A stretch of 64,000 nucleotides of DNA. Origin: Eledone cirrhosa. Lineage: Eukaryota. Each line of letters begins with the position of its first letter. Within the stretch, counting starts at the first letter, position 1. Where the stretch lies: contig OZ024750.1 of NCBI GenBank assembly GCA_964016885.1, positions 49,972,001 through 50,036,000 on the forward strand, given 5' to 3'. The notes beneath the pieces are model-generated. The model was given only the letters and a program-made list of their open reading frames with translations, had not been told where the DNA came from and ran no database searches. Shown here piece after piece: positions 1 through 64,000 of the stretch. The position numbers were made by a program, and so were the translations under genes.

Positions 1-1471
1 GCCACCGCTCCCCGGCTCACAAACTGGGAATGCTACCATTCTGCTACCAGTTAAAGTAGACATCTGCCAAGAGGTCGCCGAACAAGTCTGGCATATACGC
101 ATAAAGCTCGTAAGGCAGTACATCCAAAGCTGGCGATTTACCACTCGTGCAGTCAGACATCGCTTCCCTTATATCATCTGATGTTATCGGCTTTTCACAG
201 CATGCGCTGCAGTCGTCGAGAGCCGCGGGAGTCCGTCGAGGTATGCACCGAAGTCCATACTCCGATCCGGCCCACCGCCGCTCGCGAACATTTGAGCAAA
301 GTGCTGTTGAAAAGCCGCACATATCTGCTCTGGTTCGAGCAACATGCGCCCGTTTTGATCAGGCAAAGACCGGTTTGTGGACTTGTTGCCACGTCGCACC
401 TACACCACCCGGGCCCATTGAACGGGTTTCGTCCTGTCGTCTCTTAGTGCACGCGCTCTAGCTCTGACAACGCAGCCTTCTTGCTTTGCGTTGAAGAATT
501 GGTCGAGTGCCAATCTCGCCGCAAACACGTCGGTTGCGATGCCTGTCGTAAACGCCTCTTCTAGCTTTCTAACTAACTCTCCCTCTACTCTATTTTCCTC
601 TATCACTACTCCTTTGCTAAACCTTATCGATTCTATTCTAATAGCCCTTTTCAGGGTAAACCACCACCTGTTGTTGACGATTCCACCCGTCAACGCATGC
701 GTAACTAATTCGCTAATCCGGTTCCTGTAAGCTTCGCGCGCCGGGAACGACGCATTCAGCTGCCAATAACCGGGCCCTTGCCTCTGGAGTCTATCTAAGT
801 CAACTTCACAGATCACAAATTTGTGGTCCGTGTAGTCGACTACTTTAAATTGTGGACAACCTACACTAGGCTTATCTGTTTCCCTACAGAATACCCTATC
901 TAAAAACGATCTGGATGACCCGATGCAGATTGCCCATGTCCACATTGGCACATTCGCATAATACAGTCTATACTTGTCAGATAGTTCAAAACGTCTGAGC
1001 AGGTTGTTGAGGCTTGTGTACCCTCCTGCCCTGTCTACTAGCCCCAGATAATCCAAGCGTGCCTCTAAGATATTGTACCAGTCGCCCACTAACACTAAAG
1101 AGCGGGACGTTCCAAGAAAGTTCTCTAGACGTCTGAAGAAATCTGGCCGTCCTGCCCCTTTTGGGGCATAGACGGATACTAACCTGAAAGCATTGCCTGC
1201 ACCACCGACTTACCTTCTGGGTCCAGGAAGATGGCCCATATGGCGAGATCCAAGCCTCTCCTAAAATGCACGGCAACCCACTCCCCCCGATACTGGACGG
1301 CTGGGAAATGCGTATATATCGTAGCCGCCGAAGATCGGTGCGAAGACTCGTGCTTCGGAGATTCTGGTCTCCCTGATGGCCACCACATCTATGTTTAGTG
1401 ACCTGAGGTTCTTGAGCACGTGACCCTGCTTCCAAGATGACCCCCAGGCCACGTACATTTATACCGCCCAT
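1..1471 (-). pseudogene. ORF2 (APE endonuclease-reverse transcriptase) of Tx1/L1-like LINE, frameshifted
   Basis: ORF track pieces 986-1471, 1261-1458, 400-1095, 184-399 and 44-322 together give the APE and linker motifs in the expected order. Confidence 0.8.
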
Positions 1472-1518
1472 TCTAAGTACGGCGATGTTGGATGAGAAAC
1501 GTGGTAAGTGAGAAAGGA

Positions 1519-2990
1519 TTACTTACCTTGATCGTGTGGTGAAGGGACTGTAGAACCGTCCCTTTGGCTGGTCATGGGTGTTTCCAAGAGGATGTCGGTG
1601 TATCTCCTTTTGGTAACCGACCCTCTGAAGTTTCCAACTGCGTTGGGGAATTTTTCTTTCAACAGTTTGTAACGTTCTATTTTGATTTTAATTATGTTTA
1701 TGTTTTTCGGGAGAGTTCTTGGTGGTGCTGGTGTATAGTAGCTTTTTTCTTTGATGTCTGTGTGCTGCTTTATATGTTGTAAGAGTTCTTTATTTGCCAT
1801 GATTATGGCTGTGTACTTTTTTGGGGGGGTGGGGGGGATTTTGTACTGTTTTCTTGTTGTTGATGTTGGGTGTGTGTGTTTTATTGTGTTTGCGATGTTG
1901 GTGTTTTTGGTGATGCTGCTAGTGGTGTGGTTGTTGTTGGGGGTGATTCTTGTGGTGGTGATGGTGATGGTGGTGATGTTACTGAAAGTCTCCTTGCAGC
2001 CTTTACCCTCTTTGTTTGCCTTCGCTTTTGGAGTGTGATGCTCAGGGGTTTTTCCTTTTTTGTTTTTGTGGCTGACCGTTTGCCACTTCCCTCCGCCTCA
2101 TACTGCATGTCGGATTCCGTTGAGTCTGGGAGGGGTATGAGCTCCACTACTGTTGGTGGTTGTAGTGGAGCCCATTCCGTTGATTTTGCCGCTGGTGTAG
2201 TTACTGCGACTGTTGGTGTTACCGTCACTGCTGCCGCTGCTTTAGTTGTCCGTGGCCTTGGCATGGGTGCCGCGGACGTTGCCTTCTTAATCACCATGAA
2301 AGTGTCATCTGAGTTTGTTGCCGGCACTGCTCTTGGTAGCAGCGGATCAGGCGTCGGAAGGAGGGGGCCCACTTCTTGGATGTCTTCTGCGTGAAGAAAG
2401 CCCTCATGTGACCCTTCTGCCCACAGAGATAGCACTTTGGCCGCCTTCCTTCCATACTTATAGGGATTTGGAGCCATTCTTCAAGGTCTATGATGTCTGG
2501 GATGGCCTGGATGCATTAGCATTTGCATGCTAATGTCTGGGATGGTCAGTCTGCATTAGCATTTGCATGCCTATTCCTGACCAATTCTCTGTATTTGCAG
2601 TATGGTGGTCTTCTCCACGATTCCAGCCAGTACACTCGGGCCAGCCAAGGTATGGGCATGTCGGGCGGGACCTGGGTCACTTTGACCCTCGCAATTTTCT
2701 GCCCGCAGTAGGAGGGCTCCCATACTATCTCACCACTCATTAGGGTTTCCAAAGAGTGAGACGTCGCCTCTTGGTGTGGTGGCGAAAATTACGTCTACTG
2801 TGGCGTAGTTTTTGCCTCGGGTGATGTGGGATCTGCGCGCTCAGACGCACCCCAAGGCCTTTTGGATTTGAGCCTCCGTGGCTCTCTCCACACGATGTGA
2901 GATTTAGCTTATAGTACGATAAGTCACCCTGCGCAGTTGCTGATCTTTGAAAATAGAGGCTGTTCACATATAGACTACTTAAGTTTTTGT
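1519..2990 (-). pseudogene. ORF1 (gag-like) of Tx1/L1-like LINE, frameshifted
   Basis: ORF pieces 2740-2967, 2546-2752, 1881-2477 and 1519-1800 lie directly upstream of ORF2 on the same strand; low-complexity Pro/Thr C-terminal half. Confidence 0.6.
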
Positions 2991-3574
2991 AGTGGCCCTT
3001 TTCTAGCAGTTAAAAAGAAACTGAAATGCATTTCAACTAACAGAAGTTGATAGCTGTTTCACATCACTTTAGATTTTCTTGGTAGACACAGTTGTCAGCA
3101 AACAGACCCCTTTCATTTAATATTTTTATATTTTCTTTTTTTGTAAGTCGTGATAATGCAACATACATCTGACCATGTGAGAAGAATTGTGTTGGTAGAT
3201 TATACGCTTATATTTTCATTATCTGCCCTTGTGCCTTGTTGAATTTAAGGGTAAAGGCTGGTTAGATTGGAAATATGCATGCGATTAAAGGTGTAAGGGA
3301 ACCTAAGCTCTTGAGATACATGTGGTATCCTTGGGATTAGCAACTTTGTTCCTGCAATGGGACCCAATGCCACTTCCGCTTCAATTACATGATTATAGAA
3401 ACTGATGATGATGAAGCGTGTACCATTGCAATGCCCATTTAGAGGATCCAGATTTCTCAGAAGCATGATGCAACTGCCTCTCTTCAGTTTATGTATGTGT
3501 ATTGGGAAGACTGATGGGTTAAGTTTGTTGGTGAACTCAATTGGATATTGCAGTTCATTATCCACTGTACCAGA

Positions 3575-3760
3575 GGGCCGTGGATTGGCAGTATCAATAG
3601 AGGGTCGGACGCCATGCTTTCCAGCATAGTTACGTCCCTTTACGATCTGAGTTCAAATCCGCCGAGTTTGACTTTGCCTTTCATCCTTACGGGGTCGATA
3701 AAATAAACTACCAGTAATGCACTGGGTAATTGCTGGCCTTGTGCCTAAAATAGAAATAAT
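3575..3760 (+). mobile_element. tRNA-derived Meta-type SINE inserted in the Helitron helicase
   Basis: B-box GAGTTCAAATCC, central GCCTTTCATCCTTACGGGGTCGATAAA; flanked by TSD ATTATC(C/T)ACTGTACCAGAG (3557-3575 / 3759-3777). Confidence 0.9.
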
Positions 3761-6700
3761 TATCTACTGTACCAGAGCTTCTGTAGATTATTTCATGACC
3801 AGGGAACTTGTTGATCATGAACTCATTCACCAATCTTGCTGCATCATTTGTTGGAGTGATAATGGCTCTATTGGCAAGTTTCATGGAAGATAATGGCTCT
3901 ATTGGCCGTTTCCTAGAAGATTTGTATACACAAAATCACACAGTCCAGACACATTACCATATTCCAGACAAAGTTATTTTGGCAGCAGAATTGTGAAGGT
4001 ACCTACAGTTGGGACAGTTGGAATATTACCATTTCCCACATCAAGAATCCTCAGTTAACCGTTGATTGGTGCTCATCACCATGGTTTCCACATAATCCCA
4101 GAGATAGGATGTCTTGAAGGTTGCCTCAATTATTTGTGGTCTAGCACACTGACTTGCAACTGGCTCTTTGCAATCCCGAACATTTTTGAACCTCCTGCCA
4201 AGGCATTCAAAGATATGCTTAGGTCCCATACCAATCTCAGCAATTATTAGCAGGTCAGGTTGTTGCCAAAGTTTACCCGTGGCATCCCTATTTGTGAAGG
4301 AGAAAGTTTATTAAGAAGTCACATTGAGAATAATCTTACACTTGGAATGAAGAGTCCTAACTCTGTGCAGCACCTCATTTACAGAGGTGATTACTTTGTG
4401 AGAAAGAACCAGTTGCTCAGGATTCAATGTTGGCAGAAGTTAATTTATGTTTGCTTGCAGTTGGTGTCTATTGAAATCATTTTCTGCCAAAAGAACCCTG
4501 TTGATTTATGCTATGTCAACAATAGCTGGGTCTGGCTGAGGTAGTCCATAGTTGGCATGAATGCCCAAGCCATCATGTTGAATTTTTGTTGGATCTTCCG
4601 TAGAACAATCTGCACGGTTTGCTTGGATATGTCTTGCTCATGATGTTCATGCATGATATTTTCTGCAAGACAATTCTTCCGTTTCTACCAGAACTGCAGA
4701 GACTCATTTGGCATGCAGGATAATAAATTGGTGTAGATGATCTATCGCAGCTGAGAACCAAGCGTAATGGGTGAGGCCTCTGCCATAGCTTTGTCTTTTT
4801 CTCCATTTTCATCCACCAGATCAAGTTTACTGATGTTTCTCTGAATGTTGGAAATAAAGCTCCTGCAATTGTCCTCGAATCTATGTATGAAGTTGACCCT
4901 GCCTTGTGATGTAGGATCATCCTGAGATACTGTAATTCAGATTGATGTCTACTGACGGATACTGTTGGAATGCGTTCACGAGGTCCACTCACAAATTGTT
5001 GATCACCATCCAGATGTCCCTTTTTTCCTCTTTGCCACTTTTTGTTAATCGAAGTGAAATATTTAGGAATGTCAATATACAATATGTTTTGTGCCAGTGG
5101 GTCTCTAATATTCAGTTGAAAATATTCCGTCAACTTAGTGATGGGTTGTCCCCTAGAAACAATACTTTCTTCCTGCCCTCGCTCATACACGATCATTTGT
5201 TCCCCAGGTAAATGGCAAGGCAACTTTTCAACTGGTGGTTTTCAATGATGTAATGGAAATTTACAGATTCTCCAGAATGCTTCACTGGCTGAGATGTACG
5301 GCGCATTCATATAGGTCTCAATCTCAGTTTGGGCATGGACACAATTTCCTTGATCATCCTTAATAGTGAAAGTGATCTTGTCTGATCCTTTTGTGATGTA
5401 CTTATATAAGTACTTAACAGACTTGACACTGTGGATAACCTGACAATTGACGTGGCACTGATATTTCAATGAGATGAAAGGGTTGTGTGGAACAATCCAA
5501 CGATTATCAACAGTAAACTTTTGACATTTAAGTTGGATTGTGTGGGTGTGACCACCATGCTGTCTATCCCTTCATCTTTACTCCGGAAAGGATTTTTTGT
5601 CAACAAATGTGGTTTGTGTGAATGCCTCGAGATAACTTTTTGTACCAAGCCTTCCATACATGAACACACCATATTAGCTTGTCCACATCGGCCATGAATG
5701 TTGCAGGATGTGATGATCTTATGCAGAATTGAGTTGGTCTCTTTTTCAGGAATCTCAAACTACACAACCTCATCAATGGCATCAGTAGTTTTAGGTTTGC
5801 TATCTTCAGCCATTGTCATCATAATATGAGCATGATTGAAGCGTCGTGTTTGCCACTCTATTGTAGCAGAATGAGCCACAACTTCTCCTAAGATATTTAA
5901 CTTCAGTATGTCATCCATGAGGCTGTCATACTTGATCTTGAAGACTCTTGCACAAATATCAGGATGGTCTCTAGGTTCTTCACCAGAGTGCAAAGTATTT
6001 TTTATTTCATCCCAGTTAGGGTTAGTTGTTACCGTGATGAAATAAGATGGCTTTCCCTTATGTCTAACCACAGTCATCAAATTCTGAAAGCACTCACTGT
6101 AGAAGTGAGGTGAATCATAGATTGAAGGAGGAAGAACAATTCTTCGGCCTGCATTTACTGAATCTCCTTCAGCCACAGCATCATACAAACCCTCATACAT
6201 TTCAGCTCGTATCACGGTTTGATTTTTGCAGGCCCATTTGGGGTGACAATGTTCTATTTTTTGCCAAGGCATCTACAGCATATTGCTTCATCAGCCGCCT
6301 GCTCTTCATGATAATGTTACAGTCACCTTACCTAACCTGAAACCGATAACAGTAGAAATCAGTGAGTGTGAGTGTGCGGTTGTTGTTAATCCTTTTCAAA
6401 CCAACTTGAAACCCATCATTCCCCCAACGAAACAGTAGCACATGAATCAGAGGATCATAAGAACGGTGGAACTTATGAATCCTCTGAAGACCACCATCTC
6501 TTCTATGAATGATGACATCCAAGAGACCTAATGCTGTATCAGGTTGAATAACAGCAATCTCAGATGCCATGGGAAGATTATATGTGCGACAATGAAAATA
6601 AGTGGGCTTTAATTTGTCAGCATGTAGGACAATATTCACATATTCAGAGAGTGGCATTTTAATGACTGACTTGCAGCTTCTTATATAGGTGTTGCAGTAG

Positions 6701-7612
6701 TGCAAGTCTCCCTGCAGGTCCTGCAGGACAGCAGCATCTAAATTAGCATGATCCAAGCGATTCTGAAGTTCATGATCTGTATGATAGAAGTATAGCTGGG
6801 AAAAAATTGGGTGAAGCATCAGTTGGAATTAGTGATCGAATAATATGACAAATCTTACCTTGGATCTTAAATGTGGGACTAAATCCTAGTGCTTTTATCT
6901 ATTTGCAACCAATTGAAGCTAAGGCAGGCACATTGTTATATGATTGTGTCTTATGGAGAAAAGAATTTCCTGCTCCAGTGATATCGAAATATTTCAGTAT
7001 ATTTGCTGGAGGAGGAAAAAGTTGAGGGAGTTTCACTTTTCCCTGGAAGCAGCACAGAGATTTGGGTTCATGTGGCAAGCTCTAAGCTTTGCAGTGTCGA
7101 CAAACAGAGGCAAAGACACTCACTTCATTATGTTGTGGCATTATGGAAAGAACAGTTTTCTCTTGGAAGGTTTCATCTGTAGGATTCTTTGCCAGACCTT
7201 CAATTGACCTGTTCCTTTCTCTTTGAGCGTTTGATGCATTTGTTGTTGGTGTGTTAACTGAATTTTATTTGTAGACAGTTGTTGAGTTGTTGTAGAGAGA
7301 TTATTGTTTGATTTATTGGCCCTCATCTCTCTCTGTCGTTGTACATCTGCTGCCACGCGTTGGGATTTAGATGAGAAATGTTTTCTGCGTCCCATATTCA
7401 CTCTCTGTCATGTATGTATAAATATATGTTATTTCTACAGTGAAATCTTAGAGATAAATATATATAGCTGACACATAATCTACACATAAATATATATAGC
7501 TGACACAGATAAAAGAAATCTTTGAAACAAATGTATGTTTGAAATAAATGAGAGGCGGAATATTATAAACGTTATGAAAGAACGATGGAAATATAACAAC
7601 GTTTATATATAT

Positions 7613-7928
7613 AATTGTTTCTACTTTAGACACAAGGCCAGCAATTAACCAGTGCATTATTGGTACTTTATTTTATCGACCCCCGTAAGGATGAAAGGCA
7701 AAGTTGACCTCGGCGGGATTTGAACTCAGATCGTATATATAATTGTTTCTACTTTAGGCACAAGGCCAGCAATAACCCAGTGCATTACTGGTACTTTAAT
7801 TTATCGACCCCGTAAGGATGAAAGGCAAAGTCAACCTCGGCGGGATTTGAACTCAGATCGTAAAGGGACGTAACTATGCTGGAAAGCATGGTGTCTGACC
7901 CTCTACCGATACTGCCAATCCACCGCCC
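7613..7928 (-). mobile_element. Two tandem Meta-type SINEs (partial 7613-7735, full 7741-7928)
   Basis: Reverse complement of the SINE at 61356-61540, present twice. Confidence 0.9.
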
Positions 7929-8094
7929 TTATATAATGATATAGATTTTGCGTGATTATATCTATACATATACATGTATGATCGTCTACTATTTCATACA
8001 TCAGACACAGAGAGAAGTAGTCATAACAACAGTGGTAGCAGCAAAACGCGTATCAACCAATATATATATATATATATATATATCGATGTATATA

Positions 8095-8660
8095 CTAGCA
8101 CTGGTACCCGGCGTTGCACGGGATAAGGTATTTTGGAACGCTCGCCGCCAACAGACCTAATCGTGGAAAAACTGCATGCCTGGACATTATGTAAAGAAAA
8201 TAAACCGAATACTCTGATGGCTGGATAATCTAAGATTTTCCTCGATGAAGCAGGAGAAAGGCAGGTTTTCACCTAATGCGGGACATAGGGGATCAAGAAA
8301 ATGAATGTTTTTTATGTCCATAATATGCATAATATGCATTGACATTTCGGGAATATCGGCTAGACGTAACGCCTCAAAAAAGCCCTAAAAAACTGAAAAA
8401 GAATGAGGTTTTTCACCTAATAAAAAAGTTGGATTTTCTTTGCTCACGGTATGAAGAAGAAAATGACTAATACATAGTTACAATTTCAAGGAAATCGGTC
8501 TGACGTAACGCCTAAAAAAACCGCTCAAAACATGGAAAAAACGCTATTTTTCACCTAATGCATCAAAAAGTTGAATGTTTTATGTACATAACACTCATTG
8601 ACACGTAAGTAATACACATCTAGAGTTTGAAACAGATCCATTCGGTACTTCTCGGGTTTC
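8095..8660 (-). mobile_element. Non-autonomous Helitron, 3' portion
   Basis: Minus strand ends CCCGTGCAACGCCGGG hairpin, short spacer, CTAG|T; body is homologous to 16468-17010. Confidence 0.75.
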
Positions 8661-8730
8661 ACACACACACACTCACACACACACATACACATACACATAC
8701 ACATATACATACATACATACATACATACAT

Positions 8731-8905
8731 GGTGGCTGCCAACTCATTTTCGAGTACGGCCACTACTTTATATCCATGTAGGAGAACCCCTACCGATCCG
8801 CTGAACGAGTGTGACGTTTTAGTCCAGCCAGCGACTTGAAAACTCTGGTACAAACACTACACTTGTGACAATTATTGACACATAGTGCTGGGCTCATGTT
8901 ACTAT
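8731..8905 (-). mobile_element. RTE-clade LINE 3' end fragment encoding a C2H2 finger
   Basis: CSVCTRVFKSLAGLKRHTRS; 3' terminus GGCCGTACTCGAAAATGAGTTGGCAGCCACC resembles 40245-40275; nearly identical to 25880-26042. Confidence 0.75.
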
Positions 8906-8912
8906 ATGACGA

Positions 8913-8962
8913 CATACATACATACATACATACATACATACATACATACATACATACATACA

Positions 8963-8990
<28 letters not shown>
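8913..8990. repeat. (TACA)n microsatellite
   Basis: Direct reading. Confidence 0.95.
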
Positions 8991-8994
<4 letters not shown>

Positions 8995-9411
8995 CAGTCA
9001 CTATGTATACAGATACATGCATATACAGTCAACGCGATCAGTCGCATATTTTGGGGTGTTTGACTATTTATTAAATTTATGATGAATACTATCTCCGACA
9101 GTAATGCCACAACTACAGTCAGGTTGAATAACTGGTTATTCTTCTAACTATCTCTTCTGAAGAAAACCTTTTATTCGAATTCGTAGAGATATCCGACTAA
9201 ACACATTTTAGCAGTATTGGTTATAGATGATATCGCCACTTTAGCAGGGTGGTAGAATCAGTGGTCGTTAGTTGCCAGTGTGGTAAGTGATAGTATCCTC
9301 GTTGGATTATCTTGTTGACATAGACGTGAGGGAAGGTCCCTCGATCTATTTACCATCTATTTACAATATTCCTTTCGTCAGGTCGCCAATTCCAGCAGCA
9401 TGGATTAAAGA

Positions 9412-9759
9412 TGTCATGGAGACACGAGTAACATAACAACGACTTCAACCGCAGTAATTAGAGATGAAATGTTTGTTTATTTATATGGTTGAAGTTACAG
9501 ATACAAAGAGGTTACCAAATGGAATGTGCCATTGCGCCGTTAAGCCGGCGAGGCTAGTGGTGCAATATCTCACTGTTACATTAAGCGTGTTGCTGGCTTG
9601 AAGTTTCCGGTACAAGAGCGAGATTCTTCAAATCTTCGCGGTGAATTTCTTCCTCAGGGCGCGTAGGGATACATCCTCTTCTACTGGCGCTGATTGGCTG
9701 AACTGAGCCAAATCACGCACAGAGAATGTATGTGAGCCCGCGGAATGTAGGTCACTACA
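9412..9759 (-). mobile_element. Possible solo LTR
   Basis: TGTCATG...CACTACA ends, ~350 bp, AATAAA on minus strand, raised GC; no clear TSD. Confidence 0.3.
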
Positions 9760-9769
9760 ACATAATTCA

Positions 9770-12700
9770 TTTTACAAGGATTTGCTACAAACAGCATGGC
9801 TGAACACAACATCAACACAAAAATTAAGGAAGTACCGAAGAAAAATAACAAGGAAGGTAATCAAATTGTATTCAGTTGTAGCTACAGAAGAAACCGAAAT
9901 TATAAATCGCATTTATCTTGGAGTTGCGAACTTAATAATGATTTATTTAATTGTTATAAAATGGCAAAAAACAATCCCTCTATTGGCTATATGAATAGAA
10001 TGAAGCTACACTGGGACGAAATGCACCCAGAGCTAAATTATTTCACAGCGAAACAATTAGGCCAACAAGCGACGTTTGTTGAACGTAAAAATAAGATAAA
10101 TATTATTAATTGTAAGTCCCGCACAACAAACATGTTATCAACAACACGTGCTACTAGACTTCCTAGCAGCCAGGTCGAATAGCGCCTTGAAACAACTAAG
10201 CCTGTAAGAAACTTGACACCAGCTGTACCATCTAAGTCTACCTCGAATGCTGGGGAAGGCACTATCGATAATAATAATAATCGAAGAAATAATAATAATA
10301 ATCAAAGAAATTTGACACCACGTGTACCATCCGAGTCTACCTCGACTGTTGTGGAAAATACTATCGATAATGATAATAATCAAAAGTATAAACGATTGAA
10401 ATTTCCCTCAACCAAATCTTCCAGAGAGATATTAATTCTGAACGTATTAAAACGACAATGTTTAATAAAAAAACAAATAATGAAATATTACGTGTTATTG
10501 ACAAAATAGGGGATGAACGCCTATTTATATGCCTTAGCAACGACAGTGAAGCATTACCTTGGTGATAGCAGAGATATTAACAAGAACAGTACACCACCAA
10601 AAATACCATCATATATAACTAAAATAGACAAAAAGATTGCTGACCTACGAAAAAACCAAAGGATATGTGACAATGATCCTTACATGCCAACAAACACAAA
10701 AAAACCCTCACTCCTCACCAACAAACAGTGAAAAATAAAATAGAGACGATGTTTGGTAACAGTAGAACCAGAACTCTCCAATATAAGCTGATCACCCTCA
10801 AACAAGAATTGAGAGCTGTTAGCGAAAAACTCCGATACCTGAAGAAGGTAGATGAGAGAAAAGTGCCTAATAAAAGAATCAGACGAACCAAATATCAGTC
10901 TATAGAGATATGAAGGGCAAAATAATAAGTGTCATTGAGGCCCCATCCCAGAAAGACATAGATTCCTTTTGGAGAAAAATATGGGGTGAAAAGAAGAATT
11001 TCAACCAATATGCAGTGTGGCTGAGATAAATCCGAAAGAACTATTGCTCCTACACTACAACAAAAACATACAGAATAAGTGAGCTCATCACAAAACCCCA
11101 GAATACGAAAAACACACTGTAAAAGAACGATCAGCCGAGTACCCTTGAGACTGTGATAGGAAAACTCCAAGATAAGAAAACACCAGGAAGAGACATGATT
11201 GTCGAATACTGGTACAAAAAACGATATTCTATCGGAGGTATCTTACTGGCCTCTAGCAACAAGTTCTTAAGGGAGATACACTTATACCAGAATGGTTGAC
11301 ATTAGCACAAACATTACTGGTCCCCAAGAACAAAGACACCCACCTGGCAAAAAACTAGCGACCCATTGCATGCCAGAAACTGATGTATAAGATTCATACA
11401 GCCTGCCTGAACCTATTCCTCCAAGATCACTGTGAAAATAATAACATCATCACAGATGAACAAGCAGCTGGAAAGAAAGGGGTTTGGGGATGTGCTGAAC
11501 AACTTCTAATAAACCAAACAGCGATATCGGAGGTGCGACAACTTAGGAGGAATATGGCTACAGTCTGGCTGGACTACAGGAAAGCTTTCGATTCTGTTCC
11601 CCACTCTTGGATGATAGAGGCTCTCCAAATTGCTAAAGTCCCAGACATTATAGTCAGAGCCATAGAGAGGCTGTCTTCTTCTTGAGCTACTACCCTAAGG
11701 TTAACGGCATAGAGGGAGGACTCTATTTTCACTGATAGAATAAACTATTTCATAGGTGTATTTCAGGGGGACAGTCTCTCTGTGATATTATCCATCTTGT
11801 CATTACACCCATTGTCCTTTCTGCTCAAGAATTGTGAGGGATACATCATTCGCTTACAGAAGGACAGAAATACGAACCTAAACCATAATTTCTTTGTGGA
11901 CGATCTGAAACTCTATGCCAAGAACATGGATGGGATGAAGATAAATCTATACCTGGTTACAACGTTCTCAAAAGATATAGGAATCGAGTTTGGCCAAGAT
12001 AAATGCTCATATAAAGCGAGGAAAAACAACAACCCAATCTAGCAACATGTTCATCAATGGTCAAATTGTTTCACCGATATCTGATGAGGACTGCTACAGA
12101 TACATGGGGATAGACGAGAACATATCCTATAATGGTATCTGTAATAAAGAACGCGTAACCAGGGAATACTACACCCGATTAAGAAATATCTGGTCATCGG
12201 AACACTCTGCGCAAAACAGTGGCTCATAATGTGTTTGCCGTTCCTGTCCTAACACCAACGTTTGGAATACTCAATTGGACGATAGACGAAATCTGAGCAG
12301 TTGATGTTGGACCTCGAAATATACTGAACAACACCAGAAACTTCCACATCAACAGTGACATAGACCGCCTTTACTTGAAACGTAAGCAGGTAGGCAGAGG
12401 CCTAACATCAGTCCAGACAGTATTTGAGTGTCGCATCATATCTCTCCGACAACATCTACGGACCTCGAAGCGTAGGAGCCCGTTTCTCAAGTAAGTCTAT
12501 CTGCATGAAACAGATAAGATCATGAGAGTCGGGTGGGAACTCCTCGAGAGATATTCCCTGTGTGATAATCAAAAACTCACACCCAGGGAAGTCGCTCAGC
12601 AGTATCGCAGTGAATCCGTGGATGAAAAACTGTATGCCTATCAGCAGAAAATCATGCATGGATATGTTGCCAGGAAGCTCCAGAGTGAGAGTAATATAGA

Positions 12701-13680
12701 TAAGGAAAGTAGTCTATCTTGGACCAACAACCGCTATATTGGCGCCCACTTTGAAGGATGCGCTTTTGCAATACAAGAACAGGAGATTGACACGAAATAA
12801 CTGATTCACAAAAGAGATAGGGATGCAGGCAAAACACCTAGATCTGATAAAAAAGTGCAGACTCTGCAGAACTATCATCGATGATATCACCCATGTCATC
12901 AGCAGCTGTCCAAAGATGTCATCGCGGTACTATCTACTTATGAGGCATGATGTAGTGGCCAACACACTGTACAATGCAGTTCGTAAAAAAGATAGCCCCG
13001 ATAATAAACACATTAAAAGCTACAACAATGTGTAAGACATCCATGTACATAATATGAAAGAGTACTGGTGGAATGTTCCAGTAAAAACCTCAATAAAATG
13101 CAGGCATAACAGACTAGATATTATGATATGAGACAAGGAGAAGAAAGCATGCACGTTAGTGGAAATTAGCTGCCCAGCAGATGCCAATATAATATAAAAG
13201 ATTAGTGAAAACGAGAATATTTATGCGGAACTGATGAGAAATCTGCAGATACTCCACGATGATTACACCTTCAGATTTATGCCTGTGATTATTGGGGCAA
13301 TGGGGTATGTTAGTAACTGCCTCAATACAAATCTTGAGAAGCTAGGCTTCACAGGTACAGAAAGAATACAACTAGTTAGGAAATTACAAGTACAATCCAT
13401 TAATAGAACAGTAAAAATATGTAAAACATTCCAACAATTTGGCATCTAATAACTGCATATACACATGTACAGATGCAAAGCATATACAAATGCACACATA
13501 CAACTCCAAACATACACTTCGACACATACAATATCATCCATATCTACACATGCATGCCTACATACATATCTACCTAGTCGATGTGTAAATTCCAATAAGA
13601 GAATCTTGTGTTTATTTTAGAAACCGACTCTCTCGCTCTCTATTGGTAAAACTTTGTGAAATTATAAAACCAGAAGAATA
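9770..13680 (+). mobile_element. R4/Dong-like LINE (RT plus restriction-like endonuclease), near full length, degenerate
   Basis: RT motifs WLDYRKAFDSVPH, GVFQGDSLS, HNFFVDDLKLY; GGRGL-like motif; CRLC..HVISSC knuckle, RHD motif, C-terminal MPVIIGAMG; ends before (TACA)n. Confidence 0.88.
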
Positions 13681-13724
13681 TACATACATACACCCTTCCT
13701 CAGTTTCATATATATATACATATA

Positions 13725-14179
13725 TAGATTAAATTAACAGATTAAAGTTTAAGCAAATAATCGTTGCTTTCACCCTTAACGGGATCTTCTGAAACTGAAA
13801 TTATCAATCTGTGAACGCAGAAGTAAATATTTCGAAAAACGTTGCAACCGAAGGAAAACAGGAAGACGATACTTTGGTTCGTGAAGACGTTCCCTGGCAA
13901 TAAACAGATAATAGCGAACATAATTCGTCATCAATGTTCCTCAGAATGTCGTAATGCAGACAGCCAGGCATACAGACAGATATTATTAGAGCGTGACGGA
14001 GATAGATAACCGGCGCCTAACACCCTTTTAACAACAACAATTGAAAAATAAAAGCTGCAGTTAATATATTTAGAGCGCAAGGGACATATGAATGCAAGTT
14101 TGAAGTTAATCGGAGTAGAAATGTGGATTTGTATAGACTTTGCAAAAATGACGACACACACATACACAACATCAGTTTT

Positions 14180-14190
<11 letters not shown>
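13725..14190 (-). mobile_element. Non-autonomous Helitron-like repeat, 5' portion
   Basis: Homologous to 17060-17548 and, inverted, to 16040-16250; TATATA-AAAACTG 5' end like 17548. Confidence 0.6.
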
Positions 14191-14214
<24 letters not shown>

Positions 14215-14215
<1 letters not shown>

Positions 14216-14440
14216 TAGCAGTGTATCCCGGTGTTGCACGGGTAAGACCATTGGTAGTAGCACCTCCACTGAGAAACGATTATTTGTGAGTGCCTATTGG
14301 GGAATTTTTGTTGTCTGAATTTTTTTATATTTCTATCTTCTTGTAATAACATTTTTTACACGACCAAAACCCACGCTAGAGTGAACTCTTCCATGGCTAT
14401 CTGCAATTTTACCCGCCCTGTTTTACTTGCCCTAATTGTA
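14215..14440 (-). mobile_element. Helitron 3' terminus fragment
   Basis: Minus strand CCCGTGCAACACCGGG hairpin plus CTAG|T at 14215-14245; inner boundary uncertain. Confidence 0.6.
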
Positions 14441-14444
14441 CCCA

Positions 14445-15160
14445 CATATTACAGTGAAGCTCTTGCTCGGAGTGGATTCGTCGATAATGTAGCATATACA
14501 GAGTACGAGAATAGACCTAGAAGAAATAGATCCCGACGTATTATATGGTATAACCCACGATATAATATGGAGGTGGCCACACCATTATCTATGATCTTTC
14601 TATCCCATATTACGAAGCATTTTCCTCCTACACATAAATATAGTAAATTTTTTAATAGAAATACTATTAAAATTTCTTACTCTACGAGTCCTAACCTTGC
14701 ACATAACATCACAGCTTCAAATTTAGCTAAACTACCTAGCCGTAGGAACACGTACAACCCTGTAGTTAGTACTAACTTTAATTGTAGGAATCGGGTTGAC
14801 TGCCCACTATCCGGGAAATGCCTCTCTAATAACATTGTCTACACATGTAAGGTTAAAACACCCACGTCCCGTAAGGCCTACATAGGGTTAACCGCCAATA
14901 GATTCAAGCAGCGTCTTTACATGCATACCCATTCTTTTCTTAACCCTTTAAGAAGGAATATGACGTCACTTACAGCTTATATCTGGAGTCTAAATGCCAA
15001 CCACACCCAATATAAGTTACACTGGGAGCTCCTAGCTAAGGCTAGATCGTATAACGGAAATAAAAGACCATGTGACCTCTGCGCCACTGAGGCCCTGGAA
15101 ATAATCTACACATAGGACCTCATCTTAAACAAAAAATTACTTATTTGCATAGGTAAGTAT
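14445..15160 (+). pseudogene. Penelope-like (Naiad-type) RT thumb plus GIY-YIG endonuclease fragment
   Basis: IIWYNP, FNRNTIKISYS, NCRNRVDCPLSGKCL, IVY...AYIG, FKQRLYMH, CDLCATE. Confidence 0.88.
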
Positions 15161-15852
15161 TTATTACATGTATGTTTTGTGAAGGTACGTATACTTTCTC
15201 GTACGTATATTTGATTGTATATGTTATGGCATATATTTTATATATTCTGGAACACATGCTTTTGGTTATGTGTATACGTGAGTTTTGCGTCTGTGCGTGT
15301 ATGCGGGTTCGTACGTATGTAGGGTGTGTGTATATGTGTTCTTCGTGTTTTTGTTGACGTACGTCTCCGAACATTTGTGTATTTACATGTAGGTATGTGT
15401 GTGCGCTTGTTATATACGTATTTATTTATTTATATGCGTTTATTTAATTATTTGTATACACGCACACACGCACACACATATTTATATGTGCGTGTATTTG
15501 TATACCTATGGCGAGTGTTTCCGCGTATGCTTGTGTATGTACGTATTTGGATGCGTGTATGTATTTATTCAATTTCAATTACCTCTGTATTTTACTTTAT
15601 TCTTAACTCTGAAGCGGAGAATCATTCGGTTTTCTAGTTAGAATTTTAGACTGCGACTTCAGTTATACGATTTACGTGGTTTTGTGTTTGCGTGAAATTA
15701 TTCTCCACGCTCCACATATGACGTATTTTCTTCGTATTTTCAGTTCATTGCCAGTTCTATGAACCACCTAAGAGTATATTAGTCTACGACTTCTTTTATA
15801 CCATAAACGTAGTTCTGTCTTTGCGTGTAATTGTTTTTCACCGCTCCATATT

Positions 15853-16038
15853 AATTGTTTCTATTTTAGGCACAAGGCCAGCAAATAATCAGTACATTAC
15901 TGGTACTTTTATCGACCCTGTAAGGATGAAAGGCAAAGTTAACCTCGGCGGGATTTGAACTCAGATCATAAAGGGACGTAACTTTATGCTTCAAAGCATG
16001 GTGTCCGGCTCTCTACCGATACTGCCAATTCACCGCTC
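15853..16038 (-). mobile_element. Meta-type SINE
   Basis: Reverse-complement match to the SINE family. Confidence 0.9.
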
Positions 16039-16289
16039 CAAATAATGACGTATTATATTCGTTTTTTCCCGTTCTTTGCCAGCGAACGTTTCCACGAACC
16101 AAAGTATCGTCTTCCTGTCTTCCTCCGGTTGCAAAGTTTTTTGAAATATTCACTTCTGCGTTTACAGATTGACTTTGTCAGTTTCAGAAGATCCCGTTAA
16201 GGGTGAAAGCAGCGACTCTTTGCTTAAACTTTAATCTGTTATTTTAATAAATATATATACATATATATATATGTATGTATATGTGTATA

Positions 16290-16334
<45 letters not shown>

Positions 16335-16379
16335 GTATATATATCTATATATCTATATGTGTGTGTGTGTGTCAATGTG

Positions 16380-17006
16380 GAAAAGATAATACGTCAGCAA
16401 TGACGTGTTGGTCATAATGTCGTTATGCAGAGAGTCAGACATACAGACAGATATTATAAGGGCGCGATACCCGGCGTTGCACGGGATAAGGTATTTTGGA
16501 ACGCGGGCCGCCAACAGACCTAATCGTGGAAAAACTGCATGCCTGGACAATATGTACAGAAATAAACCGAATACACTTATGGCTGGTTAATCTTTAAGAT
16601 TTTCCTCGAAGAAGCAGGATAAATGCAGGTTCACCTAATGTAGATTTTCACCTAGAGGATCAACAAAATTATTTTTTTATGTGTATAATATGCCTTGAAA
16701 TTTTTGAAAATCACCTTGACGTAGCGCCTCAAGAAAGCCCTAAAAAGCTGAAAAAATGAAGTATTTCACCTAATACGGGCCCTCGGCCATAAAAAAATTG
16801 GATTTTCTTTGCTCGCGGTATGGAGAAAGACTGACTAATACATAGTTACAATTTCAAGGAAATCGGTCTGACGTAATGCCTCCAAAAATTCTAAAAATCG
16901 GAGCCTTGGGGATCAAAAAATTTAATTTTTTCTTTGCATAACACTCCCTGAAACATAAGTAATAGACATGTAAAGTTTGAAAAAAAATCGGTTGGGTACG
17001 TCTCGG

Positions 17007-17041
<35 letters not shown>

Positions 17042-17548
17042 TAAAAAACTGAAAAAAAATCAATCTGTGAACGCAGAAGTAAATATTTCGAAAAACGTTG
17101 CAACCGAAGTAAAAGAAGAAGACGATACTTTAGTTCGTGAAGACGTTCCCTGGCAATGAACGGAAAATATAATACGTCATCAATGTTCGTCAGAATGTCG
17201 TAATGCAGAAATCCAGGCATATAGACAGATATTATAAGAGCGCCGAGGTTGACTTTGCCTTTCATCCTTACGTGGTCGATAAAATAAAGTACCAGTAATG
17301 CACTGGGTATTTGCTGGCCTTGTGCCTAAAGTAGAAACAATTATAAGAGCGCTACGGAGATGGATTACCGGCGCCTAACACCCCTTTAACAACAGAAAAT
17401 TTAAAAATAAAAGGTGCAGTTAATATCTTTAGACCGCAAGGAATATATAAATGCAGGTTTGAGTCAATCGGAGTAGAAATGTTGATTTGTATAGACTTTG
17501 CAAAAATGAGGACACACACAGACAACAACAGTTTTATATATATATAGA
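16380..17548 (-). mobile_element. Composite non-autonomous Helitron
   Basis: 5' end A|TCTATATATATATAAAACTG at 17548; 3' hairpin at ~16470-16485; segments match 8105-8660 and 13805-14185. Confidence 0.7.
17243..17342 (+). mobile_element. 5'-truncated Meta-type SINE
   Basis: 3' half of the SINE; 13-bp TSD ATTATAAGAGCGC (17231-17243 / 17340-17352). Confidence 0.9.
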
Positions 17549-17904
17549 TGTCACAGTCAATCTATCTGTCTGTTTCTCACTCTAGCAATTTTATAAAATC
17601 AAAGAATAACAATATACACACACGCACACACACACATCAGCGTGTTGAAAAAATCCGATACGCTTCATCTTTCTCTTTCACTCTCTCTCTCTCTATATAT
17701 ATATATAGTAGAGATATACCGGAAATATTGAAGTGAATCTTTAAATAAGCAATACAATTATTTATATCTAATGAAGAGTTACGAAATTTAGTACAATACA
17801 TTATGTAATATTAATTTATTATTTATTCAAAGTATTCGAACTTATTTCAGAAACGGGATAAATAAGTATATTCCGGACGCAGTACCGCACTCGTTTATTT
17901 ATTA

Positions 17905-18230
17905 TAATTAAGATTGATTGCTGACGCATGTTTCGCTATTGAACATTTCAACGTTCGATCTGTATCGATCTGGAATCAAAAGATATGTGGACCTCTGCTG
18001 TGGTAATGGCATTACCACAACAGAGGTCCGACGAACTTTCGATTCTATAGTCAGACCAAATCAATACGGATCTAACAAGGAGCTGATTAATAGCGAAATA
18101 CGCGTCACCAATCAATATATATTATTATATTTACACACTGTTTAATTCTACACCTCGTTACTGATGTGAATCTAAACATCAAGTGCTCACCTGGGTGAAC
18201 CTACAGTAACCGCCCGTTACACACCCTCGA
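17905..18230. mobile_element. Fold-back PLE-type terminal repeat element with hammerhead motif
   Basis: Diverged inverted arms around a central palindrome (17989-18029); plus arm GGT CCGACGA...GC GAAA TACGC GTC ACC. Confidence 0.6.
18025..18109 (+). ncRNA. Type I hammerhead ribozyme-like motif (U4C core, long stem II)
   Basis: GGT/ACC stem I, CCGACGA, GAAA, GTC triplet; homologous to the canonical motif at 47789-47873. Confidence 0.5.
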
Positions 18231-18256
18231 TATACATATAGATAGATTGATACGCA

Positions 18257-18302
<46 letters not shown>

Positions 18303-18512
18303 TAGTATTAAGGGTACTATTTATGGTTATGTATGCAATAAAACCTTTAATGGTAATATATTATATATACACAAACCCTAAATAGTGAAAGATAGTCATT
18401 AATTACTATCCTATTACCAGTAAGATAAATAGCTCAATGTAATAACATCAGTTGTTTTACAGAGCAGTTATATAGAGATTACAATAATCAAAGTTCAGTT
18501 TAAGTCATTTAT

Positions 18513-18561
18513 TTGCTTACAATTGTTTCTTCCAAACCGAGGCTTGGCTTCTTCGGAGCAA
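18513..18561 (-). ncRNA. Type I hammerhead ribozyme motif in PLE 3' terminal repeat
   Basis: TTGCT CCGAAGA agCCAAGC-ctcg-GTTTGGaa GAAAC AATT GTA AGCAA: stems I and II and palindromic stem III present. Confidence 0.72.
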
Positions 18562-20499
18562 CTATTTACTGATCTATAACATACTTGACCTCCTTTTCAA
18601 CCCAAGAGACACATAAAACATATGCGCATATTGATCAACAGTGGGGTGACATTCATCAAATGATATAGCATGGCAATTTACATATAAAGGTTACAGGATA
18701 AAAATAAAATAAAAACAAGAATGAAAATAAAGATAAACATGAAGCGTTGGCAGTCTATGAAGATAAAGCAAGAGGAAAGTTTAGAGTAGTCAGTGTATGA
18801 AACAGTCTCACGTGTAGCATGCACGCGTGTCTTATTTATACATGATTAGAGTGCGTCAGAATGATATTTGCAGGGTCAGGCAGTTGAAGCAGGCAATCGA
18901 TCTTATTATGTGGGCTGGATTATTAAGTCATTTATTCTCATACATCTGTATGATATACAGTCTCGGATGCAGGGAAACACCAAAATATCAAAAACTTTCC
19001 ACATACTATAAACCTTATTGTATCGTAGGCAAAGCCGTACCACTGTCTTCGCTCACACCACCACTCACATAATCCATGAGACGCAATATATATGGAGAAC
19101 ACTTGTCTATCGTATAATTTGCGGTGGTTCAGCATATAATCAAGCTATAAACCGTATCCAGTCGGTTCTTAATTAATAGATCATGCTGTCCAGATTCCGG
19201 AAGTGTCTGAATGACTAAGGGGAATTAATGCGTAAGGGGAGGTAACTAGCTAGTTATCTTAGTTAAATTATTATCCTAAACTACATTAATGGTGATTCAA
19301 ATACGTGCCTATCTTATGAAGTTATAACTAATTTCTAGAGTATGTTACCCATTTATAGGTTAGAGAGTTGTCCAATAAGAAGTACAAGGGTGTATATATT
19401 AGGATGATTACCATCCATTAAGGGGTGTCATATCTGAACGTTCTATAAGAGGAGTCAGACTCTCAAGTCACTGTTCCATGCAAATGTAATATAACAGTAG
19501 GACCTAGTATGGTCCCACTATTATTATATATGCCACCCGGTAGGCTCCGGGTCATTGCATGTCTGAATCTCCAGTAAATCTTCGGTATGGTCCCGAGATT
19601 CAATTTCTCATATAAAGGCACTAGTCTGGTCATCAAGCAATAGACAACCCCCGTCTCATATATAAATCGATTAAGTATCACATCTACAAGCCAGAGTGGA
19701 GTCTATTAATAGGTACTAAAGGAGTTCACATCAAGATGATTACAATCTGGAGATTAAATCTCTCATACCAGGGCACCTGTCTGGCCACCAAGCAATACAC
19801 AAACCCACGTCCCACATATAGATCAGGTATCCCATCCACAAGCTAGAGTGGAGTCCAGTAACAAGTACTAAAGGAGTTCGTATCATGATGACTACAATCC
19901 AACATGGGGTGCCACACCCGGCCAATCCATAAGAAGAGTCAGACTACATAATTAATTACATGGGTCTCACTATCAGTAATGGTCTTATTATCATACATGA
20001 CTCCCGGCTAGATTCAGGTCGTAGTATGACTGCATCGCCGGTAAGTACACCAGGGTGGTCCGGTGGCCGGTTCTTTCGTCAAAAGGTGCCGGTCAGGTCA
20101 CCAGGCAACACATATGCTCCTAACTCATGCATCTCCCGTGCATAATTCATTGAACTGATCGTTTACAGTATATATTCACATAACAATACGATTATCTATC
20201 TAATCATCAATCTATCTCTTGGTGGGAGTCCATGCACAGGACTATGTTATCGCAACCAGTACCGTGTCCCCAGTTTATACTAATCTTATATTTGTGCAAT
20301 GCAGAATAAGTAGTCCACGGTCGAGATATCAGAATTAGAGGTACAAGGGGGTATTCCCAGGGTAGGTGGTACTAAAATGCTGTCAGTATTATCTTTAGAG
20401 TATAGAAATGGGTGTGGATGTGAGGTGTAAGGTGTGCTACTGATGTTAATTGCTAGGGGTGGTGCCGGTTCCAGTCTGACATTATTATATATAGGGTTT

Positions 20500-22896
20500 A
20501 ATGTTTTGGAACGAGTGTCGGAAGTGGTGTTGGCAAGTTGCGAACACTTCTGATTTTTTATTAAGGAGAATATGTTTAGAGAAGATGATAGTATGGGTCT
20601 CTAGTAGACAGAGGTTACACAATTTATTAGGTGGTTTGTACGATGTTGCACTACCTACCACTTCCCATTTAAGTGTATATATTTTATTTTTAGTTTTTAG
20701 ATGGTGTATGTAGCTAGATAGTGAAGTGGAGTTGGCTAGACTGTATTTTTGAAAGAGTGGAGGTGCGAATTGTATCTAGTTTTGAAGCAGTTAGAAGTGG
20801 AGCCTATATAGGTTTCAGAAGAGCTGTTAGTTGTGACTGTACATGAGTATATGATATCCTTGGTTAAGCATTTTTTATCTAAAGGGCAGGTTCTACTTGA
20901 TCTACAGTTACAATTACTCTGGGTGCTAGTCTGCCGGTTACTATGCTATGTAGAAGTTTGGATGTTAACTATAGGGTTATGGTTATGTGGGTTGTGGTAC
21001 GCAGCGTTAATGTTTACACTTGAGTTATTACTATTATTTCCATTGATATTACGGTTATTTGTTATAATGTTACTTTGACTGTTATTCTGAATGTTATTTT
21101 GAAGGTTTATCGACCGTTGTGATTTAGTTTGTTGGAAGTAAGAATTAATTTGTCTTTTATTTGTACTAGCTATGTGGTATGCTAAGTTAGGCGTAGTAGA
21201 GTATGAGATCTTAATAGTGTTTTTGTTTAAAAGGCCGTGGTACCTGTGGCCGGATAGGAAGTGTTTATCTAGTAGTGAGAAGAAAGCCCTAGGAAGGTTG
21301 GTAGAGACGTTTAAATTGAAAGGAGGGTTGAAAAATGTATTATTTCTTCTTCTATTTCTGTTTTTTATGTCTGGTGATTTGTTTCCTTTAATGTCCCTAT
21401 GGTCATTTCTGTGGTGCGGGTTACTTTTGTTGTTACAATCCCTATTAGTGTGTGTGCAGTTGCTATTCCTATTATTAAATTTTCCCATGGACATGTTGTG
21501 TGAAATGATGTTGTAGCTATGTGTTTGTGTAGGTAGGAACTCTATTCCTGTATTATGGCCTGATCTAGCTAATGCCTGATTATAATACTGCGAGTTATTG
21601 TTAAATGTGTTTATGTCATAGGATAGATTAGAGATTCTATTAGATACTCCCTTAGAGATAGAGTTCAATATAGATTTAGGGTGTGTTAGACTTGGTATCT
21701 ACGTAGATGAGTTGTTCATTAGGTTTGTGGAAAGGTGCATATATCATTGAGTCTAAGTAGAGTGTGGCGTCTAGGAAGTTGACATGTTTGGTGTTTTTGT
21801 CCATGGTAATACTAAGGTTAAAGTTTTTGAATGTTTTGTGCAATAGTTTTCTAGTCCTTTCTATATTGAATTTTTTATAGTCTATAAGTAGAAGTGCATC
21901 GTCGCGATACAAACCACCGCTGAGGTACGGAAGTTCCCTTTGGATTAGGTTAAGTAAGTATAGGCCAACTAAATCACTGACCTGCGCCGAGTCACTAGAC
22001 CCCATAGTAATGTCGAAGTTGTTTTGCGTATCCTTGCGGGTCCATAATTGGTCTTCAAAGGTGATTATTGTTTTACGGGCCGCAAGTATGACTTCAATCT
22101 GGGGTCTAGTCAAGTCACTATTGTCCATGGCCATTATAAGTGCCTTATTTAGTAGGATAGGGGAAATAGAGGTGTAGTAAGAGTTGATATCAAATTGAAT
22201 AAATTTGTTATCCTTGTTATCTATGATATTTTTGAACCATTCAATCACTTCACCCGTATTTCCCCATTGTTTAAGGTAAATCTTGTGTATAATCTGTGGG
22301 TTGATTTTGTCTAGGATTTTTTTACTGATAATGCCAATGTCAGACCTGGAGGGGCAGATTAGTCTAATCGAGGGGTTGCTAATGAAGTCTACCTTATGGT
22401 CCTTCAGAGAGAATCTAGGGTGGTTTGGGGTGTAAGGTTGTGTATGTCTCTGGAGCCCTAGTTTGGATACTATATTATAGCCTTCCATATTAATATCTTC
22501 CAAGTTTTTCATAGTGGTTTTCTTGTAGCTTTTATGTAGTTCATTATATATAAACTTTCTATACGTATTATAATCTAGGCTGTATATGTTATTAGTTTTG
22601 TCGGCATGTACAAAAATGTTACTACTAGTTTTGAAGTCATTAATAGAGGTGCTAAGTTGTTTAAGAAGGTGTTGTTTTTATTATGGTGTTTTTTGTATTT
22701 AATGTTTTTAACTAGTTTAATTAGGTCGTTTTCGAAGTGGTTTAGTAGTGTGTTATGAGGGGGGCTTCTAAATGTTTTAAAGCCGAAGGAGTCAAATTTG
22801 TTGGTGTTATTATCCTTGCCAGATTTGTTTCTATCATAATGGAATGTCCTCCATCTCACTCTATTGATAAAGGAGTTTACACTGTTGATCAACAAC
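20500..22896 (-). pseudogene. PLE reverse transcriptase-GIY-YIG ORF, frameshifted
   Basis: ORF pieces 22575-22919, 21676-22512 and 20946-21668, plus endonuclease coding at 20500-20930. Confidence 0.88.
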
Positions 22897-22944
22897 AGAT
22901 TTACTGGAGATTCAGACATGTAATCTCTCTCTCTATATATATAT

Positions 22945-23800
22945 TATCGCAGTGGACTATTGGATGCGCTTTGTACTGGAGAAACAGCAGGACGCTGACT
23001 TTACTGTAACACTGGTTCAGAGCAGGAGAGTTAAGGCGATAACGATATCAGATGCTGAATTTGCCGACGACATAGTTTTGGTGTCAAACACAGTGAAGGG
23101 GGCAGAGGAGTTGATGCAAGTGGTGGAGACTGGGTTGATGAGTGTGGGGCTGAGAATTAATGAGATTAAGACGACGTAACTGGTAGAGAATATTAAGAAG
23201 CCAGAGAATATTACGAACTTAGGCGGGAATCCGCTAGAATTGGTTGTGGACTTCCTGTATCTGGAAACAAAGATTGGGAATACAGAAGATAATGTTTGAG
23301 AGGAAGAGCAAAGCCTGGACGGCTTGCCCCAATTTGAGGTCGGTGTGGAAGAGAGACCTTTGTAAAGACCTGAAGATCCGTCTCTTCGTTGCTGCAGTGG
23401 AGTCTGTATGTACGGGTCTGAGACTTCGACACTGACCAAGAAACACACTCAGGTGGTGGTTGGTTGCTAGACGAGAATGCTGAGGATGGCTCTGTACATT
23501 AATCAGTATACACTGTGGATGAATAACCCAGAGCTGTACTGGAGCCTACCAAAAGTCAGCTTGAAAGCAACACGGAGGAGATTGAGATTAGCTGGACATG
23601 CTCTCCGACATCCAGAGTTGACACTGTACTCAGTCCCCCTGTGGGAGCCTCTGTACGGACCCACTCGAAAATGGAGACCGAGGTTGACATATGCAGGTGC
23701 CCACCTGGTCATGGAGACGCAAGACATGACAGCAATGATGAGGGACAGAGACCGCTGGAGAGAACTCGTCCATGGATCTCGGGAATTTTACCCGCCCTAG
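22945..23800 (+). mobile_element. RTE-like LINE 3' fragment
   Basis: EFADDIVL, VGLRINEIKT, RRLRLAGHALRHPEL, MRDRDRWR; same 3' end as 42299-42960. Confidence 0.85.
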
Positions 23801-23811
23801 ATATATATATA

Positions 23812-24183
23812 CAATGATATTAAATAAATGGAAACTATATTTATAAAACTATATTTATTTTATTATATATATTTCAAGGGTACCAAAACACTTTGGTACG
23901 CTTTCTTCAGATAAAATACAACTTTTGTTTTATAAATAGAGACATACTCAGGAAATCATAGCTGATCAGTTGGATATACTCTATCCAGAGAATATCCAAC
24001 TGTATTTTATCTGAAGAAAGCGTACCAAAGTATTTTGAAATAAATATGGTTTTATAAATATAGTTTCCATTTATTTAATATCTTTGAATATTTACTCCAG
24101 GAAAACGTTGTGTGCTCTGAATCATTTATAAACATTTATATTTATATTTGTCGGATTTCCAACAAATTAAAAACCTCCTTCTA

Positions 24184-24187
<4 letters not shown>
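23812..24187. mobile_element. Fold-back PLE-type element in (TA)n
   Basis: Inverted arms 23812-23920 / 24001-24086, then ~100-nt tail; hammerhead in the arms. Confidence 0.75.
23856..23918 (-). ncRNA. Type I hammerhead ribozyme
   Basis: TATTTTAT CTGAAGA AAGcGTACCAAA-gtgt-TTTGGTACcCTT GAAA TATAT ATA ATAAAATA: canonical core, 8-bp stem I. Confidence 0.82.
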
Positions 24188-24245
<58 letters not shown>

Positions 24246-24439
24246 GATAAATCTACCAAAAGTTTACGGTAGTGTCCAATCCGTATGAAGAACTCAATGT
24301 AATCCGGATATCATGAAAAGAAGAGATGCATTCAAAAATCACTTCCAGTGAAAGATAAACGGAAAACAGAGTCAAGATAAATTATTAAAAAAATAATGAA
24401 TAAACAAAGAAACAGTTCCTTATATTAAACAAAAAAAGT

Positions 24440-24580
24440 TCATTATTTTACGATCGTTTCTAGGACATATATGTGTTAGAATTGGTATGCATATTCAAAA
24501 GATCTATGTACAAAATTATACAAACTATCAGAGGGAATATACATACCTTCACATATATATGCTGTCTTCAGAAATAATGA
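24440..24580 (-). ncRNA. Type I hammerhead ribozyme with extended stem II
   Basis: Reverse complement of 27450-27590. Confidence 0.72.
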
Positions 24581-25009
24581 TGCTTGTTTATTGATAATAA
24601 CAACAATTCAATATAATAGGGCTGTTTGGGAACAGATTTTGAATAGACCAATGAAATAAAGATTGAGATACATAAAAATCTATCAAGAAAATACAGCTAG
24701 GTGTGTATATATGTATGTAAATACGCTCACAGATGTGCATAAATGTGTATGCTCATATGTATACGTATAGTGAAAAAGTGTATGTAAATATAAAATTTAG
24801 AGCTAATGTATCTGTATGTCTGTAATCAACAAACGGAATAGATACATCATAAGTATATGAATATTGAGGCACTCACATAAACACGCCCACACACACTTAC
24901 ATTTAGATGCGGAAGTAAAAGAGGTAAGGGAGTATACTAATTAAAGGAAAGTGTCAATCTCGACATACTTATAAAAATGTATCAATAAATTAGAAATAAA
25001 ATTTTATTT

Positions 25010-25650
25010 TAATATTATAAACCTAATTAATATACAATTTAGAAATTAATATATAAATTAATTTTAATTTAGTTAACCTATAATTTTAATTTAGTTAACT
25101 TATAATTAAAATTCTAATACAGATGAAATGCAAAATATCGTGTAATCATAAACTGAGAAAAACTTTTAAATATATACCTAATTAGTATACACTTTAGAAA
25201 TTAATATATAGATTAATTTTAATTTAGTTAACCTATAATTAAAATTCTACTATAGATAAAATACAAAATTCTGCTTTAAATATTATAAACCTAATTAATA
25301 TATCATTTTTAATTTAGTTAACCTATAATTAATAATCTACTACCGATGAACTACTTAATTTGGCTTTCCCTCTTACAAAATTCATTTCCTAAAATTGATA
25401 CCATCAAGTAAATATATGTAATTATTTTTAATTTAGTTAAGCTATAATTAATACTCTACTACTGTTTAACTTCAAAATTCCGCTTTAAATATTATAAACC
25501 TAATTAGTATACACCTTAGAAATTAATATATTAACTATTTTTATTTTAGTTAATCTATAATTAATATTCTACTTATATTAAAATACATAATTTGGCTTTC
25601 CTTCTTACAAATACCATTTCCTAAAACTGATACCACTAAGTAAACACATA
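25010..25650. repeat. AT-rich degenerate tandem repeats
   Basis: TTAATTTTAATTTAGTTAACCTATAATTAA and TAAACCTAATTAATATA recur several times. Confidence 0.7.
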
Positions 25651-25836
25651 TAAAGCTTTAACTGCAGGTTAGTATTCTATGTTCCTTGAAACCTATATAT
25701 TTACTATTTCCCACTAATAAATTTAATCCCCACCCCCCTATAATTATATGTATATGTAAGCGTGGATGTGAGTATGTATATGTAAGTGTGTATGTATGTA
25801 TGTGTGTTTGTATGTGAGTATAAAAATACATATGTA

Positions 25837-25879
<43 letters not shown>

Positions 25880-25881
<2 letters not shown>

Positions 25882-26490
25882 TGGCTGCCAACTCGTTTTC
25901 GAGTACGGCCACTACTTTATATCCATGTAGGAGAACCCCTACCGAAGCGCTGAACGAGTGTGACTTTTTAGTCCAGCCAGCGACTTGAAAACTCTGGTAC
26001 AAACACTACACTTGTGACAATTATTGACACATAGTGCTGGGGCCATGGTACCATGTGAGGACAAGTGCAGAGAGATCTCCAGATATAAAGCAATGCCTGT
26101 GCCGTGAAGCTTTTATAGTGAGCAAAGGCACTGCACAAAGCCAGTCCCACTCTCTTAACCAAGATGATATTTACCAAAAAGAAGAACAAGTCAACATCAT
26201 TGGATACCATCAGGGTTGCAGGTGTTATATCAGAGTTTTCCTTCTCCTAGAATTCTGCCTTGACAAAGGCTAAGGGGTCATCTCTCCCGGTGATTCTGGA
26301 TGGCCATTGACTCTTAAGAGCTCCTTTGCCCTTTGACAGGTTTTGTTTTTAGTCCTGCAGGATGTCCAAAATCACCCTCCTCACCAAGAAACCTTGGTGG
26401 GGTTGCCAGTTTAGTCGCCAACGACCCGACCATGAGACAGGTTGTACTGGGATACATGTTACCAGTAGCACCAACTGGTGACCTGACATA
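25880..26490 (-). mobile_element. Internally deleted RTE derivative (5' UTR-like part joined to 3' end)
   Basis: CTAGGAGAAGGAAAACTCTGA, typical of RTE/BovB 5' UTRs, lies within ~400 nt of C2H2 coding and the RTE 3' terminus. Confidence 0.6.
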
Positions 26491-26518
26491 ATATATATAT
26501 ATATATATATATATACCT

Positions 26519-26559
<41 letters not shown>

Positions 26560-26683
26560 GTAGAGATGTGTATATGTATGTGTATATATGTGTATATGTG
26601 TCTGACTGTGTATATATGTGTGTGTATGTCTATATACATGTATGTTTGAGTGTGTGTGTGTGTGTGGTTGTATATATACATGG

Positions 26684-26736
<53 letters not shown>

Positions 26737-27449
26737 TGTATATATATATATGTATGGGTATATGTTTTACTTATTTTTATGCGTGTGCATACAAACAGGT
26801 CAATATGCGTGAGTGTAAGTATGTGTATGTGTGTGTGTATGTATGTACGTATCGAACGTATGGATGTGTAAATGTGCGTGTGTATATAAGCATGTATATT
26901 TTATGTCTCTCTTTTATGTTTTTTATGTTTCTTTTGTGAGACATGCGTGTCTGTGTTTGTATGTAGCACCCCCCTTTTTGTCTTTTTTTGTCTTCTTTTC
27001 TTGAGTTTTTTCCTTCTATAAAAATTTTTTTTATTTCTAATTTATTGATACATTTTTATAAGTATGTCGAGATTGACACTTTCCTTTAATTACTATACTC
27101 CCTTACCTCTTTTACTTCCGCATCTAAATGTAATTGTGTGTGGGCGTGTTTATGTGAGCGCCTCAATATTCATATACTTATGATGTATCTATTCCGTCTG
27201 TTGATTACAGACATACAGATACATTAGCCCTAAATGTTATATTTACATACACTTTTTCACTATACGTATACATATGAGCATACACATTTATGCACATCTG
27301 TGAGCGTATTTACATACATATATACACACCTAACTGTATTTTCTTGATAGATTTTTATGTATCTCAATCTTTATTTCATTGGTCTATTCAAAATCTGTTC
27401 CCAAACAGACCTATTATATTGAATTGTTGTTATTATCAATAAACAAGCA

Positions 27450-27590
27450 TCATTATTTCTGAAGACAGCATATATATGTGAAGGTATGTATATTCTCTCT
27501 GATAGTTTGTATAATTTTGTACATAGATCTTTTGAATATGCATACCAATTCTAACACATATATGTCCTAGAAACGATCGTAAAATAATGA
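27450..27590 (+). ncRNA. Type I hammerhead ribozyme with extended stem II
   Basis: TCATTATTT CTGAAGA [~104 nt, CATATATATGTG.../...CACATATATG] GAAAC GATC GTA AAATAATGA; 9-bp stem I. Confidence 0.75.
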
Positions 27591-27744
27591 ACTTTTTTTG
27601 TTTAACATAAGGAACTGTTTCTTTGTTTATTCATTATTTTTTTAATAATTTATATATATATATATATATACTTAGGTTAATAGGAGTTAGGTATTGTATA
27701 CCCGTGTCCCATTAAGGTATTGGCAGCATAATACTTATATATAT

Positions 27745-28500
27745 ATATAAACAAGAAATAGATTGACATATATATATATAAAATAAACATATGAAACAAT
27801 CACAGGGAATAATTTGTAAAGTGTGTAAGCTCACATAGCTAGGTAGTAACTAATTAAAGTTTAACTAGAACTTCAAATATAGATACCTTTTAAAATGATT
27901 AATCTCCTTTGTATATATTTCTTTAAATAAAAAATATATTTCACCATTTAATCGGTAAAAGATTTGACTACTGTGATTTATCGATTAATTAGTGAAATAT
28001 ATTTTTTATTTAAAAATATATATACAAAGGAGATTAATCATTTTAAAATGTATCTATATTTGAAGTTCTATTTAAACTTTAATTAGTTACCTACCTAGGT
28101 ATGGGAGCTTACACACTTTACAAATATATATATTTCTTTAAATAAAAAATATATTTCACCAATTAATCGGTAAATGATTTGACTACTGTGATTTACCGTT
28201 TAATTAGTGGAATATATTTTTTATTTAAAAATATATATACAAAGGAGATTAATCATTTTAAAATGTATCTATATTTGAAGTTCTAGTTAAACTTTAATTA
28301 GTTACCTACCTAGGTATGGGAGCTTACACACTTCACAAATATTCCATGCGATTGTTTCATGTGTTTATTTTATATATATATATATGTCAATCTATTTCTA
28401 GTTGATATAAAATGCTCGGATCTATTCATTGGAATCTTTGGGCTTATTCTGCAGTGGATATGGCGCATGTCCCTCAGACATGACACTCTTAATTTAATTT

Positions 28501-28502
<2 letters not shown>
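27745..28502. repeat. Fold-back element with duplicated loop and right arm
   Basis: 27745-27958 is inverted relative to 27977-28125 and 28192-28408; ~215-bp direct duplication; tail to 28502. Confidence 0.75.
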
Positions 28503-28551
<49 letters not shown>

Positions 28552-28556
<5 letters not shown>

Positions 28557-28645
28557 ATATTAATAAATGGAAACTATATTTATAAAACCATAATTGTTTT
28601 TTATATATATTTCAAGGGCGACCAAATTATGGTGCGCTTTCATCA
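28552..28645 (-). mobile_element. Single truncated arm of the 23812 family
   Basis: Homologous to 23812-23910; begins at the hammerhead core TGATGA; (TA)n on both sides. Confidence 0.65.
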
Positions 28646-28667
28646 TATATATATATATATATATATA

Positions 28668-28952
28668 TAAAGAAAAAGAGATGAAATCGAAAATGCAACT
28701 GGAGTCTTATTTTTTTTTAAAGATGTGAATGGATATTTAAGAGATGTGAGAAAAACCACAGACCCTCCATCTCAACTCACCTCTTGAAAAGCAGAAGAAC
28801 TGCGAAACCGGTAAAGGAACCAAATAAATATATATATTTAAAAAAAAAAAATAAGACTCCAGTTGCATTTTCGATTTCATCTCTTTTTCTTTATACTTTC
28901 ACTCGTGTAGGACACCTCGGTTATTTTTCATTTTGTAAAAAAACCCTCACTA

Positions 28953-28956
<4 letters not shown>
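28668..28956. mobile_element. Fold-back element in (TA)n with variant hammerhead
   Basis: ~50-bp inverted arms 28668-28720 / 28838-28894, then ~60-nt tail. Confidence 0.7.
28780..28817 (+). ncRNA. Minimal hammerhead motif, U3-A8 core
   Basis: CCTC TTGAAAA GCAG-aagaa-CTGC GAAAC CG GTA AAGG; one stem I mismatch. Confidence 0.55.
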
Positions 28957-29019
<63 letters not shown>

Positions 29020-29254
29020 ATATTTAGAAACACACAGATACATGCGGACACACACATATACATGAATGCATCCACACCCAACCGTGAGTTAAGGGTGCCA
29101 ACCTCACCGATGTTGCTCAATGAATGACTGGGACAGACCAATCCGGTTGAACCAGACTGAACCAGTATCAGAGTTAAAATTACATTATGAAGAGAGAAGA
29201 AACATTTAGATATAATTAGTAATAAAATGTATCATACCTAAACTGCTCCTAGCT

Positions 29255-29344
29255 TCCTCGACTACGTAGTTTCGTGGCATAAACAAAAACAATACATCAT
29301 AAAGATATAGAGTCCCTGCGAGGTCTGCCGACTTATCAAGAGGA
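29255..29344 (-). ncRNA. Type I hammerhead ribozyme, U3-A8 core
   Basis: Reverse complement of 29785-29874. Confidence 0.68.
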
Positions 29345-29784
29345 TACCTCATTTTACTAGTCTTAAGAACGCGTCTACACGACGTGAGAAAGAATCCCAA
29401 AAGGCGGAGGGGGAGATAGTCACGCGATATAACAGTCGAGAAACAGAGCTAAGCCTCTTATAACCCCGAAGAACATACCACAGAGTGTGTCCGCATGTAT
29501 CTGTGTGTTTCTAAATATATTGTTAATAACTCCCTCTGGTTGAGTAATCTTTGAAGTGTGGTGACTGCTGGAAAGCTGCCATTACTCATACTCCTCGCCT
29601 CCTTCACCACCTCTTCTACGGCTTCGATATGAATACCCCTCCGCCTCTGTGGTATTTTCTTCGGGGTTATAAGAGGCTTAGCTCTGTTTCTCGACCCTTA
29701 TATCGCGTGACTATCTCCCCCTCCGCCTTTAAGATTCTTTCTCACGTCGTGTAGACGCGTTCTTGAGACTAGTAGAATGAGGTA

Positions 29785-29874
29785 TCCTCTTGATAAGTCG
29801 GCAGACCTCGCAGGGACTCTATATCTTTATGATGTATTGTTTTTGTTTATGCCACGAAACTACGTAGTCGAGGA
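29785..29874 (+). ncRNA. Type I hammerhead ribozyme, U3-A8 core
   Basis: TCCTC TTGATAA GTcGGCA...TGCCAC GAAAC TACGTA GTC GAGGA. Confidence 0.7.
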
Positions 29875-29946
29875 ATCTAGGAGCAGTTTAGGTATGATAC
29901 ATTTTATTACTAATTATATCTAAATGTTTCTTCTCTCTTCATAATG

Positions 29947-29995
<49 letters not shown>

Positions 29996-29996
<1 letters not shown>

Positions 29997-30151
29997 CGAA
30001 GGAAATGTGGTAAGGAACCAGGTGGACCATAACGCACCAAAGTACTCAATACTTAGGGTAGTAGAGTGGGTAATAGGAACAAGACCCCGACGGCTGAGCT
30101 CAAGCCGTTTCGACGGCTTGAGCTCAGCCGTCGGTGTCTTACTTGTTCCTA
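29996..30151. mobile_element. Miniature fold-back element (3' half of a hammerhead plus tail)
   Basis: Hairpin 30073-30151; minus strand GAAA CGGCTTGAGCTCAGCCG TC GGG; (TA)n on both sides. Confidence 0.6.
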
Positions 30152-30152
30152 T

Positions 30153-30247
<95 letters not shown>

Positions 30248-30255
30248 TATATATA

Positions 30256-30340
<85 letters not shown>
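30150..30340. repeat. (TA)n microsatellite
   Basis: Direct reading; one of dozens of TA tracts. Confidence 0.95.
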
Positions 30341-30343
<3 letters not shown>

Positions 30344-30424
30344 GATATACCCAATTTGAAACTGGTTAGACCTTTACATAAGAGAGTACTCGATACTTGA
30401 TGTAGTAGCGTATGGCTATATTAT

Positions 30425-30614
30425 AATTGTTTCTACTTTTGGCACAAGGCCAGCAATTACCCAGTGCATTACTGGTACTTTATTTTATCGACCCCGTAAG
30501 GATGAATGGCAAAGTTAACCTCGGCGGTATTTGAACTCAGGATGGCTAGGGCCGTAACTATATTCGTCAAAGCATGGCTTCCGACCCTCTACCGATACTG
30601 CTAATCCACCGCCC
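30425..30614 (-). mobile_element. Meta-type SINE
   Basis: Full-length copy; 16-bp TSD ATGGCTATATTATAAT. Confidence 0.92.
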
Positions 30615-30778
30615 ATGGCTATATTATAATGAGTCAGCTACCGACGGGTGACTTATTGCCGTTTCTTCGAGCAAGGTTACGGAGACTGTCCGCGGGCAAT
30701 TAAATATTTATAGTCCAGTAATGTAGTACAATGATGAGTGCTGTTATATCCTACGAATATATATATATATATATATAT

Positions 30779-30904
30779 ACATTGAGCTATTTATCTTACT
30801 GGTAATAAGGTAGTAATAAATTACTGTCTTTCACTATTTAGGATTTAAAATATATATAACTATAAAAAGGTTTTAGTATATACATAACCATAAATAGTAT
30901 CCTT

Positions 30905-30912
<8 letters not shown>
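30779..30912 (+). mobile_element. Isolated 3' terminus of the PLE family at 18302 / 50662
   Basis: Reverse complement of 18302-18440; (TA)n on both sides. Confidence 0.8.
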
Positions 30913-30959
<47 letters not shown>

Positions 30960-30963
<4 letters not shown>

Positions 30964-31343
30964 ATATAAGATCAAAAGATGGTTAAAGGAGTTCCATGTA
31001 TTTTATTATGCGCATTTCAAAAACAAACATCATCATGCAATAATATTTGTGTTTTCATCAGATAAAACAGGAGAACATGATAAACATCAGATAAAACAGG
31101 AGAACTATCCACAAGTGTTTTTTAGCCTTCATATCATGTTCTCCTGTTTTATCTGTTGAAAACACAAATATTATTGCATGATGATGTTTGTTTTTGACAT
31201 GCGCATAATAAAATACATGGAACTCCTTTAACCATCTTTTGATCTTATATTATGTATACTCCAGTCCTACAAACTGTAGAGTGCTTCTTATCCGATATCT
31301 GCATTGCTTTATTGTACTACAATAAAACTCACCTCCTACATTA
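30960..31343. mobile_element. Fold-back PLE-type element in (TA)n
   Basis: ~120-bp inverted arms 30960-31082 / 31132-31253, then ~90-nt tail. Confidence 0.8.
31001..31067 (-). ncRNA. Type I hammerhead ribozyme
   Basis: TTTTAT CTGATGA AAACACAAATATTATTG.../...TGATGATGTTTGTTTTT GAAA TGCGC ATA ATAAAA; the plus-arm copy (31147-31213) has two core mutations. Confidence 0.82.
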
Positions 31344-31364
31344 TATATATATATATATATATAG

Positions 31365-31710
31365 GAAAATCCCGTCGAAGCCGCATTGGGTAAAGTATTA
31401 CCTCGAAGGTAGTAAACAGGTGTTTCAAGCGTGGTGCTAAACAGTTTAGCACTAGTAAACTGTTGCTACCACACCATCTTCAACAACAATGTACTCAAAC
31501 CTTCTTACAGAACCACACCCATATTCGCACAAATCCTTAAACACCGCCAAAATCGATTCTAAAAATTCCGCTCTGACCTCATTGAGGTGGAATCCACGCT
31601 GTGTAATTGCACTGACAAAACCCATTGTCAATTAAACAACAAATGCCGGCTACGGAAGTACGTATACAAATGCAATGCCAAGGAGGGAAAACACCATCAC
31701 CACCTACATC
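31365..31710 (+). pseudogene. PLE (Naiad-type) fragment
   Basis: FNNNVLKPSY-like segment and CNCTDKTHCQLNNKCRLRKYVYKC. Confidence 0.6.
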
Positions 31711-31716
31711 AGATAC

Positions 31717-31814
<98 letters not shown>

Positions 31815-32130
31815 TTGTATGATTGCATGAACAATACGTCAGTAGGCGGTATGCCGGTAGACCACTCGATGCTAGTGCAGAGCAGAGTATAATACTATAA
31901 GGATAAGGAACAGGATTCAGTGTTGTATCATAACATATTTAATAACATATTACATATGTTTCACTATCGATCAGCTCGAAGCAAACCTATTATAGATCGA
32001 ACGTGTCTATGTAATCAAAAGGTCGTGAGATATGCCTAGTATATAAATTCGTCACCGATTTTGTGTTCAAATCTCTATCTAACAGCTCTCTACAGCACAT
32101 ATTAGCATCATGTTATTCTATGCCCGTTCA

Positions 32131-32292
32131 TAGTCGGACACTATGCTTTGAAGCATAGAGTTACGTCCCTTTATGATCTGAGTTCAAATCCCTCCGAGGT
32201 TAACTTTGCCTTTCATCCTTACGGGGTCGATAAAATAAAGTACCAGTAATGTACTGGGTAATTCCTGGCCTTGTGCCGAAAATAGAAACAGT
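32131..32292 (+). mobile_element. 5'-truncated Meta-type SINE
   Basis: 20-bp TSD GTTATTCTATGCCCGTTCAT. Confidence 0.9.
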
Positions 32293-32549
32293 TATTCTAT
32301 GCCCGTTCATTGGTTCAATTATCCCATCATCATCAACAATCTATCCTCGGGCTGGCGGCTGTCTGTCCTCCGGCAAGCTGTCCAGTCCGTTCATGCGAGG
32401 GAGGTCGTTGGCCTGCCATTTACTGCTAGATTTAATGTTCATATGCCACAGATATCTCCACACACACACACATATATATACATATATATACACATACATT
32501 CAGACACATTCGTACACATACACAGACACACACATATACATATATAAGT

Positions 32550-33950
32550 AAACGGGTTTCGACGCGGGGAGATAGCAAGACTCAAAACACGCGGAAGCAG
32601 AACCTCCCATATCTGCACAGCGAGCGGTAGGAGAAATAGCTGTAAGGATATCGGACGGATAACAGAAAATGCGGAACAACCTAGAGAGACTGTAGGGTGA
32701 ATGACAACTTTACAGCACCAGAAACGGAAACAGATAATACCAGTAGGAAAGGATATAATGCCATCAAATCTCCACATCATAGTTTAGAAAATATACACAG
32801 AAAATCGGACCTGCATGGTAGATCTAGGAGTAGTTGAAATATGAGGATGGAAGGAACAGAAACACACGACAGGAGTAAACAGCATGGTCCTATACCCACA
32901 ACACATAGAAGACACAATAGGAGTAGATCTAAGGACGTACGTGGTTCAATGCACCGTACTCTAAACTCGTACGTACTAACATACCCGGCATATTCTTTAG
33001 GTCATTATATGAGTGTTTCCGGGCTACTCACAAATACCACAAACTTTTCAAGCGCCACACGGTAAAGTTCTCATGTTCTACTGTACCCAACATGGGTGAC
33101 TATATAGCCCAAACCAATTCAGTGAAGATGAGAAATATTGAACGTCGCAAACAACAGACGTGTGATATATCCGGCCTAGCTGGGAGGGCACTTAAAGACA
33201 CCGGCAACACATACGACCCACAATACTGTCATTAGACCCACAGTGGGCCGGGACCTGGGCAAACAGCCGACGCTAAACTTGAATGTGGAATCCACTACGC
33301 CCGCCGACCGCCATAGAGGAAGTGAAGTACATGTCGAAACGAGATCCCATCATTACATCAAGACCAGGCAATTTCACACCCGAACCTGTAACTGCCGCAA
33401 TAATACACAGTGCCTTCTCCAAGGGAAGTGCTTAACGAAGGACATCATGTATACATTTGTGGTTGAGACACACAACACAAGGACCAACTACATCGGTGCA
33501 ACATTCACGACCTTTAAGTCGAGGATGTACAACCATACGAATTCTTTCACGGACCGGGCAAAAGACACTCCACAAAACTGGGGGATTTAATCTGGTGGTT
33601 GACAGATAGTGACACGGAATACAAGCTCTACTGGAGTATAGTAAAACGTGCCGCTGCTTATTCCGCCGGTGAAGGACGGTGTAGACTATGTCTGGCAAGA
33701 GATATGGAGATAGTCAAATTATAAAATAATGCGGTCAACCTAAAATCTGAGGTCATCATGTAATGCAGGTACCAACGGAATTGTACCTTTTCTGCACTGG
33801 AATTTGCGGAAAACAGTGGAGTACACCGCATGCCGGAGCGCGTAATATAGAGGGACGTGTTCATGCGTCTCTCCTTTGGTTTACCTCACATAGCTCAGAC
33901 CGTGTCTATCTGGCGTCCGACATCTCCAGGTTAAGGACGTCATGGTAACA
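32550..33950 (+). mobile_element. PLE (Naiad-type) GIY-YIG region, degenerate
   Basis: TCNCRNNTQCLLQGKCLTKDIMY...NYIGAT...FKSRMYNHTNSF, then CRLCLA; boundaries approximate. Confidence 0.75.
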
Positions 33951-33989
33951 GAATATATACCAATATTATTAGAGTAGATTGTTTGAAGT

Positions 33990-34250
33990 GTGAAGGCGCA
34001 TGGCATTGGGCTTGCAATCAAGAGTTGTGAGTTCAATTCTCAGACCGGGTGATGTGTTGTTTCCTTGAGCAAGACACTTTAATTCCCGTTACTCCAGTTT
34101 ACTCAACTGTAGAAATGAGATGATAGGACTGGGGTCTCTGTCCTTAAAATTACCCAAGGCACCTCCAACAAGATATAACTTGGAGGAGGCAAGCTAAACC
34201 TGCATAGGGGACATTCACTCCTAGTGTTTTAAACACGTGATCGTGTCTCC
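33990..34250 (+). mobile_element. tRNA-derived CORE-type SINE
   Basis: B-box GAGTTCAATTC followed by TGTGTTGTTTCCTTGAGCAAGACACTTTA; homologous to 42040-42166. Confidence 0.7.
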
Positions 34251-34929
34251 AGGCCGATTATTTCTATTTCGATATATACATATATACATACATATACATA
34301 CATATTTAAATACATATACACATATATACATATACATACATACAATGGCGACCGTTGTGGTCAGTGTCCGATAATCGGACGTGTGTAATTACGGCTTACA
34401 TGAAGGAAACATACCATAAATTGGAAAAGGTTGAGTTACATTACACGGTAAGATTACATACAATGATTCTACATAAGTGTATGAACTGTAAGTGTGTTGT
34501 AAAACATCTATTTATATGAACGATACATACACTTATGATATATGAACGATACATACACTTTAACATATAAATGTTATATTACATTTGTAAAGAAATATGC
34601 AAGTAACGTTTTCGATTCTGAAACAAAAACATAAGTATTTGAATTGTGAATATGTTTTAGAACACTTATTTATATGAATGACACATAAACTTTAACATAT
34701 AAATACAGCGTTGTTATATTATATTACATTCATAAAGAAATATACTAAGTAACGTTTTTTGTTGTTGTTTTTTTTTTGTTCTCGATTCAAATGAATCAAG
34801 AACAACGTTTAAAATAAAGTTGTATAATTAAAAACTAACTGAAAAGAAATATTACCCAAGCTGGGAATAACTTTAAATTTGATTCTGACAGAACTATGTC
34901 GAAACATTTAAAGAAGATCATCGACTATT

Positions 34930-36614
34930 CTGAAAAATAAATACAAAATATTAATGAAGAGACGAACTCATCATGGCAAAACGTACAAGTCTCCTTCGAC
35001 CAAATCGCAACTACAACCGATGTATACAGTGGAGCTACGAGCTTAACACAGAATTATATGAAGCATACAAACAATCTGAACCCCAAAAGTTCGGTTTTAT
35101 GCAAAGGCTAAACACTTTATGGAACTCCAAACACCCAGAATTAGACTTTTCTCCAAAGCATTTAAATGAACGGGCAAAACGTATCATTAGATGTAAATTG
35201 ATACATCTAACGGAATTGAGTGATACTACAAATACAGCCCTTGTAGACAACCACCCCACCTCCACTGACAGACAAAGAGAATGGCCAGCTAAATCTAACA
35301 GTGAACAGCTCACCAACAATGTTGCTGAAATCCATCCCACTTCCAGTGAAGAACAGCGAGAATGGTCAGCTAACTCTAGTAGTAAGTGTCACCACATCAA
35401 CAACGAGGCTGAAATTCATGACTCTACTGTACAAACAGAACACCAAAAACTTGTGGACACCTTACAAGTGATATGGGATGATATGTTTCAAGAGATACAC
35501 TTAATGTGAGTGAAAGACCATACAACACCAGAATCAGTAAAGAACCCACTAAATTGGAATTGAAAGCTGTGAACGAAATAGCTGACAATTATCTGAAGGC
35601 TATACGATCTAAAGATGTAGAAACGACATTTGAAACGCTTAACATTTTGTTATATGTTTCAGCTGTCACATTGCTATCATATAACACACATCTAAAACCA
35701 CGCAATCAAGATACAAACAAAAAGCCTGAACCAGCGTGGATGCGAAATATAAAAAGCAAAATATTGTCCCTGAGACAAAGTCTCTCACACATCGCAGTCA
35801 TTATGAAATGCAACATAGAGAGCAATTTCACACGACACCAGGAAGACCTAAAGAAAACATTAGAGAGACGATTTGGATATAAAAAATTTAAAACTTTAAA
35901 CTCCAAATTATACCAGTTGAAACAACAACTCACAGCTACAACAGAAAGACTAAAATATAAGTCAACAGCACATAAACGACAAGTGCTAAATAGATTGTTT
36001 GCCAGAGATCCTAAATCAGTTTATCGCAGCTTCGGTGGCAAAAGCTCAATCTCTGTAAATGACATCCCTTCAGAAGAACAGGTTGAGAGCTACTGGAGAT
36101 ATGTATGGGAAACGGATGACGGATTCAACAGACAAACTAAATGGCTAAAATAACTGGAACAGGACTACTGCCAACATGTCCAGACAAAGCAATATGACAT
36201 AGATGGGTGAATCCTGGAAACTGCTCTACAGAAAATGTCGAAAAGGAAATCACCAGGCCCAGACCTCATTACAGGATACTGGTCGAAGAATTTCACTTTC
36301 TACGCCTGTTTACAGAAACCATTAAAGGCACACAAGAACTGCCTAGATGTTTATCAACTGCCACTATTGTCCTCATTCCCCAAAATAGCCAAACCAGCCT
36401 TGCTATAAATTACTGCCCAATAGCCTGCCAAATCATCATGTATAAATTATATACTGGTTGCCTTAACCTGTTCTTACAGGATCACTGTGCTACCAACAAC
36501 ATTATAACACCTGAGCAAGCTGGTGGAAAGAGGGAGGTGTGGGGTTGCATAGATCACCTACTAACTTATAAAATGATTCAAGAAAAAACAACAAAGAATC
36601 GCAGAAACATGACT
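34930..36614 (+). mobile_element. R4/Dong-like LINE, 5' half
   Basis: WSYELNTELY...RLNTLWNSKHPEL and CPIACQIIMYKLYTGCLNLFLQDHC...EQAGGKREVWGCIDHLL, homologous to 9796-11520. Confidence 0.85.
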
Positions 36615-39600
36615 TGGGGCGTCCTGAACGAAGAGCGCTTGTTGCAAAGGAGCTTCTACGTTACGATCTTGACATCGTAGCTTTATCTGAGACGAGGCTA
36701 GCTGGAGATGGTCATTTTACGGAATTTTGTGGAGAATATACATTCTTCTGGAAAGGAAGAGATGAAGGAACCAGAAGAGAGGCTGGGGTAGGATTTGCTA
36801 AGACTGTGCTTGTGAACAAATTAGAAGAATTCCCAGTAGGGATTAGTGAGCGTCTTATGTCCATGAGAGTTCCACTGGACAAGGGAAGATATGCTACCCT
36901 GGTGAGTGTGTATGCTCCAAGTATGAGTTCTGTCGATGAGGAAAAGGTGTCCTTTTACCATGCCTTGAAATGTGTTTTAAGAAATATCCCTCAGGCAGAC
37001 AAAGTCATTGTGCTTCGTGACTTTAATGCTAGAGTGGGTAGGGATTTTAACACATGGAATGTAATCGGAAGGCATGGGGTGGGAATGTGTAACAGCAATG
37101 GTATGCTCCTGCTGCAGATGTGTGAGGAGCTGGATCTGTGTGTTACCAACACCATGTTCCAACAAAAGAACAAATTCAAGACCACATGGATGCATCCTGC
37201 ATCTAAGGAATGGCATCTTTTGGACTACGTCCTAGTCAGGATGCGTGACAGACAGGATGTGCAGTGCGTTCGTGTTCTTCGTGGAGCTGAGTGCTGGACG
37301 GACCACCGCCTGGTACGCGCAAAAGTGAAACTAATAACTAAACGTAAAATCCGGGCTCCTGGTGTTGCCCTGCCCAAAAGATTGAATGCTGCTCGTCTTA
37401 AGGATAAAACTGTGAAGAGGACATTGGAAGAAGTGATGCAGGCTGCAGATCTTGGTGAGGATTGGCCGACCCTTAAAAAGTCGGTTTATGATGTAGGCAG
37501 GCGTGTTCTGGGATTGGCGCAGAAGAAACATCAGGACTGGTTTGATGAGAATGATGTACATATAGAAGACTTGTTGGCTGATAAGAGGCGTGCTCTGTCA
37601 CGCTACTTGACGGCAAAACCACAGGAGAGGAATACGTTGCATGAGGAACTCAGGGATGTAAAATCACGTGTTAGGCGGAGTCTTTCTCAGATGAAGGATC
37701 AGTGGTGGAGTGAGAAGGCTGGTGAGATACAAACTGCGTCTGATTCCAATAACACAAAGCTGTTGTACAGTTTCTTGCGTGAGCTTCATGGACCGTCTTC
37801 TTCTCTGGTGACACCGCTTCGCAGCAAGGATGGCAAAGAACTTCTTCGTGACTCACAAGGAATTCTACGAAGGTGGCGAGAGCACTTTGATGATCTTTTG
37901 AATCAGCCGTCTGTCGTCAGTGAAGATTTCCTCAATCTCATTCCAGAAAGTCCTGTGAAAGTAGCTCTCGCAGAACCTCCGACGCTTGTGGAGGTTGCAG
38001 TGGCTATTTCGAAGCTGAACAGTGGAAGATCTCCAGGTATAGATGGCATACATGCTGAGCTCCTACAATATGGTGGTGAGAGACTAATGCAACATCTTCA
38101 CTCTTTGTTTGGCAGGATATGGGCTAATGAATCCGTACCTGAGGACTGGAGAGATGCAGTAATGGTGGTCTTGTACAAGGGAAAGGGTAACGGGAACGAT
38201 TGTGGGAACTACAGAGATATATAATTGCTTTCTGTCTTAGGGAAAGTTTTATGTAGGGTGCTTCTGGACCGTCTGCTGACACACATTGCAGATTGTGTTC
38301 TTCCTGAAAGTCAATCTGGTTTTCGTGCTGGACGCGGCACTACTGATATGATCTTCTCAGCTAGACAGCTCCAGGAGAAGTGCATGGAACAAGGCTTGGA
38401 TCTGTATCAGATTGTTGTCGATCTGACAAAAGCTTTCGATACTGTTAACAGAGATGCATTATGGAAGGTTCTCCAGAAACTTGGTTGCCCGAATAAGTTC
38501 CTTGCTTTAGTTAGGTCTTTCCATGACGACATGAAGGCTTGGGTTAATGTCGGGGGTAACATGTCGGAGCCTATCTCAGTAAAAAAAATGGAGTGAAACA
38601 GGGGGATATTCCAGCACCGACCCTGTTTGCCATATACTTTGCAATGTTTTTCTGTATTGCATTCAGGAATTGCGAGCATGGTATTTACATCCGATATCGA
38701 ACATCTGGCAGCATATTTACATCAAGTGCTTTGCTGCGAAGACAAAAGTATTTACATCAATCATAAGAGACCTCTTGTATGCAGATGATTGCGATCTTGT
38801 AGCGCACACAGAGAGTGATATGCTGCACATTTTGAATACATTTTCTGACGCTTGCACTGCCCTAGGTCTGACTGTCAGTCTCAAGAAAACCGTCGTCATG
38901 TACCAACCTGCCCCTGGCAAGCAGTACATGGAACCAAACATCTATGTGTATGGCAAACGACTTGGAGTGGTTGATCAGTTTGTCTACCTGGGAAGCACTG
39001 TCAATCGATACGGCAACCTTGACAGTGAAATCTCACTTAGGATTAGGAAAGCAAGTGATGCTTTCGGAAAGCTAGAAAGGCGACTCTGGGGTCGGCGAGA
39101 TATATGCAGGAGGACAAAGGTAAAGGTGTACAGGGCATGTGTGTTCTCTTGTCTTCTTTATGCCTGCGAGACCTGGGTCACATATCGACACCACCTTAAG
39201 CAATTGGAGCGTTTCCATCGGATGTGTCTCAAACGGATCCATGGCGTTCACTCGAGGGACCACATCAGTGATGTCGAGATTTTGGAAAGCTCTATGTGTG
39301 ACAGTATAGATCCTCTTGTGCTTAAGCAACGACTCCGTTGGAGTGGTCACATTGCCAGGATAAAGGATTCTAGAATACCAAAACGACTCTGTTATGGAGA
39401 GTTGGTTAAAGGAAAACGACCGCCACATAAACCAAAAAAGAGGTATAAGGATTCCTTGAAAGCCTCTCTGAAAGACGCTAACATCTCTGCTGATACATGG
39501 GAGAATATTGCTACTGATCGTAATAAATGGAGAAAGACTGTATATGAGGGAAAAGTTGCCTTTGAGGCATCTCGAATCGCATACGAGAAAGTAAAGCGGG

Positions 39601-39959
39601 ATGTGAGGAAGGGAATTGCTGTTGCACTTTCAGACGGCGAGGGTCCTCCTATGGTGCTGACATGAAGCGTATGTGCGAGACTCTGCCTAAGCAAAGCTGG
39701 ACTCGAAAGTCATCTTCGCAGTCATAAAGTAAGACCAGTGGTTGACTACCAGGCTGCTGTTGGAGATGCTACTCATCATGCTTGCCAAACATGTGGTAGA
39801 GAATGTAAATCAGCAGGAGGGCTCAAGCGACATGCAAAAGTACACGAACTCCAACCACAGCCCACTATTCCCAGTGAATGTTTTGGTTGCCGACTCTGTG
39901 CAAGACATTTTAGATCATTGGCTGGGCTAAAAAGCCACATTCGATCGCAGCGCTGTTAG
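36614..39959 (+). pseudogene. RTE APE-RT ORF with few disruptions
   Basis: ORF pieces 36614-38224, 38225-38596, 38670-39665 and 39738-39959. Confidence 0.9.
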
Positions 39960-39967
39960 TTGATATC

Positions 39968-39999
<32 letters not shown>

Positions 40000-40121
40000 G
40001 GTTATGTGTGTGCGTGTGTGTGTATATATATATGTATATGTATATTATTATTGTTGTTGTCGTTATTATTATTGTTGTTATGATTATTATTATTATTATT
40101 GTTATTAATATATGTGTGTGT

Positions 40122-40152
<31 letters not shown>

Positions 40153-40184
40153 TATTTCTTTTTTTTTATTTTAATTTTATTTTA

Positions 40185-40219
<35 letters not shown>

Positions 40220-40280
40220 TATTTTTTCTTTCTCCTCGTGCAATGGCCATACTCGATAACGAGGGGGCAGCCATCATCAT
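36615..40280 (+). mobile_element. RTE-BovB-like LINE, slightly 5' truncated
   Basis: APE (ALSETR, VYAP, DFNARVG, LLDYVL, TDHRLV), RT (QSGFRAGRGTTD, DLTKAFD, LLYADD), QRLRWSGH, C2H2 fingers, 3' hairpin and (CAT)n tail. Confidence 0.93.
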
Positions 40281-41013
40281 GTATACATATATATATATAT
40301 ATGTAATAGAGAGAGATAGAGGGGGGTGGGGTAGGTAGATAGCGAGAACATTTAGTATTCATTTACCGTGATAGTTTGACTAATAATGAAACTACAGTTT
40401 AGGATGTTAGTCTTTGGAATAGATTTTATGCAACACAAACATGAAACTAGCATCGTCTTGAGATAATCTATTGTGCGTTGACCTTTCTATAATCCTTATT
40501 CCTACTTCTAAATCCCCATCACACTTCATTTTATACATTTCAAAATCTGTCGTGTTTTAAATGCAAACAGCATTTGGCATTCTTACGTGGCTGACGAAAC
40601 ATTAAAAGGAAATGTGATAATTAAATGCTATAGCTATGGCCTTATATCTTAAGAGAATTACATTTGTTTAACTTGAAAAGGTTTTTGAAGTATTTGCTGG
40701 AATTCTGCTTACACTGTGTCATAGCTGAACGTCTCATAAAATGGAATTGTAGTAACATTGTTGAAGGTATATCTTCAAACGACAATCCTAGTGAAGTTAT
40801 TCGTAAAATTCTTAGATCTAACGTTGCTTATATTTCAGAGTTATTGCGACAGAATGGTATAATAATATTTAATAATATAGTCACACTCACAAGGATGCGA
40901 TAACGAACAGTGTTTGTGTTGCTTATAATATACCTTTATATGTGAATAGTTTTGTATCCACACAAGTAATCTTATAAATTCACGAGCGTGCACGACCACA
41001 TCTGTATATATAT

Positions 41014-41135
41014 AATTGTTTCTACTATTGGCACAAGGCCAGCAATTATATCAGTGCATTACTGGTGCTTTGTTTTAACAACCCCGTAAACTAGAAAGGC
41101 AAAGTTAACCTGGGCTGGATTTGAACTCAGACTGC
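41014..41135 (-). mobile_element. Partial Meta-type SINE
   Basis: Diverged match to the 3' two-thirds of the SINE. Confidence 0.75.
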
Positions 41136-41194
41136 AATAAATATCATAAATGGATGCCCCCCCTCTCGCCACATATATATATATATATATATAG

Positions 41195-41259
<65 letters not shown>

Positions 41260-42039
41260 AGTGTGTGTGTATAATATGTATGTATACATATTATATATAT
41301 ATATATATATAAGTGTGGGGGGTAGATAGTTGTGTGCGGGGTTATTTTGTCAAGAAGAACGTATAAGACTTCACTAGTTCTATCGACTGGAAGACCTACT
41401 CATTGAATTAACTCACAACTCAGTATTTAATTAGGTCTACGAATCAAAAGCCATTTTTCTCGTGCCATATAATGGGTTTAATTGAGAAGAGCTAGCATGA
41501 AAAACACTCCTAATTTTACCAACAAATATTTCTATATATTCAAAGACATAATTTCTATATGTCATTTTTGAAGAGGCTATCTTTTAATTTGAAAATAATT
41601 TGACTGGCATGTCTAGCATCTCGAGTTACCATTTAAAAGCTACCTACTCAGATTCTGTATTGCGTTGTTGATGTTAAATCGTTTAATCTGAAACCTGATC
41701 TGGTCGACTGAAACTATAATCAAACATATTTTAGATATCCCTACACTATGTGTTTCTGTGTCTATCAGGGATGACATTTTATAAAACGTGTATTTGATTG
41801 AGGACAATCCAATTATGATTTCAATAAAATCTTCCCGAATAATGTTTCCGAATCGACTGAAATCTGAAATTTCTCCATTTTCCGAGTGGGAGACATTGGA
41901 TATGACAACCAGAATAGAATATCTAAGTGAATATATATATATATATAAAGATCGATCGACTTTCGTCAAATCGGACCTAGTAAACGATTTTTCCATTGGT
42001 CTCTCCTATTGCTAATACTATCTATCGGTCGCAAATCCA

Positions 42040-42166
42040 GGTAGAAAGAGGAACGTGAAATAAAGTGTGTTGTTCAAGGATAAAACACATCGCCCGGTCC
42101 GGGAATCGAACTCACAACCTCACGATTACGAATCCAATACTCTAAACACTCAGCCACATGCCTTCT
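42040..42166 (-). mobile_element. tRNA-derived CORE-type SINE
   Basis: A-box TGGCTGAGTGTT, B-box GAGTTCGATTCC, then CORE-like segment. Confidence 0.75.
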
Positions 42167-42213
42167 TACACACACCCACACACACACACACACACACATA
42201 TATACACCCCCCC

Positions 42214-42278
<65 letters not shown>

Positions 42279-42298
42279 TTATATATATATATATATAT

Positions 42299-42960
42299 AG
42301 GGCGGGTAAAATTCCCGAGATCCATGGACGAGTTCTCTCCAGCGGTCGCTGTCCCTCATTATTACTGGCATGTCCTGAGTCTCCAACAGACCAGTGTCTG
42401 TCCTTAGGGCATCAACATACATTAACCATGGTCTTCTTCTTCCAGTGTATCCATGTAGGGGCTGCCACAGGAGCACTGAATGCAATGTCAACTCTGGATG
42501 TCGGTGAGCATGTCCAGCTAACCCCAGTCTCCTCTGTGTCACTTTTGAGCTGACTTCTGGGAGGCTCCCGTACAGCTCTGAGTTTTTCATCCTCAGTGTA
42601 TACTGATTAATGTTCAGAGCCATCTTCAAAATTCTCGTGTAGCACACATCTAACATCTGAGTGAGTTTCTTGGTCAGTGCCCAAGTCTCAGACCCGTACA
42701 GCTGCACAGACCCCACTACAGCAATGAAGAGGCGGATTTTCGGGTCTTTACGAAGATCCGACTTCCACACCGATCTCAAGCTGTGGCACGCCGCCCAGGC
42801 CTTGTTTTTCCTCTCAACCACATCATCTTCCGTATTTCCAATCTTTGCTCCCAAATACAGGAAGTCCTCAACCAACTCTAGCGGATTCCCGCCTACACTA
42901 GTGATCCCCTCTGGCTTCTCAACATTCTCTACCAGATATTTTGTTTTAGTCTTATTCATT
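42299..42960 (-). mobile_element. RTE-like LINE 3' fragment (same family as 22945-23800)
   Basis: VEDFLYLG, LYGSETWALT, RRLGLAGHAHRHPEL; ends GGGAATTTTACCCGCCC then (TA)n. Confidence 0.88.
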
Positions 42961-42976
42961 CTCATATATATATATA

Positions 42977-45875
42977 CTAACAGATTCACCCGGCGTTGCT
43001 CGGGGTTTGAAATTATGCTAAGAATATACAGCTAGGAAGTAAATGAAGAACATTATGTGTCCCCAACCTGTGAAAATAAGCAGAAGTCTTCAATAATTAA
43101 TGCAAACGAATATTTAGTGAAATATTTGTACACATAAAACTATGCTGATAATGAAGGAAAACACTGAAAGGATGTAGTTATACAAATGATTGAACACGAT
43201 ACACGGTGCAAATCTGTAAAAAAAACAGGCAGTTTTGCTAAAGTACAAAAAGTTGTAATGAAAACAGAGTTGTATACAAACAAAAAAACAATGGGAGTAG
43301 AATAAGAGAAATTCTATTATTTGAGAGCATCCTTTGCTGTGTATGGTTAAATGTTTAACTTATAATCCAAAATATCCTGCATGACATATTCATTAGTATG
43401 TTTTGTAATAAGTAAGGTGAAGTCAAGGCAGAGCTGTAATAAGTTTTTTTGTTAACACTAAAGCACTTCAGGATAGACGATTTTCTTTGTTTTTCTTTTC
43501 GGAACAAACGCAAAGAGATTATCTCAACTGCCAACCCGTGAGCAGGCAACGTAGAATTGTCCGTGCGAAAAGCAAGGTTCATCCAAGTGAATTCCAGTGA
43601 CGGACAGAGGTTGACCTTGCGACTTGTTTATGGATATCGCAAAGGCAACACGAAGGGGAAATTTGGTTCGGCGAAAGGAGAAGGGTGTATCCACGCCTGA
43701 TGTTGTCAGGCTAATTTTTGTTATTATCACATCCTCGCCCTTTCCACATCCGGATAGAATGGTAGCGTCAATACGAAGTGGAGACAGTTTTTTAACCACA
43801 AGGCGTGTACCATTCCATAGTTTTGGAGGAGTGATATTTCTCAGCAAAATAACTGGTGATCCCTCTTTCAGAACCAATGTATTAGGAGGTAAACCAGGAG
43901 GATTTAAAGAATTTAGAAATTCAACTGGATAATTGACCGCACCCTGTGGATCACATACAGTATCAATAGATTTATATATCCGTGGACATCCAGGAAGAAG
44001 CTGAAGAAGCTGATCGTTAATACAGCTAACCGGGATATTTTTGGGTGCAAGAATGGCTCTTTCGTATAGCCAATCAAGATTTGTATAGTTATCACGCAAG
44101 TTCGGGAATACACTCGCCTTGAGATCATCGACAGTTTCAACTACATTGCAGATGTGATCAATTGCTATGTGTCCATCTGCACCTGGAGGTAGGTTACTAT
44201 CACCCATTGTAAGAATGTCTCCAGAAAATGTTGATGACAGAGGGTCCCCATGCAAACTTGCACGCATGTTGGTAGTTAGTCTTAATGATGTAACTTGTCG
44301 CCACAATGGTGAAGACTAAAGACATGCATTCACCGAATCTGCTCTTGTTCTTTTCGGTATTATAGGAAGAGTCTGTCTGAAGTCTCCTGATAGCAGAAGG
44401 GTGACACCCCCCCCCCATAACATCACTGCAATCCCGTATGTCTTGCAAAGACATGTCTAGTGCCTCAAGAGCACCTTTGTGCGCCATTGTGCACTCATCC
44501 CAAACAATAAGGTGACATCTTCGCAGCAGATGAGCCCTTTCGGAGTCTTTGGTGATATGACAAGGAGGAGTTTCCAATTTTGCAAAATCGAGAGGTAATT
44601 TAAAAACTGAATGTGCCGTCCTTCCACCGGGAGCAAAGTTGCTGCGATTCCAGAGGACGCGACTGCTATTGCTATGTCCTTATTCTGTCTAATCTTGGCA
44701 AGAAGAAGTTTAGTAACTAAAGTTTTTTCCTGTCCCCCTTGGAGCATCAAAGAAAAATATGCCACCTCTTCTTTGAAATACCAATTCAGTAATGGTGGTA
44801 TAAGCCAGTCGCTGATCAGCTAGAAGTTTTGGCTCATTATCTGTGACGTAGAGGGCGAGATCATGGAAGTTATAAGAAGTCTCCTGTATGATATCTGTGG
44901 GAAGTTTGTTTGAGCCTGTGCGATGAGTTTCTGGTAAACGGTAGTAACGCAAAACATTTCCTCCAATCAGAGCTAACTTGTCCTCACTATCAATGAGAGC
45001 TATGTTGTATAATTCATTACTAAAGCCGACCTCTATTTCTGGAAGCAGCAATTGTGCTTGGTGTATGTAGTCGTCTGTTAGTTCATCCCTATATTTCATC
45101 CACAAGTAGAGAGGATCAGATAAGTTGCACGATGCAAAAGTACCGCAAATAAATTTATTAGGCTGGCAGGTGAATGCGAAAGAGCAACTTCCGCCATCGT
45201 TGCATCCCGCTGCGAACCATCTTCCAGCAATCCACACCTCAAACATGCCTTTGTGGATGTTGGAAGAACTTGTCCGTCTAACGTTCGGAGATCATGAAAG
45301 CAGGTAGGTCCTCTGACCTCATGCGAAGATGGAAGCACTCGTGTTGGTTTGGGGGCACAGTATAAACTCTGCCCAAGCACTCGTTGAACTTGATGCCTGG
45401 ATAACCTTCGACACACTGTCCTGTATTTCTTCCCTTCCATGTATTTTTGTCCCATTTATAGTAAGATGGGACTTGTGGATATAGTAAGGTTTTAGCAAAT
45501 GGATCTTCTTGACATAGTTTAAAGAAAGCGATAAGAGTAGTATCCTTTGGTTTTTGTGCTAACTGAGCAGCTGATGCATTCGAAAAATATACTCTCTGAC
45601 CGTTCCTGAAAAGTTGGTTATCTCACTTTTTTAATAAAGATTGTCAATAAAGTTTGTTATCTCCCTTACATCAATTTTTCTACCGATAATTTTGATATCA
45701 ATTTGTTATTGCTCAACGTGGGTTGATTTGAAAAATGTTTGTGATGTGACAATCGTAGCGACCTCTGCAACGTGCACAGAAAGTTTGGTCAAATTCAGTT
45801 GGTAATTGTAAAAGCCTTAAGCATGCAAAGTTGTACACAGACACACACACATCCTCGCTTTTATATATATAAAGA
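42977..45875 (-). mobile_element. Internally deleted Helitron with both termini and a Pif1-like helicase relic
   Basis: 5' A|TCTTTATATATATAAAAG; 3' CCCGAGCAACGCCGGG hairpin plus TTAG|T; DAPRGTGK, AVASSGIAATLL, LIVWDECTM, INKSQGQ, FSHGQFYVACSRV. Confidence 0.92.
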
Positions 45876-45927
45876 TATAGGTGTGTGTGTATATATATAT
45901 ATGTATATGTGTGTGTATATATATATG

Positions 45928-47167
45928 GTATAACAAGTTATCGTTATGGGTAATCCAGAGGCTGTGAGTATTCTGTGTCGGGGATAGTTTTAACGTACGG
46001 CTTTGTTTGACTCAACAAGATGTTTCCATAATTAGGCAGCGAATTCGCGAGAATTTCTATGTAGGTTCTACTTGGAGTAATAATAGTGAAAGATTGAAGA
46101 ATAACATAGTCGTCTATACAAGGGGCTTTATTTCAAGTATTAACAATTGTTTCCTTGATCAGGTGTGTCTAGAGGCCTAGAGGCCGCTAATCGCTCGAAG
46201 TTGCGTCATTCGATCTCCAGTACAGTTTTTACCTCTGATCAAATCCTGAGAATACGAAAGAACTCACACATGGCAAGGTATATATAGAGAAATAGTGTAG
46301 AAACAAACCAATAACAGTAATAATAAAATATAATGATAAATAGGTAAAGAAGTTACACATGTAACAATTAAACAAAGTAAGAAAAGAAAAAGAAGTAAGA
46401 ATAAGTAAAAGCATATAAGTACAGATACTATATTTGATAATAGTGGTGGTGCTGAGTAAGTGTATGTATAAGGATGTGGCGGTGGATGTAGTGCCAACAT
46501 GAAAAGCAATATTCGAAACATACATAGATGTGTGTAGAGAATAAGAGGTAGTAACAAATGACAAATAAAGAAAAAAGCAATAAATTATGAATTAAGTGAG
46601 AGATACTAGTATGTGACCTAGGGCTAAGGATGGATGGTGAAGGGGGGGGGTTTTGATATGTGTATGAGGTATTTTTTCCTGCTGAATATCTTATCTTACT
46701 GGGGTTGATGTGGTTTCAGGGAGAGAGAGTAATAGAAATGATAGGAGATTTATGATCTAGTGAGCAGTCAGTTAGTTGACAGCTAATAACAATGTGGTGG
46801 TATGTATTGCATACGTTAACATCCCGGTGGTTCAGTTCTAATTTTGGGATTGTTGGGTCGAATCACGATGGTTTCAAATTTGTGAACTTGGTAGCTGTTT
46901 TGTGCCTACATAAAATTGATCTTTCTATTTTTCTGTTAAGCAGCATCTTAACGTAACTTAAAATATGGAATAGCTCCATATTCCAAAGTCTGCAGTGGGA
47001 CATTCCATTGTAGTAGGCCCTTGCTCCCGATAATTTTGACCAGCTAATCCAACATCGAGCGATTAGCGACCTCTAGACTCGCCTGACCAATAAAACAATT
47101 GTTAATACTTGAAATAAAGCCTCTTGTGTACAGCGGACCACCAGGTTATTCTTCAATCTTTCACTAT
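45928..47167. mobile_element. Fold-back PLE remnant including the ORF C-terminus
   Basis: Inverted arms 46083-46200 / 47054-47167; minus strand encodes LLNRKIERSILCRH near 46900-46945. Confidence 0.7.
46137..46255 (-). ncRNA. Degenerate hammerhead motif (G5C)
   Basis: GTATT CTCAGGA tTTGATCAG...CTGATCAAg GAAAC AATT GTT AATAC. Confidence 0.5.
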
Positions 47168-47523
47168 ATATATATAGTTTTTGATGTGAGATAGACTAAT
47201 CTTACTGGATTCCTGTTGATAAGCACAGAAGATTTGGACATTTCACTCTTTTATTTCTATTCCATTTCGATTCTCTTTATTTTTCAATTCACATTCCACC
47301 GTTGCGAAACTTATTTGGGTTTCGAGGTTCAAATTCGTCTACAGAACAGGTTTGAATTTTGAAATTTAAATATGTCCAGGAATCATGGCCGTTACCAATA
47401 TAATCTTATCTTTATTGACTTGTATCGAGACAGACAAATTGTATTCACTTTTATTAGTTTATTTCATTAATAGCTAACTTTGTCTGTTGCAATGTAAACA
47501 CATTTCGTGTTTATCATATACTT

Positions 47524-47609
<86 letters not shown>

Positions 47610-47788
47610 ACTGCCATAGCTATGGCTTTAGATCTTAAGAGAATCACATATGGTTAACTTGAAAGGTTATATGCTGGAATGCTGCTTACACTGTGTCATA
47701 GCTGAACGTCTCATAAAATGGAATTCTAGTAATATTGTTGAAGATATATCTTCAGACGACAATTCATTCTTTCATTACCATTAAAAGG

Positions 47789-47873
47789 GGTCTGACGAGC
47801 CGTGGATTACAGAGTCGGGCTAGATCGATACAGATCGAATCTTGAGCTGATCAGTGGCGAAACGCGCGTCACC
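47789..47873 (+). ncRNA. Type I hammerhead ribozyme
   Basis: GGT CTGACGA GCC...GGC GAAAC GCGC GTC ACC; (TA)n follows ~50 nt later. Confidence 0.75.
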
Positions 47874-47921
47874 AACCAATAAACGTAATAAAGGAGTAAC
47901 CAACCGTTCTTGTTTTATTTT

Positions 47922-47983
<62 letters not shown>

Positions 47984-48111
47984 CGGGTGTGGAGGTAGGT
48001 TAATGCATTTGTTGAATAGGAAATATAAATTTGAATAATTTTAATATCAAGAGAGTATCCCTGTGAAGGTCTTAAGGACCAGTTGGAGTTGTGGTTTGCA
48101 TGGCACATTTG

Positions 48112-48149
<38 letters not shown>

Positions 48150-48193
48150 CAAATGTGCCATGCCGATATATATAAATCAAATGTGCCATGCCG

Positions 48194-48332
48194 ATTATTT
48201 CTGAAGACAGCATATATATGTGAAGGTATGTATATTCCCTCTGATAGTTTGTATAAATATTGTACATATATCTATAGAATATGCATACCAATTCTCAGAC
48301 ATATATATCCTAGAAACGATCGTAAAATAATG
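48194..48332 (+). ncRNA. Type I hammerhead ribozyme, third copy of the 27450 family
   Basis: ATTATTT CTGAAGA ... GAAAC GATC GTA AAATAAT. Confidence 0.72.
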
Positions 48333-48386
48333 AATTTTTTTTTTAATACAAGGAACTGTTTCTTTGTTTATTCATCATTTTTTTAA

Positions 48387-48438
<52 letters not shown>

Positions 48439-49030
48439 TGTATGTGTGTGTGTGTGTGTGTGTGTGAATGTGTTTGTGTGAATGTGTTTGTGTGTATGTA
48501 TATATATATATGTATATATATATGTGCGTGTGACTGTAGAAATTTACAAAAATCTTTGGAAACGCCTCATTCCAGAAGAGTTAGATCATCATATATTGCA
48601 TTAACACTGGCACGTGTTTCCTTGCATGTGTTATATAATCGGTATAGGATCGCTGATTTTGATTATTTCAATGAAAGTTAATCGAATCCAATTACTCATA
48701 AAATTATATGTAGACAAAACAAATATCGAAATAGGAATAAGGAATTTTTCACATATCGAGATATGTGAGGAAACATAAAATCACTGATGATGTCACATAT
48801 GTGTGACGAAATAATTCTGAGAAACTATATTTATATCTATATTTTAACTGTTTGTCAATCAATGATAAAGAATGCTTACCAGCTGAATCAATTATAGAAT
48901 TATAAAATATACTGAAGCAAAATCCAACCCAAATCAAAGAGGGTGTGTGTTTTATTATATATTTCTGGCAATGTTATCACAACATAACCCTCCACAACTA
49001 TAACAGTATATGTATGCACACACACACACA

Positions 49031-49108
<78 letters not shown>

Positions 49109-49150
49109 TTCAAAATATTAACAAATATAGACACTCGTGTGATCAAGTAT

Positions 49151-49215
49151 ATTTTATTATACTTATTTCAGAGGTACTGAGGTATCTTTAACAGTACGTC
49201 CTCATCAGATAAAAT
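49151..49215 (-). ncRNA. Type I hammerhead ribozyme
   Basis: ATTTTAT CTGATGA GGAcGTAC...GTACCTCT GAAA TAAGT ATA ATAAAAT. Confidence 0.72.
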
Positions 49216-49293
49216 TTGTTAAAATATGGTTAAAATTTAGTCATGGCAGAATGTTAACCATCTACTTAGTCAAGGTATGTCAAGCATCATCTT

Positions 49294-49358
49294 ATTCTAT
49301 CTGATGAGGACGTACAGTTGAAGTTAGCTCAATACCTCTGAAATGTGTATAATAAAAT
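49294..49358 (+). ncRNA. Type I hammerhead ribozyme
   Basis: ATTCTAT CTGATGA GGACGTAC...ATACCTCT GAAA TGTGT ATA ATAAAAT. Confidence 0.7.
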
Positions 49359-49498
49359 ATACTTGATCACACGAATGTCTATATTTGTTAATATTTTGAA
49401 ATAATATTAATAACTCCGGAAAACCCGAACTGTGGAGTGCTTCTAATCTATTGTATACCTTTATTCATTGATTTATTTATTGAACCCTGTTTAACCTT

Positions 49499-49559
<61 letters not shown>

Positions 49560-50383
49560 GAGTGCTCAGTGTTACTGATTGGACAATATTGCATTAATGG
49601 GCTTACACACATCCTCGGGGTTTTTCTATTCATTTTTATTTTCTTTAATTTTATTTTATGTCTGTGTTGGGTAACACACCTCCACCACTCAAACACCTAT
49701 CTTAAAAGCCCAAGGGCCCATATGACGGGTAAACGCACATACTGACACCTTAACTCAAATATCCAACCCTTCACAGAGCCCCTTGTTGGCCTACATGGCG
49801 GTTGCTTGCACGCTCAGATTTGGGTCTCAGATTCTCAATGGGACAATGGCACATACAGAGTTCGATATGAGCTGACTACTTGCTCTTCACATGGATGTGT
49901 ATATACCAAAACATACACTATTTACAATTCAATCGATACATATATAGCAAAACATTGAACTGAATGTACTTGCGTGTGTATAGGATGGCGGTTGACCCAA
50001 TTTCCCCAATTTACATCGTGAAATTAAGATTTGAACAATATAACATTTGTTGTTTTGTAAACTAACTTTCTGTGAATACTATCTTGGTATATATATGTAT
50101 TCTTTCTTCGACTTCGGGTCGGTGTGTGTGAGTGTGTGTGTGTACTCACTCACACTAACTGTGACCGACTATAATTCTAAAGATTTGATATTGAGATTAG
50201 ACCCGTCCAGCGTCTTTTACAGCTATTGAGAGATAGAGACTTGATAGTTTTATGACACTAACTGAGCATGATAGCAGTTGGCATGTTTTCGCTGCGTAAT
50301 CTTCATATGGGGTACAAAACTCTAGTGAGGGAACATCGTTAAATTATTTCCCTCATATCAATGATTTGAAGAAAATCCATTTT

Positions 50384-50455
50384 CACCTGACGAGGTCAGT
50401 GATAATCGATCATGGCCGCACGATCGATCTATCTCTTATTGAAACATGTGTCGTG
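50384..50455 (+). ncRNA. Type I hammerhead ribozyme
   Basis: CAC CTGACGA ...GATAATCGATC/GATCGATCTATC... GAAAC ATGT GTC GTG; tail runs to (TA)n at 50635. Confidence 0.65.
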
Positions 50456-50630
50456 GTTAAAATGATTGGAAATTTATACCATGCCTTCGGATCTTTATTT
50501 CAATACAAATACTCCGTTTTACACCATCTAGTTGTTTCCATAAATGGAATTGGAGATATACAAAAGCGTGGAAATCATAATATTGCTAACAAAAGTTCAT
50601 TGGACCGTATGACACACCTTACTACATAAC

Positions 50631-50668
<38 letters not shown>

Positions 50669-50836
50669 GGATACTATTTATAGTTATGTATATTTTAAAC
50701 CATAAACAGGGAAGGTCACTAATTTATTAATACCTTATTACCAGTAAGATAAATAGCTCACTGTAATAACACCAATTGTTCTGCAGAGCAGTTATATAGA
50801 ATTCACAAGAATCAAAGCTATGTTCAAAACATTTAT

Positions 50837-50885
50837 TCACTTACAATTGTTTCTTCCAAACCTAGGCTTGGTGTCTTCGGAGCAA
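50837..50885 (-). ncRNA. Hammerhead motif in inverted PLE terminal repeat
   Basis: TTGCT CCGAAGA caCCAAGC-ctag-GTTTGGaa GAAAC AATT GTA AGTGA. Confidence 0.7.
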
Positions 50886-51489
50886 TTTTTTTATGTTTGC
50901 ACATATAATTGACCTCCCAGTCAACGCAAGAGATATACAGATACATATATATATATATTGATGTACAGTGTGGAGCGGCATATATTATACTATACTATAT
51001 TTGTATAGTAATTCAAATTAAAATCAAAATTAAAATCAAAATTTAAATTTAAAATACATGCGACAGATAACACAGATAATGCAGGAGAGTAGTTCAATAA
51101 TCATATCTAGTATATAGTGTATGCGTTAGTCATACATGGGGCATGCAAATGTATCTCATTTATATAAGAGTATTGTGTGGTAAGGTATTAAATGTAATAC
51201 AAGCACTTTAAGCGGGTAAGCAAGAATATTATGGTGGTTGCAGTGGGTGGGTATTTTTTGCACAGATCGAATTAGTATGTGTGCAGAAAAAGAAAGTTAT
51301 AGTTTTCACATCCACCACCATGTTCCCATCCAGAAAGAGGAAGTTATAGTTTTCACATTCATCACATATGTTACGATGTATTCGTATTGAATGTTTGTTG
51401 TAGTAAAGGATTGTAACGTATTGAAGCTCAGTGATATATAATCCATATTTATATGCGAAAATTTACAGCGGTTTAATATCCGATTAATA

Positions 51490-52950
51490 TCTGATTTGGT
51501 CGGCCTATACCTACTAAATGAAATCGATAATGATCTACCATACCTCAACGGTGGTTTATACCGCGATGATGCACTACTCCTTATAGACTATAACAAATGT
51601 AATATAGAGAGAACTAGGAAACTATTACATAAAACTTTCAAAAACTATAACCTAAGTATCACCATGAACAAAAACACTAAAAACGTTAGCTTCCTGGATG
51701 CTACTCGCTACCTAGACTCTAAAATATATGCATCATTTCATAAACCTAACGAAAAACTAATTTACGTAGATACTAAGTCTAACCACCCTAGATCAATATT
51801 AAACTCTATCACTAAAGGAATATTCAATAGAATCTCTAAACTAGCTTATAACGAAACCCTATTTAGCAATAATTCACAATACTATAATCAGACATTAGCT
51901 AAATCAGGTCATAATAATGAGATTGAGTTTCTACCTATAAAAACACATAGTTACAACATTATTTCTCACAATATGACCATGAGAAAAAATAGTAATAAGG
52001 ATAATAACCACACTCATACTAATACGAAGGGTAGCATCAAACGTAACTCGCACCAGAGAAGACACCAAAATACTATAAACGGAAACACCTCAATAGATAT
52101 AAAAACAAAGATAGAAGAAGAAATAATACATTTTTCAACCCCCCTGTCAATCTAAACGTCTCTACGAACCTACATAAGGCTTTCTTCTCAATCCTGGATA
52201 AAAACTTCCCATTTGGCCACAAGTACCATGGTCTTATAAATAAAAACACCAATAAAATCTCCTACTCTACCACACCTAACATAGCATACCACATAGCTAG
52301 TAGCAAAAAAAGAAAGATTAGTACTTACTTTCAACAGACTAAAACACAGCAGGAGGTAAACTTTCAAAACAACATAATATCTACAAACCCTGATATCAAT
52401 GGTAATAATAGTAATAACACTAATGCAATCAATAGCAATAGGAACGACAAGCTTCATAGCCCTAATACAATACCTAGCAACCAGATTTCTGCACAACATA
52501 ATAACAGACAGGATAACATCCAAAATAAATGTAACTGTATATCTAATAGAACCTGCCCTTTAGGTAAAACCTGCTTAATCAAGAACATCATTTACTCATG
52601 TACGGTCAGAACTAGCAACTCTTCTGAAACTTATATAGGCTCTACTTCGAACTGCTTCAAAACAAGATACAACTCACATCACCATTCTTTCAAAAAACAC
52701 AATCTAGCCAACTACACTTCACTATCTAGCTACATACTCTATCTGAAAACTAGGAATAGATCATATATACTTCAATGGGAAGTAGTAGGTAGGGCTGCAT
52801 CGTATAAACCACCTAATACATTATGTAACCTATGTCTACTAGAGACCCATACTATAATCTTTTCGAATCTTAACCTCCTTAATAAAAAGTCGGAAGTGTT
52901 TGCGTCATGCCAACACCGCTTCCGACACTCTTTCCAAAACTTTAAACCTA
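51490..52950 (+). pseudogene. PLE RT-GIY-YIG ORF fragment
   Basis: DLVGLY, YRDD, VSFLD, CNC..CPL..CL, IIY..YIG, CNLCLLE, LNKKSE..CQH. Confidence 0.88.
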
Positions 52951-54309
52951 GCAATGTCAGATTTGAACTCATCACCACTTTTAACACTGTACCTCAAGGG
53001 CTTGCCTTCCACCAGTACACCACACTCTCTGATCCACCCTTTCTATATATATCTTTATACCCTAGAAATATCCATATAATCACCACCTTTTAATACAATT
53101 ACGTTGGATTACTTATAATTATATAGGGATTGAAATATAATACAGTTTATATAAACTTTAAATATTAGATACAACAATGAATTGTATATGCATTTGTAAT
53201 TAAAATTATAGAGTAATAACATATGAGTAATTTATTAACATAAGAGATTTCACTAACTTAAAATTATAGAGTAATAACATTGGGTATATATATGAGTAAT
53301 TTATTAACATAAGAGATTTCACTAAGTTATATGTAATATGGAACAATGAATTATATATGAATTATATATGCATTTATAACTAAGTGGATAAATTAATGAC
53401 ATTGTATATGGGGGATACATTTGATTACTCAAGAGATGTATCTGATGTTATCATGCAAACAAAAATACGCTGCTCCATAGCTTACCTAAGGTTAGGTAGA
53501 TGAAAATCTAATTGAACCTTTAATATGTTTTGTGACCAGACTGTATTTAAAGTGAATTTGATAAATATATATAACAATTTGGGTGGGTAATTCAATTATA
53601 GCACTATATAATAAGGAGTAAACAACTTCCTATAGATACCTTTAATGCATTATGAGAGAATAGACTGTATTTGAAATTAAATATAAATATATAACCCTTT
53701 ATATAAGGAACTCAAATTAAGCACCATATAATGTATGTTGGAACAATGAATTTAGTTATGAGAATCAGCTAGTTACCTCCCCTTACGCATTAGCTCCCCT
53801 TAATTACATACCTACTTCCGGATATTAAACCGCTGTAAATTCTCGCATATACATATGTATTATATATCACTGAGTTCAATACGTTACAATCCTTTACTAC
53901 AACAAACATTCAATACGAATACGTCGTAACATATGTGGTGAATGTGAAAACTATAACTTCCTCTTTCTGGATGTGAAAATGGTGGTGGATGTGAAAACTA
54001 TAACTTTCTTTTTTTTCTCACATACTAATTCAATCTGTACAAAAAATAACCCCCCACTGCAACCACGAAAATACTCTTGCTTACCCGCTTAAAGTGCGTG
54101 TATTACATGTAATACCTTGCCACACAATACTCTTATATAAATGAGACACATTTGCATGCCCCAAGTATGACTAACGCATACACAATCTACTAGATCTGAT
54201 TATTGAACTACTCTCCTGCATTATCTGTGTTATCTGTCGCATGTATTTTAAATTTAAATTTTGATTTTAATTTTAATTTTGATTTTAAATTTAAATTTAA
54301 ATGTTGATT

Positions 54310-56225
54310 TTAATTCATGGGTCAAGTACAGAGACTTCATGTCTGAGGACTTCCTGCGCCTGGCTCATCTGCAGTATACTTCAGTGGAAGTTGATTACAG
54401 TGACATTATCTACAACAGGGCACTCATTGATATCGAGGACGCCCTCCTCGACATCGGTTGGAGTGAGTTGGTGACGTATGTCTTGCCGTCAACCGTCAGA
54501 GAGGAAGCTAACACGCTGGCCCTGGATTTGTTGCGGGAAACAGCATATGACAGCGAATCTCTTTCCCAATACCCAGAGGAAAATGAGCCCAAACATCTGT
54601 CGGACCAAAGGTTGGCCTATTTAACTAACATTGACGCGGTTCAAAATCAGACTGGGGGTATTTACTTTGTCGATGCCCCTGGGCTACCGGAAACACTTTG
54701 GTTACCGATATTGATACTCGCTAAGATTCGTCAGGAGGAAAAGATTGCGTTGGCCGTTGCATCGTCGGGGATCGCTGCTACTTGGCTGCCGGGAGGCAGG
54801 ACAGCACATTCAACCTTTAAACTCCCCTTGGATTTAGTAAAAACTGAGACACCAACATGCAATATCAGCAAGATTTCACACGAAGCTCTGTTTCTCAAAA
54901 AATGTTGCCTCATTGTTTGGGATGAGCGCACAATGGCACACAAGGGTGCCCTTGAGGCATTGTACAGGACCCTGAAAGACATTAGGGATGCTACGGCTCC
55001 TATGGGTGACGTAACCCTTCTGCTATCAGGGGATTTTCGACAAACGCTGCCTGTCATTCCCTAACGGACAAGAGCTGATGAAGTGCGTGCCTACTTTAAG
55101 CGTCCATGTTGTGGATCCAAGTGAAGAGTTTGTACCTGAACACAAATATGCGTGCTCATTTGCATGGTGACAACCTGTCTGCAGCATTTGCCCAGAACAG
55201 TTTAGCACCTGGTGAAGGCAAGGTCCCTGCGGATGACAAGGGCGGCATAGCAATCAACTCCCTGTTTAACATTGTGAGCAGCCCCTCTGACCTTTGGGAA
55301 GCGGTTTTTCCAAATGTCTCATCTAACTTTAATAACCTCGATTGGCTCAGCGAAAGAGGCATCCTTGCTCCGAAAAATACCATGGTTAATGTTATTTACG
55401 AGTAGCTGATTGAGAAGATTCCCGGTAAAGAGCACATCTTCAAATTTATCCACCGGACGTCAGATAGATTAGTAATTAAAGATATCGTTAATTATCCGGT
55501 TGAGTTATTAAATTCCATTGAGCCTCCAGGGCCTCACCTCACATTCTTAAGCTTAGGTTGGCTGTCCCATTATGCTAATAAGGAAATAGCGTCCACCAAA
55601 GCAGTTCAACGGTACTCGCATTGTCGTCAATTCACTGACGCTCCTCTTGATTGAGGCCACCATTGTAACGGGGTGCGGGAGAGTGGAGAATGTTTTCATT
55701 CCAAGGATGAACCTTTTCCCCTCGCCGTCAGATATCCCGTTCGATTTCCGGCGATCCCAATTCCCGGTGAGACCAAGTCACAAGGGCAAACATTGTCGGT
55801 GGCGGGGATCCATTTGGGGGAGCCATATTTCTCCCATGGCCAACTTTATGTTGCCTGTTCCCGCGTAGGGAGCAGGAATGGACATCTTGCTTACACTCCT
55901 CAAGGGATGACAAGCAATATCGTCTACAAAGCGGTGCTATAGATGTTGGTGCTGGTGTTGGAGCTATGCCATCTGGATAAATATTTCCTGGTAGGGTATC
56001 CCATGGCGGACAGCTCTGACACCCAACGGCATCAGGGCCACCATCTTGCAACTTTGGTCTACTAAATTCGCTATTGGAAGATAATTGGTTCGTAACTTTT
56101 AATAACCGGTTCAACTGCTTTATGCACTTAATTGATAAGCTTATTCGCTTTCAAGTCACGTTTACATGTATGCAACTTTTCATAGCAAATGAACAAACCC
56201 GAGCAATGCCAGGCTAAACTGCTAG
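54310..56225 (+). mobile_element. Helitron 3' half (Pif1-like helicase relic)
   Basis: AVASSGIAATWLPGGRTAHSTFKLP, LIVWDE, GDFRQTLPV, KSQGQTL, FSHGQLYVACSRV; ends with hairpin and CTAG|T. Confidence 0.92.
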
Positions 56226-56263
56226 TATATGTATAAATGTATATATATATATATATCAAATAT

Positions 56264-56445
56264 AATTGTTTCTACTTTTTTGGCACAAGGCCAGCAATTA
56301 CCAGTGCATTACTGGTACTTTATTTTATCGACCCCGTAAGGATGAAAGGCAAAGTTAATCTCGGCAGGATTTGTTCTCACAATGGCAAGGGCAGTAACTC
56401 TATGCGTCAAAGCATGGCATCCGACCCTCTATCGATACTGCCACA
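56264..56445 (-). mobile_element. Meta-type SINE
   Basis: Reverse-complement match to the family. Confidence 0.88.
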
Positions 56446-56779
56446 AATATAATACAAGCAGACCAATCAAAGAAGAGAGGAGAGTGATTAGTTAAGAAAA
56501 TTACAAGCCAGTAGAGAGAGGGTTAGTGTGCTCGGTTCGTATCGTTTCCAAGATACGCGAAAAACCTGAGTAATTCGTAGAAATTAATCTAGCAAAATTA
56601 TTATATGCAGAGCAAAAGGCATGTCTGAGAAACAACAATAAATGTTTGAATATGTATATTTACTGGCTGACAACTTCTTTCGGAAGCCGAAAAATTCATT
56701 TGCGCATGGAGTAAATGATTACCGATCCTAAAATCGATAAACGTACAGTGAAAACCAATTCAATATCCAGTGCACTCAT

Positions 56780-58553
56780 CAGTGTCCATCTGCTAAAGTG
56801 GAATCTAATTGCGAATCATCTTCCAAAAGACCACGCTTAAAGCAAGCTTCCCGGTACGTATCACATATTTCTCCATCACCAGTTTTGAGGTCCTCAAAAC
56901 TTGTGGGCCTACAACTTCATGCAGAAGGAGGCGGAGATGAAAGCACTCATGCTGACTTGGGGGCACAGTGTAAACCCTTCCAAGAAAGCTGTCTCATTTT
57001 ACACCAGGATGTCTTTCAACAGCCTGACCTGACTTTATTCGCACCCAAGTGCTGTTCGACCATATAAAGTGGGATGGAACCTGGGGTACACAATTGTTCG
57101 CGCAAATGTATCAAACTGCCAAAGTTTGAAGAAACCCGTCAGAGTGGTCTCTTTCGGGTAGGCGGCCAACTTGGTGGCGGTTTGGTCCGTAAAGTAAACC
57201 CTTTGCCCATTTTCCAAATGTACCACAAGCTGTAGTTTGGTGGGGTGCCGTTGGTGTAGGGGTAAACCAAATAGGCACCAAAAAGCTTCATTGCTACTGA
57301 TGTACCACCCCGCTAGGTATTTTGTGACCTCGCCCTGCTATTATCAGCTTGAAATGCGAACATCGCGGCATCAGAGTCCTTATTTACATATTTGTATGTG
57401 TATTTTATCGACTTGACGGAGTTGCAAAACTCAACGTTGATGTGGGTGTTGAACATCTTGAAGAGAAGCGGGCAGTAAGGGACCACCCATCTATTGTAGA
57501 CTTGACCTCCCTTTACTGTTGTGGTGAAGCCACCGTTCTCGGACATCTCCGCCTGTACAGGGGGTACCCGTCGCCACCAGTCTGAGTCTGGTCTACACAT
57601 TTTTTGTGTATCTCTTACTGCACGACCACCCTTTCAGCCGAAATGAAGCTGTCTATTAATTGATTTTATCAGCTAACCAAATCAAAATGTGAGCATGTGG
57701 CAGCCCTCGTTTTTTCCATTCGACGTTGAACATGTCACATTTTACAACCCCAAATGCCTGACCCTTTTTGATTAAAGCCATGAGCTTAGCCAGTTTCAGT
57801 CTGAACACTTTGGCAATGAGGTCATGTCTGTTCGAATAATTTTGCCCAGGAAAAGGTTGACGGGTTACATTCCGATTCATATGTCTATTGCATTAATCTG
57901 TTATATGAAGTGTTATTTTGTGGGTTGTTATTTGCAATAAGCCAATTGAAAATGCCCCAGATAAGCCGTATGTCAATACGGAACGCTCCACTGCAGTGTT
58001 GTCATATAAGGAGTGAAGAGCGACAGAGAGAGTAAAGCAGTTTAATTATAGAGAGGGGGAATATACGGAACGCTCCATTTGATCATAGACATTGTTTCTC
58101 TCTCTGCAGTGTTGTCATATAGGGAGTGAAGAGCGACCGAGAGAGTAAACAGTTAAATTATAGAGAGAGGGAATACACGGAACGCTCCATTTGATCATAG
58201 ACATTGTTTCTCTCTCTGCAGTGTGGTCATATAGGGAGTGAAGAGCGACCGAGAGAGTAAACAGTTAAATTATAGAGAGAGGGAATACACGGAACGCTCC
58301 ATTTGATCATAGACATTGTTTCTCTCTCTGCAGTGTTGTCATATGGGGAGTGCAGAGCGACAGAGAGAGTAAAGCAGTTACATTATAGAGAGGGGGGAAT
58401 GATCATGATAGAATGTTGCCCTTATTGTTGATGGATTTGACATTTTTTTGCTTCATGACCTTTTCCTGACGAAGAGCCATAATTGTCCAGACTTTTAATA
58501 GAATCCGTTGTTAGAAACCTTAACACACACGTCCTCAGCTTTATATATATAGA
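56780..58553 (-). mobile_element. Helitron 5' half (Rep relic), internally deleted
   Basis: VEWKKRGLPHAHILIWL, NRWVVPYCP, SIKYTYKYVNK, VHLENGQRVYF; 5' end A|TCTATATATATAAAGC at 58553. Confidence 0.88.
57978..58400. repeat. 112-bp tandem repeat, ~3.8 copies, inside Helitron
   Basis: ACGGAACGCTCCA starts at 57978, 58065, 58177 and 58289. Confidence 0.92.
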
Positions 58554-58563
58554 TAGATACATT

Positions 58564-58608
<45 letters not shown>

Positions 58609-58671
58609 GTGTGTGTGTGTGCACGCGTATATATATATATATATATATATATACGTACATACCTACATACA

Positions 58672-59200
58672 TTTGCTTTTCATCCTTATGGGGTCGATAA
58701 AATGAAGTACCAGTAATGCACTGGGTAATTTGCTGGCCTTGTGCCTAAAGTAGAAACAATTATATATATATATATAGATATATATATATATATATGGCGG
58801 TGGATTGGCAGTATCGGTAGAGGGTCGGACGCCATACTTTCACGAATAGAGTTACGGCCCTTGCCATTCTGAGTTTAAATCCCGCCGAAGTTAACTTTGC
58901 TTTTCATCCTTACGGGGTCGATAAAATAAAGTACCGGTAATACACTGGGTAATTGCTGGCCTTATGCCAAAAAGTAGAAACAATTATATATGTATATATA
59001 TATATAAATATATATATAAGGTGAATTGGCAGCATCGGTAGAGCGTCAGACGCCATGCTTTACAGCATAGAGTTATGACCCTTTACGTTCTGAGTCCAAA
59101 TCCCGCCGAGGTTAACCTTGCCTTTCATCCTTATGGGATCGATAAAATAAAGTACCAGTAATACACTGAGTATTGCTGGCCTTGTGGCAAAAGCAGTTAC
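58672..59200 (+). mobile_element. Three head-to-tail Meta-type SINEs separated by (TA)n
   Basis: Copies at 58672-58762, 58796-58986 and 59020-59200. Confidence 0.9.
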
Positions 59201-59226
59201 AAGTATATATATATTGTGTGTGGGGG

Positions 59227-59227
<1 letters not shown>

Positions 59228-59310
<83 letters not shown>

Positions 59311-59348
59311 CTCCTCTATCTCTCTATCGTTCTCTCTCTCTCTCTCTC
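59228..59348. repeat. (CT)n microsatellite
   Basis: Direct reading. Confidence 0.95.
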
Positions 59349-59989
59349 GTTGTATCTGCCTTTCGCTTCGTGTGTTTATGTTTATCGACTTATATTACGT
59401 ATTTAATAGATCCATTCCCATAAGTATTTCTTCCAAAGTGAAATCAATATAAATCACAAATCTGATTTCTGCCAATATTTGTCGTTTCAATAAATCAGTC
59501 TAACACTATACTAATATGTTATGTAGTCGTTATCTTCATAATTAATCAGATTAATTCTACATAACTATATGTTTGTTTTTATATTTCTATTCCTAAATAT
59601 CAATATTAAATTGATATCAATCTCGTAGCCTGAAAGCCCGTTCTCTTCAGATAAGTTCTCGCCAACGATCATTATCTTAACAGGTTGACTAACGCAGAGA
59701 ATTCAATAATTTATCTTAGATACGAAGTTTTTCTGTAATTATAGACGCTAATATAGTCAATTTGTACAATTATATCATATTGGTGATTAATATTTTATCG
59801 GATGATGCGCTATGTGTTAAGTAAAAATTATATTTAAAGAAGTATATTATTTCGAAACCTAATGAGATCTTAAATAACAATTTTATGTACATTCGTTAGC
59901 AAATATTTTGCTCATGAAAACTTTATATATATGTGTGAATCTATGTGTGTTTATATGTGCGCAGACCTTTTTGGTGTTTACTGTGAGTA

Positions 59990-60320
<331 letters not shown>

Positions 60321-60664
60321 GATAAAAAGATATACATGTATATACGACTGTCTTCTCTCCAAACACAATCCCACACACATATACAACACATGCGCACACA
60401 TGTGTGTAAATACGTTTCTAACCGATAGGTATGACTATCCAATTGTCATGTTTTACATATTTTATCTTAATATTTGTCTTTACAGATACCAATTCAATAT
60501 GTTGTCCATTTTTATTTCTATTACACCTTAAGTTTTAATTTGATAATAATAAAGTGACAGCTTTTACATAAAAATAATGCGTTATTTTCTATAATACATG
60601 ATTTTATACTTACATTTTCAATATATTTCTGTGCATAGTATTTTTTGTTTTAGTCAGAAGAAAT

Positions 60665-60770
60665 AACTCCGCCCATGATTGGTTGTCTCGGTGTCGGGAA
60701 GCGTGAATGTGTTTTTCGCAGATCTGACTCTCGATACAAATGTTTTCGATCGAATTGAGTCCGGTAAGAC
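60665..60770 (+). promoter_or_regulatory. Candidate Pol II promoter / first non-coding exon
   Basis: CCGCCC at 60669, ATTGG at 60678, GGAAG, local CpG enrichment, GTAAG donor-like site at 60764. Confidence 0.35.
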
Positions 60771-61355
60771 TATTAGGAGACAAGTAATATTTTTAAACTA
60801 ATGTTTCAATCAAAGCGGTTCTTCTCGTTATTTTCAACACGATTTCCAGTCAGTATATTTACTTCACGACGCTCCTGCAGAAGGCATTTGCTTGAGATTA
60901 CACACAGTACTATCAAACAGAAAATCACATGAGGTTTAGTCACACGACCATGTGTATGTACGTATATTTGTTTATTGCAGAATATATAGTCACATTTAAT
61001 AATTATAACTATCTAAACAAGTAGTCATTTAGAAGAAAATACGGTTTACACGGTTTACAATGTATTTTTCTCCGCGTTAGATATCTGCCTTCATTAGATT
61101 TTTTAAATCATCGTGTCTGAAATCCATGTACTATTCATAATGTTAACTGGTTACACAGAACATTGTCTAATTATAAATGAATGTATGGAACTGTGTTTTC
61201 AGCAATGATTTTTGCATTCCTTAGCCAGTGTGGAAGTGAATGATGTTTAATAAAGCCACCTATCTCAGTAAAATATGCCCCACCTTGAGTTATTCCGTTC
61301 AATAACCTTAAAATATCCAATGCAAACCAATTGGGTGTCATTATGAGATGCTAGA

Positions 61356-61540
61356 GGGCGGTGGATTGGCAGTATCGGTAGAGGGTCGGACGCCATGCTT
61401 TCCAGCATAGTTACGTCCCTTTACGATCTGAGTTCAAATCCCGCCGAGGTTGACTTTGCCTTTCATCCTTACAGGGTCGATAAAATAAAGTACCAGTAAT
61501 GCACTGGGTAATTGCTGGCCTTGTGCCTAAAGTAGAAACA
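61356..61540 (+). mobile_element. Full-length Meta-type SINE
   Basis: A-box TGGCAGTATCGG, B-box GAGTTCAAATCC, Meta-like domain; TSD GAGATGCTAGA (61345-61355 / 61546-61556). Confidence 0.93.
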
Positions 61541-62752
61541 CCTACGAGATGCTAGACACGACGAGATTGAAGTTTACTTAGTGCAATACAAACAACATAT
61601 TCTATTAACACGTTGTCATCATTTTCTGAAAGACACTTTATTACTAGAATTGTCCATTTTATTGACTATTTATTAAGCAGACGTTATAAAAAAATACATT
61701 CATTACTTTACGCTATTTCCAATGTTACTTAACACCAATGTGTATTACATGTTTTCCTGTTCCTGTCGCTACTGAGAGTGGACATGTTTTTCTCAACTAT
61801 ATTTGATATGTAAAATTAAAAGATTTTCTGGTTTAGGCAGTCTCCATTATTCATAAATCTATCGACAGAGGTGAGGTTCACCCCGAGCTCTAGATAGACG
61901 ATTTATTTGTATTTCCTTTTACATCGGAGAGTTACTTGGAACATTAGAATCTTAGTGTTTACGGTAGGAGTGAAAATGTCTTTCTGTTTCACATCCGCCT
62001 GAATAGACTACCATTCATGCTATCTTAAAGAAACTATCACGAAATATGTTTTCGCTTAAAGATCTAGAAGCAGTTTCTCAAAAGATTTATTAAATGAGAA
62101 TATTAGAAATAGTTTAGTGTGCTGAACTATAGGTCAATGTCTGTAGCAGGACAGAATGGATGTAGTCTTGTTATGCATATCGTGTTTTATATAACATTAG
62201 ATATCACAATGGTAATTAAATATCGATGTAAGAACTCGCTATTTCTTAAAGTATGTGTTACCGATAATAAATTTTACCGACTTCATTATTTAGGACAATA
62301 TTCAATATGTTAGCTACTTCTCTGTCTGGGCAATGCTTTTGCTCATTAACATAATTACACGTTCGTTGAGTGAAGCAAACTGAATTCCATATATATCATA
62401 TCAAGGCAAAATGGCTTAGTGGTAATCGTGTTCATGAGTTCGTTCCCGGCGGAGAATTGTGGCAAGATTTTACGGTCACTCAAATGAGAAAAATGAGTTG
62501 TTCCTCTATCTGAAATGGCCAACCTTGTTGCACACTCTGTCCCAATTACTCACTCTGATAATGTCTCCTGTCCATCTTCTAGGGTACAATGAGAAACCTA
62601 TCAGTGAGACTTTGGTCCTTCTCCATATGCAGAGCTATTATTATCATGCTAGAGATGTTAAGGCCATGGGGTGTCTATTATATTATAGGTGTCATACATT
62701 TCTTGTATGGCGGCGATTATGCAGCAGAAAGGGTAGCAAACAGAGATCAGAG

Positions 62753-62774
62753 AGTGTGTGTGTGTGTGCGTGTG

Positions 62775-62810
<36 letters not shown>

Positions 62811-62814
62811 CGTG
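62753..62814. repeat. (TG/CG)n microsatellite
   Basis: Direct reading. Confidence 0.9.
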
Positions 62815-62912
62815 TAGATGATTTGGGAGTAGTAGCAATATCGTTAATGTAGTTTTTAAACTTACGTTGTAACGGATCTTGACGGAACGGTGTGCATAAG
62901 AGTATGTTTGTT

Positions 62913-62922
<10 letters not shown>

Positions 62923-62995
<73 letters not shown>

Positions 62996-63022
62996 GGGAG
63001 AGTGAGACAGAGAAAGAGAGAG
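62923..63022. repeat. (GA)n microsatellite
   Basis: Direct reading. Confidence 0.92.
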
Positions 63023-63409
63023 ACTGCGAGTGAGAGAAGTATAAACAGAGAAATACTGGTGATAGAAGCAACGCCAAATATTTATTTATATATAACATTT
63101 AATAAACCATATTGAGTTGTAATACTTGGCGGTTGCTTATAATAAAGCCATGTAATCTCTAAAGTGTTAGCTAGTCATTAGGGCAGTTTCATATATAGTG
63201 TAATAACACATTTCCAACTGTGTCATCCTTAAATGAAATTTTGTATTACAACAAAGTTTGGTGTCCATTGTAAGCATGAGGAGATCGTGTTCTATTGTTT
63301 TGAAATTATGAAGTATTCATATGTAAATAACTTTAAGTATGTAAGAACACGTAACTCCTGGTAAAGTAGTAGGGGTGAGAGAGGGAAGGGGGAGTGAGAA
63401 TGCGATATA

Positions 63410-63570
63410 GAGGGAAGTCGACCCAAGTACTGAAATGGCGCATGTTTACTGATCTAAAAAGTATGAAAATCAAAGTTGATCTTGGTTGGATCTGATATCA
63501 GAGCGGAGGCAGCTGGAACAAGTATCACAACACACTATATACTCGACTTACTATTTGCTGTGCCAGTTTG
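63410..63570 (-). mobile_element. Old, diverged Meta-type SINE
   Basis: GTATGAAAATCAAAGTTGATCTTGGTTGGATCTGA resembles GGATGAAAGGCAAAGTTGACCTCGGCGGGATTTGA. Confidence 0.45.
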
Positions 63571-64000
63571 CTGCTTAATTTAAAAGTAAAAGAATTAATC
63601 AAAGTGACGGTGATTCTTTTAGCCGTTGTAACGTTGTCCGTGTGATGGTAATTTCGTGGGTTTGCTTCTATTACTGGTAGCAGCAGGTTTTCAAACCTAT
63701 GACGGACTAGAATTTGGTTCAGGTGCAGGTTTTGTATTCTCAGTTGTTTGGCGTCAATGTTACTTGGATAAGATCCGGCAAATGAGCTTCTCTTCTTAAG
63801 GCACGTTAATATGTAACTTAACTAAGTATTAATTATTCTTCTAATTGTTGTAGTCAAGGTTCTCACGCAATGATTATCGATAAAGTCTGTAGTTGAGATT
63901 GCTATTATTTACGATATTACCACAGTTTTATATTTTTTCTAGAATGTCAAATAAATTACGCATTATAAAACATATAAAACAATGATATAGCTTTAGGAGA

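Follow-up and report, generated by a model that had tools for sequence, protein, structure and literature searches.

The Hydra clade of C-terminal EN+ Penelope-like elements (PLEs) was described by Craig et al. 2021 (PMC8557442). Another PLE, PAc (Poseidon, Anolis), extends both target strands in vitro; two internal starts match its tail boundaries and one of them lies in a stem-loop (Frangieh et al. 2024, PMC11167929). Internal starts are already published for the anole element, and the accessible portions of that account name no conserved signal (PMC11167929). How PLEs choose their ends and acquire a one-sided tail is a long-standing puzzle.

We analysed a window of 64,000 nucleotides from Eledone cirrhosa (contig OZ024750.1, positions 49,972,001 to 50,036,000), together with junctions elsewhere in the genome. 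Element ends fall at TA just 5' of either copy of a bulged hairpin, and these hairpins would explain the one-sided tail. We found no description of the end hairpin in the open-access literature; it is undescribed in the available portions of PMC13282606, preprint 10.64898/2026.07.22.740005 and PMC4209133.

A covarying hairpin at the tail-less end

A preliminary description of the window had taken its fold-back elements for PLE insertions whose fixed end is marked by ACTC, or once GCTC. Both readings hold, and all ten words sit at the positions it gave: ACTC on the plus strand at 24094, 28901, 29529, 31258 and 49413; GAGT, that is ACTC on the minus strand, at 24369, 29171, 30064 and 46075; and GCTC on the plus strand at 28414. 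Each lies just past the stretch of the long arm that pairs with a (TA)n-anchored inverted arm, at an offset of +7 to +11 counted from the partner of the first non-TA base. They do not form ten independent sites: 29171 and 29529 are two hairpins of one element, and 24094 and 49413 belong to one cluster. The solo copies at 28553 and 48390 do share, as proposed, the stop points of their relatives at 23812 and 27650, respectively. The features of the window are the following, with families and clusters numbered F.

13720..16258 (+): 5'-truncated coding PLE, F15; GIY-YIG frame 14273-15115; hammerhead-like core ~16185-16208
18432..18465 (-): hairpin of GCTC, TT bulge and GAGC, in the tail downstream of the broken Hydra-type ORF 20490..22933; read by eye
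about 20490..22933 (-): broken Hydra-type ORF with RWR, DKT, RT core, CxCx5C linker and C-terminal GIY-YIG
23812..24185 (+): fold-back mini-element, cluster F1; inverted arm, then sense arm with hammerhead-like core ~24011-24040, internal end ~24087 and tail to (TA)n
24094..24113 (+): proximal hairpin of the 23812 element (F1); ACTC 24094-97, partner degraded to GTGT (GAGT in most relatives)
24292..24372 (-): proximal hairpin, F13; ACTC 24369-72, TT bulge, GAGT 24292-95, 73 nt between; element 24242-27650
28414..28443 (+): proximal hairpin; GCTC, partner GGGC here and GAGC in 4/4 relatives shown; element 27750-28502
28553..28644 (-): solo tail-less arm related to 23812, stopping at the same internal site
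28901..28904 (+): ACTC of the exception F7, without GAGY partner; linked ORF with GxKF motif; element 28670-28956
29115..29174 (-): proximal hairpin, F12; ACTC 29171-74, TT bulge, GAGC 29115-18; outer pair mismatched, diverged relative GCTC/GAGC
29529..29545 (+): distal hairpin of the same F12 element; ACTC, TT bulge, GAGT; visible since the arm reads through the tail end
30044..30067 (-): proximal hairpin, F0; ACTC 30064-67, TT bulge, GAGT 30044-47; element 29995-30149
31258..31282 (+): proximal hairpin, F6; ACTC, TA bulge, GAGT; element 30964-31341
46010..46078 (-): proximal hairpin, F34; ACTC 46075-78, TT bulge, GAGT 46010-13; arms 46086-46203 and 47050-47164
48194..48390 (+): solo tail-less arm related to 27650, stopping at the same internal site
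49413..49438 (+): proximal hairpin, cluster F1; ACTC and GAGT; hammerhead-like core ~49301-49343; element 49106-49501
50756..50789 (-): GCTC/GAGC hairpin in the tailed inverted end upstream of the broken Hydra-type ORF 51442-53093 (+); read by eye

The PLE at 13720..16258 has no hairpin because both of its ends stop at the internal site. A DNA search with the tail at 31258 as query was empty and is uninformative. The only inverted pair spanning ~17.9 kb, the length of an element that the preliminary description could not fit, consists of two SINE-like copies (41015-41134 and 58865-58984).

The positional enrichment of ACTC, on which the claim had been staked beforehand, is present outside the window, including in held-out DNA. 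Fold-back junctions were collected with a motif-blind detector, motif starts were counted at +6..+12 and shuffles served as controls; the junction denominators take in SINE pairs and chance pairs. ACTC lies past the tail-less end in 55/119 non-window junctions (shuffle mean 4.0, maximum 11), or 15/51 when these are counted by sequence clusters (mean 1.8, maximum 7). For the held-out 600 kb alone, the values are 22/47 junctions (shuffle mean 1.6, maximum 6) and 8/25 clusters (mean 0.9, maximum 4). It ranks first among all 4-mers at junctions, while its reverse complement has 0 occurrences at the same positions of the non-window junctions. RCTC is found at 63 of the 119, about half being without it. 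A TA overlap of at least 2 nt occurs at 49/70 junctions, versus 8.5% in controls. After this overlap the commonest gap genome-wide is 4-5 nt (45/75 copies), in line with the 4-7 nt first proposed.

RCTC is not a free-standing four-letter word: it forms the 5' side of a stem whose 3' side is GAGY. GAGT is complementary to ACTC and GAGC to GCTC, the pairing spanning 8-73 nt; inwards there follow a 3' bulge of 2 nt and an upper stem that varies. Among 23 clusters, the partner of ACTC is GAGT in 11 and GAGC in 1, that of GCTC is GAGC in 7 and GAGT in 0, and the remaining 4 have no or another partner. The covariation of the outer pair is supported by a Fisher p of 1.6e-4 (23 clusters, kinship not corrected for); an endonuclease tree of 9 families leaves 5/6 inner branches open, too many for a count of independent switches. 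Pairing of the upper stem is maximal at the 2-nt bulge: 27 sites form 66 pairs there, compared with 15.8 in shuffles (0/2000 of which reach this number), and other registers are at background level. T-A and C-G are equally frequent as its first pair, 11 times each.

Family F29 has GTTC/GAAC in 6/6 copies, and a TCTC/GAGA variant is supported by one copy. The outer pair is mismatched in F12, F23 and the distal hairpin of F29. In minimum-energy folding the motif has a pairing probability below 0.5 in 9/23 representatives. We dropped G-U wobbles as proof of an RNA strand: the GTTC of F0-distal, the GGGC at 28440 and the ATTC of F34 are private single-copy mutations, so the sequence cannot settle between RNA and single-stranded DNA. 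ACTC/GAGT also occurs in stem III of published Hydra ribozymes; identity with that stem was rejected, GAA standing directly before RCTC in 0/23 clusters.

Elements that carry the hairpin

Judged by their sequence, the carriers are Hydra-clade PLEs with a C-terminal GIY-YIG domain. In the window this domain was recognized by eye after the RT in the ORFs at 20.5-22.9k (-) and 51.4-53.1k (+), and endonuclease matches lie upstream of the tails of F0, F5, F6, F13, F15, F16 and F35. The N-terminal motifs are RWR and HADKT in the window, and RRLRW, KRVRWR and HSDKT in F6, F13 and F15. The linker CNCISNRTC corresponds to CxCx5C; CNLC, SCQH and their equivalents correspond to CxxC/CxH around a conserved E and N. 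A Pfam search gave no relevant match for 6/6 ORF pieces. Naiads, which the check first proposed had named, were rejected as carriers: their GIY-YIG domain is N-terminal, whereas that of the linked ORFs is C-terminal. The whole genome contains tens of thousands of endonuclease candidates.

A relaxed hammerhead scan (core plus stem II) matched 7/23 RCTC clusters in sense and 1 in antisense. Rfam found no hammerhead in 22.5-54.5k, only microsatellite-driven matches below gathering scores. The hammerhead-like core lies ~35-60 nt upstream of the first end, and the hairpin pair is placed between the hammerhead-like region and the ORF start in most of the Hydra-clade families examined.

Membership of F7 (28901) in the Hydra clade was ruled out: its ORF has a long N-terminus and KGLKF, so that GxKF is present, and these features assign it to another, non-Hydra PLE clade. 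It keeps the one-tail pattern in 5/5 cases without a full hairpin, with ACCC at the far end; F2 keeps it in 10/10, with TTTC at the first end. This exact hairpin is therefore not required in all PLEs.

Two hairpins, two ends and one tail

The preliminary description tied the stop point to the inverted arm. The signal does mark that end, and it marks more: the base at which inverted arms stop is also where ordinary 3' ends on the ORF side stop, the tail may be on either arm, and its far end has a second hairpin of its own. This second copy is found past the tail end in most families where read-through is seen, namely F15, F6, F13, F0 and F12, and in single copies of F42 and F2. The distal hairpin of F0 has GCTC in 98/100 among the matches listed of 291, its outer G and C being fixed by the search pattern. 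The far end of F5 has TCTC with an uncertain partner, and a far-end search for F1 gave zero matches. Tail ends lie at (TA)n runs in 46/55 cases for F0 and 52/72 for F15.

Head-to-head insertions have exactly one tail in 83/92 cases. In the coding family F15 inverted and main ends carry it equally often, 8 times each; F3 differs, with 7/9 two-tailed pairs.

Each stem probably docks the protein on the RNA and sets the RT start 4-6 nt upstream. Among the three roles first proposed for ACTC as a cis signal (nicking site, RNA 3'-end site, RT priming site), RT priming fits best, with the amendment that the word is one side of a bulged stem that covaries. A plain double-stranded nicking word cannot account for pairing across 8-73 nt. 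The GIY-YIG domain would nick (TA)n on both strands, and each freed 3' end would pair by 2-4 nt with the TA beside a hairpin. One target strand would be extended from the first hairpin, giving the tail-less end; the other would be extended from the second hairpin, giving the tailed end. The tail would then correspond to the RNA stretch that separates the two starts, and head-to-head insertions would receive one end of each kind. As a tentative extension, a dimer of the telomerase-related PLE protein on two tandem bulged hairpins of one RNA may launch two cDNAs at once, one per nicked target strand, each at a fixed 4-6 nt upstream of its hairpin.

GIY-YIG enzymes typically cut at a fixed distance, which would also suit a hairpin acting in DNA: the enzyme would bind it, extruded or single-stranded, in element DNA or cDNA and nick a few bases upstream, trimming the ends. 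The tail of the D. virilis element is reported as needed for endonuclease recognition of plasmids (PMC11167929, in its accessible portions), and sequence alone does not fix RNA or DNA. We nevertheless regard this as unlikely, since the second hairpin, before which tailed ends stop, is missing from the insert, so a longer precursor would be needed; AT-rich sequence that pairs across as much as 73 nt would hardly extrude in duplex DNA, and RT starts of the anole element already give both ends in vitro (PMC11167929).

Sharp ends might instead reflect RNA 3' ends defined by the hairpins, through guided cleavage or a trimming stop, from which ordinary target-primed copying would start; read ends in RNA-seq of the anole element do coincide with its start sites (PMC11167929). 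This is quite improbable: a hairpin that blocks trimming would stay in the product, yet the ends are 5' of it; the internal start of the anole RT does not depend on the RNA 3' end (PMC11167929); and the hammerhead-like core is upstream of the first end, not at it. Protein-binding or packaging signals, with ends nearby only since the nearest unpaired AU stretch is there, would agree with a spacer varying by a few bases and with other PLE families that have fixed ends without this stem. That reading is very improbable given the 4-5 nt gap of most copies, and the ends are mostly at the two sites although further TA steps abound in the vicinity, the F15 loop included.

If docking of the dimer on two hairpins is correct, it would be a structure-programmed twin priming that explains both the one-sided tail and the head-to-head repeats, and the hairpin would be a portable RNA module setting the RT start inside any RNA. 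The covarying element is common to very divergent families, apparently including coral and sea cucumber elements. It also offers a rule for annotating ends in PLE-rich genomes and may have implications for the positioning of telomerase-related RTs on an internal template.

Comparison with known systems

In L1 twin priming, two target-strand primers on one RNA produce an inversion; in stringent LINEs the RT is recruited by an RNA stem close to where it starts. [quoted passage not shown] Here, in contrast, the stem lies 3' of the proposed start and would stay uncopied, and the two cDNAs would overlap.

With the Hydra clade, as presented in the portions of PMC8557442 at our disposal, the elements have in common the C-terminal GIY-YIG, RW[KR], DKT, the CxCx5C linker and CxxC/CxH, as well as (TA)n targets, a putative hammerhead near the 3' end, an inverted 5'-truncated copy and a tail often at one end only. 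That account is without a conserved end hairpin, and its tails are 30-40 bp, versus mostly 60-170 nt here. By eye, the published Hydra-2_Amil (coral) and Hydra-2_Ajap (sea cucumber) show TA followed by GCTC, stem, bulge and GAGC at their 3' ends; among 6 published consensi of the clade, the motif is clear in 2 and partial in 2, and the other 2 end without a tail.

Naiads share (TA)n targeting, the tail and inverted copies; they are described with an N-terminal GIY-YIG and without canonical hammerheads (PMC8557442), unlike the C-terminal GIY-YIG of the hairpin-linked ORFs. Penelope of Adineta vaga has, as here, an optional tail at one inverted pLTR and a head-to-head arrangement (PMC3846280). 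The portions of that account at hand derive the head-to-head repeats from self-priming on an antisense template, and the words 'stem' and 'hairpin' are absent from its main text.

Features in common with PAc would be two internal starts, a tail that is the sequence between them and extension of both target strands, besides a predicted dimer, a stem-loop at a start and a putative hammerhead upstream (PMC11167929). In the available account of PAc a start lies inside the ORF, the stem-loop is AC-rich and the site is described as non-homologous to the target (PMC11167929). Unlike those of PAc, the putative starts here are upstream of the ATG and overlap the target by TA, and a conserved bulged stem comes after each of them.

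The stop point of the tail-less arm

Fold-backs are head-to-head inverted-arm insertions in (TA)n, in which one arm stops without a tail and the other runs on into one. The window is AT-rich, with 107 (TA)n runs, and the surrounding genome measures 3.0 Gb. A detector blind to the motif was applied to the window and to a 1.4-Mb sample of this genome, taken at coordinates set beforehand; it returned 192 raw fold-backs, 129 of them asymmetric and 127 left after de-duplication, in 53 clusters. These are not all pure: F20, F30 and F28 repeat F13, F15 and F0, respectively, and SINE or chance pairs account for some clusters. One first-sample block (G000 C1:30.00-30.05 Mb, L021-L025) has zero (TA)4 runs in 50 kb, from which every other block of that sample differs.

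The preliminary description had noted ACTC at nine sites, and GCTC at 28414, about 4-7 nt past the stop point, and had inferred that ACTC is a cis signal fixing that end. All ten motifs are in place, each just beyond the sequence that pairs with an inverted arm anchored at (TA)n, and two solo arms (28553 and 48390) stop at the same points as their relatives. The positional enrichment extends to an unbiased junction set outside the window, where ACTC lies at +6..+12 in 55/119 junctions (shuffle mean 4.0) and 15/51 clusters (1.8 in shuffles), and RCTC (ACTC or GCTC) in 63/119 and 22/51, respectively. The final 600 kb of the sample alone gives ACTC in 22/47 junctions versus 1.6 in shuffles. Control windows, downstream and in the arm, give 0-13/119, and the reverse complement of ACTC gives 0. 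The tail starts with 2-6 nt matching the TA run at 49/70 of the junctions that have the motif, compared with 8.5% at control positions.

Judged from sequence, the RCTC word is one half of a predicted stem. Taking the first GAG downstream in 23 clusters, the partner of ACTC is GAGT in 11 and GAGC in 1, that of GCTC is GAGC in 7 and GAGT in 0, and four have no partner or GAGA; an exact partner lies at most 40 nt away in 13/23, versus 1.7 in shuffles. For the upper stem we took 30 sites (four duplicate or related clusters dropped, eight sites added by hand), of which the 27 with a partner were scored. Above the basal stem they pair in one register alone, which leaves 2 nt bulged on the 3' side, with 66 pairs against 15.8 expected, a value reached in 0/2000 shuffles. 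The first bulge base is T in 24/27 sites, the first upper pair switches between T-A and C-G, and loop lengths range from 8 to 73 nt. Family F29 has a GTTC/GAAC version in 6/6 copies. Apparent G-U pairs, considered as strand evidence, are private mutations, so strand was assigned from ORF and hammerhead polarity.

One tail and a second hairpin

In F15, the coding family of window 14273-15115, 12 aligned copies with ordinary 3' ends divide between the internal-site stop (6/12) and the tail (6/12). Both ends can be seen at 21 of its loci: 16 are script-clear one-tail insertions (tail on the inverted end in 8, on the main end in 8) and three more are one-tailed by eye; one is tail-less (the window copy), one complex and none two-tailed. 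Over 11 families in window and sample, 83 of 92 head-to-head pairs have one tail, six none and three two, where independent choice at each end would leave about half with one. This total omits four pairs with an unclassified end, and families F2, F7 and F3, whose one-tail pairs number 10/10, 5/5 and 2/9.

If the start is set by the hairpin, a further one is expected at the tail's far end. In F15 a second hairpin indeed lies past the tail end, just before ATG. Among five families deliberately searched, F6 and F13 fit and F5 does in part; F7 does not, and no match was obtained for F1. Far-end hairpins also occur in F0, F12 and single copies of F42 and F2, and partially in F29 and F33; F8 differs. 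The first hairpin is ACTC/GAGT and the second GCTC/GAGC in F0, F6 and F13, so that both forms are present in one element.

Further families with fixed ends (clusters F2, F3, F8/F19, F9 and F11) have words resembling TTTC or CTTC, or other hairpins, after those ends, and these may be variants of the signal particular to a clade. In F2 the first end has TTTC and the far end a GCTC/GAGC stem.

Carrier elements and neighbouring repeats

In seven clusters the tail is found downstream of a reading frame for a C-terminal GIY-YIG, which has the CxCx5C linker and the CxxC/CxH motifs; RW[KR] and DKT occur in the N-terminal parts of linked ORFs. A hammerhead-like core precedes the first end by ~35-60 nt in 7/23 clusters; an Rfam scan of window 22.5-54.5k found no hammerhead. 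In the abundant F15 the core (window 16185-16208; aligned copies L142-L170) reads CAGAAGA in place of CTGANGA, and the ribozyme may be inactivated or altered.

Site 28901 belongs to F7, in which the ORF is of the GxKF type, ACTC lacks a GAGY (GAGT or GAGC) partner and the far end carries ACCC, so we assign this family to another clade, as an exception. This non-Hydra Penelope-like element (PLE; L246-L262, window 28670-28956) has an N-terminal extension of ~400 aa before the GxKF motif and retains the one-tail pattern, its ends carrying ACTC and ACCC, respectively.

Other features of the window are:
30780-30909, + strand: solo tail fragment of the coding family of 18.3k and 50.7k, between (TA)n runs
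3245-6828, 43524-45291, 54258-55064: Helitron-like Rep/PIF1 helicase fragments, recognised by eye
400-1209, 23152-23797, 36572-39665, 42300-42963: LINE fragments (endonuclease and RT frames)
3572-3766, 7614-7939, 15847-16048, 30417-30614, 32133-32295, 41015-41134, 56257-56443, 58672-59202, 61353-61540: SINE-like repeat of ~190 nt, many copies

The solo tail starts just before the hairpin bulge, the LINE fragments at 23.2k and 42.3k are mutually inverted, and some SINE-like copies are inserted in PLE 3' regions. Elsewhere in the genome, a unit derived from F0 is repeated in tandem seven or more times with a retrozyme-like 299-nt period (G000 C2:356030055-356031896), the period of other F0 tandems is close to 3.54 kb, and a minus-strand copy in L200 (~3858 onward) folds back within the region of the first hairpin, so that its ends are nested palindromes.

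Possible role and counterparts in other animals

These comparisons demonstrate the structure of the hairpin, its position, its duplication and its coupling to one tail. Elements of this class, their tails and internal initiation are already known; our searches of the open-access literature found no description of the bulged hairpin pair. The hairpin is probably functional, a real cis element of a known retroelement clade. In PMC11167929, both strands are nicked and extended by the protein of an anole PLE, and two internal starts bound the tail. Each hairpin is likely a docking site for the protein; the nicked (TA)n end would then pair with TA upstream of the hairpin, with a different hairpin for each target strand, probably both on one RNA. 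Less probably, the hairpin could be a nicking signal as a DNA hairpin, an RNA 3'-end processing signal or a passive binding site.

Among published sequences, the 3' ends of Hydra-2_Amil and Hydra-2_Ajap show by eye a TA followed after 5-6 nt by GCTC, then an upper stem, a TT/TA bulge and GAGC; those of Hydra-1_Amil and Hydra-1_Crog show a partial hairpin, and in Hydra-1_Obim and Hydra-1_Ajap the end is tail-less. The anole RNA template given in the methods of PMC11167929 has by eye a UCUC/GAGA-containing stem within a few nt on the 3' side of the start region (111-118), which as a counterpart is a lead only. In PMC8557442, C-terminal GIY-YIG, CxCx5C, CxxC/CxH, RW[KR] and DKT mark the Hydra clade, and these are the marks found in the hairpin-linked ORFs described here.

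Follow-up and report, generated by a model that had tools for sequence, protein, structure and literature searches.

The closest described systems belong to the PLEs and to the retrozymes. According to the available text of three descriptions, EN+ PLEs carry an inverted, 5′-truncated copy adjoining their 5′ end, and a tail on one side only (PMC8557442; PMC3846280; PMC8969392). Minimal hammerhead ribozymes of PLEs were described in 2014, with a C3-G8 or U3-A8 core, a palindromic helix III and an arrangement in opposite-strand pairs 100-700 bp apart (PMC4209133). Within the PLEs, the Hydra clade is characterized by RWK-like, DKT and CxCX5C motifs, a C-terminal GIY-YIG domain, hammerheads and insertion into (TA)n (PMC8557442, available text). 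The protein of an anole PLE nicks and extends both target strands and prefers AT-rich DNA; it starts reverse transcription internally, at two sites, and mainly on uncleaved RNA (PMC11167929). On the other hand, a broad definition of retrozymes requires two or more tandem units in succession, with a complete type I hammerhead, canonical or minimal, in every unit; families span 51-972 bp and are treated as PLE derivatives (bioRxiv 10.64898/2026.07.22.740005). Canonical non-LTR retrozymes combine a canonical hammerhead, loop 1-loop 2 contacts, head-to-tail arrays of 170-400 nt and demonstrated circles (PMC7229834, available text). The origin of the tandem and inverted structures of PLEs, and of their tails, is named as an open problem in the available text of PMC8557442.

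Here, we describe an element at 29015-29950 of a 64-kb stretch of Eledone cirrhosa DNA, hereafter the window. Like EN+ PLEs, it has a head-to-head inverted 5′-truncated pLTR, a one-sided extension, a type I minimal hammerhead and a (TA)n target. Unlike them, it is without an ORF, its extension measures 164 nt compared with 30-40 nt in the available published text (PMC8557442; PMC3846280), and its direct arm reaches 39 nt back past the start of the other arm. Because layout, hammerhead type and fixed end sites match, we judge it a typical PLE insertion. With a probability of roughly 0.55, it is a head-to-head “inverted pLTR plus tail” insertion copied from a compact non-autonomous RNA of the order B-X-A-Y-B (segments in Table 1), with a period of about 591 nt.

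Layout of the element, hammerheads and setting

The element is organized as (TA)n <-[B X A][A Y B]-> (TA)n, with two arms reading outward from position 29485. Both the minus arm (B-X-A, 471 nt) and the plus arm (A-Y-B, 466 nt) end at (TA)n. The two copies of A are identical in reverse complement (E 2e-14), and those of B match in 298/307 columns when aligned to the reverse complement, leaving nine differences (E 2e-146). In PLE terms, B is the pLTR and X+A the tail. The 5′ start of B is the truncation point of the minus arm only, and not a proven junction. Overall, the arms give a unit A-Y-B-X of 591 nt with a GC content of 0.43. The segment coordinates and the A-Y-B-X-A order proposed in an earlier note on this DNA were thus recovered, as were its single hammerhead per unit and its lack of a convincing ORF.

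Table 1 Coordinates of the features of the element (positions in the window)
Feature	Position	Strand	Remarks
(TA)n target, left flank	28957-29014		TA runs; tract common to the tail end of the neighbouring PLE insertion 28670-28956
A, minus-arm copy, 3′ end of long arm	29015-29053	-	39/39 identical to 29485-29523
Predicted X/A hairpin	29029-29090	-	MFE and centroid; coordinates counted off that structure
X, 125 nt	29054-29178	-	tail beyond pLTR end = X+A, 164 nt
ACTC, site 1 (B/X)	29171-29174	-	4 nt past pLTR end
B′, inverted 5′-truncated pLTR copy	29179-29485	-	97% to 29645-29950
Type I minimal hammerhead, minus copy	29255-29344	-	runs 29339 to 29260, cleavage after 29260
Head-to-head junction	29485		1-nt microhomology; one base common to both arms
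A, plus-arm copy, 5′ end of short arm	29485-29523	+	39-nt overlap with the start of the other arm
Y, single-copy body, 121 nt	29524-29644	+	ACTC 29529-29532, complement GAGT 29542-29545 = site 2 (A/Y)
B, direct pLTR copy	29645-29950	+	ends at site 1, adjoining (TA)n
Type I minimal hammerhead, plus copy	29785-29874	+	core box 29790-29796, GUC cleavage after 29869
(TA)n target, right flank	29949-29994		TA runs; tract common to the tail end of the neighbouring insertion 29996-30149

A further reading takes A as a generic simple-sequence repeat and the layout as a product of chance or an assembly fold-back artefact. A is indeed TG/TA-rich, and it matches simple repeats weakly (E 0.018 and 0.21). 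However, its perfect copies stand exactly at the end of one arm and at the start of the other, the arms are permuted and 3% different, unlike a fold-back chimera, and seven sister insertions have the same layout. We therefore regard such an origin as barely credible.

Each B carries one hammerhead. The plus copy is built of a 5-bp helix I, a U3-A8 core box and a helix II of 6 bp that starts with G10.1-C11.1, contains one bulge and is closed by a 46-nt hairpin loop. It also has GAAA at 29856-29859 and a palindromic helix III of 10 nt at 29859-29868, and its cleavage site lies 81 nt from the arm end. Hence, the U3-A8 core, the G10.1-C11.1 pair, the short helix I and the palindromic helix III of the type I minimal class are all present. 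In the active-type fold, 14/14 pairs are standard and the energy, -22.1 kcal/mol, is 1.1 kcal/mol above the minimum of -23.2 kcal/mol. A scan for hammerheads with palindromic helix III gave five matches in the window, compared with a mean of 0.075 in 40 simulated windows; with stricter settings, which retain this motif, 0/40 simulated windows gave a match. Folded on its own, the hammerhead region is unremarkable (z -0.49). The predicted fold is without the usual, though not defining, 5′ unpaired base of PLE hammerheads and has a bulge within helix II instead; a variant hammerhead of D. virilis has a helix II bulge plus the usual 5′ unpaired base (PMC4209133). Rfam returned no match at gathering score over the whole window and no hammerhead among the 21 weak matches in 28600-31400. 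Weak miRNA and viral-UTR matches in that interval arise from hairpins and TA repeats.

On the 3′ side of the hammerhead, at 29890-29945 (+) and in the copy running into X (-), splice-donor-like, branch-point-like and pyrimidine-rich motifs are visible by eye. PLEs retain introns near the pLTR. Splicing from the donor-like motif to the first AG gives no long frame, and the stretch 29890-29945 is also predicted as a long hairpin.

Within the 591-nt unit, the longest ATG frame has 48 codons. Pfam gave no family for 3/3 short frames, and phmmer no match for a 68-codon frame spanning Y-B. When 120 related RT proteins were compared by tblastn with this region, Y and B included, the best E was 1.2. 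The ORF with RT and GIY-YIG endonuclease that distinguishes an autonomous PLE was thus not found here. Since the element is without an ORF and yet has the testable features of a PLE insertion, it is a non-autonomous or deleted PLE copy. X, Y and B have no further copy in the window, where the other matches to the element, all weak (E 3e-6 to 0.2), lie beside or within simple repeats. A 23-nt stretch of the hammerhead had no exact match in prokaryotic genome contigs and none in plasmids.

The window is repeat-rich, with Helitron and LINE remnants and a multi-copy 190-nt repeat that we take to be an octopus SINE. It also holds four ORF-bearing PLE remnants, frameshifted or truncated, at 20497-22940 (-), 51304-52946 (+), 14375-15106 (+) and 32939-33790 (+). 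RWR, DKT, YRDD and CxCX5C motifs are present, spread over the frameshifted frames of three remnants. Pfam gave no relevant family for the four, and the best of 556 protein matches for one of them was from Argonauta hians, at 46% identity. Judged from motifs rather than from a tree, the remnants appear to match the Hydra clade. A Hydra-clade PLE is plausibly the partner of the element, with which this clade shares (TA)n insertion and hammerheads (PMC8557442, available text). No nucleotide or protein link was detected between the element and the ORF-bearing PLEs of the window, and its pLTR has no match to that of an autonomous PLE there. In Octopus vulgaris, recently active PLE families are described, and the main text, as far as available, leaves hammerheads unmentioned (PMC13282606).

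Several other structures were noted around the element. A single (TA)n array at 28500-31360 contains a stack of five or more PLE-type insertions and a SINE-like repeat, with flanking tracts in common. At 27781-28370 lies a complex palindrome with a 215-nt direct repeat and (TA)n on both sides, in which our scans gave no hammerhead. Short tandem arrays are found at 19595-19899, 25016-25653, 34471-34758 and 57991-58396, with periods of about 155, 155, 158 and 113 nt, respectively; two of the four sit within PLE insertions.

Sister insertions and the ACTC motif at arm ends

Inverted pairs were selected in which one arm ends at most 10 nt from (TA)n and the other runs 50-170 nt further, also to (TA)n. 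Eight of the 24 local inverted pairs in the window follow this rule, namely the present element and seven sisters (23812-24185, 24243-27650, 28670-28956, 29996-30149, 30964-31341, 45929-47164 and 49106-49501). All eight show hammerhead features: among the sisters, the hammerhead is complete in four, mismatched in helix I in one, degenerate in its core in another and reduced to its 3′ half in the last. The sister tails measure 61-151 nt, as compared to 164 nt here. The head-to-head layout, which the earlier note had considered striking, is therefore the standard inverted-pLTR structure of PLEs, present in seven other places of the window.

In 7/7 sisters, an ACTC starts in the long arm at most 14 nt from the point where BLAST ends the short arm; measured from the extended end, the distance is 2-8 nt. 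The background frequency of ACTC is 4.4% (5452/122600), and other 4-mers reach at most 4/7. These counts are to be read knowing that the 50-170-nt rule was fixed after ACTC had already been noticed in several elements, and that 3/7 sisters have related tails, so that they are not independent. Relaxing the rule, so that one arm lies at (TA)n and the other over 30 nt away from it, adds three pairs lacking ACTC, which brings the count to 7/10 pairs other than the present element. In addition, there are two lone arms (at 28553 and 48390) whose last base is the one at which the short arms of their relatives end, which indicates that the end site recurs.

In the present element, ACTC begins at position 5 of X and at position 6 of Y, in agreement with the previous observation that each arm ends 4-5 nt before an ACTC of the other arm. 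Position 29015, where the minus arm ends, would be a second start site of reverse transcription. At 4/9 sites (3/7 sisters), GAGT occurs within 30 nt after ACTC, for a background of 36/400, which suggests that the two form a small hairpin. Such a hairpin would agree with the stem-loop at which the anole PLE initiates (PMC11167929). On balance, the PLEs of this genome probably start reverse transcription at fixed ACTC-marked sites, often at the foot of a small hairpin, that act as a template boundary. This end rule was not found in the mostly open-access literature searched.

Other inverted pairs and hammerheads of the window deserve mention. At 51012-51482 and 53819-54288, inverted arms of 471 nt (94%) surround a PLE ORF, with ACTA in place of ACTC; this pair falls outside the selection rule, our scans gave no hammerhead in it and its right end enters Helitron-like sequence. 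An ORF-bearing PLE with a truncated 5′ end has a 27-nt inverted arm there (19555-19581 and 22897-22923), and the match in the long arm stops just before a perfect 6-bp hairpin starting with ACCC, not ACTC. The U3-A8-type hammerhead at 28784-28813 has the box UUGAAAA, and the first pair of its helix I is mismatched. At 30073-30149, the hammerhead 3′ half has a long self-contained helix III with a 6-bp stem and a 7-nt loop, unlike the short palindrome of its neighbours. A second hammerhead family, with a CUGACGA core, a long helix II and a palindromic helix III, is represented at 17900-18129 and 47773-47925; the 17.9-kb copy is inverted, but has neither (TA)n at its arm ends nor a nearby ACTC.

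Template of the insertion

The tail end is repeated at the centre of this element only (seen in 0/7 sisters), and 0/200 shuffles reach the score of this match. The plus arm thereby exposes sequence lying beyond the end of the long arm, that is, Y, in which ACTC starts at position 6 and GAGT starts 13 nt further on. For a random junction, the chance of ACTC at this position is about 2%. Because Y starts with the ACTC signature seen after the short-arm ends of 7/7 sisters, the A-Y join is probably native, as judged from sequence. Furthermore, X and A pair in a long predicted sense-strand hairpin that 0/40 shuffled versions of X equal, and the 3′ strand of its 12-bp helix begins at the first base of A. 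Considering both the ACTC/GAGT start of Y and the X-A pairing, B-X-A-Y is very probably a single native sequence, in which 164 nt separate the two ACTC-marked sites.

Structure is confined to the hammerhead-sense strand: the tail (X with A) folds at z -2.2 in sense and +0.1 in antisense, and the left arm at z -3.8 and -0.5, respectively, with 2/43 background segments lower. This strand bias argues against an inverted arm made by self-priming, that is, by fold-back on an antisense template, instead of priming from both target strands. This was proposed for rotifer PLEs, to account for head-to-head structures whose junctions are palindromic (PMC3846280, available text), and the point where the plus arm stops does coincide exactly with the top of the 12-bp X/A helix. 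However, the junction here has a 1-nt overlap and no palindrome, and in the sense orientation each arm ends shortly before an ACTC, which makes this origin very unlikely.

The Y-B join, which would close the unit, is less secure. The end of Y with the start of B resembles the interior of B over 59 columns (16/2000 shuffles), in windows picked after inspection, and the similarity of Y alone to the B interior is not significant (144/500 shuffles). In addition, the real Y folds no better than shuffled Y within the unit (17/40). The Y-B join may thus be a deletion or a template jump. Accordingly, the same insertion mechanism could have acted on a longer, possibly autonomous, PLE RNA, with Y brought next to B by a template jump or by a later internal deletion. 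Sister arms do show internal deletions and short duplications (at the centres of 23812-24185 and 30964-31341), and internally deleted PLE derivatives are on record (PMC3846280, available text); that Y adds nothing to the fold points the same way. On the other side, Y and B contain no coding remnant detectable by tblastn or phmmer, and the faint internal duplication straddles the Y/B boundary. We consider a longer template possible, yet unlikely. Of the closed unit claimed in the earlier note, the A-Y half therefore probably stands, while the Y-B closure carries less weight. The 591-nt period itself is a reconstruction from one copy.

X and Y were also considered as diverged paralogues, which was not significant (347/500 shuffles); over the first 30 nt, the comparison was borderline (49/5000 window segments, 303/5000 shuffles). 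Similarly, Y could not be assigned as the tail of a sister family, with no significant pair in 9 comparisons (best 34/300).

With a compact B-X-A-Y-B RNA as the preferred template, the insertion could have proceeded as follows, by analogy with PLE biochemistry. A PLE RT/GIY-YIG protein acting in trans, plausibly of the Hydra clade, would nick both (TA)n strands. One nick would prime at site 1, at the end of the downstream B and about 4 nt before ACTC, and B, Y and A would be copied. The other would prime at site 2, at the end of A and about 5 nt before the second ACTC, and A, X and the upstream B would be copied. The plus-arm cDNA would have run 39 nt beyond site 2, and the two cDNAs would then have been joined head to head at the 1-nt microhomology, leaving A as a 39-nt overlap. 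The template needed is 898 nt long, or 1.52 units, and corresponds to the ordinary linear PLE RNA of the form pLTR-body-pLTR. At its stopping point, the plus arm is no more than 39 nt away from the start of the other arm, which fits a single RNA; on a 591-nt unit, we estimate the chance of so close a stop at about 13% (78/591). The template was most likely an uncleaved linear RNA, although its two hammerheads could in principle pair via the palindromic helix III and release a 591-nt monomer.

Such a monomer raises the question of a circular template, one of the two forms (“circular or tandem”) proposed in the earlier note. Cleavage and ligation of a dimer would give a circular 591-nt RNA, around which two reverse transcriptases would have copied from both ACTC sites. 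Several features are compatible with it: both arms cross the cleavage site and add up to more than one unit (937 nt for 591 nt), their lengths are almost the same, the palindromic helix III forms a 10-bp duplex of -12.9 kcal/mol and the presumed circle folds at z -4.1. Moreover, circular PLE templates have been proposed (PMC4209133), and retrozyme circles are demonstrated in other animals (PMC7229834, available text). However, each of these points is equally true of an uncleaved linear B-X-A-Y-B RNA, and the z of -4.1 comes from local hairpins of the left arm, to which Y contributes nothing.

A circle also has a single B, whereas the copies of B differ at 9/307 columns. Eight of these nine differences, which include two double substitutions, fall within the first 133 columns, a weak and post hoc clustering (P 0.03-0.07). 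The differences lean towards two distinct repeats, but weakly, because sister arms differ by 0-6% anyway (0/49, 2/119, 10/622 and 29/471). A-to-I editing was considered as their source: 4/8 substitutions are A/G, a number too small for a judgement, and a sister pair is biased oppositely. Published experiments also speak against a circle: minimal PLE hammerheads cleave poorly in vitro (PMC4209133), 8/9 Xenopus dimers tested failed to cleave (bioRxiv 10.64898/2026.07.22.740005) and the anole PLE had no reads ending at the cleavage site (PMC11167929). Finally, no tandem of more than 1.5 units is present here, and intact hammerheads are usual in PLE copies. A circular template is therefore improbable, and a little more so is the full scheme in which ACTC-site initiation combines with dimeric RT priming from both target strands on one hammerhead-processed circular 591-nt RNA. 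A circle is possible, but nothing at this locus requires it and a linear tandem explains the data equally well. Hence, the tandem part of the earlier proposal fits well, while the circle is not required, a linear B-X-A-Y-B being all that is needed; its wider claim, that a non-coding unit with a hammerhead was mobilised by PLE machinery and left a footprint of its reverse transcription here, is supported.

Relation to other elements and significance

Besides EN+ PLEs, the linear B-X-A-Y-B source and its insertion can be compared with four other systems. Like the Chlamys MRC1-like non-autonomous PLE derivatives, the element is short, non-coding and pLTR-derived (PMC8557442, available text). It shares with canonical non-LTR retrozymes a type I hammerhead, a GC content below 45%, the lack of an ORF and a proposed mobilisation by PLEs (PMC7229834, available text). 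In contrast to them, it has a U3-A8 variant with a 46-nt loop II, a reconstructed unit of 591 nt and no array in the window. Two features that define this class, the canonical hammerhead and the 170-400-nt tandem array, are thus absent from the locus, where the hammerhead is of the PLE minimal type and the arms are inverted. As regards retrozymes in the broad sense, the proposed source would have two type I hammerheads 591 nt apart, inside the 51-972 bp range, whereas the locus is inverted, not tandem, with no second copy or array in the window. Therefore the proposed source B-X-A-Y-B, with its 1.52 units, and not the locus itself, could fit the broad 2026 definition.

The insertion also resembles L1 twin priming, where both target ends prime on one RNA and give an inverted 5′ piece with a microhomology join (PMC2912911, available text). 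Unlike in L1, there is no poly(A) here, and both priming sites would be internal and motif-marked. In addition, the template would contain direct repeats, so that the inversion resembles a circular permutation.

As it stands, the element itself is an ordinary product of known PLE biology. Its value is that one arm reads past the start of the other, making both putative priming sites visible together with their downstream context, and that both sites carry the ACTC signature of seven sister ends. A circular template, if true, would tie the formation of PLE tandems to hammerhead-made circular RNA, and the locus would preserve a direct trace, in the genome, of a PLE template that was circular, a retrozyme-like circle with a minimal U3-A8 hammerhead. 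The ACTC end rule may be a more interesting lead than the element, and the conserved end motif the most useful result. If it holds genome-wide, this rule would provide a testable cis-signal for the internal initiation of PLEs and an easy means of finding PLE boundaries.
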